A stretch of 64,000 nucleotides of DNA from Octopus sinensis. Lineage: Eukaryota. The notes beneath the pieces were generated by a model. That model searched no databases, was not told where the DNA came from, and saw nothing but the letters and a program-made list of their open reading frames with translations. This document shows positions 1-64,000 of the stretch, in pieces. The number at the start of each line of letters is the position of its first letter. The stretch's first letter is position 1. The DNA lies in assembly GCF_006345805.1 (NCBI RefSeq), contig NC_043020.1, positions 22,940,001 to 23,004,000 of the forward strand, in the 5' to 3' direction. Position numbers and translations under genes: made by a program.

Positions 1-804
1 CTACTTACCTCACAGCCACTATATATATATATATATATGTATTATATAAAATCTCTTCTTTCTGTCTGTGAGTGTGTCTTCTAGGATCTCGGGAATCCTC
101 GTTCCGAACACCAACCACCTTACAGTGTGGACCGGGTACTTTTAACTGGCACCTGCACTGACAGGGTCACCAAGTACTTGCAATACAGGAAAAAAGTGTG
201 AATATACGCATGTCTGTTTGGGTATATATGCATGTGTGTGTACAAATATATGCATGGTTGTGTGAATATATGTGTGCTTGTATGTATATTTGTGTGTGTG
301 AACGTTTGCTTGTTTGTGTGAATATATGCATGTCTGCTTGGGTATATATATATATGCGTGTATGAATGTATGCATGCTTGCGTGTATATGTATTTGCGTG
401 TGTGTGTATGTGGGAATATGTGTGTTTGGATGTATGTGTATTTGTGTATTTGTGTGTGTGTATGTGTGAATACATGTTTGCTTGTGTGTGAATATATGCA
501 TGCCTGCTTGGGTATATATGCGTGTGTGTGTATATTTATTTGCATGTGTGTGTGTGAATACATATGTTTGGATGTATGTGTCTGTGTGTTAGTGTGTGTG
601 TGAATACATATGTTTGGATGTATGTGTCTGTGTGTTAGTGTGTGTGTGTGTGAATATCATCATCATTTAACGTCCGCTTTCATGCTAGCATGGGTTGGAT
701 GGATATGTGTTTGCTTGTGTGTATGTATATTTGTGTGTGAGGATGTGTGTGTGAATATGTGTTTATAACATAGTCATCTAATATGTCTGTTGTGCATGTT
801 TCAG

Positions 805-926
805 GAAGGTGATGCTGAAATTGCTGCCAAAATGCAAGACTTGGCTCTTGGAGAAGGTGCTTTACCCAAACATCTCCACACAGCCATGTTCACACAAAGT
901 GCCGATAGTCGCATGCTGACTAACAG
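805..926 (+). CDS. DNAJC13: DNAJC13 exon ([41 protein letters not shown])
   Basis: ttcag| ... |gtgagt; strong similarity to RME-8. Confidence 0.95.
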
Positions 927-1031
927 GTGAGTGGAAAATTCTACATACCCTTCGCTTCCGGGGAGGTTAGGCCTCAACGTTGTGTAGCTCCGCATCAACC
1001 CTGATTTATGTAGTTCTCCATCAAGAAGATT

Positions 1032-1412
1032 ACTTACTACCTGGGTGGATTGAGTCGGCTTCTTCCACCACTCTCGAGGAATCTCGAACCACAGCAGTGG
1101 AACAAGTTTTGTGGGAATAGGAATTTCACAAGCGGTCCCCAACAATCCCGCATGTGGAGACATCCTGTTTGCCGCAGATTGTCCGCAGACGCAGAGATGG
1201 AACGAAAGAGGAGCCGCTGGTTGCCGAATCAGACACTCCGAGGATTTTCACCAGAGCCCCGTCTGCCGGGTTGTGGCCCTAATATCACTCGGTGTCCGAC
1301 CAATCCGCCTTGGGTGGCCCTACCAGGAACCGAAGTTCCCGACGGCATAGTTCTGATGCTACCCATTGCCAGCGTCTCCACCACGGTGAGGAGGGGATGG
1401 ACTTTAGGCACG
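1032..1412 (-). mobile_element. Bipartite RTE-derived non-autonomous retroelement, full length with 13-bp TSD
   Basis: TSD catcaagaagatt at 1019-1031 and 1413-1425; RTE-type 5' UTR motif (ctatgccg..ggtagggccacccaaggcgg); 3' end resembles the RTE end at 42040-42270. Confidence 0.75.
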
Positions 1413-1469
1413 CATCAAGAAGATTGGGTGTGATTTGAGGGAGAATTGATGGCTATGGGAATTTGAGCC

Positions 1470-1765
1470 TGCAGTCACTGCTGCTGATGTTGTTGTTGTT
1501 GTTGTTGTTAAGCAACAAGACAGGTAAGGGCGATGAGGTGCGGGAGACCCAAGACCTTGGAAAAAAAAAAACTTTGGTCGTCTTCTAGTTGAGAGCTCTT
1601 TGTTGATGTCCGACACCACTGGTGGCCCTCGAAGTCGGTGAAAATGGAGATCTCCAGGTCCAAACCCTTGGAAAGCTGCTGCAGCTCTCCAGGTCCAAAT
1701 TCTTGGACGGCTGCTGCAGATCTCCAGGTCCAAATTCTTGGACGGCTGCTGCAGCTGTTGTTGTT
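1470..1765. repeat. Unclassified interspersed repeat with internal (agatctccaggtccaaa) sub-repeats; second copy at about 38120-38365
   Basis: Two similar copies visible in the window. Confidence 0.6.
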
Positions 1766-2005
1766 GCTCTGACTTACATAAGGATACGTGGAAGTGTGTG
1801 TGTGTGTGATCTCTGTGTTGTTTGGTCTGAGGTGTATGGTATCAAGTACATTGTGGTACTTGTGGTCTGTTGTACTCTGAACCTGGTACAGTATGATCTG
1901 TGTTTGTGTAATGCACCCTGTATGATGTTTAGTGTGTATACTATACATTGGTGGGTGTGTATATTGTGATTCGTGTGTATATTACGGTCTGTCTATTATA
2001 GTCTT

Positions 2006-2045
<40 letters not shown>

Positions 2046-2511
2046 TCTAATGTGTGTGTATGTTGTGATCAGTGTGTGTGCATTGTAACCTCTGTATATT
2101 ATAGTCTGTGTGTGAATATATTGTGATCTGTGTGTACATGTGTGTGTGTGTGTATATATAGTTTGTTGAGTGTGTATGTTGCGATCTGTTTTCTGGGTGC
2201 ATGTTGTGATCTGTATGTATGTGTGGGTGTGTATATATATATATTAGAAGGTTTGGAGATGATGTACAGGTATTTTATATTAGAAGAAATGAGGTACTCA
2301 GAAATTCGGATGGTTTTATATTTACAGATATTTATTTGTATGTTACATGTTTTTATACATCATATAACTTATATCATATATCATATATTAGCGCTTTCGT
2401 CCATTATAGTGTATGTATATATATATACACACACATTACTATTTAGCTTTGTTGACATTACTTATTAATGTGGAATCAATAAGTGAAATTGAATTCTTTC
2501 ATCTTTTGCAG

Positions 2512-2587
2512 ACAACTGAGTCGTCATCTGGTTGGACTTTGGGTGACTGGTCACCCCACAGCTATGCATCTACTTGGGAGAATAATG
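2512..2587 (+). CDS. DNAJC13: DNAJC13 exon (QLSRHLVGLWVTGHPTAMHLLGRIM)
   Basis: ttgcag| ... |gtaact; phase 2-0. Confidence 0.94.
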
Positions 2588-2858
2588 GTAACTTGTTACA
2601 TTTTCTGGTGCCAGTAATATTGACGCTAACCCATTTTTTTTTTGTTTCATTTTCATCTTTAAGAATATAGCAGAGGATGTGGCAAAAAAACCTCCTCCCA
2701 GTTTCACCATTCTTGATGTGTAGAAATACGGGAGGTTTTTCTGCCGCAGTCCCTATTAACCCTTTAGCATTTGGAGGACTCTGTCAAATTAATACTCTTT
2801 TATTTACCTTGTTTTGAACTGACCCAACCTTTGAGCAAAATTAGATGGATGGAAATTT

Positions 2859-3060
2859 GGATCTTTTCGGTTTGAACGGCAGTTTTTTCTAGCGGTGTCA
2901 TATGAAATTGTCACCCATAATTATGACCCTAGTATCGATCTATTGCATTTCAATCTGTTTTAGGGTTAGGGTTAGGGGTGGGGGGAAGGGTATCTTTTTT
3001 TCTTCACAAATGTAAATAAACTCAATCTGTTTCTTAAACGCGGGACATATTCACACGGCA
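2859..3060 (+). mobile_element. Truncated GGATC-TIR MITE (left end only)
   Basis: Starts ggatcttttcggtttgaacggcagttttt; same family as 16266-16688. Confidence 0.75.
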
Positions 3061-3225
3061 TCTACCCAAACTAGCATTGGGAGATAAGGGGTGGGGTCAG
3101 TCACCAATGGTTTTTAAACTGGGGGTAGTTTTACCTCTTTGAGTTTGTTATTTTTGTTGTTTGCTGCTGACATGGTTTTGTTTTTTATTTTCTTTTTGTT
3201 CATTGTTTCTCTCTTTGTTTTCCAG

Positions 3226-3321
3226 CCAAGTGGCCTGCTGTCCTACCTGGACTCACCTGACGAGGTACCAACTATTGAAGAGGACAAACTACACGTGAGA
3301 GACAATGTAAAGCTGGCTCAG
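3226..3321 (+). CDS. DNAJC13: DNAJC13 exon (PSGLLSYLDSPDEVPTIEEDKLHVRDNVKLAQ)
   Basis: tccag| ... |gtgaga. Confidence 0.95.
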
Positions 3322-3416
3322 GTGAGAATTGTTTCGTCTTCAACCCCTTCCTTATAGTATCCCTGCTGAAAAACATTACCCTTGTTTCAACTAATTGGGA
3401 AAATTATGAAGAATTT

Positions 3417-3730
3417 CATCATCATCATCATCGTTTAACGTCCGTTTTCCGTGCTAGCACGGGTTGGATGATTCGACCGGGGTCTGGGAAGCCAGGAGGC
3501 TGCGGCAGGCTCCAGTCTGATCTGGCAGTGTTTCTACAGCTGGATGCCCTTCCTAATGCCAACCACTCCGTGGGTTTAGTGGGTGCTTTTTATGAGCCAC
3601 TGGCACAGGCCAGAGGAGGCTGGCAATGGCCACGATCTGTTGGTGCTTTTTACATGCCACCGGCATGGGTATCACAACTACAATTTCCATTTGATTTTTA
3701 TTTTGATGTTGATGTACTTGACTCAAGTAC
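3417..3730 (-). mobile_element. SINE-like family A with (GAT)n tail
   Basis: Core ggatgcccttcctaa(c/t)gccaaccactc recurs more than 10 times in the window. Confidence 0.75.
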
Positions 3731-3999
3731 ATCAGATGTAACTGATGGGATGCCAGTCTTACAAAGCACTCAACTGCAAGAACATCTTACGTCAGCACAT
3801 GCTATGTTTTGCACTCTTTCTGCATACACACTGATGTGTTGCATTCTAATGCAGTGAGACCTGTGTCTTGGAGTCCTTGTAAATTCTTGACACAGTTCTT
3901 TCTTCTCTGATTAAATACCATAAAAGGAAAAGGAAAAAGTGAGAGGTAGTATACAAAAAAGCTGTTGTAGTTTTGGTTGGAGAATCTAAGAGTTGATTG

Positions 4000-4335
4000 A
4001 GACCCCCTTCGGTCACGAATGACCATGGGATTGCACCTAGAAAGTTACCCTCCGAGGCACAAGTCTGGGCCAGGTTGTTTATGGAAGACCAGTAGTCGCC
4101 CATGCATACTGATGTCCTCTCTCCACACCACCAATGTTATCCAAGGGAAAGGCAAAGGCTGATACAGATTGGCACCAATGATGTTGCAACTCATTTCTAC
4201 AGCTGAGTGAACTGGAGCAACGCGAAATAAAGTGTCTTGCTCAAGAACACAACATGCAGCCCGGTCCAGGAATCGAGCTCACAACCTCGCGATCGTAAGC
4301 TCGATGCTCTAACCACTGAGCCATGCACCTTCCAC
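4000..4335 (-). mobile_element. tRNA-derived SINE family D
   Basis: Head ggctcagtggttagag..tcgattcctggaccggg, core tgtgttcttgagcaagacact; other copies at about 26390, 38495, 51990, 55460, 60085 and 63760. Confidence 0.78.
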
Positions 4336-4764
4336 ATGGAGAAGGCTAAGAGCAGACACAGAATATTTGTGGTAGAAATGGTTGGAGTGTGTTTGGTGAG
4401 TAAGTTTTGTCATATGGTTGGGACAGCATGGTTCTTTTTTTTTGGGGGATGTGGGTCTATGGTCTTTGTATGTAGAAGCAGCGCTGTACCAGATATCTGA
4501 GCAATGTTATAATGAGGTCTTGGGTGGTTTTTGTGCAAGTGTGTCTGTGTAGCAGCTGCCCTGTCACAGGTACGTGAGGCTTATATGCCTGTAGGTAACA
4601 GCTGTAATGCCCTGAATATATGTGAACAGTATTGTATCGTGGATCTGGGATACCCATTGTATGTGTGTGTGTGTGTGTGTGTAACAGCTGCTGTGTTGTC
4701 TTTGCTATGTGAACAGTATTGTAATTTGGATCTATGATCTATCATACCTACCTCTTTGTATATA

Positions 4765-5770
4765 TATTTATTTCTTTACTGCTCACAAGGGGCTAAACAC
4801 AGAGGGGACAAACAAAGAGAGACAAACGGATTAAGTTGATTACATCGACCCCAGTACATAACTGGTACTTAATTTATCGACCCCCGAAAGGACGAAAGAC
4901 AAAGTTGACCTCGGCGGAATTTGAACTCAGAACGTAATGGCAGACGAAATACGGCTACGCATTTCGCCTGGTGTGCTAACGTTTCTGCCAGCTCGCCGCC
5001 TTTTATATATATGTATATATGTGTGTTTATGTGTGGGTGAATAACAGTTGCACTGTTACAGATGTGTGAGCAGTCCATCAATGTCAACAATCTAAGATTA
5101 AAATAAACCAAAATCTCACAAAGGTTGAGTGGAAATAAACCTTAAACCTTAAACCTTCACTATTATAAATAAAGGCAGTGGACCGGCAGAAGTGTTTGCA
5201 CTCCAGAGAAATTGCTTAGCAGTATTTCATTCGTCTTAATGTTCTGAGTTCAAATTCTGCCAATGTCGATTTTGTTTCTTTTCCTTCCTTTCGGGGTCAA
5301 TGTAACTGATTAGCCCTTCCTCCTGAAATTTCAGGCTTTGTGACCCGACTGAATCGTTTGTGCTCCAGACAAAATGCTTAGCAAGTATTTTGCCCGTCTT
5401 TTATGTTCTGGGTTCCAATTCTGCCCAGGTCGACTTTGCTTTTTCTCCTTTCAGTGGGGTTGATGAAATAACTACCCTGGAGGTCTGTGTAACTGACTAG
5501 CCCCTTCCCCCAAAATTTCAGGCCTGGTGCTTATTGTAGAAAGGGTTATTGTAAATTAATTTTAGGTGGCAAACTGGCAGAATTGTTACTGTGCCGGAAA
5601 AAATACTTTCATCAGTCTCTACGTCCTGAGTTCAAATTCCACTGAGGTCGACTTTTCTTTTCATGCTTTTGGGGTCAATAAGTTAAGTACTAGTGAAACA
5701 CTGAGGTTGATATAATCAACCAGTTCCCTCCCACCAAATTTCAAGCCTTGTGCATGTAGGAGAAAGGGTT
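4765..5770. mobile_element. Cluster of tRNA-derived MetaSINE-like family B (one - copy, three + copies)
   Basis: A box ggcgagctggcagaa, B box gagttcaaattc, central gcctttcatcctttcggggtcgataaattaagtaccag. Confidence 0.75.
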
Positions 5771-6123
5771 ATTTTAAATGAATTCCTTTTTTTGGAATGT
5801 TTAGTCTTAAATCAGATAAGCTTAGAATAAAATTTCTAAAATGAATAGAGGAATTCAAATAATTTCTTTGGTGCAATGGTAGAACATCTATTTTGTTTAC
5901 AGGAGATGTGGGTTCTAATCTCATTGGCAGCTTTCGATTTTTTTATTTTTTATTTAAATATTATCCAATATTTGCATATTGTATTTATAGCTTATCTGCT
6001 TCAAAATCAAACGAATCCTGGAAAGAATAATTTCATGTTCTCTAAAATTATAAATGATCTTTTTTTCTCCCCGCTTTTTTAAAATTAATTCTGTCTATTT
6101 CCCTTTGTTTGTAAATTTTTTAG

Positions 6124-6237
6124 GACCGGCAAAACAGACACAAGAAAAATCCACAACTCCAGTTGATTGAGAAAAAAATTGACCACTTTCTTCAACATTG
6201 GCGAGCTCAGATGGGATTGGAATCTAGTAAAAAACAG
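6124..6237 (+). CDS. DNAJC13: DNAJC13 exon (DRQNRHKKNPQLQLIEKKIDHFLQHWRAQMGLESSKKQ)
   Basis: ttttag| ... |gtaaat; HWR..MG motif. Confidence 0.92.
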
Positions 6238-6261
6238 GTAAATTGGAATTTTTTTACTGTT

Positions 6262-6770
6262 TTTACTCTTTTACTCTTTTACATGTTTCAGACATTTGAC
6301 TGTGGCCATGCTGGAGCACCGCCTTTAGTCAAGCAAATCGACCCCAGAACTTATTCTTTGTAAGCCTAGTACTTATTCTATCGGTCTATTTTGCTGAACT
6401 GCTAAGTTACGGGGACATAAACACACCAGCATCGGTTGTCAAGCAATGTTGGGGAGACAAACATAGATACACAAACATACGCACACACATACATATATAC
6501 ATATTAGAGGGAAACCACTATGTGGACATCCTTATGCTAGAAATAGATCCACTATGGTCTTACCACTAAGAAAATATATATATGTATATATACACACACA
6601 CACATACGATGGGCTTCTTTCAGTTTCCTTTTACCAAATCCACTCACAAAGCTTTGGTCGGCCTGAGGCTATAGTAGAAGACACTTGCCTAAGGTGCAAC
6701 ACAGGGGGACTGAACCCGGAACCATGTGGTTGGTAAGCAAGCTACTTACCACACAGCCACTCCTCCACCT
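6262..6770 (-). mobile_element. tRNA-derived SINE family C with internal (TA/TG)n
   Basis: Head ggagtggctgtgtggtaag..gggttcagtccc..ggcaagtgtcttc; tail (gtaaaaga)n; more than 8 copies in the window. Confidence 0.8.
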
Positions 6771-6914
6771 ATTTGTTTATTTTTTTTCTTCATGTGGACC
6801 CCAGCAGGCAACTGCTAGTTGAGAATCTGCCTTGGTCGACTTATCTCTTCATCCTTCCTCAAAACATCAACAGTAATACCAGTACATAACATTGGGCATG
6901 ATATAATTGCTCAA

Positions 6915-7145
6915 GGTGGCGAGCTGGCAGAATCGTTAGCATGTCGGGCGAAATGCTTAGCGGTATTTCGGCTGCCTTTACATTGTGAGTTCAAATTCCG
7001 CCGAGGTCGACTTTGCCTTTCATCCTTTCGGGGTCGATAAATTAAGTACCAGTCACGTACTGGGGTCGATGTAATCGACTTAATACCTATGTCTGTCCTT
7101 GTTTGTCCCCTCTATGTTTAGCCCCTTGTGGGTAATAAAGAAGTA
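6915..7145 (+). mobile_element. Family B SINE, near-complete
   Basis: Matches the family B consensus. Confidence 0.8.
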
Positions 7146-7240
7146 GATATAATTGCTCCAGCATGGCTGCAGTAAAAAAGAAAAAAAAACCCAAAATTCT
7201 GTTTTGTTTCTTTAACATTTCCATTTTTTTTTTTTTGCAG

Positions 7241-7366
7241 AATGATGTAAAACCGATTGTATTACGAAAGCGTCGACAACGAATCAAAAGTGAAGCGAAC
7301 TGGCTTCTCTTTTACCATCATTTCAACCATGATCATGCCAGACCAAATTTAATTTGGAACTATAAG
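7241..7366 (+). CDS. DNAJC13: DNAJC13 exon ([21 protein letters not shown]...NLIWNYK; IWN repeat 1)
   Basis: tgcag| ... |gtatgt. Confidence 0.96.
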
Positions 7367-7583
7367 GTATGTGCCAATTACGTTTTCAATGAAGGACACT
7401 ATCTGGTTTCTCAGCTTGCTAGAAAGAGCAGCCAGATTTTCTTCAAATTATGCTCTCAACTGTTTTAAAATACGAAATGACTCATTGGATAATGTACTCT
7501 TAGATACACTGTGCTTATCAAGTTTCTTGTTTTGTGATTTCTGTATTTTTTATCATACTATTTTTATTTCTTTTTTTCACCAG

Positions 7584-7728
7584 ACGCGAGAAGAGCTACG
7601 GGAAGCTTTGGAGAATGAAATGCGAGCGTTCAATGTTGACCGAGAGTTGGGGTCGAATCACGTTATTGCATGGAACCACCAAGAATTTGAAGTACCTTTT
7701 AACTGTCTAAGTGATGAAATTAAAATTG
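7584..7728 (+). CDS. DNAJC13: DNAJC13 exon ([16 protein letters not shown]...WNHQEFEV...EIKIG)
   Basis: accag| ... |gtatgg. Confidence 0.96.
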
Positions 7729-7884
7729 GTATGGCCCACTTCTTTTACTTTTGGCTTTCTTTGTGTATGTATGTATGTGTGTGTGTGTGCACACAGGCAC
7801 ACACCATTTTTCTTCATCGATCATGATGTCTTGCAGCATCCAGTTGCGTTTGTGTGTGTATATGTATATGGTAATTGTAGTTAA

Positions 7885-8945
7885 GACGCCTGTGCTCATG
7901 ACACGTAAAAGCACCGTTCGAGCATAGCAGTTACTAGCATCGCCTGACTGGCGTCCGTGTTGGTGGCACGTAAAAAGCACCAATCTGATCATGGCCATTG
8001 CCAGCCTCCTCTGGCCCATGCCAGTGGCTCGTAAAAAGCACCCACTAAACCCACGAAGTGGTTGGCGTTAGGAAGGGCATCCAGCTGTAGAAACACTGCC
8101 AGATCAGATTGGAGCCTGGTGCAGCCTCCTGGCTACCCAGACCCCAGTTGAAACGTCCAACCCATGCTAGCATGGAAAACGGATGTTAAACGATGATGAT
8201 TGTGTGTGTTCCTGTCTCCGTGTATTGACTTTTTATGATAATTGTAAACAAATGTCAACAATCATGTAAGCAGTGTCTTTTATTTTTAATATTCTGAGAG
8301 AACATGTCTGGCTGTAGCAAAATATTACCTTAGTTGAAAATGGGTAAGGGTTGACAACAGGAAGGGCATCCAACTGTAGAAAATCCACCACTACAAGCTC
8401 TGTCTAACCCATGCAAGCATGGGAAAGTGGACGTTAAGACAATTGTAACAATCCTTTCTACATCAATCCCAGTACTCAACTGGTACTTGATTTATTGACC
8501 CTAGCGTCACCTTACTGGCACTCGAGCCCTGTGCTAGTAGGGTATTAAGAGCACCATCTGAGCATGATCGTTGCCAGAGCAGCTGTCTGGCCTCTGTGCT
8601 GGTTGCACGTAAAAGACACCTTTCGAGCATGATTGTTACCAGCATTGCTTTACTGGCACCTGTACCGATGGCATGTGTAAAAGATTCAAGCGAGATTGTT
8701 GCCAGTACCGCCTGACTGGCCCCATGGAGGTCGTTGCCAGTACTGCCTGACCGGCCCCGTGCCGGTGGCGTGTAAAAGCACACACTACACTCTCGGAGTG
8801 GTTGGCGTTAGGAAGGGCATCCAGCTGTAGAAACTCTGCCAGATCAAGATTGAAGCCTGGTGCAGCCATCTGGTTCACCAGCCCTCAGTCAAATCGTTCA
8901 ACCCATGCCAGCATTAGAAAGCGGATGTTAAGCGATGATGATGAT
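7885..8945 (+). mobile_element. Cluster of family A copies
   Basis: gtggttggcgttaggaagggcatccagctgtagaaac...gttaaacgatgatgat occurs repeatedly. Confidence 0.75.
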
Positions 8946-9489
8946 GAAAGAAAGAAAGGCAAAGTCGACCATGGCGGAATTTGAACCTAGAATGTAAATA
9001 TGGGCGAAATACTGCTAAGCATTTTGCCTGGCGTGCTAATGATTCTGCCAGCTTGCTGCCTTTAAAACAACAACAATAATAACGATAATAATAATAATGA
9101 TGATGATGACGATAATTTTGATTGTGGGTGTTAGTGTTCCCTTACTTTGACATCATGTGACTGGAAAATCCGTCTTCTTGGATTCTGTATCAGCCTTGGA
9201 AGCATGGAAAAAGTGAGTGTTAAAGTGACACCACTGTCACTGATGATGACGATGATAAAGAGAAGGAAAGAGAGATTGTGTGTGTGTGTATGAGAGAGAG
9301 AGAGAGAGAGAAGAGTAGTGAGTTCCTTTCAGGTACTCCTCGAACCGGCCTCTCTGCTACTGTCTGCAATATGAACAAGCTCCTTGACAACAATAACAAC
9401 TTCAAGTGTTTGCATATTGGCAGTTTCTGAGAGGGCTACACGCCAGCCGCGGCTGGTTTGGCGTTGGGGAAGGAAGGAACGTTACACAA

Positions 9490-9554
9490 CATCTACTACT
9501 GCTGCTACTACTACTACTACTACTACGACATCAGTTGTATTATACTGGCTACTT

Positions 9555-9591
<37 letters not shown>

Positions 9592-9674
9592 CAGCTATTA
9601 CCAGTTGGAGGCGGGGGAAAGGATGTTGCATAACTGCTGCTGCTACTACTACTACGACCACCACCACCACCACC

Positions 9675-9706
<32 letters not shown>

Positions 9707-9726
9707 CACCACCAAAACCAGTTCAC

Positions 9727-9784
<58 letters not shown>

Positions 9785-9842
9785 CACTGCCACCCCCACT
9801 ACTAGTACTACTGCTACTACTACTACTATTACTACTACTGCT
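9490..9842. repeat. (CTA/CTG/CCA)n and (GA)n microsatellites
   Basis: Direct reading. Confidence 0.95.
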
Positions 9843-9970
9843 TTGGTTGTTTATATTGGCATCTCACTTTTCATAGTTTACAGTGGAAGAGTAGACTAGA
9901 GCTACTTGACATTAACAATACAACCATGAACATCACCTTCAGTCATGATAATAATAATAATAATAATAAT

Positions 9971-10360
9971 GAAATTATTGTATACAGTGCTCAGGTGCAC
10001 CACAGCTTGTCAAAAGTGCATATAAAGCATATGCAGTAATGTCTGGGAAGCGAACAGTGTATGAGTCAGATACATGCTTACGTGTGTATGGAGGGGAGAA
10101 AATCAGGTGTAGTGTTGGCGAATCTCAGGAAGCATGGAAGTTTTGAAGGATGCAGTGCTCCGACAACTAACAACTGATGCCGGCAATTTGTTCCATGCTT
10201 CAGCAACTCAGCGTGAAAAAACGTTTCCAAAGTCATGGGAGCTGGGCTGTTTTCTGACTTTGTAAACGTGTCCGCGGTTGTTAGACGGTTGGAGTTTGAA
10301 AAGGTGCTCAGAGTTATTGTTTGTTAGATGGTTAATAATTTTATGGGTGTCTGCCAAGTC
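9971..10360 (-). mobile_element. CR1-type LINE 3' end
   Basis: Minus-strand translation DLADTHKII..RGHVYKV..VAEAWNKLPASVV..ASFK; (TTA)n tail. Confidence 0.8.
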
Positions 10361-10552
10361 ATAAGCTTTGAATTAAATCCTTCCACCAAACCTCAGTCAC
10401 AATTCATGTTCCTAACACTAGCTGAATGATAACTAAGTTATTTTACTAAATTCTTTGTTATATTTAAAGTAATTAAAAGAAACACAGCGCATCTCAATAT
10501 AAATACAGTAACGAAAGGGTTAATGCTTGTTTTTCTCCTCTATTCATCCAAG

Positions 10553-10622
10553 GTGACTATTATCTGCGTTTACTACTGGAGGAAGGGGAAGAATCCACCG
10601 AGACGTTAGGCATAAAGCGATC
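10553..10622 (+). CDS. DNAJC13: DNAJC13 exon (DYYLRLLLEEGEESTETLGIKRS)
   Basis: ccaag| ... |gtaagt; phase 1-2. Confidence 0.94.
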
Positions 10623-10923
10623 GTAAGTAGACTCCCTCTCTCTGTCTGTCTGTCTCTATATTTAAACACACACACACACATACACACAAATGCCCATACA
10701 TACATATACATATGCTGCGGTGTCTCTTGTACATGACTGATAAGGCTTCAAGCAATTTCATTTCCCTTGCTGAGCAACCCCCACTGGTGATTTTGTTTAC
10801 GGGGATCAAAGGTTTGTGTTGCACATTAACTCCCCACCATCAGATTGACATTTTCTCCCTTTTTGGATTCCTCAAAAAGTTTGAATTGTTCTATTTGAAC
10901 TTATTTTTTGTCTCATATATACT

Positions 10924-11296
10924 ATCCCCTCCTCACCGGGGTGGGGACGCTGGCAACGGGTAGTGTCAGAGCTATGCCGTCGGGAACTTCGGTTCCTGGT
11001 AGGGCCACCCAAGGCGGATTGGTCTGACACCGAGTTGTATTAGGGCCACAACCTGGTGAAAATCCTCGGAGTGTCTGTTTCAGCAACCGGCGGCTCCTCT
11101 GTCGTTCTGTCCCTGCTTCTGCGGACAATCTGCGGCAAACAGGATGTCTCTACATGCGGGATTGTTGGGGACCGCTTGTGAAATTCATATCCCCACGAAA
11201 CTTCTTCCACTGCCATGATTCGAGATGCCTTGAGGGTGGTAGAAGAAGCCGACTCAACCCACCCAGGGTGAATGTCGCCACAAGTAATAGTAAGTA
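10924..11296 (+). mobile_element. Second copy of the bipartite RTE-derived element
   Basis: Closely matches the reverse complement of 1032-1412. Confidence 0.75.
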
Positions 11297-11301
11297 TATA
11301 T

Positions 11302-11378
<77 letters not shown>

Positions 11379-11817
11379 AGCCATTCATTAATGTGGATGA
11401 CATTAGGAGGGCATCCAGCTGTAAAAAACCATGGCGAACCAGATCTTGTTGCTACTGGTGTTATGTAAAGAATATTCAGTCCACTCCGTAAAGTTGCTGG
11501 TGTTAGAAAAGGCATCCGACCATAAAAATCATGCCAGAACAGACAATTGGAGTCTGGTGCCTTCCTCTGGCCTGTTAGCTCCTGTTCAGCTGTCCAACCC
11601 ATGCCAGCATGGAAAGCGGACATTAAACGATTATGATGTATGTTGTTTGATTACCAGTTGTGAATTCTTCAAACCTCTACCACACATACACACATACTTT
11701 CTCTGTCTGTCTGTCTCCCCTTGTTTCAAACATGTATGTTTATATATGTTTATATATATGTATATATATATATGTGTATATGTGTATATATATATATCTC
11801 TGCTGTTTAATTACCAG

Positions 11818-11977
11818 TTATGAATTCTTCAATGACCTCTACCACCGTTTCCTGCTGACCACCAAAATTCCAATGAAGTGCATGTGTTTGCAGGCAATGG
11901 CAATAGTATATGGTAAATGCCACCAAGAAATTGGTCCATTCAATGATACACGTTATATTATTGGCATGCTGGAAAGA
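11818..11977 (+). CDS. DNAJC13: DNAJC13 exon ([14 protein letters not shown]...[16 protein letters not shown])
   Basis: accag| ... |gtaagt. Confidence 0.96.
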
Positions 11978-12214
11978 GTAAGTATAACCTCCTCCCCACA
12001 TTGATTTCTAGCGTAGTGATGTAATACCACTTTACTGTCCTTAGTATGACATAACCAGAAAGAATAAAGCAATCTTTTTTGTTCATTCCCTCCCATTCAG
12101 CCTGTCTATGTGATAAATAAGGTAGTTTTAGAGCCATTTGGCATCTTCTTCTAGCATGTGCCATTACTTGGTAGTTGCCCTTATTATAATTTTATAATTG
12201 TATTTATAGTCCCA

Positions 12215-12311
12215 TTGAGTGGCACCTTGGGCAAGTGTCTTCTACTATAGCCTCGGGTCGACCAAAGCCTTGTGAGTGGATTTGGTACACGGAAACTGAA
12301 AGAAGCCTGTC

Positions 12312-12363
<52 letters not shown>

Positions 12364-12546
12364 ATGTTTGTGTCTGTGTTTGTCCCCCTCAGCATCGCTT
12401 GACAACCGATGCTGGTGTGTTTACGTCCCCGTAACTTAGCAGTTCGGTAAAAGAGACCGATAGAATAAGTCCTGGAGTCGATTTGCTTAACCAAAGGCGG
12501 TGCTCCAGCATGGCCGCAATCAAATGACTGAAACAAGTAAAAGAGT
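12215..12546 (+). mobile_element. Family C SINE
   Basis: Matches family C. Confidence 0.78.
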
Positions 12547-12553
12547 GTGTATG

Positions 12554-12588
<35 letters not shown>

Positions 12589-12793
12589 AGAGAGAGAGAG
12601 AGAGGTGTATGTGTGTGTCCCCCCCTTCTTCCATAAGGGGTGTTTTTACTGGTGTCTGTGTATGTCTTGTGTTTGAATTGCTGTTTATGCCTTTAAATGC
12701 AGAGTTTTACCTTAAATTAAGCCTAAAACCAGGATAATTGTTGACTTAATTAAGCATTTGTGTGTACCTAATGACTTGCAATTTCATTTCCAG

Positions 12794-12856
12794 TGTACAG
12801 ACAGACTAGAAAGGGATCGATTGATCTTGTTCGTTAACAAATTGATATTACACACG
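12794..12856 (+). CDS. DNAJC13: DNAJC13 exon (CTDRLERDRLILFVNKLILHT)
   Basis: tccag| ... |gtgagt. Confidence 0.95.
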
Positions 12857-13080
12857 GTGAGTATCATACTGTTGTACTCTATATTTTGTTGATAATTTTG
12901 GGATTTCATTCTTCAGTGATATGGCAGATTTGTGTAGGGTGTTGTACAAATGATCATGTTTTTTGTTACATACACACACACTCAAATATATATATGTAGG
13001 TCCCGGGTTGAGTCGGGGTTAACCACAGTAAATAAGGTACTCAATACATAGCAGAGTAAATTAATTTATTTTATAGAAGG

Positions 13081-13131
13081 AGCTTCTATGGGACTAGAAC
13101 TGTTTCATTCAAATGAAATCATCAGGAGACT
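13081..13131 (-). ncRNA. Mirror hammerhead copy with damaged stem III
   Basis: agtctc CTGATGA ... GAAA cagttctagtcccATA gaagct. Confidence 0.55.
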
Positions 13132-13204
13132 TGCTGTCAAGATAAGTTTTGGCATTTATACATTTAGGCTAAATGTATAAATGCCAAAACTTATCTTGAC
13201 AGCA

Positions 13205-13255
13205 AGCCTCCTGATGATTTCATTTGAATGAAACAGTTCTAGTCCTGTAGAAGCT
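13205..13255 (+). ncRNA. Minimal type I hammerhead ribozyme motif (PLE type)
   Basis: agcctc CTGATGA tttcatttgaat GAAA cag ttctagtc ctg TA gaagct; predicted cut after 13249. Confidence 0.7.
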
Positions 13256-13601
13256 CCTTCTATAAAATAAATATATGGTCCAACCCATGCTAGCATGGAA
13301 AACGGACGCTAAACGATGATGATGATGATGATGATGAAAATGGAGAAAAACAATAGTTGGTTCATCAACTTTAGGACATTAAAATGTTAACTTATTTATT
13401 TATCAAAACGACATCCATAATAACATACATACATATAGTGTATTATTCTATGCATTTAAATTAAGAATACAAGCAATTATTAAAAAACATGAATATAAAT
13501 TATCAAAATCACTTACAGCTGTTTCAGCGAATAGATAAAAGCATCTCATTCTGCCTATATTAGCCAAGTGTATTGAGGTGATAGGCAGTTGAAAATGAGG
13601 T

Positions 13602-13643
<42 letters not shown>

Positions 13644-13668
13644 TTAATGAACACAGTATATTTTTAGG

Positions 13669-13708
13669 AACTACTAATAGTTTCATGCCTCCAAGCAATC
13701 TCCAGGCT
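13669..13708 (-). ncRNA. Hammerhead-like motif with CUGGAGA core
   Basis: agc CTGGAGA t tgc ttggag gca t GAAA ctattag TA gtt. Confidence 0.55.
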
Positions 13709-14057
13709 GTGCTCAAATGGCATATGCAAACTAAAACAGTAGGACAGAATATGAGAAAAGGTGAAAAGAAACACTGGAAAACAAAAAGAAGGAAAAAAGG
13801 GGTAGAATTAGTCGTGTCCCCTTTGACCTTAAAGCCATAATGAGGCTGAACAGGTAGGGGGTTCTTGTCTGTTGTACAACTGCTCAACTTGGAGAGGGTA
13901 GTATTTTCCAATTTTCAATTTTGAACTATACCATATGTTTACATGTGCTGATGATTTCAGATCTGAAATTCTTAGACCTGAAAAGGATCTGTGATCTTTC
14001 AGATACGCATAACTTGCAATTTTTTGTGATAGCCACACGAGTCTATGAATTCATATC

Positions 14058-14116
<59 letters not shown>

Positions 14117-14488
14117 TACTCACATACAGAGACACGCGTGCACTGAATGTACTCATGAAATATCTTCATTGATTGGATCTTCTGGATTTTCAGTTACATG
14201 GATACTCTGCATTACATTTCTTCGTTTTGGATTATTGTGTGGTCTGATAACCCAAGTCTGTTAGAGGAGCTTTCTGTGAGAGCCACACAAATTTATGAAT
14301 CCATATCTTATACTACAAATTTATATATATACACAAACATATTTTCTGCAAATGATTGCAGAATTGGTGCGTTGAACAAAAATGCCTTGTTTATCATTTG
14401 TTAAATTCTATCTGAAATAATTTCATCAGTTTCTAAATATACCTGATACATAACAAGTGTTTATTCTGTTTTCGTTGTTCTATTTCAG

Positions 14489-14590
14489 AAAAATATCAAA
14501 GAAATTCTTGATTCAAATGGAATTAAAATCCTTGTAGATTTGCTAACTTTAGCTCACCTACACACCAGCAGGGCAGTTGTTCCCTTACAG
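14489..14590 (+). CDS. DNAJC13: DNAJC13 exon ([34 protein letters not shown])
   Basis: ttcag| ... |gtaagg. Confidence 0.96.
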
Positions 14591-15139
14591 GTAAGGGCCT
14601 TAGGGTCCAAATAATTTATTGAATTTTAATTCTCTGTAATATGTAGCAGTAGGGTCTCAGGTATGCAGGCAGTGGTTTATTAGTCTATGGCTGGTCTAAC
14701 TCCAGCTCATCTACACACCTACAAGGGCAGCTGGTTCCTTACTAGTAAAGGGGTTGAGGGTTCATTTATTGATTCATTCGTTGTTAATTCTCTGTAATGG
14801 TGCAGGAGTGGCTGTGTGGTAAGTAGCTTGCTTAACAACCACATGGTTCTGGGTTCAGTCCCACCATGTGGCAGTGTCCATAGAACATGATTAACACTTG
14901 ATTTTACTGAGCCCTTATTTGTCGTTCATGACAAGAGAATCCATCAAAGAAACTTAACAGAATTGATGGAAGGGCACCACCAAGAGTGGTGCCTGTGGCT
15001 TAATTTGACTCAGGACTAACTCTAGGCACTTGGTCTAGTGGTTAGTGTCTTGTCTTAAATATGTAATAGAATATGATTTTAATTAACATTTCATCTCAAT
15101 TAGGCAATTAATGTCCTGTTCTAATTTCGGTCGTTCCAG

Positions 15140-15244
15140 AGCAATCTTCTGGAAGCTGGCGTTGACATGAAACGAGAAAGTGAAAAAGAATGGTATTATG
15201 GAAATGCTGACAAAGAACGCTTGGGACCATACAGCTATGAAGAG
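15140..15244 (+). CDS. DNAJC13: DNAJC13 exon ([35 protein letters not shown]; GYF_2-like start)
   Basis: tccag| ... |gtgagt. Confidence 0.96.
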
Positions 15245-15265
15245 GTGAGTACACTGGATCGTAAT

Positions 15266-15592
15266 ATCACCACCACCATCATCATCATCATCTTCACTGT
15301 CATTGTCATCATTGTCTTTGCTGTCAGCATCTCCATTGTATTTACTGTTATCATCACCATCATTGGCATCATCATCGTCTTCATTATCTTCATCATTTTC
15401 ATCATCATCGTCATTTTCATTGTCATCATTTTCATCATCATCATCAATTTCATTGTCATCATCATTTTCATCATCATCATCAATTTCATCCTCATCATCA
15501 TTTTCATCATCATCGTCTTCATTATCTTCATCAATTTCATCCTCATCATCATTTTCATCATCATCATTATCTTCATCGTCGTCATCATCATA
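15266..15592. repeat. (TCA)n-type imperfect trinucleotide repeat
   Basis: Direct reading. Confidence 0.95.
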
Positions 15593-16265
15593 TTTCTTTC
15601 CTCCCATCCTAACATGGATTTTGCAAGTCTGTTCCACCATAGCATGTGCATATTCTTCCATTATCCTCCTTTATCTTACACATACAACAGAAAACCCTAC
15701 GAATCTTTATTGCGGTTGTGGATGCTTTATTTTATTTTAGCGTGAGTCTTACAGTTAGCCCTCTTCCTTATCTCCAACAACTTTACAGCATAGACTGGGT
15801 GCATTTCTGAACAGTCTTAGGGGTCCCCTCATTGAATACATTCCTCACTTAGCTGAATGATGATATGCCCTGAGGTTCATGCCTGTCCTATGATAGCATG
15901 ATATCCTCCAAATATATTACCACTACACTCATGGAGTGGTTGGCATTAGGAAGGGCATCAAGCTGTAGAAACACTGCCAGATCAGACTGGTGCCTGGCTC
16001 AGCCTCCTGGCTTCCCAGACCCCGGTGGAACCGTCCAACCCATGCTAGCATGGAACACGGACGTTAAACGATGATGATAATGAATATCTTTCTCTATAGA
16101 ACAGTCTGGAAGGGTTTTCACTTAGTATGGCGAGCATTTAAAAAAATTTTTTTTGGTGACCCTTATGAAGGAGTTGGCAGGGGACTGAGATATGCAGTGC
16201 ATTGCTGTATTCGAGAAAACCTGCCTACAATAACAAAACTGAAATCCTAACACCAAGGTACTGTG

Positions 16266-16688
16266 GGATCTTTTTGGTTTGAATGGCAGTTTTTTCTAGC
16301 GGTGTCATATGAAATTGTCACCCATAATTATGACCCTAGTAACCATCTATTGCATTTCAAACTGTTTTAAAGTTAGGGTTAAGGTTAGGGTGGGGGGAAG
16401 GGTATCTTTTTTTCTTCACAAATGTAAATAAACCCAATCTGTTTCTTAAACGAGGGACATATTCATACGGCACAGAATGTTTTTTTACCTCAATGGACGT
16501 CAGTGATTGGTTGAAATTGCAGAAATTGAAGAAAAAAAACTACAAATATCTTACAAACTATATAATTTTCTCAATAAAGCCAAGAGAAAAAGATGTTTTA
16601 TAAACACATTCTACCAGTATACGAAGTTTAAAATTTTTTAGTTACCTAGAAATTATGTTAAAAACTGCCGTTCAAACCGAAAAGATCC
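16266..16688 (+). mobile_element. MITE with about 29-bp TIRs, 8-bp TSD and internal TTAGGG motifs (Merlin- or hAT-like)
   Basis: TIRs GGATCTTTT.GGTTTGAA.GGCAGTTTTT / AAAAACTGCCGTTCAAACCGAAAAGATCC; decayed TSD gtactgtg / gtaccatg. Confidence 0.85.
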
Positions 16689-16744
16689 GTACCATGAAAA
16701 AAACATTGGTGTTGATGCTGGTGTTTTGTTTGCTTGTTGAGCAA

Positions 16745-17095
16745 AGCAGTCTTCGTCCCTAGTGGGAGAAGTCCGAAACGTGGGCCTTTGCTATTCGTAA
16801 GACCCACAGAAGAGAAAGCAGGTCAACCCCCGAGACCGAGAGCATCGACAGATGGATGAATGCGCATCCAGGCTCAGCGGTTGTGTAGGAAGTCGAGGAC
16901 AAGAAACAGGAAGAAAGAGTGATAGAAAGTTGGAGCGAAAGAGTACAACAGGGGTCGCCACCACCCCCAGCCGGAGCCTCATGGAGCTTTAGGTGTTTTC
17001 GCTCAATAAACACACACAACACCCGGTCTGGGAATTGAAACTGCGATCCACCGACCGCGAGTCCGCTGCCCTAACCACTGGACCATTGCACCTCT
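16745..17095 (-). mobile_element. tRNA-derived SINE family F; second copy at about 32110-32328
   Basis: Head gcaatggtccagtggttagggcagcggactcgcggtcg. Confidence 0.75.
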
Positions 17096-17214
17096 ACTTG
17101 TGTGTGTGTGTGTCTTTGTTCCTGGCCACTGCTTGACAACTGCTTTTGATGTGTTTACGTCCCTGTAACTTAGCAGTTTGGCAAAAGAGATTAACATATA
17201 TAGATATAGAATAA

Positions 17215-17374
17215 GTGCAGGAGTGGCTGTGTAGTAAGTAGCTTGCTAATCAACCACATGGTTCCGGGTTCAGTCCCACTGCCTGACATCTTCGGCAGTG
17301 TTTTCTACTATAGCCTCGGGCCGACCAAAGCCTTGTGAGTGGATTTGGTAGACGGAAACTGAAAGAAGCCTGTC

Positions 17375-17441
<67 letters not shown>

Positions 17442-17640
17442 ATATATGTGTGTGTGTCTGCGTTTGTCCCCCTAGCATTGCTTGACAGCCGATGCTGGTG
17501 TGTTTACTTCCCCGTCACTTAGCGGTTTGGCAAAAGAGACCGATAGAATAAGTCCCGGGGGTCGATTTGCTCGACTGAAGGCGGTGCTCCAGCATGGCCG
17601 CAGTCAAAATGACTGAAACAAGTAAAAGAGTTAAAAGAGA
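17215..17640 (+). mobile_element. Family C SINE, full length
   Basis: Matches family C. Confidence 0.8.
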
Positions 17641-17819
17641 GAGAGTAAGTAACAGGCTTAAAAAAAAAATGTGTTGGGTTGATTTGTTAAACTGAAAGTC
17701 TTTGAGGCAGTGTTCCAGCATGGCCACTGTCTGACTGAAATAAGTAAAAGATAAGACACACACACACTCACACATATACCTCTTCGCTTTTCTATCTCTG
17801 TGGTTGATTTTCGTTTCAG

Positions 17820-18022
17820 ATGAAAAATCTGTGGAATGAGAATGTGATCAATGCAAAAACCCGATGCTGGGCGCAGGGCATGGATGGCTGGAGAGCGTTA
17901 CAGAATGTCACCCAACTCAAGTGGAAGCTGATGGCGACGAGTCAACCCGTCATGAATGAGACCGAACTTGCCAAACTCGTTCTCAGCATGTTGATCCGCA
18001 TCGTTGAACATTACCCCAGCAG
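17820..18022 (+). CDS. DNAJC13: DNAJC13 exon (MKNLWNE...KTRCWAQGMDGW...HYPSR)
   Basis: ttcag| ... |gttttt (weak donor, but phase fits the next exon). Confidence 0.94.
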
Positions 18023-18157
18023 GTTTTTATACTTTTCTGACCTTTCTCTTTAACCTGACCTTATCCGACCCAGATATGTTACCTGTTTTATGTTCACACC
18101 AGCCAGATCCAGCTTATCACACCTTACCTTTCAATGCCACTCTAAAAATACGCAGCT

Positions 18158-18550
18158 ACATCATCATCATCGTTTAACGTTCGCTTTCCATGCTGGCATG
18201 GGTTGGACGATTTGACTGAGATCTGGCGAGCCAGATGGCTGCACCAGACTCCAATCTTGATCTGGCAGAGTTTCTACAGCTGGATGCCCTTCCTAATGCC
18301 AACCACTCCGAGAGTGTAGTGGGTGCTTTTACATGCCACCAACATGAGGGCCAGTCAGGCGGTACTGGCAACGGCCATGCTCAAATGGTGCTTTTATGTG
18401 CCACCTGCACAGGAGCCTGTCAGCGGCACTGGCAACGACCTCGGTCGAATGTTTTTTCAGGTGCCACCTGCACAAGTGCTAGTAAGGCGATACAGGTAAC
18501 GATCACACTCGAATGGTGTTTTTAATGTGCCATCGGCATGGAGGCCAGCT
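18158..18550 (-). mobile_element. Family A copy
   Basis: Matches the family consensus seen in the window. Confidence 0.75.
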
Positions 18551-18569
18551 TCTTAAAGCTACAAAATTA

Positions 18570-19540
18570 TCCTTTCTACTATAGGCACAAGGCCTGAAAT
18601 TGTTGGGGAGGGGACAAGTCAATTACATCGACCCCAGTGTTTCACTGGTACTTAATTTATCGACCCCAAAAGGATGAAAGGCAAAGTCGACCTCAATGGA
18701 ATTTGAACTCTGAATGTAGCGACAAACGAATGCTTAGCAGTATTTTACCCGTCGATACATTCAGAGTTCAGATTCCACTGAGGTCGACTTTGCCTTTCAT
18801 CCTTTTGGGGTCGATACTGCTAAGCATTTCATCCAGTGTGCTAACTGCCGGCTCACCTTCTTAAAGCTAGAAAATAATCCTTTTTACACAAGGCCTGAAA
18901 TTGTAGGGGAGGGGACAAGTCAATTACATTAACCCCAGTGTTTCACTGGTATTTAATTTATTGACCCCAAAAGGATGAAAGGCAAAGTCGACCTTGACGG
19001 AATTTGAACTCGGGATGTAACGACGGGTGAAATACCACTAAGCATTTTGTCCAGCGTGCTAACAACTCTGCCAGCTCACCGCCTTAAAACTACAAAATAA
19101 TGTGATCTGAATGCTTAACCGTTTAGCATTCAAATTATTCTGTCAAATGTAATGTTTTTTTTCCATTCATATTGTTTTTAATTAATCTTGTAGCTACAAA
19201 ATAATGCAAGATTAATTAAAAACAAGGTGAATGGAAAAGCATTACATTTGGCAGAACAATTTGAATGCTAAAACATGCGTAAGCACATATAATAATTCTG
19301 CACACAGGTGAAGGCGTGGCTGTGTGATAAGAGGCGGCGAGCTGGCAGAAATGTTAGGACGCTGGGCGAAATGCTTAGCAGTATTTCGTCGGTCTTTCCG
19401 TTCTGAGTTCAAATTCTGTCGAGGTCGACTTTGCCTTTCATCCTTTCGGGGTCGATAAATTAAGTACCAGTTACGCACTGGGGTGGATCTAATCGACAAT
19501 AGCCCTCCCCAAAAATTTTGGGCCTTGTGCCTAGACTAGA
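18570..19540. mobile_element. Family B SINE cluster with opposed copies
   Basis: Two - copies (18570-19085) and one + copy (19331-19540). Confidence 0.75.
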
Positions 19541-19998
19541 AAAAAAGAAAAAAAAAGAGAGGTTTGCCTCTCTCCCTACCACAGGGTTCAGGGTTCAGTC
19601 CCACTGTATGACACTTTGAGCAAGTCCCTTCTGCTATAGCTTCGAGCCGACCGAAGCCTTGCGAGTGGATTCAGCAGATGAGAAATGACTGAAATCCATC
19701 AGATGTGTGTGTGTGTGTGTGTGTGATTGGGCCCTTGTTTGTCCCCAAGCACCGCTTGACAACCGGTGTTGGTGTGTTTACGTCCCCATAAATCAGCATT
19801 TCTGTGAAAGAGACTGATAGAATAAGTACCTGGGTTGATTTGTTTGGCTAAAATTCTTCAAGGCAGTGCCCCAGCATGGCCACAATCTGACAAATGAATC
19901 CAGTAGAAGATAGAAAATATGCTTATCTACACACACACACACACACTGAGGTGTATGCAAATAATGTTTTAATTAACGGTTGTCTCCCTTGTTTGCAG

Positions 19999-20083
19999 AG
20001 ATACGGACGGTGCGATCGTTCGACCACTTCCACGGGCTAAAAGATTGCTGTCTGATGCTACCTCTTTACCTCACATAGTTCAG
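19999..20083 (+). CDS. DNAJC13: DNAJC13 exon ([28 protein letters not shown])
   Basis: tgcag| ... |gtaaga. Confidence 0.95.
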
Positions 20084-20391
20084 GTAAGATTCGATCCCTT
20101 GTTGCTATTGTGTCTGTTGGTTGTTGTTGTTTAACCCTTGGTCACTCCTGATAAAATTTCAAATTTTGCCACACTGGCAAGTAATTTTGGGAGACAGGAT
20201 AAGTCGATTACTTCGACCCCAGTATGCAACTGGTACTTGTTTTATAGACCCCGGAAGGATGAAAGGCAAAATTGATCTTGGCGAAATTTGAACTCAAAAT
20301 GGAAAGATGGACGAAACGCCTCAAGGCATTGTGGCCGGCGTGCTAACGATTCTGCCAGCTCACAGCCTTAAGATGATAATAATAATAATAA

Positions 20392-20820
20392 TCCACAGAT
20401 TTGCTTGTCGACCGTAACCAGTTGAGCATGTCCCTTAGTGGCTGACGATATGTGCATCTCTGACCACGAGCAGAAGTAGTGGGAGAGCATCATAGCCATG
20501 TGTTGAGAGGAATTTCTTGGGGGTTTGAATAATTCACCTCTGGAAACATGGGTGGTTCTTTCAACATCCTTAAACAACCCTTAATCAGGGACCTTTTGAG
20601 TGAGATGGGTTACCCGACCAGAAGAAAATTCTAACTGGGCCCCACCCGCAAGGTTATGTGCTGTTTATCTTGATATGAGATCACCATGTTGCACACATAT
20701 GGTTGTGATGCATGTGCCTGGTGTACCCTTATCGGACGAGTAGTCATGATGGGTATATTGGGCTTCGTATATTTTACCCCAGTGTCACTTTGATGGCATG
20801 AACTGCTCTCTCATTCAACA
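20392..20820 (+). mobile_element. (TAA)n-associated non-autonomous retroelement family E; copies also at 39155-39600 (-) and 47620-48068 (+)
   Basis: Three closely similar copies, each abutting (AAT)n. Confidence 0.75.
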
Positions 20821-21054
20821 ATAATAATATTAATAATAATAATAATAATGGTTTCAAATTTTGGCACAAGGCCAGCAATTTCGTGGGAGTGTGCATGTTG
20901 ATTACATTAACCCCAGTACGCAACTGGTACTTGTTTTATTAGCCCCAAATGGTATTAGAGGCAAAGTAGACCTCTACATAAATATCTTTTTGTAATGAAT
21001 TCTTACAGAAGCTGATATATGTTATGTTTTTTTTTTTGTTTCTTTTGATTTCAG

Positions 21055-21255
21055 TTACTCCTGACCTTTGACCCTGCCTTAGTGGAGAGGGTCGCCATCC
21101 TTTTGTATGAAATAATGCAGGACAATCCAAATGTATCCCGACTCTATTTGACTGGGGTCTTCTACTTCATCATGATGTACACTGGGTCTAACGTCTTACC
21201 CGTTGCACGCTTCCTCAAGTACACCCATCTGAAGCAAGCTTTCCGCTCCGAGGAG
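21055..21255 (+). CDS. DNAJC13: DNAJC13 exon ([17 protein letters not shown]...[28 protein letters not shown])
   Basis: ttcag| ... |gtaggc. Confidence 0.96.
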
Positions 21256-21464
21256 GTAGGCACCATGTTAATGTGTGTTCGTGTGTGTGTAAGGGAGAAA
21301 ATTAAAAATCTGGAGCCATGTTGTGAGGGTAGGAGAGGAAGATGTGGAGCAAGGGAGATGATTGCTGGGGGGGAGAGCGACACTAGCATGGCTGTTGGGG
21401 GTTAAGTAGCTTGCTGTGCAGCCATGTGGTTTTGGGTGGATTGGCAGAAACTGAAAGAAGCCTG

Positions 21465-21493
21465 GTTTGTGTGTGTGCATGTTTGTATGTATG

Positions 21494-21547
<54 letters not shown>

Positions 21548-21592
21548 TATATATGTGTGTGTATATAAATATATATATATATATATATGCAC

Positions 21593-21625
<33 letters not shown>

Positions 21626-21678
21626 TATACATATATATATATACACACACATATATATTTATATACACATATATATAT

Positions 21679-21724
<46 letters not shown>

Positions 21725-21885
21725 TATATATATATTTTCACACACATATATATATTATATATACACACATATATACACATATACACACACACATATATAT
21801 ATTTACACACACACACATATATATATATAACATTATGTGTATATATGGATGTATATATGTATGCAAATACACATACATATATACC
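21465..21885. repeat. (TA)n/(CA)n compound microsatellite
   Basis: Direct reading. Confidence 0.95.
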
Positions 21886-22060
21886 TGCTAGGGGCTATAG
21901 TAGAAGACACTTGCCCAAGTTGCTGTGAAGTGGGACTGAACCCAAGACCACATGCTTGGGAAGCAATCTTCTTAACCACACAGCCGTATCTGCACTTGTA
22001 AAGAACCATCTATAATTTTGATGAATTGGGTGTATATATTTATATTTATTTGTATTTCAG

Positions 22061-22215
22061 AACAAAACTTCTGACATTATGCAGCGCAGTGTCATGGGCC
22101 ACCTCCTACCTGAAGCCATGGTTTGTTACCTGGAAAATTACTCTGCGGACAGATTTGCAGAAATATTTCTTGGAGAGTTCGACACACCTGAGGCAATATG
22201 GAGCAATGAAATGAG
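22061..22215 (+). CDS. DNAJC13: DNAJC13 exon ([10 protein letters not shown]...[17 protein letters not shown]; IWN repeat 2)
   Basis: ttcag| ... |gtgaga. Confidence 0.96.
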
Positions 22216-22521
22216 GTGAGATTCGAAAAAAATATTTGTCTTGCTTTGGTTTTGGGTTTTCTTTTATTCCTTTATTTCTTTCAGTCATTTGACTGTAGCC
22301 GTGCTGGAGCACCAACTTGAAAGGGTTTTATTCGAACAAATTGACCCCAGAACTTGTTTTTGAAGCCTAATACTTAGCCTGTCGGCCTCTGTTGCTGAAC
22401 TGCCAAGTTATGGGGATGTAAACACACCAACACTGGTTGTCAAGCAGTGATGGGGATGACAACAAACAAACACACAAAGGCACACATACATAGATATTCA
22501 TATATATACATACATACATCT

Positions 22522-22781
22522 ATCTATCTGCTCAGTCGAAGTCAACTCTCAGTCACTTGGATCAGTGTCCTCAGTCAGTTCTATCCTGGGCCGCTTCTTT
22601 CAGACTGGCTATGTCCATTCCAGTTTCCCTCTTGTTGGTGTCAAGCCAGCGGGTTCTTGGACGGCCTCTTCCTCTCTTGCCACTGACCATTCCGAGCATG
22701 ATGTCCTTCTCCAGGGATTTTCTCCGCATAATACGACCGAAATATGCCAATCTATGCTTGGTGATCCTAGCTTCTAGCAAC
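22522..22781 (-). mobile_element. RTE LINE 3' end
   Basis: LEARITKHRLAYFGRIMRRKSLEKDIMLGMVSGKRGRGRPRTRWLD; acatacatacatct repeated on both flanks. Confidence 0.85.
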
Positions 22782-22909
22782 ACATACATACATCTCAATT
22801 AAACATAAGGATAAAATCTATATAAGATTTTATCGAGTAGCCAGCATGTAAAAACCAATTAAGGAAAAAATTAATACAAAGTATGTAATTTTTTTCCCCA
22901 ATTATGTTT

Positions 22910-22968
22910 GTACTGATGAGTGGAGAACATGGTAATACATGGTAACCACAAAACCATTAATGGAATAT
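22910..22968 (+). ncRNA. Decayed hammerhead motif
   Basis: gta CTGATGA gtgg..ccac AAAA ccattaatgg aa tat; GAAA and the cleavage triplet are mutated. Confidence 0.5.
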
Positions 22969-23217
22969 GACTAAACCTTTTTTTATTGAAGGAGTTTCTC
23001 CTAGTTTTGTTCCCTCGAAGTCAGCGTGTGTGTATACTTATTGAAGTAGTTTGACTTTAGAGTCCCATTAAAGCCTGTGGCTTTACAGTGTCAGTCTACA
23101 ACTAAACAATCACATCTTCAAAATCTTGAGGGTACAACAGGATAATAAAGGATGTGAATGAATTTGTTGTGAATGAATAAGCTTTACAATTGTTAGAGTA
23201 ATCTGAATTCTAAAAGA

Positions 23218-24041
23218 TTAACCCTTTAGCATTTCAACCAGCAATATCCGGCCAAAATATTGCATCTGTTTTATGTTTGGATTGACCAGATCCAGCCTTT
23301 CACACCTACCCTACAGGTTCATTCTGAAAATATAACCATCACAGCATTGAAATCTTGAAGCTATCAGATACTCTTTACTCTTTACTTGTTTCAGCCATGT
23401 GACTGTGGCCATGCTGGAGCACCACCTTTAGTTGACCAAATTGACCCCAGGACTTATTCTTTGTAAGCCTATTCTATCGGTCTCTTTTGCCGAACCACTA
23501 AGTTATGGAGATGTAAACACACCAGCATCGGTTGTCAAGCAATGTTGGGGAGAGAAACACAGACACACAAACATATACACACATATACATATATACGACG
23601 GGTTTCTTTCAGTTTCCGCCTACCAAATCCACTCACAAGGCTTTGGTCGGCCTGAGGCTATAATAGAAGACACTTGCCCAAGGTGACACGTAGTGGGACT
23701 GAACCCGGAACCATGTGGTTGGTAAGCAAGCTACTTACCACACAGCCACTCCTACGCCTATAATGCATCATTAATTCGAAACAAGGTGAATAAACAAGCA
23801 TTATATTTAATCCTTTAGCATCGGACTGACCATATCCGGCCTAAATATTCAACCAGTTTTCTGTTAAAACTAGCCAGATCTGGATTCTCTCACCTATCCC
23901 GTAAATGTCTTTCTGAGACTAAATAATCACACCATTGAAATCTCAAAGCTGCAAGATAAGCCATGATTAATTTGAAACAATATGAATAAATAAGCTTTAC
24001 ATTTGACAGTAATCTGAATAATCTCGAGGCAAAATGGTTAA
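23218..24041. mobile_element. Cluster of TTAA/CCCTT-terminated (piggyBac-like) MITE fragments, interrupted by a SINE
   Basis: ttaaccctttagcatt start; related pieces at about 2757, 18050-18160 and 19115-19272. Confidence 0.55.
23370..23760 (-). mobile_element. Family C SINE, full length
   Basis: Matches family C. Confidence 0.8.
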
Positions 24042-24128
24042 GCTTCGGTACCAATTGATGTTATTTTGTACTTGTTTATCTAAAATTAACCTGATTTCTG
24101 CTTCTCCTCGTTCTTCTTCTTCTTTCAG

Positions 24129-24330
24129 ACGGATGATGATTGAGAAAATTGCTTCCCACCTGGCTGATTTTAGCCCTCGACTGCAGAGTAACACTCGTGC
24201 CCTTTATCAATACTGTCCTATCCCAGTGATCAGCTACCCGCAGCTGGAAAACGAACTTTTCTGTAATATATACTACCTTAAACATCTGTGTGATACAATG
24301 AACTTCCCAGATTGGCCAATCAAAGACCCG
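24129..24330 (+). CDS. DNAJC13: DNAJC13 exon ([32 protein letters not shown]...DWPIKDP)
   Basis: ttcag| ... |gtaatc. Confidence 0.96.
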
Positions 24331-24509
24331 GTAATCTATTTTTATCTATTTCATTATATCATCATCATCGTCATTGTTCAATGTCCATTTTCCATGCTGG
24401 CATGGGTTGGACGATTTCACAGGAGCCGGAAAGCTGTCCAAGTTCCATTTGTCTGTTTTGACATGGTTTCTATGGCTGGGTGCCCTTCCTAATGCTCACC
24501 ACTTTATAG

Positions 24510-25200
24510 AGTGTCATCATCATCATTGTTTAACGTCCGCTTTCCTTGTTAGCATGGGTTGGACGATTTGACTGAGGTCTGGTCAACCAGATGGCTGCAC
24601 CAGGCTCCAATCTGATCTGGCAGAGTTTCTACATCTTGATGCCCTTCCTAATGCCAACCACTCCGAGAGTGTAGTGGGTGCTTTTATGTGCCACCAGCAC
24701 GAGGGCCAGTCAGGAAGTACTGGCAACGGCCACGCTCAAATGGTGCTTTTTATGTGCCACCTGCACAGGAACCAGTCCAGCGACACTGGCAACGACCTCA
24801 CTCAAATGTTTTTTCATGTGCCACCGGCACAAGTGCCAGTAAGGCGATGCTGGTAATGATCACACTTGAATGGTGCTTTTTATGTGTCACCTGCACAGGA
24901 GCCAGTCCAGCGGCACTGTCAACGACCTCGCTCGAATGGATGCATTTTACGTGCCACTGGCATGGGTGTATTTATATGGCACCAGCCTGAGTATATTTTA
25001 CACGACACCAACACAAGTGCATCTAACATGGTACCAGCACCAGTGCATCGAATGCGACACAGATACAAGTGCATCTTACGTGGCCCTGGCACAAGTGCAT
25101 TTTACACGGCACTGACATGAGTGCATTGTATGTGACACCTGCATAAGTGCACTTTGCATGGCACCAGCCTGAGTGCATTTTACGTGGAACTGGCACTGCA
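24510..25200 (-). mobile_element. Family A copy with expanded internal sub-repeats
   Basis: Repeated gtgccacc.gcac units. Confidence 0.7.
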
Positions 25201-25331
25201 GGACAAAGACCTCTCAGCTAGGAAACGGAGTGGGAGGCATGGTCGTAAAGGATATACCTGTATCTATTTATTCCTTTATTCTTTTATACATTTCAGTCCT
25301 GAGGTTCAATATCTGCCTTTCTCTATTGTAG

Positions 25332-25447
25332 GTACGTCTGCTGAAGGATATTTTGGATGCGTGGAAGAAGGAGGTGGAGAAGAAACCCCCTAGCATGTCC
25401 ATAGAGGAAGCTTACCAAGTTTTAAACCTGAATAAAGTCCCTGCCGG
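25332..25447 (+). CDS. DNAJC13: DNAJC13 exon ([33 protein letters not shown]; J-domain start)
   Basis: tgtag| ... |gtcagt. Confidence 0.95.
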
Positions 25448-25484
25448 GTCAGTATTTGCAGTGACTCTTCACCTACACAGCCTT

Positions 25485-26200
25485 TGCTTCTGTCTCTCTC
25501 TCTCTCTCAGCCTTTGTCTCTCACTTTCTCTGTAGCTTTCTTTCTTTCTTTCTCTCTCTCTCTCTCTCACATCTTCCTTTCCTTTTTGCATACATTTATA
25601 TTTCATTTCTCTCTCTTTCTCACACACATATACACACATATTCTCTCTCCTCTCACCTTCTCTGTCACTCTTTTCTTCCTTCCCCCTTCTCTCTCTCTCT
25701 CCCTGTCTCACACTTTCTCACTTTTCCTCTCTCTCTCTCTCACTCCCTCTCTTGTCTCACATTTTCTCTATCACTTTTTTCTTCTCTCCTTCACACTTGT
25801 TTTCCCTCTCCCCCTCCCTGCACATATACACACTTTCTGTCTTAATCTCTTTCTCTCTATATATATATCGCTTTTTCCTCTCTTCGTTAAACTTTGCCCT
25901 CATCTCTCTCTCTCACACATACTCTCCTTTCTCTCTCTTCTCCCCCTCTCTCTCACTCATACACGAATTCTTTCACTCATTTTCTTCTTTCTTTCATTCG
26001 CTCCCTCATTCCCTCCATTTTATTCTATCCAGTCCAGCCATTCTATCATTCTCTCCATTTAATTCTTCAATTCTGTCATTCAACCACTCTCTCATTCCTT
26101 CCCTCTGTTTTACTCTGTCCAATCTAGTCATTCCATCATTCTCTCCATTTAATTCTTCCATTCTGTTATTCATTCTCTCATTCCTTCCCTCCATTTCTCT
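25485..26200. repeat. CT-rich low-complexity intron with local duplication
   Basis: Direct reading. Confidence 0.85.
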
Positions 26201-26202
26201 AG

Positions 26203-26281
26203 ACACGAAGAAGCTAAAGTACGAAAGGCCTACTTTCGACTGGCCCAGAAATACCATCCTGATAAGAACCCCGATGGCAGG
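26203..26281 (+). CDS. DNAJC13: DNAJC13 exon with J-domain HPD motif ([26 protein letters not shown])
   Basis: tctag| ... |gtaagc; canonical HPDKNP. Confidence 0.97.
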
Positions 26282-27059
26282 GTAAGCCACCTTTTGTTGT
26301 TTAAACCCTAACCCCAACCTTCATCTGGTAGACCTAGGGTCAAAGACAGTCTAACCATGTCTAACCATCCTGTCTTTTTTTTTTATGTACATGATGGCTC
26401 AGTGGTTAGAGTGTCGGGCTTACAATCATGAGGTAGTCAGTTCGAATCCTGGACCGGGCTGCGTGTTGTGTTCTTGAGCAAGACCCTTTATTTCACGTTG
26501 CACCAGTTCACTCAGCTGTAGAAATGAGTTGCAACGTCACAGATGCCAAGCTGTATCTGCCATTGCCTTTCCCTTTGATAACCTTGAGCAACCTTCCCTG
26601 GACTTGTGCCTCCGAGGGGATCTTTTGCAATCCTATGGTTATTCATGACTGAAGCACATTTTTGCTCTTTACAGTCTATCTTGGACTACATTAACCAATG
26701 TGTCCATCTGTCTTTTTTATATTTAACAAGGTCCCCAGTTCATTGCCAAGTGTCCTCTTTAAAATTTTCATTTTTCAAGGTTGCGCCCCAGTCTGGTCGC
26801 AGTCTCATGGCTGAAACAAGCCAATGATTAAAGGTAATATCAAGCTATATGTGATTTGACTTACTTTTCAGTCACATTTCCTGTAGCTTTACGTCCTGAT
26901 AGCAAATCCCATCCCACAGAGGTTGATTTTGCCCTTCATCCTTGAAATAAAGTACCAGTTGAGCTCTGGGGTTGATGTAATTGATTAAACCCCCTCCCCT
27001 CAAAATTGATGGCCTTTTGTCAAAATCTGAAACCATTATTGTTGTTTTTGTTTTTGTAG

Positions 27060-27195
27060 GAAATGTTTGAAAAGGTCAACAAGGCTTATGAGTTTCTCTG
27101 TAGTAAAAAAAAGAAAGCTGTCCAAGGCCCTGATCCGGAGAACATCGTCCTTATTCTCAAAGCTCAATCTATTCTGTTTAACAGACACAAGAGTG
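27060..27195 (+). CDS. DNAJC13: DNAJC13 exon ([14 protein letters not shown]...[23 protein letters not shown])
   Basis: tgtag| ... |gtaagt. Confidence 0.96.
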
Positions 27196-27695
27196 GTAAG
27201 TAACAACCGTTGATCACTTTTGCCCTCCTACATCGTTTCCACACTGATTTCTTGGTTATTTGTTTTATTTGGTGTTTTTGTGTATGGTGTGTGTGTTTGT
27301 GTTTGGGGAGGAGGGTTTGTCTGAAAGAAAGGGCAGTGCTTATACTCTTTTACTCTTTTACTTGTTTCAGTCATTTGACTGCGGCCATGCTGGAACACCG
27401 CCTTTAATCGAGCAAATTGACCCCGGGACTTATTCTTTGTAAGCCCAGTACTTATTCTATCGGTCTCTTTTTGCTGAACTGCTAAGTGACGGGGACGTAA
27501 ACACACCAGCATCGGTTGTCAAGCAATACTAGGGGGACAAACACAGACAAACATATACACACACATACATATAGATATATATATATAATATATATATATA
27601 TATAATATTAATTAGAGGCAAAATGACTATTTTGCAAAACAAACAATGAAAGACTTAATCAATACATAAAATTTTAATAAAAAGTAAAAAAACCG

Positions 27696-27738
27696 CCACT
27701 ACAATTGTTTCATGTCTTGAACGACAATCTTCAGGTGG
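27696..27738 (-). ncRNA. Intact minimal hammerhead ribozyme motif at the PLE 3' end
   Basis: ccac CTGAAGA t tgtc gttcaa gaca t GAAA caattg TA gtgg; palindromic stem III ACAATTGT. Confidence 0.82.
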
Positions 27739-30546
27739 ATTTCCGATCTAAAATATCAATATTTTAAAATAAAAGTATAAAAAATAATTTTAAAATAATT
27801 AAAGTATCAATGAAAAAATATAAATATATAATCTATATATAATCCATATATAATCAATATATAAACTAAAATAAACCTATCAACAATTAAATATAAAACA
27901 AAATAAAAATAAACTATATATACACACATACACATATAACTAAGTATATATATAACCAAATCTAAATACATACACTAACTCACACACCTATATATATCCC
28001 TATACATACACATAAAAACGTCTAGGCAACGATAAATAAATAAAATAGCCAAATACTTCAACACAATACTTATTCATACTCCCTCACACACACATACAAC
28101 CCACATTCATAAACAATATACGTATACCCGCTCACACATACATATACAAACATACAGAACTCGATATATACACCAATATATTCACACCCACATCTATACA
28201 GATAAATAAATTACGCAAACAATCACACACACACACACACACACACACATTCACATACATAAACACTCAAAAGAAAAATAAACAATTCTTTGCACGTGGT
28301 GATCGAACGTTTTTTTTTTTTAAATTGTGAATGGAATAATATATAATCAACTTAAATATACAGAATTTACTACAAATCATTAATAAACCATCATGATAAA
28401 TGAAACCCATATATACATATAATGATAAAACTCCCTTTACCATACACAATTATACCTATATAGCAATCTCCATATATACATTCACACACAAAAATACATA
28501 CGTAAAACACACACACACAACATATACGTATACCCCCTCACATATACATATACATACGTACTAAACTCGATATATACAATATGTTTACACCCACACTCAT
28601 ACAGATAAATAAATTACACAACTAAAATACGCACACACACACACACACATTCACACATACATAAACACTCAAGAAAAACAACATTACTACACATAATACG
28701 ATATATAAAATACTTCATAAGTAACCAGAATATCATAAGTAACAAGATTAACATAAGGAGAAAAAAATATACATACTTTCAAATCAGTTTCAATTTATGA
28801 AGTGAAATTAAACTCTAGCCGTTAAAAACGTCAAACAAAATTACGTTACCATAGGAACCTAACATATGTATAAAAAGTATTCCCGCTCTGGAAACGAACG
28901 TCGTTTAAAATTATGAATGGAATAAATGGAATTAAAAATTATATTCGCGTGGTAAACGAACATTACTTAAAAATTATGAATGGAATAATGTAATAAAATA
29001 ACAAACATCATAAATAGACATAAATTACTACAAATTCTTTAATAAAACTACCATGATAAACTAAAACTCATAAATACATATAATGATAAAACCTCCCTTT
29101 ACTAAACACTATAACATACCTATATAGCAATCCCCCTAACCTATACATTCACACATAAATACACACACGTAAACCACACACCCACGACATATACAAATGC
29201 CCACCTCACTCACACATACCTATACATACGTAAAACCTCGATATATACGCCAAAATTCACTCCCACACCCATACAGATAAATAAACATATACATCCTTAA
29301 AAATGGGTGCAATCTCACGCACATCAATCATGCATGTATACAAGTGCATACACAGGCACACACTTTTACATAGCACCATGCACTCCCACATCTACACATG
29401 CACTTATACACACGCACACATACACACATACCCATGCAACATACATATTCACGGACACTCTCCTAGACATCCAAATATACGTATAAATGGCTACAAGACA
29501 ATACCCAATAAACAAACTACCATGAGCAACAAACCAAGCTATAATGCATGGGGACTAAAATACTAAAAAATTCTAAATAAAATAATCATGATAAATGAAA
29601 TCCATACATACAAATATAAAGATAAAACCCCTTACCAAAACACAATACACACAAATACACACACATATATACACACACCCACAAACATAACCATATACAC
29701 ACTCTCACAAACATATACATACGTACAAACCTCGATATATACACCAATATATTCATTCACACATTCAATAAATTATTAAATAAATACATATACAAACATA
29801 AACATATATATATAAAAAATATATATATATATATATACATTCACACATAACATCACATACACATATATATAAGAAACAGTCTTTCAAAAAAGTAAATAAA
29901 TATTAATATATTTATATTTATATATGAGTGTGTACACGCAGACGGGTGCAAACACACACACATTCAAAACATTCATGTATACAAGTGCATAAATAATCCC
30001 ACTCAATTACATAGCACTCATACACTCCCGCATCTACACTTGCACTTGTACACACGCACACATGCATACACACCCATACCTACATATTTACGGACAATCT
30101 CCCAAATATCTATATAAACGTGTATTATAACAGACAATACCCAAATAAAAACTGCCAATTCAACATACCAAATAGAATACAAAGGGATCGTAAACATTCA
30201 CACATACATACAAAACTCAATATATACACCACTAAATACACCCAATCATCCATAAGAATATATCCTCAAATATACATATAACATATACATAATAAAAATA
30301 CATAATAAAATAAAATAAATAAATAAGTAAAGAAAATAAAATAAATCTAATATAAATTATTAAAGTTTTAACGTACCATAAAATGTTATATAATAATATA
30401 CATTAAAAATGAACTAATTAAAACAAAGAAATATCAATTAAAGACTAACAATAATTAAAGCCTAGACTACATAACTAAATATATATAATACTCTAAACTA
30501 AATTTAATATTAAACTAAAGTAACCTTTAATAGGGAACTATTATTG

Positions 30547-30990
30547 TTATTTATCATGAAACTTATTATATAGGTAAAGTAACATATGTCTACATTTTAT
30601 TTTGCGCTCTTCACCTGTATTAAGTAAATTATCATACTTATAAAATAAAATTTCTTTAAACTCATTAGAGCATAAATAACAACAATTAGCTCCTATAGTA
30701 TATGATTTAGTTTTACAAATTATTTCCCAAATTAAACTATAATTAATATTTTGTGATTTAAGTCTCCAAATGTACTTACTAAGTCCAGTTGAGTTGATTA
30801 AGTTTTTATTTTTAAAAGAATTCATATGTTGTGCGTTTCTTAATTTTATTTTTGAGGAAGTAGACCCTATATAAACCGCTTTTGGGTAATTATTATTCTT
30901 AAAGTTATTATCATGTAATGTAACTATACATTTATACACTACATCGTTAATATCACAATTATTATTTATTATTATTTGTGGTTTTGTCTC
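30547..30990 (-). pseudogene. PLE GIY-YIG endonuclease domain (5'-truncated)
   Basis: C....VVYKC..VYIGST....R...H..SF......ST.LSKYIW.LK.....W.II.....Y..G...CYLC..E...IL......LLN...E...KCRH. Confidence 0.88.
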
Positions 30991-31082
30991 TAATTAATAT
31001 TATATAATATTTTACTATAAAATTGGATTTAATCCTAAATCTGATTTTTTTCCCTGTAAATTTGGATTTATTCCCTAATATT

Positions 31083-31151
<69 letters not shown>

Positions 31152-31873
31152 TATACGACAGGCTTTTTTCAGTTTCCATCTACCAAATCCACTCACAAGG
31201 CTTTGGTCGGCCCAGGGCTATAGCAGAAGACACTTGCCCAAGATGCCATGCAGTGGGAATGAACCCGGAATCATGTAGTTGGTTAGCAAGCTACTTACCA
31301 CACCGCCACTTCGGCGCCTTATTTTTCTTATTCACTTTGCCATTGTTCTACCATGAGTCTACCACGACAAATTTCTTTCTTATCCATTCAAAGACTTTCA
31401 CAGAAATATAGAACTGGTTCCATTTGTATTATTTTTTTTTTATTTGGTGTTTTTGTGTATGGTGTGTGTGGGGGAGGAGGGTTTGTCTGAAAGAAAGGTC
31501 AGTGTTTATCATAGCCTTTTTGCTGAATCTCTGGGATCAAAGTGAGGAGAGACAGGGAAGAAAAGGAACAGTGACTTGTAAGTTTTTGGTAAATCTCGAG
31601 TCAGCCCTGATTGACCCAAAACCATGACCAAAGTCAGTCCAACCATGACCATACAGTTTTTTTCCAGTGTGTCTGGAACCTAGAGTGACATTATCCAAAA
31701 TGCATGTTTTAAGAAATTTAACCATATAAATTCATGTGATATCCCCTAATGATAAAAAGAAAAAAAAAAAAAACTTTTTAAATTATCCAATCTTATTATT
31801 AGTATTCAGTATTTGATGCATAAATATGCAAGCCAACTTTATCAAACTCTGTGATATGCATTTCTGTTTGCAG

Positions 31874-32058
31874 TGCTAGAACCATATAAATATGCTGGTT
31901 ATCCGATGCTAATAAAAACCATTAAGATGGAAACCCAGGACGAGACCTTGTTCTCCAAATCCGCACCACTTTTGGCTGCCGCCAGTGAAACGGCTTATTA
32001 CACAGTCAACTGCTCAGCTTTGAATGCGGAGGAACTTCGACGGGAAAACGGTATAGAG
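31874..32058 (+). CDS. DNAJC13: DNAJC13 exon ([16 protein letters not shown]...[16 protein letters not shown])
   Basis: tgcag| ... |gtgagc. Confidence 0.96.
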
Positions 32059-32334
32059 GTGAGCGGAGAGAGTTTTTATTTTGTCACGTTCAGTATTGTT
32101 GTTGATGTTGTTACTCAAGAAACAGGAAGAAAGAGAGAGAGTGAGAGAAAGTTGGGGGCGAAAGAATACAACAGGGTTTGCCGCCATCTCACCCCCTCTG
32201 CTGGAGCCTCGTGGAGCTTTTAGGTGTTTTCGCTCTATAAACACACTCAACGCCCGGTCTGGGAATCAAAACCGGGATCCTCCGACCGCGAGTCTGCTGC
32301 CCTAACCGCTGGGCCATTGCCCTCTCCACTTGAG

Positions 32335-33050
32335 CCCTTTTTAAAGCCTAGCTAGGCTCATGGGCCCGGTTTCCGGGTTTCAATGGCATATGTGATCCCC
32401 AGCTGGATGGGACGCCAGTCCATCATTGCAGCGTTACTCATTTTTGCCAGCTGAGTGGACTGGAGCAATGTGAAATGAAGTGCTTTACTCAAGAACACAA
32501 CGCATCACCCAGTCCAGGAATCGAAACCACAATCTTACGATCATGATGCTGATACCCTAACCACTAAGCTATTCACCTCCACTTCCACCCTTTTAAAGCC
32601 TAGCCAGGCTCATGGGCCTGGTTTCCTGGTTTCAGTGGCGTATGTGTTCCCCAGCTGGACAGGACGCCAGTCCATCGCTGCGTTACTCATTTTTGCCAGC
32701 TGAGTGGACTGGAGCAACGTGAAATGAAGTGTTTTGCTCAAGAACACAACACGTCGCCCGGTCCAGGAATCGAAACCACAATCTCACGATCATGATGGTG
32801 ACACTCTAACCACTAAGCCATGCACCTCCACTAGCCAAACTCATGGGCCCGGTTTCTATGGCATATGTGTTCCCCAGCTGGACGGGATGCTGGTCCATCG
32901 CAGCGTTACTCAATTTTGGCAGAGGAGTGGACTGAAGCAACATAAAATGAAGTGTTTTGCTCAAGAACACAACGCGTCGCCCGGTCCAGGAATCGAAACC
33001 ACAATCTCACGATGCTGTCACGCTAACCACTAAGCCATGTGCCTCCACAA
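32335..33050 (-). mobile_element. Three tandem family D-related SINE copies
   Basis: Unit of about 250 bp (ctcatgggcc..gctcaagaacacaac..taaccactaagc) repeated three times. Confidence 0.75.
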
Positions 33051-33184
33051 ATCAGTAACTATACTGAGAAGTAATGTTAATGCTGATGATGATGATGATG
33101 ATTGCATGGAAATTATTAAAGTTCGTTATAAAAACACAATCTTTGTTATTTGAAATATTTAACAAAACTTCATTAAAACTTGTA

Positions 33185-33750
33185 ATCATCATTGTTTAGC
33201 GTCCGCTTTCCATGGGTTGGACGGTTCAACTGGGGTCTGGGAAGCCAGAAGGCTGCACCAGGCCCAGTCTGATCTGGCAATATTTCTGCGGCTGGATGCC
33301 CTTCCTAATGCGAACCACTCCAAGAGTGTAGTGGGTGCCTTTTACGTGCCACCGGCACAGGTACTAGACGGGGCTGGCGAACGGCCACAGTTGGATGGTG
33401 CCTTTTACGTGCCACCGGCACGGGGGCCAGGCGAGGCTGGCAACGGCCACGATCGGATGGTGCTTTTTGCGTGCCACCGGCATGGGGGGCCAGGCGAGGC
33501 TGGCAACGGCCACGATCGGATGGTGCTTTTTACATGCCACTGGCACGGGGGCCAGGTGAGGCTGGCAACGGCCACGATCGGATGGTGCTTTTTGCTGCCA
33601 CCGGCACAGAGGCCCGTCGGGGCGGCGCTGGCAACGGCCACGTTCGGATGGTTTGCTCACATTCCACTGGCACTGGTATCACAGCTGCAATTTCCATTGA
33701 TGTTGATCGATTTTGATTTTGATTTTGATTTCCACTTGCTTCAACGGGTC
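33185..33750 (-). mobile_element. Family A copy with about 60-bp internal tandem array
   Basis: About five units of gtgccaccggcacgggggccaggcgaggctggcaacggccacgatcggatggtgcttttt. Confidence 0.8.
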
Positions 33751-33773
33751 TTTTTTTTTTTTCTATCTTGCAG

Positions 33774-33848
33774 GCATTACAAGATGCTTTCACTCGCTGC
33801 GTTGACGTGTTGAGCCTCTCCACCACACCTGATGATGTTGCAGCTCAG
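33774..33848 (+). CDS. DNAJC13: DNAJC13 exon (ALQDAFTRCVDVLSLSTTPDDVAAQ)
   Basis: tgcag| ... |gtatgt. Confidence 0.94.
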
Positions 33849-34099
33849 GTATGTACTGTTGTTGTTGTTGTTATTTAGGCCCAGGTCATCCCTTGGGCAA
33901 AGGTGATCCCGTTATGACCTCACCATCTTTTGTTCAGGGAAACCTTTTACATACAATATATGATGTTGTGTATAAAAGGGAATTTTCCGTAAGATGCTGG
34001 AGAAAGAGAGGGGAACATCTTGTTGAAGAAGATTAATTAATTAAATTAATGACTCAAAAACAAGGTTTTGATGTTTATGAAGGAATGTGTAGCATGGTT

Positions 34100-34808
34100 G
34101 TTTTCATTCTTTTTCTTTTCTTCTTTCACTTTGTTTTTTACTTTTTTCTTTCTTTTTTCATTTCTCTTTTCTTTTTCTTTTCCCTTTTCTTTCTTTTCCT
34201 TTTCTTTTCTTTTTCTCTTTTCTTTTCTTTCTCTTCTTTTTCTTTTCTTTCTTTTCCTTTTCTTTTTCTTTTCTTCTTTTCTTTTTCTTTTTCTTTTTCT
34301 TTTTTTCCTTTTCTTTTTCTTTTCTTCTTTTTCTTTTCTTTCTTTTTCTTTCTTTTCCCTTTTCTCTCTCTCTTCCTTTTTCTTTTCTTTTTCTTTTTCT
34401 TTTTCTTTCTTTTCCTTTTCTTTTCTTTTTCTTTTCTTTCTCTTCTTTTTCTTTTCTTTCTTTTCTTTTTCTTTTTCTTTCTTTTTCTTTCCTTTTTCTT
34501 TTTCTCTTCCTTTTTCTTTCTTTTCCCTTCTTATTTTCTCTTTTCTTTTCATTTTTCTTTCCTTTCCCTTTTCTTTCTTTTCACTTTTCTTTCTCTTCTT
34601 TTTCTTTCTTTTCCTTTTCTTTTTCCTTTTTCTTTCCTTTTTCTTTCTTTTCCCTTTTCTTTCTTTTTCTTTCTTTTCCCTTTTCTTTCTTTTTCCTTTT
34701 CCTTCTCTTCCTTTTCCTTCTCTTCCTTTTTCTTTTTCCTTTTTCCTTTTTCTTTTTCTCTTCCTTTTTCTTTCTATTCCTTCCCCCCCTCTCCCCACCT
34801 CTCTCTTA
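34100..34808. repeat. About 700-bp polypyrimidine (TTTTC)n tract
   Basis: Almost free of purines. Confidence 0.95.
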
Positions 34809-35184
34809 CCAACCTAGTCTATGAGTCTGTGATTCTTTCTTGGTGGATACCAAAGAACTAGTCTTGACGATGTTGCCCCAATGCTGCATTAGTCACGACC
34901 AACGATGTGTCTACCCTGCACCCTGCGCCTGAATGGAACACCCACATAAGTGTGACATGGAGTTCAACCCTGCCAAGGGTTGTACTGAGTACCCTAAACC
35001 AGGACCTCATAGCAGGGCCATTTCTGTTCTACATGAGCAGAAATGAGTGCACCACTTTCGACCTGTTACAAATAGAGAACACGATGATGATTCTAATAGT
35101 TTATATTCTGAAATATCTTCAAAACAAACAAACCACTAATTAACCATGTTAATTTTTTTCTCCCTCCTGCTTTTCTTTAACCAG

Positions 35185-35301
35185 GTTTGCATGCATGTTA
35201 CCCAGTGTTACTCGGTGGCTTCGCAGTTTGAAGGATGTCGTGAGAAGATACAAGAAATGGCATCTATTATCCGGGATCTTACAAAGATACTTTTCTACAA
35301 G
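35185..35301 (+). CDS. DNAJC13: DNAJC13 exon ([39 protein letters not shown])
   Basis: accag| ... |gtaaga. Confidence 0.95.
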
Positions 35302-35774
35302 GTAAGACATTCTTTAATAATAATCTGTTCCCTTATTGTTCCTTCTTGCTGGTTTCAGTCGGTAGAAGGGTGACCATGATGTTGCACCACCTTCAAGGGT
35401 TTTTGGTCAGTTTCATCAGCCCCCTCCTCCATCTCTTTATCTGGGTCTTTTATATTGGTCCAGCGCCGCCTTGACTGGCTTCCGTGCCGGTGGCATGTAA
35501 AATGCACCAATCCGATCGTGACCGTTGCCAGCCTCGCCTGGCACCTGTGCCGGTGGCACGTAAAAAGCAGCCACTACACTCACAGAGTGGTTGGCGCTAG
35601 GAAGGGCATCCAGCTGTAGAAACACTGCCAGATCAGACTAGAGCCTGGTGCAGCCTTCTGGCTTCCCAGATCACCGGTCGAACCGTCCAACCCATGCTAG
35701 CATGGAGAACGGACGTTAAACGATGCGATGGATGGATGGACACAGTCAACTTTGGTAGAATTCACTGTTTCTGC

Positions 35775-35955
35775 TGATACGAACAGCAGGAAAGAGTCAA
35801 ATACCAGGAATTGGCTTGAGAAATACAAAGACTACAGAGGATCTCTGCAGAAATAATTCCGGTTGTTACAAATGCTGTCGGTACTTTTACCAACGGACTT
35901 GGTAGTTTCCCTTTTGAGGTTGGTGTAACTATGAAAGTTGCAATGATACAGGAAT
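35775..35955 (+). mobile_element. Decayed R4/Dong-type endonuclease fragment
   Basis: EQQERVKYQELA*EIQRLQRISAEIIPVVTNAVGT...IQE. Confidence 0.6.
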
Positions 35956-35992
35956 CTTAGGAATAAGAACCCAGGTTCGAAATTTCTCCAAG

Positions 35993-36036
35993 ACACCTGA
36001 TGAAGGCTGGAGGGTATATCAGCCGAAATGTTGTGT
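35993..36036 (+). ncRNA. Minimal hammerhead motif in a PLE pseudo-LTR
   Basis: acac CTGATGA a ggctg gagggtatat cagcc GAAA tg TT gtgt; stem III probably decayed from AACGTT. Confidence 0.7.
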
Positions 36037-36096
36037 TAGCAACAAACAAGATGAGGACAAATATCCGTCGAACGTAAAATAAGGTAAATAATAAAC

Positions 36097-36280
36097 CTCC
36101 AGCCTGTTGCTAATTTGGGACCCTAGTCTGTGCATGAGTATAGCTTCTTTAATTCTTAGATTACCCAAATTTCTTTCATTGGCCTCAATTGTGACTGTTA
36201 TGCTTTTGTCGGTGTTCCGGCATCTGTCTAGATGTTTTTTGAAGGAGGAGGCTCTCGTGTTCAGATGTTGTTTGATGTGA
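36097..36280 (-). mobile_element. PLE GIY-YIG C-terminal fragment next to an inverted pseudo-LTR
   Basis: HIKQHLNTRASSFKKHLDRC...ERNLGNLRIKEAILMHRLGSQISNRLE. Confidence 0.75.
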
Positions 36281-36395
36281 CTCCATCAATTCCTCGGGAT
36301 ATCTGAAATATCATATCAAACTATGGATGATTAAATTACAACAGTTATTATAGTCCTTTGTTTGTATTATTGTGCATTGTTGTGTCAGTCTAAAC

Positions 36396-37106
36396 CAGTG
36401 CTTTTCAACTTTTTTGCTGGAGCGGAACCCCAAGGAAACATTCCATTGGCTCGAGGAACCCCTGTGCAATAATTTAATAGTCTTATGCACACATATCTGC
36501 ACAGGAGAATTAAAAATTACTGCCGATTTTAGCAGTTTTGTAACTTCTTGCAGAACCCTTGGACTGTACTGGCGGAACCCTGGTTGGAAACCACTGTATT
36601 AATGTGTGTGTCTGTATGTCTTTGCATTGATTTAGATATAACAGTGCTTTTCAAACTTTTTGCTGGAGCGGAACCCCAAGGAAACATTCCACTGGCTCGA
36701 GGAACCCCTGTGCAATAATTTAATAGTCTTATGCACACATATCTGCACAGGAGAATTAAAAATTACTGCCGATTTTAGCAGTTTTGTAACTTCTTGCAGA
36801 ACCCTTGGACTGTACTGGCGGAACCCTGGTTGGAAACCACTGTATTAATGTGTGTGTCTGTATGTCTTTGCATTGATTTAGATATAACAGTGCTTTTCAA
36901 ACTTTTTGCTGGAGCGGAACCCCAAGGAAACATTCCACTGGCTCGAGGAACCCCTGTGCAATAATTTAATAGTCTTATGCACACATATCTGCACAGGAGA
37001 ATTAAAAATTACTGTCGATTTTAGCAGTTTTGTAACTTCCTGCGGAACCCTTGGACTGTACTGGCAGAACCCTAAGGTTCCGTGGAACCCTGGTTGAAAA
37101 CCACTG
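36396..37106 (+). mobile_element. Composite hAT-type MITE: three tandem units inside one TSD
   Basis: CAGTG...CACTG termini; units start at 36396, 36642 and 36888 (246-bp period); TSD gtctaaac at 36388-36395 and 37107-37114. Confidence 0.88.
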
Positions 37107-37214
37107 GTCTAAACATTTTATTCTTTACAAACAATATACAATGCTTCAAGCAAATTACAATAGTCTCCTAATTTCTTAAATCAATTGACTTATCTCTCTC
37201 TCTTTCTCTCTCAG

Positions 37215-37565
37215 AATTTACAGAAGCTGTGTTCTGAAGTTGCCGCCTGCATTAGTGCATTCTGCATTGACTACTGGTTGCAGACACATCTTTACCAGGC
37301 AGGTGTGATTTGGCCACTGCTACTGTACATGTTCCAGTATGACTACACTTTGGAAGAGAGCGGCGTGGAGAAGAACAAGAACTCCAATCAACAGGAGGAG
37401 TCGAACCAGTTGGCGTGCCTGTGTGTGGTAGCATGTGCCCGGCTAGCGGGCTACAATAGTACCGCAGACGGCTCGTGTCCCGACAACCCGGCTGTGAAGA
37501 AGTCCTTGTGTGCCATGCTGACTCCATATCTGTCCAGGAAGTTGGCCAATGAAAATCCATTCGAA
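37215..37565 (+). CDS. DNAJC13: DNAJC13 exon (NLQKLC...YDYTLEESGV...MLTPYLSRKLANENPFE)
   Basis: ctcag| ... |gtaagt; largest exon in the window (351 nt). Confidence 0.96.
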
Positions 37566-37683
37566 GTAAGTAGAATTATTGTAAAGACGCAATTCTTGGG
37601 TGCTGCTTTGTAATGTTGACCAAAAATCTTACCATTCTGTCTTCTGTGAGATTATCTTGTACTGTACCATCTAAAGACTGAGG

Positions 37684-38108
37684 GGATCTTTTCGGTTTGA
37701 ACGGCAGTTTTTTCTAGCGGTGTCATATGAAATTGTCACCCATAATTATGAACCTAGTATCGATCTATTGCATTTCAATTTGTTTTAGGGTTAGGGTTGG
37801 TTAGGGGTCGGGGGAAGGGTATCTTTTTTTCTTTACAAATGTAAATAAACCCAATCTGTTTCTTAAACGAGGGACATATTCATACGGCACATAATGTTTT
37901 TTTTACCTCAATAGATGTCATTGATTGGTTGAAATTGCAGAAATTGAAGAAAAACAACTACAAATATCTTACAAACAATAGAATTTTCTCAATAAAGCCA
38001 AGAGAAAAAGATGTTTTTTATAAACACATTCTACCAGTATACGAAGTTTAAAATTTTTTAGTTACCTAGAAATTATGTTAAAAACTGCCGTTCAAACCGA
38101 AAAGATAT
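37684..38108 (+). mobile_element. Same MITE family, full length
   Basis: Both TIRs; perfect 8-bp TSD gactgagg. Confidence 0.88.
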
Positions 38109-38119
38109 GACTGAGGATA

Positions 38120-38365
38120 TTTCGAGGGCGATTGAAGCTGCTATTGTTTTTGTTAAGCAACAAGAAGGGTAAGGGTGATTAGGTGATGGTCTAGGGCTTA
38201 TTGGTGGGAGACCCAGACCTTGGAAAAAAAAAAGACTTTGGTTGTCTTGTAGTTGAGGGCTCTTCATTGATGCCCGACACCACTGGGAGGTGGCCCTCGA
38301 AGTCGCTGGAAATGGAGATCTCCAGGTCCAAATTCTTCAACAGCGATTGAAGCTGCTGTTTTTAA
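38120..38365. repeat. Unclassified interspersed repeat (copy of 1470-1765)
   Basis: Shares gttaagcaacaaga..gaccttggaaaaaaaa..ggtggccctcgaagtcg..gagatctccaggtccaaa. Confidence 0.6.
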
Positions 38366-38912
38366 CAGGTCAAGTAGTAATATAGTGATCCTGTGTCTGT
38401 CTCGCCCTTTTGCAGTGTGTGTTTGTGTATATATATGTATGTATATGTTTGTCTGTGTGTGTGTCTATGTATGTGTAAATATGTATGTATGTAGGTGCAT
38501 GGCTCAGTGGTTAGAGTGTCGAGCTTACAATTGTGAGGTTGTGAGTTCGAATCCCGGACCAGGCTATGTGTTGTGTTCTTGAGCAAGACACTCACCTGTA
38601 GAAATGTGTTGCGACGTCAGAGGTGCCAAGCTGTATCGGCACCTTTGCCTTTCCCTTGGATAACATCGGTGGCATAGAGAGGGGAGGCCAGTATGAATGG
38701 ACAACTGCTGGTCTTCCATAAACAACCTTGCCCGGACTCGTGCCTAGGAGGGTAACTTTCTAGGTGCAACCCATGGTCAGTCATTACCAAAGGGGGTCTC
38801 AGCTGCATATGTATTTATTTGTGTATATGTGTACATGGACACACAGACATGTGCACACATACAGATGTATAACTGCTGTTATAGTTAATATTTTCCATGT
38901 TCTCTTTGTCAG

Positions 38913-39017
38913 CTTCTAAAGTTGTTGAACAGTAATACAGAGAACCCTTACCTAATATGGAATAATTCCACACGGACACAACTCACAGAGTATTTGATTG
39001 ATCAGCAACTGAAGAAG
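38913..39017 (+). CDS. DNAJC13: DNAJC13 exon (LLKLLNSNTENPYLIWNNSTRTQLTEYLIDQQLKK; IWN repeat 3)
   Basis: gtcag| ... |gtaagt. Confidence 0.95.
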
Positions 39018-39110
39018 GTAAGTAGACATGTGTATGTATGTATGTATATAAAAGTATGTATGTCAGTTTGTATATGTATGTATATGTATATATATATATA
39101 TATATATCTA

Positions 39111-39154
<44 letters not shown>

Positions 39155-39619
39155 TACATGTGTGCGACATAGTGATCTCATATCAAGATAAACAGCACAT
39201 GACCTTGCAGGTGGGGCCCAGTTAGAATTTTCTTCAGGTTGAGTAGCCCATCCCGCTCAAAAGGTCCCTGAATAAGGGTTGTTTAAGGATGTTGAAAGAA
39301 CCACCCATGTTTCCAGAGGTGAATTATTCAAACCCCAAAGAATCCCTCTCAACACATGGCTATGATGCTCCCCCACTACTTCTGCTCGTGATCAGAGATG
39401 CACATATCGTCAGCCACTAAGGGACATGCTCAACTGGTTAAGGTCAAACAACTGACTAGCAAATCTGTGGTATTGAGCAGAATATTTGCTGTAGCCCATC
39501 TTTTATACCAAGACAAAACAATGTACATGATAACACTTCCAATCAGATAAGATCAGGAGCCATGAGAGCCACTGCCTGGTACTGCATCAGGGCATTTATT
39601 ATTATTATTGTTATCATTA

Positions 39620-40490
39620 TGCTTTGTGGCATTTCTTACAGCATTACGTTGTGAGTTCAAATTCTGCTCAGGTCGACTTTGCCTTTTGTCCTTTTGGGGT
39701 TAATAAAATAAGTACCAGTTGAGCACTGGGGTCAATGTGATTGACTTACCCACTCCCTTAAAATTTTTGGCCTTCGGGCAAAATTTGAAAACCAGCATTA
39801 AGGTGGTGAGCTGGCAGAATCATTAGCATGGAGGGCAAAATGCTGATCAACATTTTGTGCATGCTCATGTTCTGAGTTCAAATTCTGCCGAGGTCGACTT
39901 TGCCTTTCATCCTTTCGGGGTTGATAAATTAGTACCATTGAAACAGTGGGGTCGATGTAATCGACTTGTCCCTTCCCCACAAATTCCAGGCTTTGTGCCT
40001 TCAGTAAAAAGGATTATTGTTATTATTAAGGCGATGAGCTGGCAGAATTGTTAGCACCTGGGTGAAAAGCTTAGCGGTATTTCATCTGTCTTTACATTCT
40101 GAGTTCAAATTCCGCTGTGCTCCACTTTGCCTTTCATCCTTTCAGGGTTGATGAATTAAGTACCATTGAAACATTGTGGGCGATGTAATTGACTAGTCCC
40201 CACACCCAAAATTTCGGTCCTTGTACTTTTAGTATAAAAAATTATTATTATTATAATTAAATCAGCAAGCTGGCAGAATTGTTAGGACATCAGGAAAAAT
40301 ACTTGGTGGAATTTTTTCCAAGTCTTTACATTGTGAGTTTAAATCCCGTCAATATCAACTTAGCCTCTCATTCTCTCTTTTTTTTCTTGGTGGTAATGTG
40401 GGTGAGAAAATAATGTACTTGTCATTTACTGGGGCAGAGTAAATATAACCCCTCCCCTCAAATTTCTGGCTTTGTGCCATAACTAAAGAG
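39620..40490 (+). mobile_element. Four tandem family B SINE copies
   Basis: Repeated heads gagctggcagaat..gagttcaaatt. Confidence 0.75.
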
Positions 40491-40930
40491 AACCATTATA
40501 GCTATTTTCAATAAGTTTTCTGCCTAGGGCTCCAAGTTCAATTCCATGTCTCCTGACTACAGAATAATTTTTCTCTTTGTGTGTGTTTTCCTGCATTTTG
40601 TGTTTCCATTCTACAGTTTGGTGGTTATTTTAAATTGTCCCCTCTCAAAAGAAGCTTCTGTATGGACTGTTCTCTACATAATAACGTCAGCGCTTCTATA
40701 TGTCCTAAGCACTGTACAGGGAGAGGGTTGTGCTGTTGCAGTGTATATAGAGATGTTGTATATATATGCAGTTGTATTGTGTGTTTGCATATGTATATAT
40801 AGAGGTGTATATGTCCTGTGGTATTTTATTTATATATGCACAGATGTTATACATGTTGTGTAGTATTGATGTAGATAGAGCTGTATATATCCTATTATTT
40901 TTATGTATGGGTGTGAGATGTACATATATA

Positions 40931-40967
<37 letters not shown>

Positions 40968-41005
40968 TTATTTATTTATTTTCTCTCTCTGTTTATTTCT
41001 GTGTT

Positions 41006-41042
41006 CCTTTCTGTTGAAGAGCGTAGGCTCGAAACATAAAGG
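41006..41042 (+). ncRNA. Hammerhead-like motif with CUGUUGA core
   Basis: ccttt CTGTTGA a gagc gtag gctc GAAA ca TA aagg. Confidence 0.55.
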
Positions 41043-41141
41043 ATTTTCTCACATCCCGAGCGTTAAACTAATACATCTGTTTGCTCTTTACACACCTGTC
41101 TTTGTCTTTTGTTTTGTTTGTTTTTCTTTTGTAAGTTCCAA

Positions 41142-41188
<47 letters not shown>

Positions 41189-41775
41189 ATATGATGATAA
41201 TATATTGAGAAAGAGAGTGATGTTATATGTCATGTAGTAATATATATATACACAGAGCGTTGTATATGTCCTGTAGTATTGTATATATGTATATAGAAAT
41301 GTTATAATGTTCTGTATTATTGTTTCTGTGTGTGTATATAATATATATGTGTGTGTTTTTGTGTGTGCATATATATATATATATGTTTGGTTGTCCAGAA
41401 AGCTCAGTAATATATAAGGAGACTGTTCTTTGTTATATATATGCAATTCCATGAGATATTTTGTCATTTATGTTTGTTTTTTTTTTAGTTTTTTCTGTCA
41501 CTAATATCCTTGGGCAGTTTTAGTTTTGCTGCTCATCCTCCCAAGAATGATTGAATTAATTACTAATTAATTACAAGAGTTAACCGAATTAACTGTTGCC
41601 TGTTCCTGAGTTGCTCTCTGTTAGAAATCCTTGTTTGTGTTCGTTCATTTTCCATTCACCCGACTTCTTTCTATGTATCTTTCCTTTGTTGACCATCTAT
41701 GTCACAGAGTTGGGGTCTCTGTAGCTGACCAACTGAAACTGGGCATCTGCAAAGCCCTTTTCTGCTCACCTTATA

Positions 41776-41997
41776 TATGAAGGAGTGCCAAAAAGTTTCT
41801 GGATTTGGGTAGAAAAAAAATACAGGAGGACCAGTTAATTATGATTTTATTCAACATAGCCTCCTCTCAGTTTCACACATTTATTGCAGTGGTCCTTCAG
41901 GTTTTCTAAGCCCTGTAAAAGAACTCGGAAGGTTGGGCCTCCAAACTGGCCTTTCACGATGCCCTTAAAGCCAGGTACTTGTCAGCTCCCTCTTGTA
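41776..41997. mobile_element. Mariner-type MITE
   Basis: TA-flanked imperfect TIRs tatgaaggagtgccaaaaagtttctggattt / aaagccaggtacttgtcagctccctcttgta. Confidence 0.7.
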
Positions 41998-42039
41998 TGT
42001 TCTGTTCTGTGACCTTGATGAATCAATTCTTCTTGTCTT

Positions 42040-42270
42040 GAGACAGCATTCACCCAGGGTGGGTTGAGCTGGCTTCATTCATCCTCAATGCTGCATCTCT
42101 CACAAACGCCGACCAGGCCTGGCGATTTGAGGCTTATGACCGCACGATCTCCAACCACTCCTTATTCCAGCGGCGAACGCTGTAGACATGGGGCCTAGGT
42201 TGGGTTCCAGATCAGCCTTGACTGTCATCAGTCAGGTTTTTCGTTTGTCCACCACATCGCTTTCGCTATA
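42040..42270 (-). mobile_element. RTE LINE 3' end (decayed)
   Basis: Minus-strand RRWNKEWLEIV..ASNRQAWSAFVRDA; shares the cacccaggg terminal motif with the bipartite element. Confidence 0.7.
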
Positions 42271-42722
42271 CTACCACCACTACTAGAACTACTGTTACAG
42301 GTGCCATTGGTACCTCCACATCATCTACTACTCAGATATCATTACCATACCAAAACCACCACCACCACCTCCTGTATTAAGACTGCTACCACAACTATCA
42401 ACCACTACTACTACTACAATTACTTTCACATTTGCAAGCACTATTACTAGTTACTATTTAGAGCTACCACCACCACCACCTGTACTGCAACATTTAGTTT
42501 ACTGTTACTACATCTGTTCCTACTACTGCCTCTACTACTACCACCACCACTACCACCACTACTACTACTACTACAATAACTACTACTACTACTACCACCA
42601 CCACTACCACCATTAGAACTATCACTACTATCAAACACTACTACTACTACTACTATCACTACTACCACCACTACCAGTATCAGAACTCCCATCACTACTA
42701 TGAAATACTACTACCACTACTA

Positions 42723-42762
<40 letters not shown>
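42270..42762. repeat. (CTA/CCA)n microsatellite
   Basis: Direct reading. Confidence 0.92.
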
Positions 42763-42845
42763 CACTGCTGCTGCAGAACTTATCTCAGTGAGTTTGTTGA
42801 AGAATATTAATTTATATTAAAATCCGAGTTTTGCCATTTTTCCAG

Positions 42846-42908
42846 AAATTGTTTCTAGACGCTTCAACATGCCTCAGAGACAACAGCTTTCTACAAATTG
42901 GTGAGATG
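42846..42908 (+). CDS. Candidate alternative cassette exon of DNAJC13 (KLFLDASTCLRDNSFLQIGEM)
   Basis: ttttccag| 63 nt, open, phase 0-0 |gtgcgt inside a phase-0 intron; downstream TGCATG/TGCATC cluster; no homology support. Confidence 0.3.
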
Positions 42909-43447
42909 GTGCGTAACGACTGTATATTAAAATTAGGCACTCTGCATGTAAACCAGTGTGCATCCGTTTTAACCATAACTGCATCTCTGTGCATCTGTTT
43001 AAATTTTTTTTCTCTTTTTTTTTTTTTTTTTTGCTGCATTCCATAACGTTTCCTCTCAGCAATAACAAAATTGATTCAGTAATTTTTCCAACTAACGATG
43101 ATTCTTTGAAATCTACCTTGTTTGTGTTTTGCCGTCGTCCTTTGTCGTCTGCTTGCGTCAGTCATTGGGTTTACGACCTTGCTGGAGCACCACCTCGATG
43201 GGTTTTCAGTTGAACAAGCCAATCCCTGCTCTTGTCTTTTTGTAAGCCTGTGCTATTGATTCTATCAGTTTCTTTTGCCAGACTGGTGAATTACGGGGAT
43301 GTAAACGAACCAGCACTGGTCAGCAAGGAATGATGGAGAAGGCCACCATAGAGTATATGTGTGTGTATATATATATATATATGTATATATATAAGAAATT
43401 AAAAAAGGAAAATACGCACACTTACATGGTTTTAATATAATTTTTAA

Positions 43448-43484
43448 TATATCGACCGGTTTCGCTATCGCTATTCATGATATA
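43448..43484 (-). ncRNA. Hammerhead-like motif with AUGAAUA core
   Basis: tatatc ATGAATA gc gata gc GAAA ccgg TC gatata; all three stems pair perfectly. Confidence 0.6.
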
Positions 43485-44194
43485 ATGTTTAATTTATATG
43501 AATATATATTTTTTCTTAAGAAGAAATTTGGTCCATGTATATATATATATACATATATATATAGTGAAGGCATGTGGCAAAGTGGTTAGGCAGTTAGACT
43601 CACGATTGCTAGATTGTGAGTTCAATTCCTTGACTGGGCGGCGCTTGTGTTCTTGAGCAAAACTCTTCATTTCACATTGCTCTACCCCCCCTCCCCGATC
43701 AGTGGGGATTGTTGGCATGCTTGCCTAGCCAACGGGGTGGTGTTATTTGAAGGCTAAAACAATACAAAAGCGCATTGTGACCAGCGATGTGTAATGATAT
43801 CTAATAGCCTAGTCAGTCGTGTAATCATGTGGATACATATATAACTGGGTGGTAAGAAGTTTGCTTGCTAATCATGTGGTGTGACACTTCAATGAAAAAC
43901 TACTGTTTCTGTGTTGCAAGTACTTTTTTTGAAAATTATCCAAAATTATTAAGGATTTCTTGTGAAATAACTTTGCCGTTAATTTAGTTAGTGTTTGAAG
44001 CAAAATTAAGTGAAATGCTCTTAAGATATATGGTGGAAGGTTTTAATTTGAAGGTGGATCTTTTAAAACAAAAGGTCCTGGGCCAGATGTGATGTCATTT
44101 GGTCTCGAAAAGAGTCAACTTTGCATTCTATTTACACACCTCATCTGTTGAATCGTTAATACGTCACCTGGCGTGTAGAGTCTATTAACGTTTT

Positions 44195-44247
<53 letters not shown>

Positions 44248-44679
44248 TTCCTCCTTATTCTTGTGTGTTTTTTGCTGTCTGTCTATCTATATGCTTGTCT
44301 CTATCTGTCTCTCTGTCTCTTTGCTTGTGTGTCTCCTGTCTGTCTGTCTCATTTTATCTCTCATTCTCTCCCTCCCCCCTCTCTATGTCTGTCTCTGTCT
44401 CTCTTCCCTTTGCTTGTATGTCTCCTGTCTGACTGTCTCATTTTATCTCTCATTCTCTCCCTCCCCCCTCTCTATGTCTGTCTCTGTCTCGTCTTCTGTC
44501 TGTCTTTCTCACTTTTTGTTTTGATATATGTATCTCTCTCCCCCTCTCTCTCTCTCCCCCTCTCTCTCTGCCCATCTGCTTGCCTGTCAGTCTCACACAT
44601 TACCATGCCTATGTTATGAACTTTGTTATTTTCATTCTCTGATTGTGTTGCTTGGTTTATCTGTGATAGGGGTCTGGAT

Positions 44680-45090
44680 GGGCATGGCATTGGTTGGGTG
44701 GGCGTGACATTGGTTGGGTGGTGTGGCATTGTTTGGGTGGGCGTGGCATTGGTTGGGTGGTGTGGCATTGGTTGGGTGGGCGTGGCATTGGTTGGGTGGG
44801 TGTGACTTTGGTTGAGTGGGTGTGGCATTGACTGGGTGTTGGCGATGTTAGCCTGGCAGGTGTGGTGTCATTCAGGCAGGTGTGGGGTTGACTAGGTGGG
44901 TGCAGCATTGACTTAGCAGCTGTGGTGTTGGCCTGCTGGTGTACAATCGGTCAGGCAGGTGTGGGGTTGATCAGGTGGATGTACCATTGGCTGGGTGAAT
45001 GTAGCATTGGCCAGGCAAGTGTGGAGGATTGACCAGGTGGGTCCAGCGTCAGCTGGGCAGGTGTAGTGTTGGTCAGGTGGATCTGGTGTT
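44680..45090. repeat. G-rich minisatellite (gtggcattggttgggtgggc units)
   Basis: Units of about 19-20 bp, decaying toward the 3' side. Confidence 0.85.
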
Positions 45091-45504
45091 ATTCCATTAA
45101 CTCCTTAAATTTGTGTTTATTACTTCAAATTGTCTGGGGGAGCGAAGTTTGGTCACTGGAAATGATGTAGAAGCCCATTGTGACTATGTGTATATATGTG
45201 TTGTTCATGTATAACCACAAAAAAATATAGCACCAAAGACAAACTGGTAAACGAGAATATTCCCACCACTTCCGTAAACACCCTGTGCCAGTTCTTCCTC
45301 CCAAATTATACGGACAATCCCTTGTGTTCTTATTATAAATACAGTGAACCCCAGTGACTATCACTGTAGATCTGGTAATGACCAAATGGATATAATTCAA
45401 GGCCTGTAGAATGGAGTCAAGGCACAGCTCTTGGTCCTATACAAGGTTTTGGAGGTTGATGGGGGAAGCAGGCAGTGATATTTAGTTACCACTCTATTGG
45501 GGGT

Positions 45505-45550
45505 GACTGTGGTGGTGGGAATAGTAATAATAGTAGTAGTGGTGGTGATG

Positions 45551-45595
<45 letters not shown>

Positions 45596-45722
45596 ATTGT
45601 AGTAGTAGTAGTAATGGTGGTGGTGATGGTAGTAGTAATGGTGGTGGTGATGGTAGTAGTAGTAGTAGTAATGGTGGTGGTGTTGGTAGTAGTAGTAGTA
45701 GTAAGAGTGGTTGTGATGGTAT
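45505..45722. repeat. (TAG/TGG)n microsatellite
   Basis: Direct reading. Confidence 0.92.
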
Positions 45723-45786
45723 GTGTGCTGGTATGGTGTGTTACAGAAAAAAAACGCTAAATGTCTGAATTTCTCATTTCTTCCAG

Positions 45787-45903
45787 GGAGATTGTGATCC
45801 TGACTATGGTGCTAAGTTTGTATTCAAGGATCATGAGAAGGAACTGGTTGTTGGCGAAATCTTTGTGCGTGTCTACAATGAGCAGCCCGCTTTTGTACTT
45901 GAG
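45787..45903 (+). CDS. DNAJC13: DNAJC13 exon ([39 protein letters not shown])
   Basis: tccag| ... |gtacgt. Confidence 0.95.
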
Positions 45904-45985
45904 GTACGTGCAGTTTCAAATCTCGTGTACCTCTCCTCCATATTTTTTTTTATTAAAAAAAAAAAGAGCTGCATCAAATATGATA

Positions 45986-46289
45986 TCTTTATATATAAAA
46001 CTGATGTTGTGTGAGAGTCTGTCTCCTCCGATTTAGATTCATAACTACTCCCACATTTTGCAGTGCAGTTTAACCAAAAGCGGGTATCTTATAGTCGTGA
46101 TTCATATCGAGCCCTTCTGGGTATTAGCGCGCGTCTACGATGAGTCTACGATTTAAAAAAAAATTTACCATCATATTTTCGTTTCTTTATGCATTTTTTG
46201 CTCGGTTTATATAAGGGAAGTAACTCTCTAAAAATGCTTATATAGTTATTTCCCTTACAAATCCGAGCAACGCCGGGCGATACTGCTAG
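45986..46289 (+). mobile_element. Non-autonomous Helitron
   Basis: A|TCTTTATATATAAAA 5' end; 3' hairpin ccgagcaacgccggg followed by CTAG|T. Confidence 0.8.
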
Positions 46290-46392
46290 TTAATAATAAA
46301 TCTCTGAATGAGATGTAAACAGTAACTGCATGACAATGCCCTTATGGTATTTGCAAAGAGAGGTCACCCTTCCCTAGTCAACCTAAGTGATA

Positions 46393-46437
46393 CGCACAGA
46401 CTGCAGTTTCTAGGTATTTGCCTGTCTTCAGCGTACG
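46393..46437 (-). ncRNA. Intact minimal hammerhead ribozyme motif
   Basis: cgtacg CTGAAGA c agg caaata cct a GAAA ctgcag TC tgtgcg; palindromic stem III ACTGCAGT. Confidence 0.78.
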
Positions 46438-46725
46438 GCAATCACTGGTTTTCGATGAAGGGAGTCCGTTTGCAAATCATTATATATCGTTTTTCCTGTA
46501 ACTTTTCGTCACTCATTTTGAAAAACTGTCTGCAAGCTACAGTAACACCCACCCTTAGTGGTTAGCCATATTGAGATGGCTAGTATACCTTACAAATATG
46601 ATATTGTTATTAAGATAACGAGCTGGCAGAATCGTTAGCACACCGGGCAAAATGCTTAGCGGCGTTTTGTCTAGCTTTACGTTCTGAGTTCAAATTACTA
46701 GTCAAGCACTAAGGGTTGACATAAT

Positions 46726-47213
46726 CAGCATCATCATCATTGTTAGTCCGTGGTCGAGACAACAGAATTTACTATGCTACGCCAGACTTCACGGTCCATC
46801 ATAGCATTACGGAGGTCCTGTTGCTGGATGCCTGTATCCCTGGAGTTTACATCAGAGTAGGAGAGTGTGCACCCTCTGGTATTGTGAGTAGATGGCTTCC
46901 AGAGGAGAAGAGCAGAAATTACCTCATTTTCAGCTCTACAACAATGTCCAGCAAACTGGACTCTTCTACCTTTCACAAGAGATGATACAGGTGGTAGTTT
47001 CCCATATATTTGTACTTTGGTTGGATGACGCTTCCACAAGAGATTTTGAGCTCTCATAAGGAGGCGAGTGTAAGTTCCATCCAACCGCCTCTCAAGCTTC
47101 TTTGATGACGTCCAGGTTTCTGAGCCATGTAGTAGAATTGTGGCTTTGAAGATTTTAAGTTTGAAATCTCTACTTAGATTTGATGACCAGATCTTATGCA
47201 TATCATATAGCTA
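46726..47213 (-). mobile_element. RTE-like LINE 3' fragment with TSD
   Basis: ORF 46743-47201 (KLKIFKA..LLHGSETW..RLDGTYTRLL..FAGHC..DREVWR); (GAT)n tail; TSD gttgacataat at 46715-46725 and 47214-47224. Confidence 0.88.
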
Positions 47214-47439
47214 GTTGACATAATAGACTAGCTATAATATAAAGGATTAGGACGGTGAGCTGCCGGAACCATTAGCACACCGAACAAAATGCTGAACGGC
47301 ATTTTGCCCATCTGCGTATTCTGAGTTCAAATTCCGCTGAGGTCGACTTTGCCTTTCATCACACACACACACATATATATACACACACACACTGAACATG
47401 ATCTGACCTTTAGATTAACTCTTTCTTTTCTTTTTCCAG

Positions 47440-47493
47440 AACCCCAAAGGTTTTACAATTGACCTTTTAGACTTCCTTGGTTCTGAAGCTCAG
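47440..47493 (+). CDS. DNAJC13: DNAJC13 exon (NPKGFTIDLLDFLGSEAQ)
   Basis: tccag| ... |gtaaat. Confidence 0.93.
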
Positions 47494-48073
47494 GTAAATA
47501 TATTATTATTTTTATGTATTTTCTTATAATCACCTGTTATTATAACAGCCAGGTATGGCTGCACAGTAAAAAGTTTGCTTCTCAACCCCTATGTGGCGCC
47601 TTGGGCAAAGGATTTCTATATAAGATGGGCTACAACAGATATTCTGCTCAATACCACAGATTTGCTTGTCAATTGTTTGACCACAACTAATTGAGCATGT
47701 CCCTTACTTCTGATCACTAGCAGAAGTGGTGGGGGAGCATCATAGCCATGTGTTCAGAGGAATTCTTTGGGGTTTGGATAAGTCACATCTGGAAACATAG
47801 GTGCTTTGTTCAACATCCTTAAACAACCCTTATTCAGGTACCTTTTGAGCGGGATGGGCTACTCGACCTGAAGAAAATTCTAACTGGATCCCTACCTGCA
47901 ATGTCATGCGCTATTTATCTTGATATGAGATCACTATATCGGGCACATATGGTTGTGATGCATGTGGCTGATGTACCCTTATCAGGCGGGTAGCCATGAT
48001 GGGTATACTGGGCTTCATATATTTTACCCCAGTGTCACTTTGATGACATGCACTGCTCTCTCACTCAATAATA

Positions 48074-48110
<37 letters not shown>

Positions 48111-48409
48111 GACCTGGAAATAGAAGTAACTTGAATGTGGAATCTAAAAGCAGAAACAATTTCTATCATCGTGGGTGCATTAGGTATGATAAAAAAATAT
48201 TCAGACAAATACATAACAAAAACACCAGGACTTACAAACACATATAACATACAGAAAATTGCACTACTGGGCACTGCACACATCCTATGCAGAACACTTT
48301 CAATACAGTAAACATCAGAGCATCACAACAAATCACAGCACATACCCAAGGCACACAGAGCTGCGCTCGGTAGTGAAGTGAAAGCACGCTATAAAAATAA
48401 AACTACTGA
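48111..48409 (+). mobile_element. R4/Dong-clade LINE 3' end inserted in (TAA)n
   Basis: DLEIEVT*MWNLKAETISIIVGALGMIKK...IQKIALLGTAHIL, the restriction-like endonuclease C-terminus; (AAT)n on both sides. Confidence 0.85.
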
Positions 48410-48697
48410 ATAATAATAATAATAACAATAATAACAATAATAATAATAATAATAATAATAACAACAATAATAATAACAGCAACAGCAACAACAATAATAA
48501 TAATAATAACAATAATAACAGCAACAACAACAATAATAATAATAACAGCAACAACAACAACAACAATAATAATAATAACAGCAACAACAACAACAATAAT
48601 AATAATAATAACAACAGCAACAACAACAACAACAACAATAATAATAATAACAACAGCAACAACAACAACAACATAATAATAATAATAACAACAATAA
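48409..48697. repeat. (AAT/AAC)n microsatellite
   Basis: Direct reading. Confidence 0.95.
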
Positions 48698-48772
48698 TTT
48701 ACATAACTAACATATGCTGCAGTTGTGTTTTCCAATGTTTAATACCATTTCAATGGTTTTGTTTTTTTTCAG

Positions 48773-48905
48773 TATCTGTACTCTTTGATGGCTCTTCAGC
48801 AACAAAACCGTAACTTTGGCAGTGGACAGGGAAGTACGAGTGACCGATTAAAGAATGTTGAAATGGCCCTGGAAGCTTTGAGAAATGTGATAAAAAATAA
48901 TCCTG
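48773..48905 (+). CDS. DNAJC13: DNAJC13 exon (YLYSLMAL...VEMALEALRNVIKNNP)
   Basis: ttcag| ... |gttagt. Confidence 0.95.
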
Positions 48906-49910
48906 GTTAGTAGAGATGAAGATAATTCCATTCCTGCATTGTTTGTCTTTAGACTTAAAGTTTTGTTTTGATTCGTTTCTGAGTTTTGGTCTCTGATGAT
49001 CGGAATGTGTTATGACTGTGGCCAAGAGGTTTGTTTTGTAACCATGTAGGTCCTGGGTTCAATTCCTCTGTGCGGTACCTAGGGCAAATCTATTCTATCA
49101 TATCCTTGTAATTGATCAATGCTTGATAAGTCTGTGAAGTGGAATTTGGTTGACGGAAACTGTGCCGAAGCTTGTCAAAGGTATATTTATTTATTTATGT
49201 ATATGCAGAAGTGACTGTAGTAAGAAGTTTGCTCCCTAACCACATGGTTCCGGGTTCAGTCCTACTGCGTGGTACCTTGGGCAAGTGTATTCTGTTATTG
49301 CCTCAGGCTGACCAAAGCCTTGCGAGTGGATTTGATGGGAGGAAACTGTGCCGAAGCTTGTCAAAGTTATATATATGTTTATGTATATGCAGAAGTGGCT
49401 GTGATAAGAAGTTTGCTTCCTAACCACATGGGTCTGGGTTCAGTCCTACTGTGTGGTACCTTGGGCAAAGGCATTCTGTTATTGCCTTAGACTGACCAAA
49501 GCTTTGCGAGTGGATTTGGTGGAAGGAAACTGAAAGAAGCAAGTACCAGAAGTCATGACCATTTCGGACAGTTACACTTGAGATGGTTTGATCTGGTTGT
49601 CCCCAAAAAAATCTAAGCTAAGAGCATTAGACCCCTTTGTAAGAAAGCTAGCAAATGTGTACTAACTTAAAAGACGGAGAACATGGTACAGAATTACGAA
49701 TGCAAACAAGAAATAACAACAAATAAAAGACCTGCATCTTAGATCTTGAGGAGAAACTTTTCTGAGACAGATCTGTGTTGTTAACACGGCATACAAAGAC
49801 CTTTCCTCCGCGACCAGGAAATTAATTTTTTTCTTTTTTTTCTGTAAAATATCTTGAAACTAAAATGACCGATTTTCATCCTTTTCTTTTTCCATCCTTT
49901 TCTATTTCAG

Positions 49911-50002
49911 GTGTTGAAATTCAGTGTATTGGACATTTTAAATTGTTGTTCTCCCTGCTGCGACTTGAGAACTGTGCTAAACTACAGCAGTGTACACTTG
50001 AG
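49911..50002 (+). CDS. DNAJC13: DNAJC13 exon (VEIQCIGHFKLLFSLLRLENCAKLQQCTLE)
   Basis: ttcag| ... |gtcagt. Confidence 0.95.
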
Positions 50003-50141
50003 GTCAGTCTGGAGCAGAGCTCTTCATATTTATATTTCATGTATGTTTATCAGGAAACATCTGTGTCAGACTTTTAACATCCAGGATCATTCCACTTAAT
50101 TATTATTATTATTATCATTTTTTTTTTCTTTTTCCATACAG

Positions 50142-50241
50142 GTGATCAACAGTGTGACTTCCAACCAGGAATGTGTGAATGATATTGCAGCTTCTGAGAT
50201 CCTCTCCTATCTCTTACTTGCCATTCAGGGATTACCTCAAT
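50142..50241 (+). CDS. DNAJC13: DNAJC13 exon (VINSVTSNQECVNDIAASEILSYLLLAIQGLPQ)
   Basis: tacag| ... |gtaagc. Confidence 0.95.
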
Positions 50242-50926
50242 GTAAGCTCATTATTTCCTCAACTCAGCTTCAGCCCACCATCTTCTTAGAGTTTAAATGT
50301 ACTAGTCATATGCTGGGGGTCAATGATATCAACTGTTCATCCTTCCTCCTTCAAATTTCTGGTCTTGTAACCCCACCCACTTTTATTTTTAGAAACCATT
50401 ATTGCCTAATGGCAGCATAGGATCTAATCCCTCCACTTTATTCATCTTCTAAAAATAGAAGCCTAGCTAATCCTTCCTTAGATTAAATAAGAAAAGCATT
50501 AACCTTCATTTACATTACAAAAAAAATTTAAAAAAAGAAATTATTTAATCCCTTTTACATTAAAAATACAAAACTAAACCCTCTCTTATTTTTTATCTTT
50601 TACTTGCCTCAGTCATTAGACTGTGGCCATGCTGGGGCACCACCTTGATTATGCCGAATATACTCCTTTGTCACTTCCATTATAGCTTTGAAAAAATATG
50701 TTAAACTCGAGTTGCACTCTTCAAAACTTGCACTATGAATAAGTTCAAGATAAAATTACTACCTGCTTGTATAGCATGTTGCTGCAGGTAGTTTATCCTG
50801 TTCCCTTCCAACTTTTAGTTCATGCAATTGAAAAAAAAAAACTGCATTATTTATGGGATGACTTGAACCTGAAACCATGCGGTTACATAGTTAGCTCCTT
50901 AACTTTCTTAATTTTGTGTTCTTCAG

Positions 50927-51001
50927 GTCATCTGCTGATATTAGAAAGTTTGTTTGCTTTGATGTCAAACACGAAAATTGTGAAAGAAGCTTTATCGAAA
51001 G
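50927..51001 (+). CDS. DNAJC13: DNAJC13 exon (HLLILESLFALMSNTKIVKEALSK)
   Basis: ttcag| ... |gtttgt. Confidence 0.94.
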
Positions 51002-51297
51002 GTTTGTACACAAGCTTTATATTTACGTTTCACCATTTCCAAAATGCCATTTTTTGATGGCATAAAAGACACATGGGCTATTTAATTTAGGTGCACCCTG
51101 CCCAATTTCAGCAGCACATATGCTGGGAGAAAAGGATTTTTATGTATTAACTCATTCGTTACTGCATTCCTAACCAAATTACACTCCTTATTATTATTTC
51201 TCTCCTTTGGAAATTTCAAATTGGTAATAAATCCCTTATCTTTTTGTCTGTGATTGGATTACAATTTGTATTTAACATAAAAATATCCTTTTTTCAG

Positions 51298-51498
51298 GAG
51301 CCCTTGTATATTTATTGGACCTGTTTTGCAATTCGGTGAATCCGTTGGTCCGAGAGAAAACCTCGGAATTATTTGCAAAAATGTTGAGCGATAAATTAGT
51401 CGGCCCTAAGGTGCGGATTATTCTAGCCAAATTTCTTCCTAATATTTTCATGGATGCGATGCGAGACTCTCCTGAAGCAAGTGTACATATGTTTGAAG
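51298..51498 (+). CDS. DNAJC13: DNAJC13 exon ([12 protein letters not shown]...[10 protein letters not shown]...[17 protein letters not shown])
   Basis: ttcag| ... |gtaaga. Confidence 0.96.
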
Positions 51499-53244
51499 GT
51501 AAGACCATGTAAAAATTACCCCGTTTTTTTAAGCCCTTCACTCTGTTGTCGTCATCATTGTCCAACGTCCGCTTTCTATGCTAGCATGGGTTGGACGGTT
51601 CAACTGGGGTCTGGGAAGCCAGAAGGTTGCGCCAGGCCCAGTCAGATCTGGCAGTGTTTCTACGGCTGGATGCCCTTCCTAATGCCAACCACTCCATGGT
51701 GTAACCCTAAATAAGTGGTCAGCTCTGACCAAATTTTGATGACCCTGACCTCATTTGTTTGTGTTTTGGAGTGGTTGACAAGTCCTTTTTTTGCCAAGCT
51801 ACTGTCATAGAGACATTCCATATATGACAATCCTGTCATCTGGGATGTAGATATTGTCAAAGTACATCATCGAATATGTACTTCCTTTTCTTTCTTTTTT
51901 TTTTTTTTTAAATTTAAATGTCAGAGAGTGATTTGAAAGATTTCAGCTACTATTTCTAGCAGGTGAACATCCATGTAAAGCAGTGGTTCCTCCCGGCGAC
52001 GCGTTGTGTCCTTGAGCAAGACACTTTATTTCACGTTGCTCCAGTCCACTCAGCTGGCAAAAATGAGTTGTACTTGTATTTCAAAGGGTCAGCCTTGTCA
52101 CTCTCTGTGTCACGCTGATTATCCCCGAGAACTACGTTAAGGGTACACGTGTCTGTGGAATGCTCAGCCATTTGCACGTTAATTTCACGAGCAAGCTGTT
52201 CCGTTGATCGTATCAGCTGGGACCCTCGTCGTCGTAACCGGCGGAGTCTTTAAAATGGGATCAATATGGCCCTTGCGGGGTCCATAAAAGATTTTGTTGT
52301 TAAAATTTCATCATCATCATCATCGTTTAATGTCCGTTTTCCATGCTAGCATGGGTTGGACGGTTCGACCGGGGTCTGGGAAGCCAGGAGGCTGCACCAG
52401 GCCCAATCTGATCTGGCAGTGTTTCTACAGCTGGATGCCCTTCCTAACGCCAACCACTCCGAGAGTGGGTGCTTTTTACGTGCCACATCTCGGTAACTTA
52501 GCAGTTCGGCCAGAGTAAACGACAGAATAAGAACCAGATTTAATAAAACGTTTTTTTTTTTTGTTTGGTTAAAAAACTGTCTCAGGTGGTGCCCGAGTAT
52601 GGCCACTCCAATGACTGAAACAGCTAAGACAACACGATAAATGGATATCATTCACTTGCCATGCTGTTATGACATTCATAGATTGTTTGTAGAAAACTGG
52701 TCATGGAATAGAACCCTCGGCTGCATTTGAAACCGGATCATAAGGGATTGTAAGCAAACACCACAAGGTATTTGTGGATTTCCACGCCAATCAGCTGAAA
52801 ATATTTTGTCCAGGGCGATAACTCTAATGAAGAATGCCAGAGTAGCCTCCCCTGAAATATTAGCGCCAATGGGAGAAACAGGCGTCAGTTCAGTTCACGT
52901 TAAGAAATAGATGCATTTGATATAAGGACGTGATAGCCGTGGCTGGAGAGACTTTGATCGTAGGTTTGCTGCTTAATCTACGCATGAAACATATATCGTG
53001 TGCGTCTGTCTTTTTTCATGTTTGTCATTGGACTGCGCCCATACTGGGGCACTTGCCTTGGGTGGTTCCAGTCGAACAAATCCACCCCAGTACCCGTTTT
53101 TTTTCTTTTTAAAGCCTGGTACTTAATCTATTGGTCTCTGCTTTTTCTGAATCACTAAGTTGAGACGTAAACAAACCAACACCAGTTGCCGAGCATTGTT
53201 GGGGAGATAAAAAGGACATAGGACACAATGTGTGTGTGTGTGTG

Positions 53245-53308
<64 letters not shown>

Positions 53309-53473
53309 TTAATCAGCCGAAATTGCGAGGATGATCCGGTTCTTGACTGAAGATTAGGGGCTTCGAATGACCTGTCCGTTTTTTGTGTTGTCTATTCGAA
53401 TGTTTTGCGTTCCTGTCCCATTTTGTATTTTTATATATATTTTGATATATATATATATATATATACATACACA

Positions 53474-53508
<35 letters not shown>

Positions 53509-54433
53509 TCATTTTTTTAACTTCCATTTTTTCCATGTCTGTATGGGTTGGATGGAGTTTATTGAGGTAGATTCTCTATAGCCAGATGCCCTTTTTGTCT
53601 CCAACTCCCACCAGTTTCCACATAAATAGAATTATTCCATACAACCAGACATGTTTCTGTAGAAGATTTGAAATCAAGGCAAGAAGACAGTAACACACAC
53701 ACACATATAATTGATGGAGTTCTTTCAGTTTCCACTTATCAGATCCACTGACAAGGCTTTGGTTAGCCTAATCCAAATAGTCAAGTTCAGCTAGGATGCA
53801 TAAGAGCAGTGATATTGTTAAGTATTAATAATTAGCTTCAAGGGTGATGTCGTCATCGTCATCATTGTCGTCGTCATCATCATCCTCATCAACCTCTCAT
53901 GTCATCTCAGCCCACTCTTGTGCGTACTTCACCCTGTGCTACACCTGAATCTACAACCAAAAACACTTACTCAAGGTACCATGCACTGGGATTGAACCTT
54001 GCGAGCCGCCTTTCTTTATTGTGAAGGACCATACTTGTGGATTATGGCAGTGGTGGCATCTGTTCTAGGTGATGCTTTGCGGGGGAAGCTCTATTGGGTC
54101 TGCTGTGTAAACCTGTATAGAGGCCTGGAGTCCCAGGTACCTGTGAGGGGAGGACAAAACTCAGTAGCTGCCCTAGGTGTTATATGTTCTAGCTACTCTA
54201 CTGAACCCTTGTCATACGTGCAGACATTTAAAAACAGTTATATAAACACATGCATTCATTCACCAATACACAAACACCTACAGACACACACATACCAATA
54301 CACACACTAAAACATATTCTTAAACATATGCACCTATAAAGATGCATTAAACACAAGAATACAGGCACGCACGCACATAAACACGTACATTGTATATACA
54401 CTTAGTGAACTGCATGTATATTTCTATTTTCAG

Positions 54434-54515
54434 GAACACACGAGAACCCAGAGTTAATCTGGAATGATGACGCCAGGGAGAAAGTCTGTGACTTAATCAA
54501 GAAACTTAAAGCTCA
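54434..54515 (+). CDS. DNAJC13: DNAJC13 exon (THENPELIWNDDAREKVCDLIKKLKAQ; IWN repeat 4)
   Basis: ttcag| ... |gtaagt. Confidence 0.95.
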
Positions 54516-54573
54516 GTAAGTAATTATACATGCATATGTGTGTGTATATATATATTTTCACCCTACACATTGC

Positions 54574-54623
<50 letters not shown>

Positions 54624-54870
54624 GTTGTGGTGAGCTGGCTGAATTATTCACAAACTGAATGAAATGCTTAGCAGTATTTTGCCCATTGCTATGTTCTAAG
54701 TTCCAATTCTTCCGAGGTCGACTTGGCCTTTCGTTCTATCAGGGTAGATAATGCTAATAATATAGCGTGAACAGGATAAGCTATCCCTATTTTGCAGTAA
54801 AAAGTGTTGGCGGCCAGCTATATATATTATATATATATATATTATATATATATATATATAATATATATAT

Positions 54871-54933
<63 letters not shown>

Positions 54934-55091
54934 ACTAATGTAGGATAAAATTATTTTCGGGAAAAAAATACCTTTAAAGGTTAAATTTATAAATAATTTA
55001 CAAGATAAGGGCAAAAGAAAAATTCTAATGCCAAAAAAAATTGTCAATAACCATTATAATTTATGTCTCAAAACAAACCAATAGAAATTTC

Positions 55092-55131
<40 letters not shown>

Positions 55132-55279
55132 CAAATTGAGATAGGGGTTGTAAATGCAACCCTCCATGGGATAACATATATCCAAAATACTGCTAGTGGT
55201 GGTTTAATAAAGTATGTGATTGAGTATTATCTGGTAATTGATATTTGATTTAGATGTATTTCTCCATTTTCTTATCTTG

Positions 55280-55339
<60 letters not shown>

Positions 55340-55974
55340 ACATACGCACACACCGTCATTTAATGTCCATTTTCCATGCTGGCTTGACAGGAACTAGCAA
55401 GTTCAGGGGTCATCCCTGGTTTAATTGTCTGTCTTGACTTGGTTTCTACAGCTGAAGTGAAGACACATGGCTTAGTGGTTAAGGTATTCAGCTCATGATG
55501 ATAAAGGTCATGAGTTCAAGTCCTGGCAGCATGTTGTGTCCTTGAGCAAGACACTTTATTTCACTTTGCTCCAGTCCACTCAGCTGGCAAAAATTGAGTA
55601 GTACCTGTATTTCAAAGGTCCGGCCTCGTTACACTCTGTGTCATGCTGAATCTCCCTAAGAATTACATTAAGGGTACAAGTGTCTGTACAAGGCAGTGAA
55701 CTGGTTTTAAGGCGGCGAACTGGCAGAATCGTTAGCACTTATTTAATCGGGGTCAATTAAATAAGTACCAGTTACGCACTGGGGTCAATATAATCGACTT
55801 AAACCATTTGTCTGTCCTTGTTTGTCCTCTCTGTGTTTAGCCCCTTGTGGGTAGTAAAGAAATAGTACAAGTGTTTGTGGGTTGCTCAGCAGCTCTTTTC
55901 TACAGCTGGATGCCCTTTCTAACCACTTCACAGAGTGTTCTGGGTGCTTTTTACATGTCACCATCGCTAGTGCT

Positions 55975-56016
<42 letters not shown>

Positions 56017-56044
56017 ATGTATGTATTGTCTTTTTCTATTGCAG

Positions 56045-56261
56045 ACATTATCGTGCCCAAAGAGACAACCCTGACACCAGATGGAGCCTCCCAGATGACT
56101 TTGCCATGGTTTACTCTGACGTGCAGGGAGAACTTGCGATCGGAGGTGTCTTCTTACGACTGTTCATTGCAAATCCCAGTTGGGTCCTACGGAAGCCTAA
56201 GGAATTTCTGACGGAGCTAATGGAGAAATGGGTTCGCCTTATTGAAGATAGATCCCCAGAT
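56045..56261 (+). CDS. DNAJC13: DNAJC13 exon (HYRAQRDNPD...GELAIGGVFLRLFIANPSWVLRKPKEFL...DRSPD)
   Basis: tgcag| ... |gtaagt. Confidence 0.96.
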
Positions 56262-56329
56262 GTAAGTTCCTTTCACTTTCCTTTTACTAGTTCCACTTAT
56301 TGAACTGGGGTCATTGTTGTGGGGCTGGG

Positions 56330-56490
56330 CTGTGTGTGCATCACTCATGTTGTGGGGGTGTGTCACCTTCATGCTGGAGGATACACCATGTTGTTGAGTG
56401 TCGCCTTCATGTTGTCAGGGGTGTCACCTTCATATTGTTGGAGGTGCTACCTTCATGTTTTTGAGTGTCACCTTCATGTTGGTGGGGCAC
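56330..56490. repeat. About 23-bp minisatellite (gtgtcaccttcatgttg)
   Basis: About six units. Confidence 0.8.
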
Positions 56491-56999
56491 CAGTTTCAAA
56501 CACACTATGTAAAATACATTGATTTATTGTGTTATGACATCACTACTGTGATAGCTTACTATATTATGGCATCACTACTGTGACTTCTTAGCTGTGTTAT
56601 GACATTGCTACTGTGACCACTTACTGTATTATGATATCCTTACCACGGCATCTTACTACTTTGTTTTCATAGACACACACTCTATACTTTACTGTGTCTT
56701 GTGACAGCACTTCAGTTCATTATTGAATTAGTCATTGTCTATTGTCCTATCAAACGATAATTATAATAATTAGGCAACAATGAAGCCTCTACATCACAGC
56801 CTGTAAAAAAAATAGCAGCCAAATTCCACAGGTAACACCCATCTTTTTAAAAGTCCACATTGCATCATGTATTCATAGATACTCTGTCTGGAGAATGAAA
56901 AGAAGACAGGTTAGTCATGGTTGGAATGCCTTTGAGTATAGTTCAATTTGCTCAGGGCCAACCTGGTGCTAAACCACATCATCATCATCATTTAATGGT

Positions 57000-57450
57000 C
57001 ATTCCTCGAGGAATGTGAAGACGCAGGCTGGAAAGCGGAACATTTTCCTATCGAAGTCGGATGTAGAGGGTTTGTTGGACACAGTGTGAGATGACTGTTG
57101 TTATCGCTAGGCCTAACTCATCGTAAAGTCAATACCACCATGACCGATATCCAAACTACAGTGGAGAAGGCTAGCCACTGGATTTGGTTAAAAAGAGACG
57201 ATGAGCGATGGCTAGAAGGATATTGAGCTTAACTTCATAACCAGCTGATCTAGCAAGCGGGGCCTCATATCAGTGAGGGGGGGGGGCGCATTGATGCCGT
57301 CGAGAGGTAGGCCCTGAAACGGTGCGCATTCTCTCCTGATGACCCCATACACTTGCTGGCTTCCGGTATACGGAGCTTTCGACTGGTAGCACTTGCATGT
57401 GCAAGTTGTTTGCAAGACATCATGCTGGCATGAGCAGTGCTTTATTAATT
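57000..57450 (+). mobile_element. HERO-like (restriction-like endonuclease) retrotransposon 3' end with structured 3' UTR
   Basis: FLEECEDAGWKAEHFPIEVGCRGFVGHSVR*LLLSLG...EKASHWIWLKRDDERW, stop at about 57226. Confidence 0.8.
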
Positions 57451-57497
57451 GATGTATTTTTCTTTGATGTTTATATTTTTCCTGTTATTCTACACAG

Positions 57498-57677
57498 GGT
57501 GAAATTTTGGAGACAGTGACGATGGCACTGGTGTGCCTATTCCAATCACAGGTTGGGTTACTCGACCAAGTCCCTGGCCTTGGCTACATTCCCCATATAT
57601 TCCAAGTGATGCATGCCAAAAACCCAGCTATACCCAAATCTGCCATTCAAATTCTTCACCAGCTGAGCAATAGTGAG
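57498..57677 (+). CDS. DNAJC13: DNAJC13 exon (GEILETVTMALVCLF...AIPKSAIQILHQLSNSE)
   Basis: cacag| ... |gtaagc. Confidence 0.96.
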
Positions 57678-57907
57678 GTAAGCAACATTCTCTCTCTCTG
57701 GTTGACTCTTCTGATTGATTCTTCTTTCATGTATGACAGTATAACATAAACTTAATTAGTTGACGAATTACGAGTAAAGTTCAGTTTTCTCTCTGACATG
57801 TTTTTCATATCTAACATTATGACACGTAGAGTATGTCTAATATATATATGACACCTTTCTTCACAACTCAGATTTTAATGACAACACTATCTGCACATCT
57901 TAAGATC

Positions 57908-58333
57908 GGATCTTTTCGGTTTGAACAGCAGTTTTTCTAGCGGTGTCATATGAAATTGTCACCCATAATTATGACCCTAGAATCGATCTATTGCATTTCA
58001 ATCTCTTTTCGGGTTAGGGTTAGTTAGGGTTAGGGGTTGGGGAAGGGTATCTTTTTTTCTTCACAAATGTAAATAAACCCAATTCTTAAACGAGGGACAT
58101 ATTCATACAGCACAGAATGTGTTTTTTTTACCTCAATAGACGTCATTGATTGGTTGAAATTGAAGAAATTGAAGAAGAGAAAACAACAAATATCTTACAA
58201 ACTGTAGAATTTTCTCAATAAAGCCAAGAGAAAAAGATGTTTTATAAACACATTCTACCAGTATACGAAGTTTAAAAGTGTTTAGTTACAAAGAAATTAT
58301 TTTAAAAATCTGCCGTTCAAACCGAAAAGATCC
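57908..58333 (+). mobile_element. Same MITE family, full length
   Basis: Both TIRs present; no TSD evident. Confidence 0.82.
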
Positions 58334-58491
58334 CAACACTCTCCTCACATCTTAGTGAATGAGAAAACTTCATTACATCTTAGTTTTATGACAAAACTCT
58401 ACTAATATCTTCCAGTATTCTGACAATACACTCTTTTACATCATCACATGTGTTAGTTATCTCTCCCCTCTGTTACCTTCTTCTGTTGCAG

Positions 58492-58632
58492 TTATGTATA
58501 CGGAGCATGGGCTCAATAGAGTGTATAGGCTCTCTGAAAGCTGGCATGAAGACTCGTAAAGATATGATCGTATATGCTGCTGAGAGCTTGGCCAAAATGT
58601 TTGAGAAAGGCGAAGAGGAACTTGTTTCACAG
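58492..58632 (+). CDS. DNAJC13: DNAJC13 exon (LCIRSMGSIECIGSLKAGMKTR...EELVSQ)
   Basis: tgcag| ... |gtttgt. Confidence 0.95.
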
Positions 58633-58702
58633 GTTTGTATTTGTTTCTCTGTTTCACGTTGTTGTACTGCATCATAATACGAAGATGGAATGGGACTCAG
58701 TA

Positions 58703-59155
58703 GTCATCATCATCATCATCGTTTAACGTCCGTTTTCCATGCTAGCATGGGTTGGACGGTTCAACTGGGGTCTGGGAAGCCAGAAGGCTGCACTAGGCTC
58801 CAGTCTGATCTGGCAGTGTTTCTACGGCTGGATGCCCTTCCTAACACCAACCACTCCGTGAGTGTAGTGGGTGGTTTTTTACGTGCCACCTGCACAGGTG
58901 CCAGACGAGGCTGGTAAACGGCCACGATCGGATGGTGCTTTTTACGTGACATCGGCACAGGTGCCAGCCGAGGCTGGCAAACGGCCACGATCGGATGGTG
59001 CTTTTTATGTGCCACCGGCACGGGGGCCAGACGAGGCTGGCAAACGGCCACTATTGGATGGTGCTTTTTACGTGCCTCCGGCATGGGGGCCAGGCAAGGC
59101 TGGCAAACGGCCACGATCGGATGGTGCATTTTACGTGCCACCGGCACGGAGGCCC
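58703..59155 (-). mobile_element. Family A copy with about 62-bp internal tandem array
   Basis: Four or more tandem units. Confidence 0.8.
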
Positions 59156-60469
59156 ACTTTAGTAACCTTGACCCAGGGGTGTATATCATCGCATAAGATT
59201 GGTTTTTGTGGTTAAGAAGTCTAATTTGCAACTGTATAACTTCTGGTTTGGTCTTGCTTCGCAGCACTTTGCAGAGATATTCCCTAATCTTGGATCTGCA
59301 AAAACTGCTTTTATTATTAAAATATCGTTGACGGAAACTGTGATACGTATGTATATGCATGTGCGTGGGCGCACGTGATGCCAAAGGGAGTTAAATTGCG
59401 GCAGTGAACGAAAATACCGCCTTGTAGTTTGATCACTAAGTTATCTCCCTTTACATCTAGTTATCTGTATTCATCCCGTCGTCTCAGTCACTGCAGGCTG
59501 TGGCCATGCTGGGGCACCACCTTGCAGGATTGGTTGAAGAAATCAACCCCAGTCCTTGTTTAAATTCGGTACTCATTCTCTTGGTTCCTTTTGTGGAACT
59601 ACTAACTTACAGGGATGTAAACAAACCAACATGGTTACATACTCACACAAACACCCACACCCACGATCTTCTTCCACTCAGTTTCTGTCTACCAAATTTA
59701 CTTAATGGGACTATTAGTAGAAGATACCTGCCCAAGGTGCTGTAGACGGAAACTGAAAGAAGCCCGTCGTATATATAAATAGTGTGTGTGTGTGTATGTT
59801 TGTGTGTCCGTGTTTGTCCCCCACAACATTGCTTGACAACCGGTGTTGGTGTGTTTATGTCCCTGTAACTTAGCAGTTCGGCAAAAGAGACCGATAGAAT
59901 AAGTACTAGGCTTATAAAGAATAAGTCCTGGGGGGGTTGATTCGCTCGACTATAAGGCGGTGCTCCAGCATGGCCACAGTCAAATGACTGAAACAAGTAA
60001 AAGAGTAAATATATATATATATATATATGTATGTGCGCACACACATACAGTATTTTTCCACACAGCTTCCATCTACTGTGTTTGTGGAGGCGCGTGGCTC
60101 AGTGGTTAGGGTATTCGGCTGACAATCGTGAGGTCGTGAGTTCAATTTCTGGCAGGACATTGTGTCCTTGAGCAAGACACTTTATTTCACATTGCTCCAG
60201 ACCAATCAGCTGGCAAAAATGATTGGTACCTGTATTTCAAAGGGCCAGCCTTGTCACACTCTGTGTCAAGCTGAATCTCCCCGAGTACTACCCAAAGGCT
60301 ACACGTATCTGTGGAGCGCTCAGCCACTTGCACATTAATTTCATGACCAAGGTCTAGATCAACTGGAACCCTCATTGTTGAAACCAACAGAGAACCAGTT
60401 TCTCTTGTCCTTGTCTCTCTATTTAACCTGTCTGTCTCTTATCCACCTCAGTCTACCCTATTTCTTGTC

Positions 60470-61110
60470 TCTCTTACTCTTTTACTTGTTTCAGTCATTT
60501 TTACTGTGGCCATGTTGGAGCACTGCCTTTAGTTGATCAAATTGACCCCGGGACTTATTCTTTGTAAGCCCAGTACTTATTCGATCGGTCTCTTTTTTGC
60601 CGAACCAGCATTGGTTGTCAAGCGACGCTAGGGGGACAAACACAGACACACATATATATATATATATTGTTTTGGTGTCTCACTATGCCACATACGACTA
60701 TGAGGATTTACCTTCCTAATGTAACTCGCTTTTTTTCCCAAACTTCTTCTCAAACCTGCTATAATGTAATACATGTCTTTGGTGTGGTAATTGTACACAG
60801 CTGAAGAAGGCTGTTGACCTATCTGTTATATCAATTATGCATTGATATAAATTGCTCAATAAAGCCAGAAACATATGTACCGCAAAATCCTTTGCATCCT
60901 GTTTTTTCTTTTGATAAATATATATATATATATATACAGATATACGATAGGCTTCTTTCAGTTTCCGTCTACCAAATCTACTCACAAGGCTTTGGTTGGC
61001 CTGGGGCTATAGTAGAAGACACTTGCCCAAGGTGCCACACAGTGGGACTGAACTTGGAACCATGTGGTTCGTAAGCAAGCTACTTACCACACAGCCACTC
61101 CTGCGCCTAT
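60470..61110 (-). mobile_element. Family C SINE with a PLE pseudo-LTR inserted in its (TA)n
   Basis: SINE halves flank 60665-60920. Confidence 0.75.
60798..60882 (+). ncRNA. Hammerhead motif with extended stem II
   Basis: cag CTGAAGA a ggct..[ttatatcaat/attgatataa hairpin]..agcc a GAAA catatg TA ccg. Confidence 0.7.
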
Positions 61111-61567
61111 GTGTATATTTCTCTATCCTTCCCTCTTTGTCTAACTTCTGTTTCTGTCTAATATCTCTCTCTGTCTGTCTCTTCTTTTTAATCTCCTGTC
61201 TGTTTCTCCATCTTTTCTGTGTCTCTTTATCTAATCTGTCTATCCCTCTAACATGTCTTTATCTATCAACTTTACCTGCCTCTCTATCTCATCTCTTGTC
61301 TGTCTTATATTTCCTTCTCTAAGTTTTGTGTTATATGCCCCCACATGTCTTTGTATTGTCCCATCTATATTGGCCCCTTGTGGGCAATAAAAATCATCTA
61401 TATCTGTCTAACCTCCTTCTTTATTCACCTTACCTCTCTGTCCCATTCTCTTGTCTGTCTCTCTATTTCACCTGCCTGTCCAGCAAATTTGTCTTATATA
61501 TGTCTATCTAACTTACCTCACTACCTTAATCTCTCTCTCTCTCTCTCTCTCTCTTTGATCTATCAAG

Positions 61568-61708
61568 GCAATCAAACATGAGCTGATAGCATTCCTGCTG
61601 TGGGTGCTACAGAATCCTCTAGAAGCTACAGAAAACCCTGCTGCTACCAAAGCTCAGATTGTGAAAGCCCTGAAGTGTATGCAGAGAAGTCTATTGTATG
61701 GTGAACAG
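61568..61708 (+). CDS. DNAJC13: DNAJC13 exon ([11 protein letters not shown]...[25 protein letters not shown])
   Basis: tcaag| ... |gtaaga. Confidence 0.94.
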
Positions 61709-63078
61709 GTAAGATGGAACCCCTCTTCAGAATCCACAAACTATTTGTTGTGTAGATCCATATTAACCTTAATAGAACGGACCTGGGATTAAAGCCTTTC
61801 AGCCATGACCACCCTGTATTTTTTTTTTTATTAACAGTTGACTGGCTTCCGTGCCGGTGGCACGTAAAAAGCACCAACCGATTGTGGCCGTTGCCAGCCT
61901 ACTCTGGCCCCTGTGCCTGTGGCACGTGAAAAGCACCCACTACACTCATGGAGTGGTTGGCGTTAGGAAGGGCATCCAGCTGTAGAAACACTGTCAGATC
62001 ACACTGGAGCCTGGTGCAGCCTCCTGGCTTCCCAGACCCCAGTTGAACCATCCAACCCATGCTAGCATGGAAAACGTACATTAAACGATGATGATGAGTG
62101 GACTACATTATCCAGTCCTCCTTTAAACAAAAACAAAGATTTGAGGAATATTTGGCTGCTATTTCTAGCAAATCAAGTGGTTTATAGTTGTTGTTCTTCA
62201 GCTCCAGGTCAGCTCTGATTGAACAGAACAATGATCAAAAGCTAAAAGCTCCAGCCATGACCACTCATCATACTATTTTGTTTTTTTGGTAAAGGAACAA
62301 GAGGTAGGTTAAAGTGGGTACCAAGTTGTAAGGGGCCAAACTGTTAGCACCAGACTGTAAGTTTGGTTACTGTTTTGAGAATTCTTAACAAATTCTCTCC
62401 CTCCTCCCCACTTCTCCTGCTCCATTTACTTTCATTAAGTCATTTGAAAATGCTTGACATATAGTTGTAGGTGTGGCTGCATGGTAAGAAGTTTGCTTCT
62501 TATTCACATGGTTCTGGGTTCAGTCCCACTGTGTGGCACTTGTGCTTATAGTCTTAGGCTGACCAAATCCTTGTGAGTGGATTTGGTAGACGGAAACTGA
62601 AAGAAGCCCATTTTGTGTGTGTGTTTGTCATCATCATAATCATCCAGTGTTTTAAATCTGGGTTGTGTCCCCGTTAACAGGGATGGCCGGATCTACCTCA
62701 ATGCCATAGCAACTGAGGTAGGTAGGTGCAGCCCATTCCATCCTTTGAGCTAGCACTCCAGTCATGACCACTCATCATATTTTTTTTTTTGGTAAAGGAA
62801 TGAAAGTTAGGTTAAAGTATGTATGTGTTTGTCCCCCGCCCCTCCCACTATCACTTGATAACCAGTGTTGGTGTGTTTATGTACCTCCCTCTGACTTAGC
62901 AGTTCATCAAAGGTGGCCTGTAAAATAAGTACTGCACTTAGAACAAAAACAAAAGTCCTGGGGGAATGTTTATTTGATTAAAATCTCTTAAAGGTGGTGC
63001 CCCAGCATGGCCACAGTCTGATGACTGTTACAAGTAAAAGTTAGAAGATATTTCATACATATCCATTTTGCCTTCCAG

Positions 63079-63178
63079 GTGACGTCAATTTTAGATAAAT
63101 CGACTGTTTGGAAAGAATACAAGGACCAAAAACACGATCTTTTCATATCAGACGCCAACATATCGGGGTATCTAACAG
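63079..63178 (+). CDS. DNAJC13: DNAJC13 exon (VTSILDKSTVWKEYKDQKHDLFISDANISGYLT); terminal exon lies beyond the window
   Basis: tccag| ... |gtaaga. Confidence 0.96.
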
Positions 63179-64000
63179 GTAAGAACTCTTTCTTTCTTTG
63201 CACGACATCTGTTGCTTGTATTAGAATATGGTGAATATAGTAGAATGTCAGACTGTAGTTACTCTGTATGAATTAGCTCTGTATTGGGTCAGGTCAAACC
63301 AGTTCTTTCATGGTTGAACCTTTGGTGAGTAAATTGGCAGCATCACTTAAGGGGTCTAGTCTGATGTGTGGTACTTGGATGCTTACCCTGTCAAAGACAG
63401 ACAAACAAAAATAAAGGTTAGACAAACAGTTTGGATCTTCAGGTAAGTTGCAGCTTGCTTGAAGATCCTGTGCACTCACAGGTGAAACTCAGTGTAGTAC
63501 TGGCACTCTGTCTGTTACGACAATGGGTGTTCCAGTCGGTCTGGTCAGCGGAACAGCCTACTCATGAAGTTAGAGTGAAAGTGGCTGAGCCCCTCACAGA
63601 CACACATGTCCTTATCGTAGCTCTCAGGTTGATTCAGAGTGATGCAGAATGTGACAAGGCTGACCTTTTGAAATACAGCTATTATTCATTTTTACCAGCT
63701 GAGTTAATGGAACAGTGTGGAATAAGATGTCTTGCTTAAAAACACAACATACTGTTGAATGCACAATCTAGGGTTGTTTTTATGGAAGACCAGCAGTTGC
63801 CCATGCATACCAGCTTTCCCTCTCTGCACCACCGATGATATCCAAGGGAAAAGGCAAAGGCCTATACAGCTTGGCATCAGTGACATTGCAACTCATTTCT
63901 ACAGCTGAGAGAATGTGAAATAAAGTGTCTTGCTCAAGAACACAACACGCAGCCCGGTCCGGGAATTGAACTCACAACCTCACGATTGTAAGGTCATGGC

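Follow-up and report, generated by a model that had tools for sequence, protein, structure and literature searches.

The window, by which we mean the whole 64,000-nucleotide stretch of octopus DNA analysed here, carries part of the gene for DNAJC13/RME-8 together with a number of repeats bearing hammerhead-like motifs (Table 1). A sequence-only reading of this DNA had placed ten type I hammerhead motifs in the introns of one conserved gene, and this was borne out by a tblastn exon map, in which all motif sites are intronic in octopus DNAJC13. Probable RNA contigs from four runs contained the GT..AG joins 56261->57498 and 57675->58490; contigs of this kind show neither RNA ends nor editing. Pfam and PDB searches on the host exons were uninformative. 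Among the ten listed sites, only 13205, 22910, 35993, 41006 and 60798 are on the gene strand; the statement that the motifs are embedded in pre-mRNAs thus holds for one half of them, but not for the other half, which is antisense to the gene.

Table 1 Features of the window, with position, strand and associated repeats or parts.
Feature	Position	Strand	Remarks
Host gene DNAJC13/RME-8 (part)	796..63180	+	homologues named DNAJC13; exon map by tblastn; splice joins in contigs
F13 insertion made up of a direct arm and an inverted arm, the latter with an additional tail; bounded by (TA)n or TA	12986..13276		arms 13064-13167 and 13169-13272
Type I hammerhead F13, stem III damaged	13081..13131	-	antisense to gene
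Type I hammerhead F13, intact core, U.U at stem II base, 4-bp stem III	13205..13255	+	
Repeat 3' end with GAAA/stem III half only (13509-13528)	13336..13535	-	
Old type I hammerhead with a change at A6 and loop II largely deleted	13669..13708	-	other copies retain CUGANGA
Old type I hammerhead F22; this copy has changes at G12 and U16.1	22908..22970	+	consensus canonical
5'-truncated Hydra-type Penelope-like element	27584..31105	-	
Type I hammerhead F27, intact core, U.U at stem II base, palindromic stem III	27696..27738	-	
Minimal hammerhead F36 of the classical kind, with an additional A following A9 and G10.1-C11.1	35992..36037	+	repeat 35956-36092
Minimal hammerhead variant F41, core position 6 = U family-wide	41007..41042	+	
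Minimal hammerhead variant F43, A3-U8 replacing C3-G8, 2-bp stem II	43448..43484	-	Neptune-type element 3' end, 43385-43538
Type I hammerhead F46, intact core, C.A at stem II base	46393..46437	-	repeat 46337-46545
Split-core permuted hammerhead, subfamily B, ends just before CUGANGA block (3'-truncated)	49540..49628	-	
Split-core permuted hammerhead, family A, 5'-truncated	53306..53393	+	
5'-truncated 3' end of LINE with restriction-like endonuclease	57003..57421	+	reading-frame tail 56999-57223
Complete split-core permuted hammerhead	57252..57357	+	in LINE 3' UTR
Type I hammerhead F60; core intact, loop II long, A.A at stem II base, stem I damaged in this copy	60798..60882	+	repeat 60667-60944

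Hammerhead-like sequence was present at all ten listed coordinates, but the claim of ten full type I motifs proved too broad, as an intact core plus stems was found in only four. These four sites (13205(+), 27696(-), 35992(+) and 46393(-)) were recovered with a relaxed type I descriptor demanding a perfect core, each at a score of at least 10, compared to a mean of 0.07 at this score in 30 local dinucleotide shuffles, a control that the earlier reading had itself named and which places the motifs above chance. A strict type I descriptor recovered no site, or one if a mismatch was permitted at the stem II base, and was discarded as too tight, and Rfam at E<=10 gave no hammerhead match in the window. 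With one core mismatch permitted, weak matches were common in shuffles (4.9 per window at a score of at least 4).

The ten sites belong to nine dispersed families, as 13081(-) and 13205(+) are the arms of a single inverted repeat (13064-13272). The consensuses of F13, F22, F27, F36, F46, F60 and the 13669 family have CUGANGA, GAAA, UH and stems I, II and a palindromic or short III in type I order, and they restore what damaged copies have lost; intact typical members exist for the families of the damaged copies at 13669, 22910, 13081 and 60798. Not all ten sites carry CUGANGA, as had been stated: the core is AUGAAUA at 43448 (25/29 aligned copies of F43) and CUGUYGA at 41006 (U at position 6 in 23/27 aligned copies), and position 4 is C in 10/31 copies of F46, F41 and F43 being the families with variant cores. 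In the 13205 motif, cleavage is predicted after 13249. Concerning the two reported half-motifs, the one at 13509 is the GAAA/stem III end of a repeat, and other elements sharing that end have the full core, but the one at 53300 is a truncated permuted hammerhead and not half of a type I motif.

Each of the dispersed families comprised 31 to 2909 first-look candidates. Among 25-30 loci per family, 0-8 were inverted pairs (none for F41) and 0-4 were direct pairs, with four units at one F36 locus; the copies in the window are solitary and do not form the tandem array with a hammerhead in every unit that defines a non-LTR retrozyme. Stretches of (TA)5 or longer were found within 300 nt at 27/30 loci for F27, 20/25 for F13, 20/25 for F43 and 17/25 for F60, and were rare for F36 (0/25), F46 (4/25) and F22 (5/25). 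A Neptune-type frame was present at 9/25 F43 loci, eight of these frames ending 316-352 nt upstream on the same strand, and its GIY-YIG domain scored above cut-off. F27 was linked to the Hydra-type element of the window, which contains an endonuclease piece (30547-30993), a long AT-rich 3' region and an inverted 3'-end piece with tail (30978-31105) and is inserted within the (TA)n of a short repeat, as well as to the start of a reverse transcriptase downstream at 2/30 loci. Pfam and PDB searches on this endonuclease piece were uninformative. A protein frame beside F13, F22, F36, F41, F46 and F60 was seen at 0-2 of 25 loci only, and seven of the nine listed families had no repeated link. The earlier proposal that the motifs mark Penelope-like elements thus stands: the ten motifs are 3' ends of retroelement copies, shown to be Penelope-like by the protein link for F43 and F27 and likely so for the others. 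A 5'-truncated insertion leaves the ribozyme-bearing end, often as an inverted pair in (TA)n; in the parent element, according to the published model, tandem transcripts would be cut by two motifs acting together as a dimer. In co-folding, a stem III dimer was obtained for the 43448 copy only, most others being paired otherwise.

A systematic genome sample of 1.0 Mb contained 30 intact-core type I motifs, compared to 0-2 in five shuffles, which extrapolates to a genome total of about 80,000; the density in the window (4 per 64 kb) is not above this background (P=0.13). The inference of a very large and diverse repertoire is therefore sound as to size and diversity, but the window is not enriched and such sets are not new. 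In 2014, Cervera and de la Pena (PMC4209133) described minimal hammerheads from many animals, in large and heterogeneous sets whose members are mostly solitary. According to the accessible part of that paper, the known motifs share with ours the short stem I, the palindromic or absent stem III, the extra base between A9 and 10.1 (here in F36 and F41) and the occurrence as many unrelated families per genome, mostly solitary, with inverted pairs and Penelope-like frames. They differ in that four families here have U.U, A.A or C.A at the stem II base, in the family-wide A3-U8 (U3-A8 in the paper), U6 and C4 cores, and in number (2,000-9,000 there, albeit with different descriptors, the octopus genome being larger). 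U3-A8, C6, U10.1.U11.1 and a 2-bp stem II are natural and partly active according to Perreault et al. 2011 (PMC3088659), whereas A3-U8 and U6 are not named in the accessible part of its text, and the literature search found no A3-U8 core swap in print. A3-U8 cores showed no excess in the random sample (1 compared to 1-3 in shuffles), so that our claim for this core is confined to the F43 family.

A different fold is present at the 53300 site and at two further places that the earlier reading had missed, the complete copy 57252-57357(+) and the 3'-truncated copy 49540-49628(-). According to covariation, it begins with a helix d strand, continues through hairpin e to a stem II strand from G10.1 and a helix a strand, and then reaches the cut-site block (stem III strand-U-H17-stem I strand). 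The GAAA block (stem II strand-GAAA-stem III strand) comes next, then the helix a partner, the stem I strand-CUGANGA block and finally the helix d partner. The chain is thus opened between A9 and G10.1, where helices d and e enter. In the complete copy, every core base is retained, with a helix d strand at 57252-57262, hairpin e at 57263-57278, the cut-site block at 57293-57306 (predicted cut after C57301), the GAAA block at 57310-57324, the stem I strand plus core at 57331-57342 and the helix d partner at 57343-57357; the 10.1-11.1 pair is G.U. The 53306 copy retains the GAAA block (53314-53326), a helix a strand (53333-53339) and the stem I strand plus core (53341-53353), but lacks both the cut-site block and the 5' strand of stem II. 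Compared to the layouts of the twister, pistol, HDV-like and type II/III families, assignment of the 53300 site to any of these was rejected by eye once stems I-III were found to covary. Rfam at a permissive E-value gave no hammerhead match for 20 split-core loci.

In subfamilies found by sequence alone, both sides change in stems I-III as well as in helix a while the core is constant except for N7 and H17, and core columns were 0.84-1.0 conserved among the copies that homology searching had recovered (30 from family A, 32 from family B). A prediction based on place was made for 58 related LINE 3' UTRs from metagenomes: the fold was found in 40, compared to 0/290 shuffles and 0/58 reverse strands. 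In the alignment used for covariation, 19 sequences of similar length that replaced a 27-sequence alignment with a misaligned 5' half, 19/22 pairs vary on both sides and 89.8% of cells pair, compared to 35-49% for slid partners. Stems I-III are demanded by the descriptor, which makes their pairing in descriptor-picked sets partly circular; of the features outside it, G10.1-C11.1 was found in 31/33 and a score of at least 13 for helices d and e in 25/31, compared to 5% of shuffles. This score was not better than shuffles for the 57252 copy (47/100) or for two other octopus representatives (22/100 and 59/100), and one suspected false positive did beat them (0/100). Minimum-energy folds, in which pseudoknots are impossible, often favour other pairings. 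The descriptor gave no match in three other LINE pieces (L275, L326, L393) and a diverged copy of the window's LINE (L264). Matches that fell within coding sequence of another LINE (L303, L376, L411) were dropped as likely false positives, as were L331 and L354, each a single match, and a family swap test still including L331, L354 and L411 was left unused as circular. Taken together, we are highly confident that the split-core hammerhead fold is real.

The complete copy lies in the 3' UTR of a LINE, which would be HERO-like (HERO-type) by its diagnostic motifs. The parent has a zinc finger at the N-terminus and encodes reverse transcriptase, CCHC knuckle and restriction-like endonuclease in one frame, as HERO-type LINEs do, with relatives in fish, amphioxus and molluscs; Pfam gave no match for its C-terminal part, and no relatives were found in viral contigs. 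Two short matches in prokaryotic assemblies were left unused. At 7/18 loci with at least 400 nt downstream, the LINE runs head-to-tail into its own N-terminal frame. Literature searches found neither a 3' UTR hammerhead nor head-to-tail joins in HERO-type LINEs. For families A-H, Naiad may be the parent: the split-core order can be read by eye at the 3' ends of two published octopus Naiad consensuses (Craig et al. 2021, PMC8557442), and no Naiad frame (N-terminal GIY-YIG, C-terminal reverse transcriptase) lay beside the motif in the examined octopus loci. A Neptune frame upstream of the family B copy L322 was not counted as a link, other repeats intervening. Naiads are likewise (TA)n-targeted and 5'-truncated and, in the accessible part of that paper, lack canonical hammerheads, the elements 'HHR_core' and 'HHR_half_core' being annotated and the half-cores given no structure; by eye, 5 of 12 inspected ends, all from nematodes, look like type CSG, their core block being unbroken. 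The same fold would thus serve two unrelated protein types.

Chance matches in AT-rich, repeat-rich DNA, for which the low-scoring one-mismatch matches and the failure of the strict descriptor might be quoted, have practically no weight as an explanation, since they are refuted by the shuffle, genome-sample, LINE-UTR and covariation controls and by the consensuses. The earlier view of active intronic ribozymes acting on host pre-mRNA draws on the five listed motifs and the complete split-core copy that are on the transcribed strand, and on the 13205 and 57252 motifs, which retain all core bases, the 4-bp stem III of the former possibly working without a partner. However, of the five sense-strand sites, three are damaged or variant, and 13205 is predicted to lie locked within a hairpin of some 100 bp (-172 kcal/mol). 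No two of the listed sites share both family and strand, and the other half is antisense. Moreover, in PMC4209133 single minimal motifs stayed uncleaved and dimers were cleaved weakly, the intron with the 57252 motif is spliced normally in contigs of 4/4 runs, and motif density equals the genome background. We consider this view improbable and the ten listed motifs likely inert passengers in DNAJC13 introns.

It is even less probable that the scrambled fold is an ordinary type-SGC hammerhead with stem II formed by the strand right behind A9 and an incidental upstream strand. Its reversed cyclic block order (S, G, C), the short linker from stem I to stem II and the extra helix joining the far ends of these stems are those of the type-SGC/type-CSG hammerheads (Eckert et al. 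2023, PMC10085705), and a G-rich stretch that follows A9 in octopus family E is able, through wobbles, to pair with the strand on the GAAA side (2 matches). In the accessible part of that paper, however, CUGAnGA and the stem II strand are unbroken by stated assumption, whereas here they are opened at A9/G10.1 with two more helices: a 4-bp Watson-Crick run directly behind A9 was found in 1/32 LINE motifs, compared to 27/32 upstream with 11 starts permitted there, and in 3/32 when 11 starts were permitted downstream as well. Furthermore, covariation ties the upstream strand to its partner on the GAAA side, and the strand that follows A9 is paired within helix d. Rather unlikely, but deserving more weight, is a real fold that does not cut and acts as hammerhead-shaped binding site or initiation signal for the reverse transcriptase of the element. 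Copies cross the predicted cut unbroken without a clear pile-up of 5' ends (0/6 family A copies in the random sample and, with query bias, 5/39 elsewhere), a cut in the 3' UTR would harm plain target-primed reverse transcription, and in PMC11167929 a lizard Penelope-like element did not need its hammerhead, or cleavage, to insert in vitro. Against this, all catalytic bases are retained, the fold would be common to LINE and Naiad, and position 17 is never G, which the descriptor demanded in the metagenome set but which also applies to the homology-found families, where every copy with an intact cut-site block has C, A or U. Thus, we think it probable that the split-core fold, as modelled, cuts itself as a single molecule, and slightly more so that the listed motifs are passenger retroelement ends alongside a conserved split-core fold predicted to self-cut.

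In such a molecule, helices d and e would hold A9 beside G10.1 without a backbone link. In the LINE, the fold would cut head-to-tail transcripts to unit lengths. Copies run unbroken over the cut site and end 77-84 nt past the core, which makes it likely that reverse transcription initiates within the RNA and passes the cut on a template that is circular, rejoined or left as an uncut tandem, the same template use as may apply to Penelope-like elements. Such a cut-and-rejoin cycle in the LINE is a tentative proposal. Equally tentative is the wider reading of a widespread animal self-cleaving hammerhead of reversed order, with its core across the A9/G10.1 break, that would be the "missing" ribozyme of Naiad and be used by a LINE clade for cutting and rejoining its RNA into a circular or head-to-tail template in the manner of Penelope-like elements.

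The listed type I motifs extend a known class by one octopus case. The split-core fold would overturn the stated topology assumption that the CUGAnGA block cannot be interrupted. At about 8 per Mb, it extrapolates to roughly 20,000 intact-core copies genome-wide, which would move non-circular permutations from metatranscriptome oddities to the abundant repeats of one animal genome, and it would explain why descriptor searches reported Naiads as hammerhead-free. It would also allow one to test directly whether the RNA of a LINE clade is processed in the manner of Penelope elements, and it provides dozens of naturally occurring sequences with covariation that could be used in cleavage assays and structural studies. 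A natural test of the 3-8 pair is available in the A3-U8 family.

The site near 53300 had been taken in the sequence-only reading for half of a type I hammerhead, an assignment that failed because GAAA sits upstream of CUGAAGA and the strand order is permuted. In this split-core fold, the chain is opened between A9 and G10.1. Read from 5' to 3', a stem II strand starting with G10.1 and a strand of an extra helix a come first, then stem III strand-U-H17-stem I strand and stem II strand-GAAA-stem III strand, and finally the second helix a strand and stem I strand-CUGANGA. Helix d joins the sequence behind A9 to a partner strand far upstream, and hairpin e is located between this partner strand and G10.1. 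The genome search with the 53300 family yielded 1725 candidates, full copies of which reach further 5' than the window copy, and a diverged copy used as query in another genome search yielded 1511. From this second search and a profile search came 66 near-full copies, which fall into five groups of 30, 2, 32, 1 and 1. Between these groups, the four crossing helices change on both sides and the core is constant except for the variable base N7 and for H17, the base before the predicted cut. A descriptor of the fold revealed further families as well as the complete window copy at 57252. Applied to a random 1.0-Mb sample of the same genome, it gave 9 matches at a score of at least 17, including one false positive in a coding sequence, versus 0, 3, 0, 0 and 0 in five shuffles of the sample.

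The cyclic order of the fold is the same as in types SGC and CSG, but the opening lies at a point that is assumed to be unbreakable for these types in the accessible part of PMC10085705, where, apart from one bacterial candidate, both forms come from metatranscriptome or metagenome data only. The fold had no match in Rfam and we found no description of it in the open-access literature; a 2026 retrozyme preprint, in its available portion, concerns type I motifs. Our verdict is that the split-core fold is a new form of a known ribozyme class.

Motifs and neighbouring features in the window. Single numbers are start positions.
Feature	Position	Strand	Observation
Split-core motif	49540-49628	-	
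Split-core motif, 53300 family	53306-53393	+	
Split-core motif, complete	57252-57357	+	in LINE 3' UTR; predicted cut after 57301
Type I motif, F13	13205	+	score at least 10 with relaxed descriptor
Type I motif, F27	27696	-	score at least 10 with relaxed descriptor
Type I motif, F36	35992	+	score at least 10 with relaxed descriptor
Type I motif, F46	46393	-	score at least 10 with relaxed descriptor
Inverted repeat	13064-13272		near-perfect; about 100 bp of dsRNA predicted in the pre-mRNA
Tandem repeat	36391-37128		246-nt unit three times, directly upstream of an exon
Reverse transcriptase frame	46743-47210	-	C-terminal piece of another LINE, presumably RTE-like

The copy at 57252 belongs to a family of 2121 genome candidates and its start lies about 25 nt past the stop codon of a LINE encoding a reverse transcriptase, a CCHC knuckle and a restriction-like endonuclease, an element which we take to be HERO-like. 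Among named relatives, the one nearest to a transposon protein of this genome comes from Octopus bimaculoides (87%). Since the motif lies just behind the LINE stop codon, its place could be predicted for the tails of related LINEs. Metagenome contigs provided 80 related loci, 58 of them with the frame end and at least 200 nt beyond. The fold was present behind the frame end in 40 of these 58 loci, versus none of 290 shuffles and none of the 58 reverse strands; by eye, several of the 18 loci without it resemble decayed copies. Although the descriptor had accepted any Watson-Crick pair, G10.1-C11.1 was found in 31 of 33 non-redundant motifs, and helices d and e, which the descriptor does not use, reached a combined score of at least 13 in 25 of 31 motifs versus 5% of flank shuffles. 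The stem II partner strand was upstream in 27 of 32 motifs and behind A9 in one. For covariation, 19 motifs chosen for similar length (17 metagenome, 2 octopus) were aligned by sequence only, with the structure taken from the first row: both sides change in 19 of 22 pairs, and 89.8% of the cells are paired versus 35-49% with slid partners. Among ten octopus representatives, d plus e was clearly better than shuffles in five, marginal in two (7/100) and not better in three, one of them the window copy at 57252. At locus L355 (G000:C8441:1-2735; G000 is this genome), about ten tandem units of about 158 nt, each joining the end of the LINE frame to the 5' part of the split-core motif up to just behind GAAA, precede a single complete 3' end. 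Two bacterial assemblies contain LINE fragments on very short contigs (L497, L498), probably a eukaryotic contamination.

The split-core fold is predicted to act partner-free and to cut after H17. All 30 LINE copies examined (one being the reference) continue across the predicted cut, and their shared sequence extends 77-84 nt past the core. Of the 18 loci with at least 400 nt downstream, 7 (6 from metagenomes, 1 from octopus) have a tail that continues into the element's own N-terminal frame; an eighth, spurious pattern match was excluded. We propose that tandem LINE transcripts would be cut into unit RNAs, and that a unit RNA would be copied from an internal start across the rejoined end, similar to what the accessible part of PMC4209133 proposes for Penelope-like elements; internal initiation is demonstrated in the available part of PMC11167929. 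The sharing of tails past the cut and the head-to-tail loci fit such unit cutting and copying, and they also agree with uncut tandem templates or with collapsed assemblies. As to cutting and rejoining, insertions starting at the predicted cut were not supported in a small sample. At locus L359 (G000:C12:24299085-24302224), a LINE tail is directly followed by 5' UTR and N-terminal frame; this 5' UTR has short repeated GAAAGAC-like words, and similar words occur behind the tail in several metagenome loci.

The ten type I sites hold hammerhead-like sequence as initially described. A relaxed descriptor that required a perfect core and, at the base of stem II, tolerated a single extra nucleotide or a single mismatch matched four of them, versus a mean of 0.07 in 30 local shuffles at a score of at least 10; an Rfam search found no hammerhead in the window. 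The ten sites belong to nine families, as 13081 and 13205 are the arms of one inverted repeat. Candidates at first look numbered 914 for F13, 31 for the 13669 family, 46 for F22, 2142 for F27, 2909 for F36, 558 for F41, 1381 for F43, 1661 for F46 and 1502 for F60; these counts are lower bounds, with 31-40 copies scored per family and a bias towards the query. When the best copies are aligned, the motifs that are damaged in the window (13081, 13669, 22910 and 60798) are restored. In 100 stretches of 10 kb across the chromosomes, the same descriptor gave 30 matches at a score of at least 10 versus 0-2 in five shuffles, which extrapolates to about 80,000 motifs in the 2.72-Gb genome; the window rate of 4 per 64 kb is not above the genome rate (P=0.13). 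The suggested large and diverse repertoire is thus real, but not without precedent: according to the accessible part of PMC4209133, animal genomes contain thousands of minimal hammerheads, heterogeneous and mostly solitary, with no cleavage for the single motif and weak cleavage for dimers, and the available part of PMC6962438 lists 235 hammerheads in a squid genome. The listed set is a known kind of finding.

The 27696 motif forms the end of a 5'-truncated element of 3.5 kb, flanked on both sides by (TA)n, which contains a piece of the endonuclease and an inverted piece of the 3' end with tail. Downstream of the F27 motif, 2 of 30 loci contain a reverse transcriptase start with KWK and DKT motifs, in agreement with the Hydra clade as given in the accessible part of PMC8557442. 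The 43448 motif lies 316-352 nt downstream of a frame with Neptune-type reverse transcriptase and GIY-YIG in 8 of 25 loci. The remaining families are likely Penelope-like: inverted pairs or (TA)n ends are seen in them, with protein matches limited to 0-2 per 25 loci. At locus L132 (G000:C27:14648862-14651984), a unit of about 228 nt with an F36 hammerhead occurs four times in tandem, a retrozyme-like arrangement. At locus L063, a coding exon, which we assume to be HSP90, adjoins an F46 copy.

Several families deviate in the core. F43 has AUGAAUA in 25 of 29 copies, replacing the C3-G8 pair by A3-U8; among F41 copies, 23 of 27 have U at core position 6, and among F46 copies, 10 of 31 have C at position 4. 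Natural U3-A8 and C6 cores are known from the accessible parts of PMC3088659 and PMC4209133; no report of an A3-U8 core was found in the literature searched. Since type I cores with U3-A8 (7 versus 0-1; L407, L391, L401, L273, L398, L293) and with C4 (6 versus 0; L414, L302, L289, L274, L315) exceed the shuffles in the random sample, core variants are common in this genome.

The window covers G000:C24:22940001-23004000. Its + strand carries the host gene, DNAJC13/RME-8, as named by homologues, two of which place about 30 exons each; all 14 motif sites tested are intronic. Contigs from four probable RNA runs join two host introns at GT..AG on the + strand. The proposed embedding in pre-mRNAs applies to five of the ten listed motifs; the other five are antisense to the gene. 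On the gene strand, the 22910 and 60798 copies are damaged, the 41006 copy has a U6 core, the 35992 motif lacks a partner within the listed set, and the 13205 motif is predicted to form a hairpin of about 100 bp with its own inverted arm. Most likely, the listed motifs are inert as regards the host transcript. The predicted dsRNA could possibly be an A-to-I editing substrate; no editing was seen at the repeat in the contigs, which cannot exclude it.

In the visible part of PMC8557442, Naiads are described as lacking canonical hammerheads, with cores and half-cores flagged. By eye, the two octopus Naiad consensus 3' ends in its supplement display the split-core order. Among 41 Naiad ends viewed, five from nematodes appear by eye to be complete type-CSG hammerheads with covarying stems, and most of the others show neither form in the stretch visible; natural CSG sequences number only two in the available part of PMC10085705. 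In the same supplement as the Naiad ends, those of bivalves and hemichordates, as far as displayed, have a common structured motif directly behind the stop codon. No Naiad frame was found beside a split-core motif in the loci analysed. The structured motif of the bivalve and hemichordate ends presumably resembles an HDV-like ribozyme.
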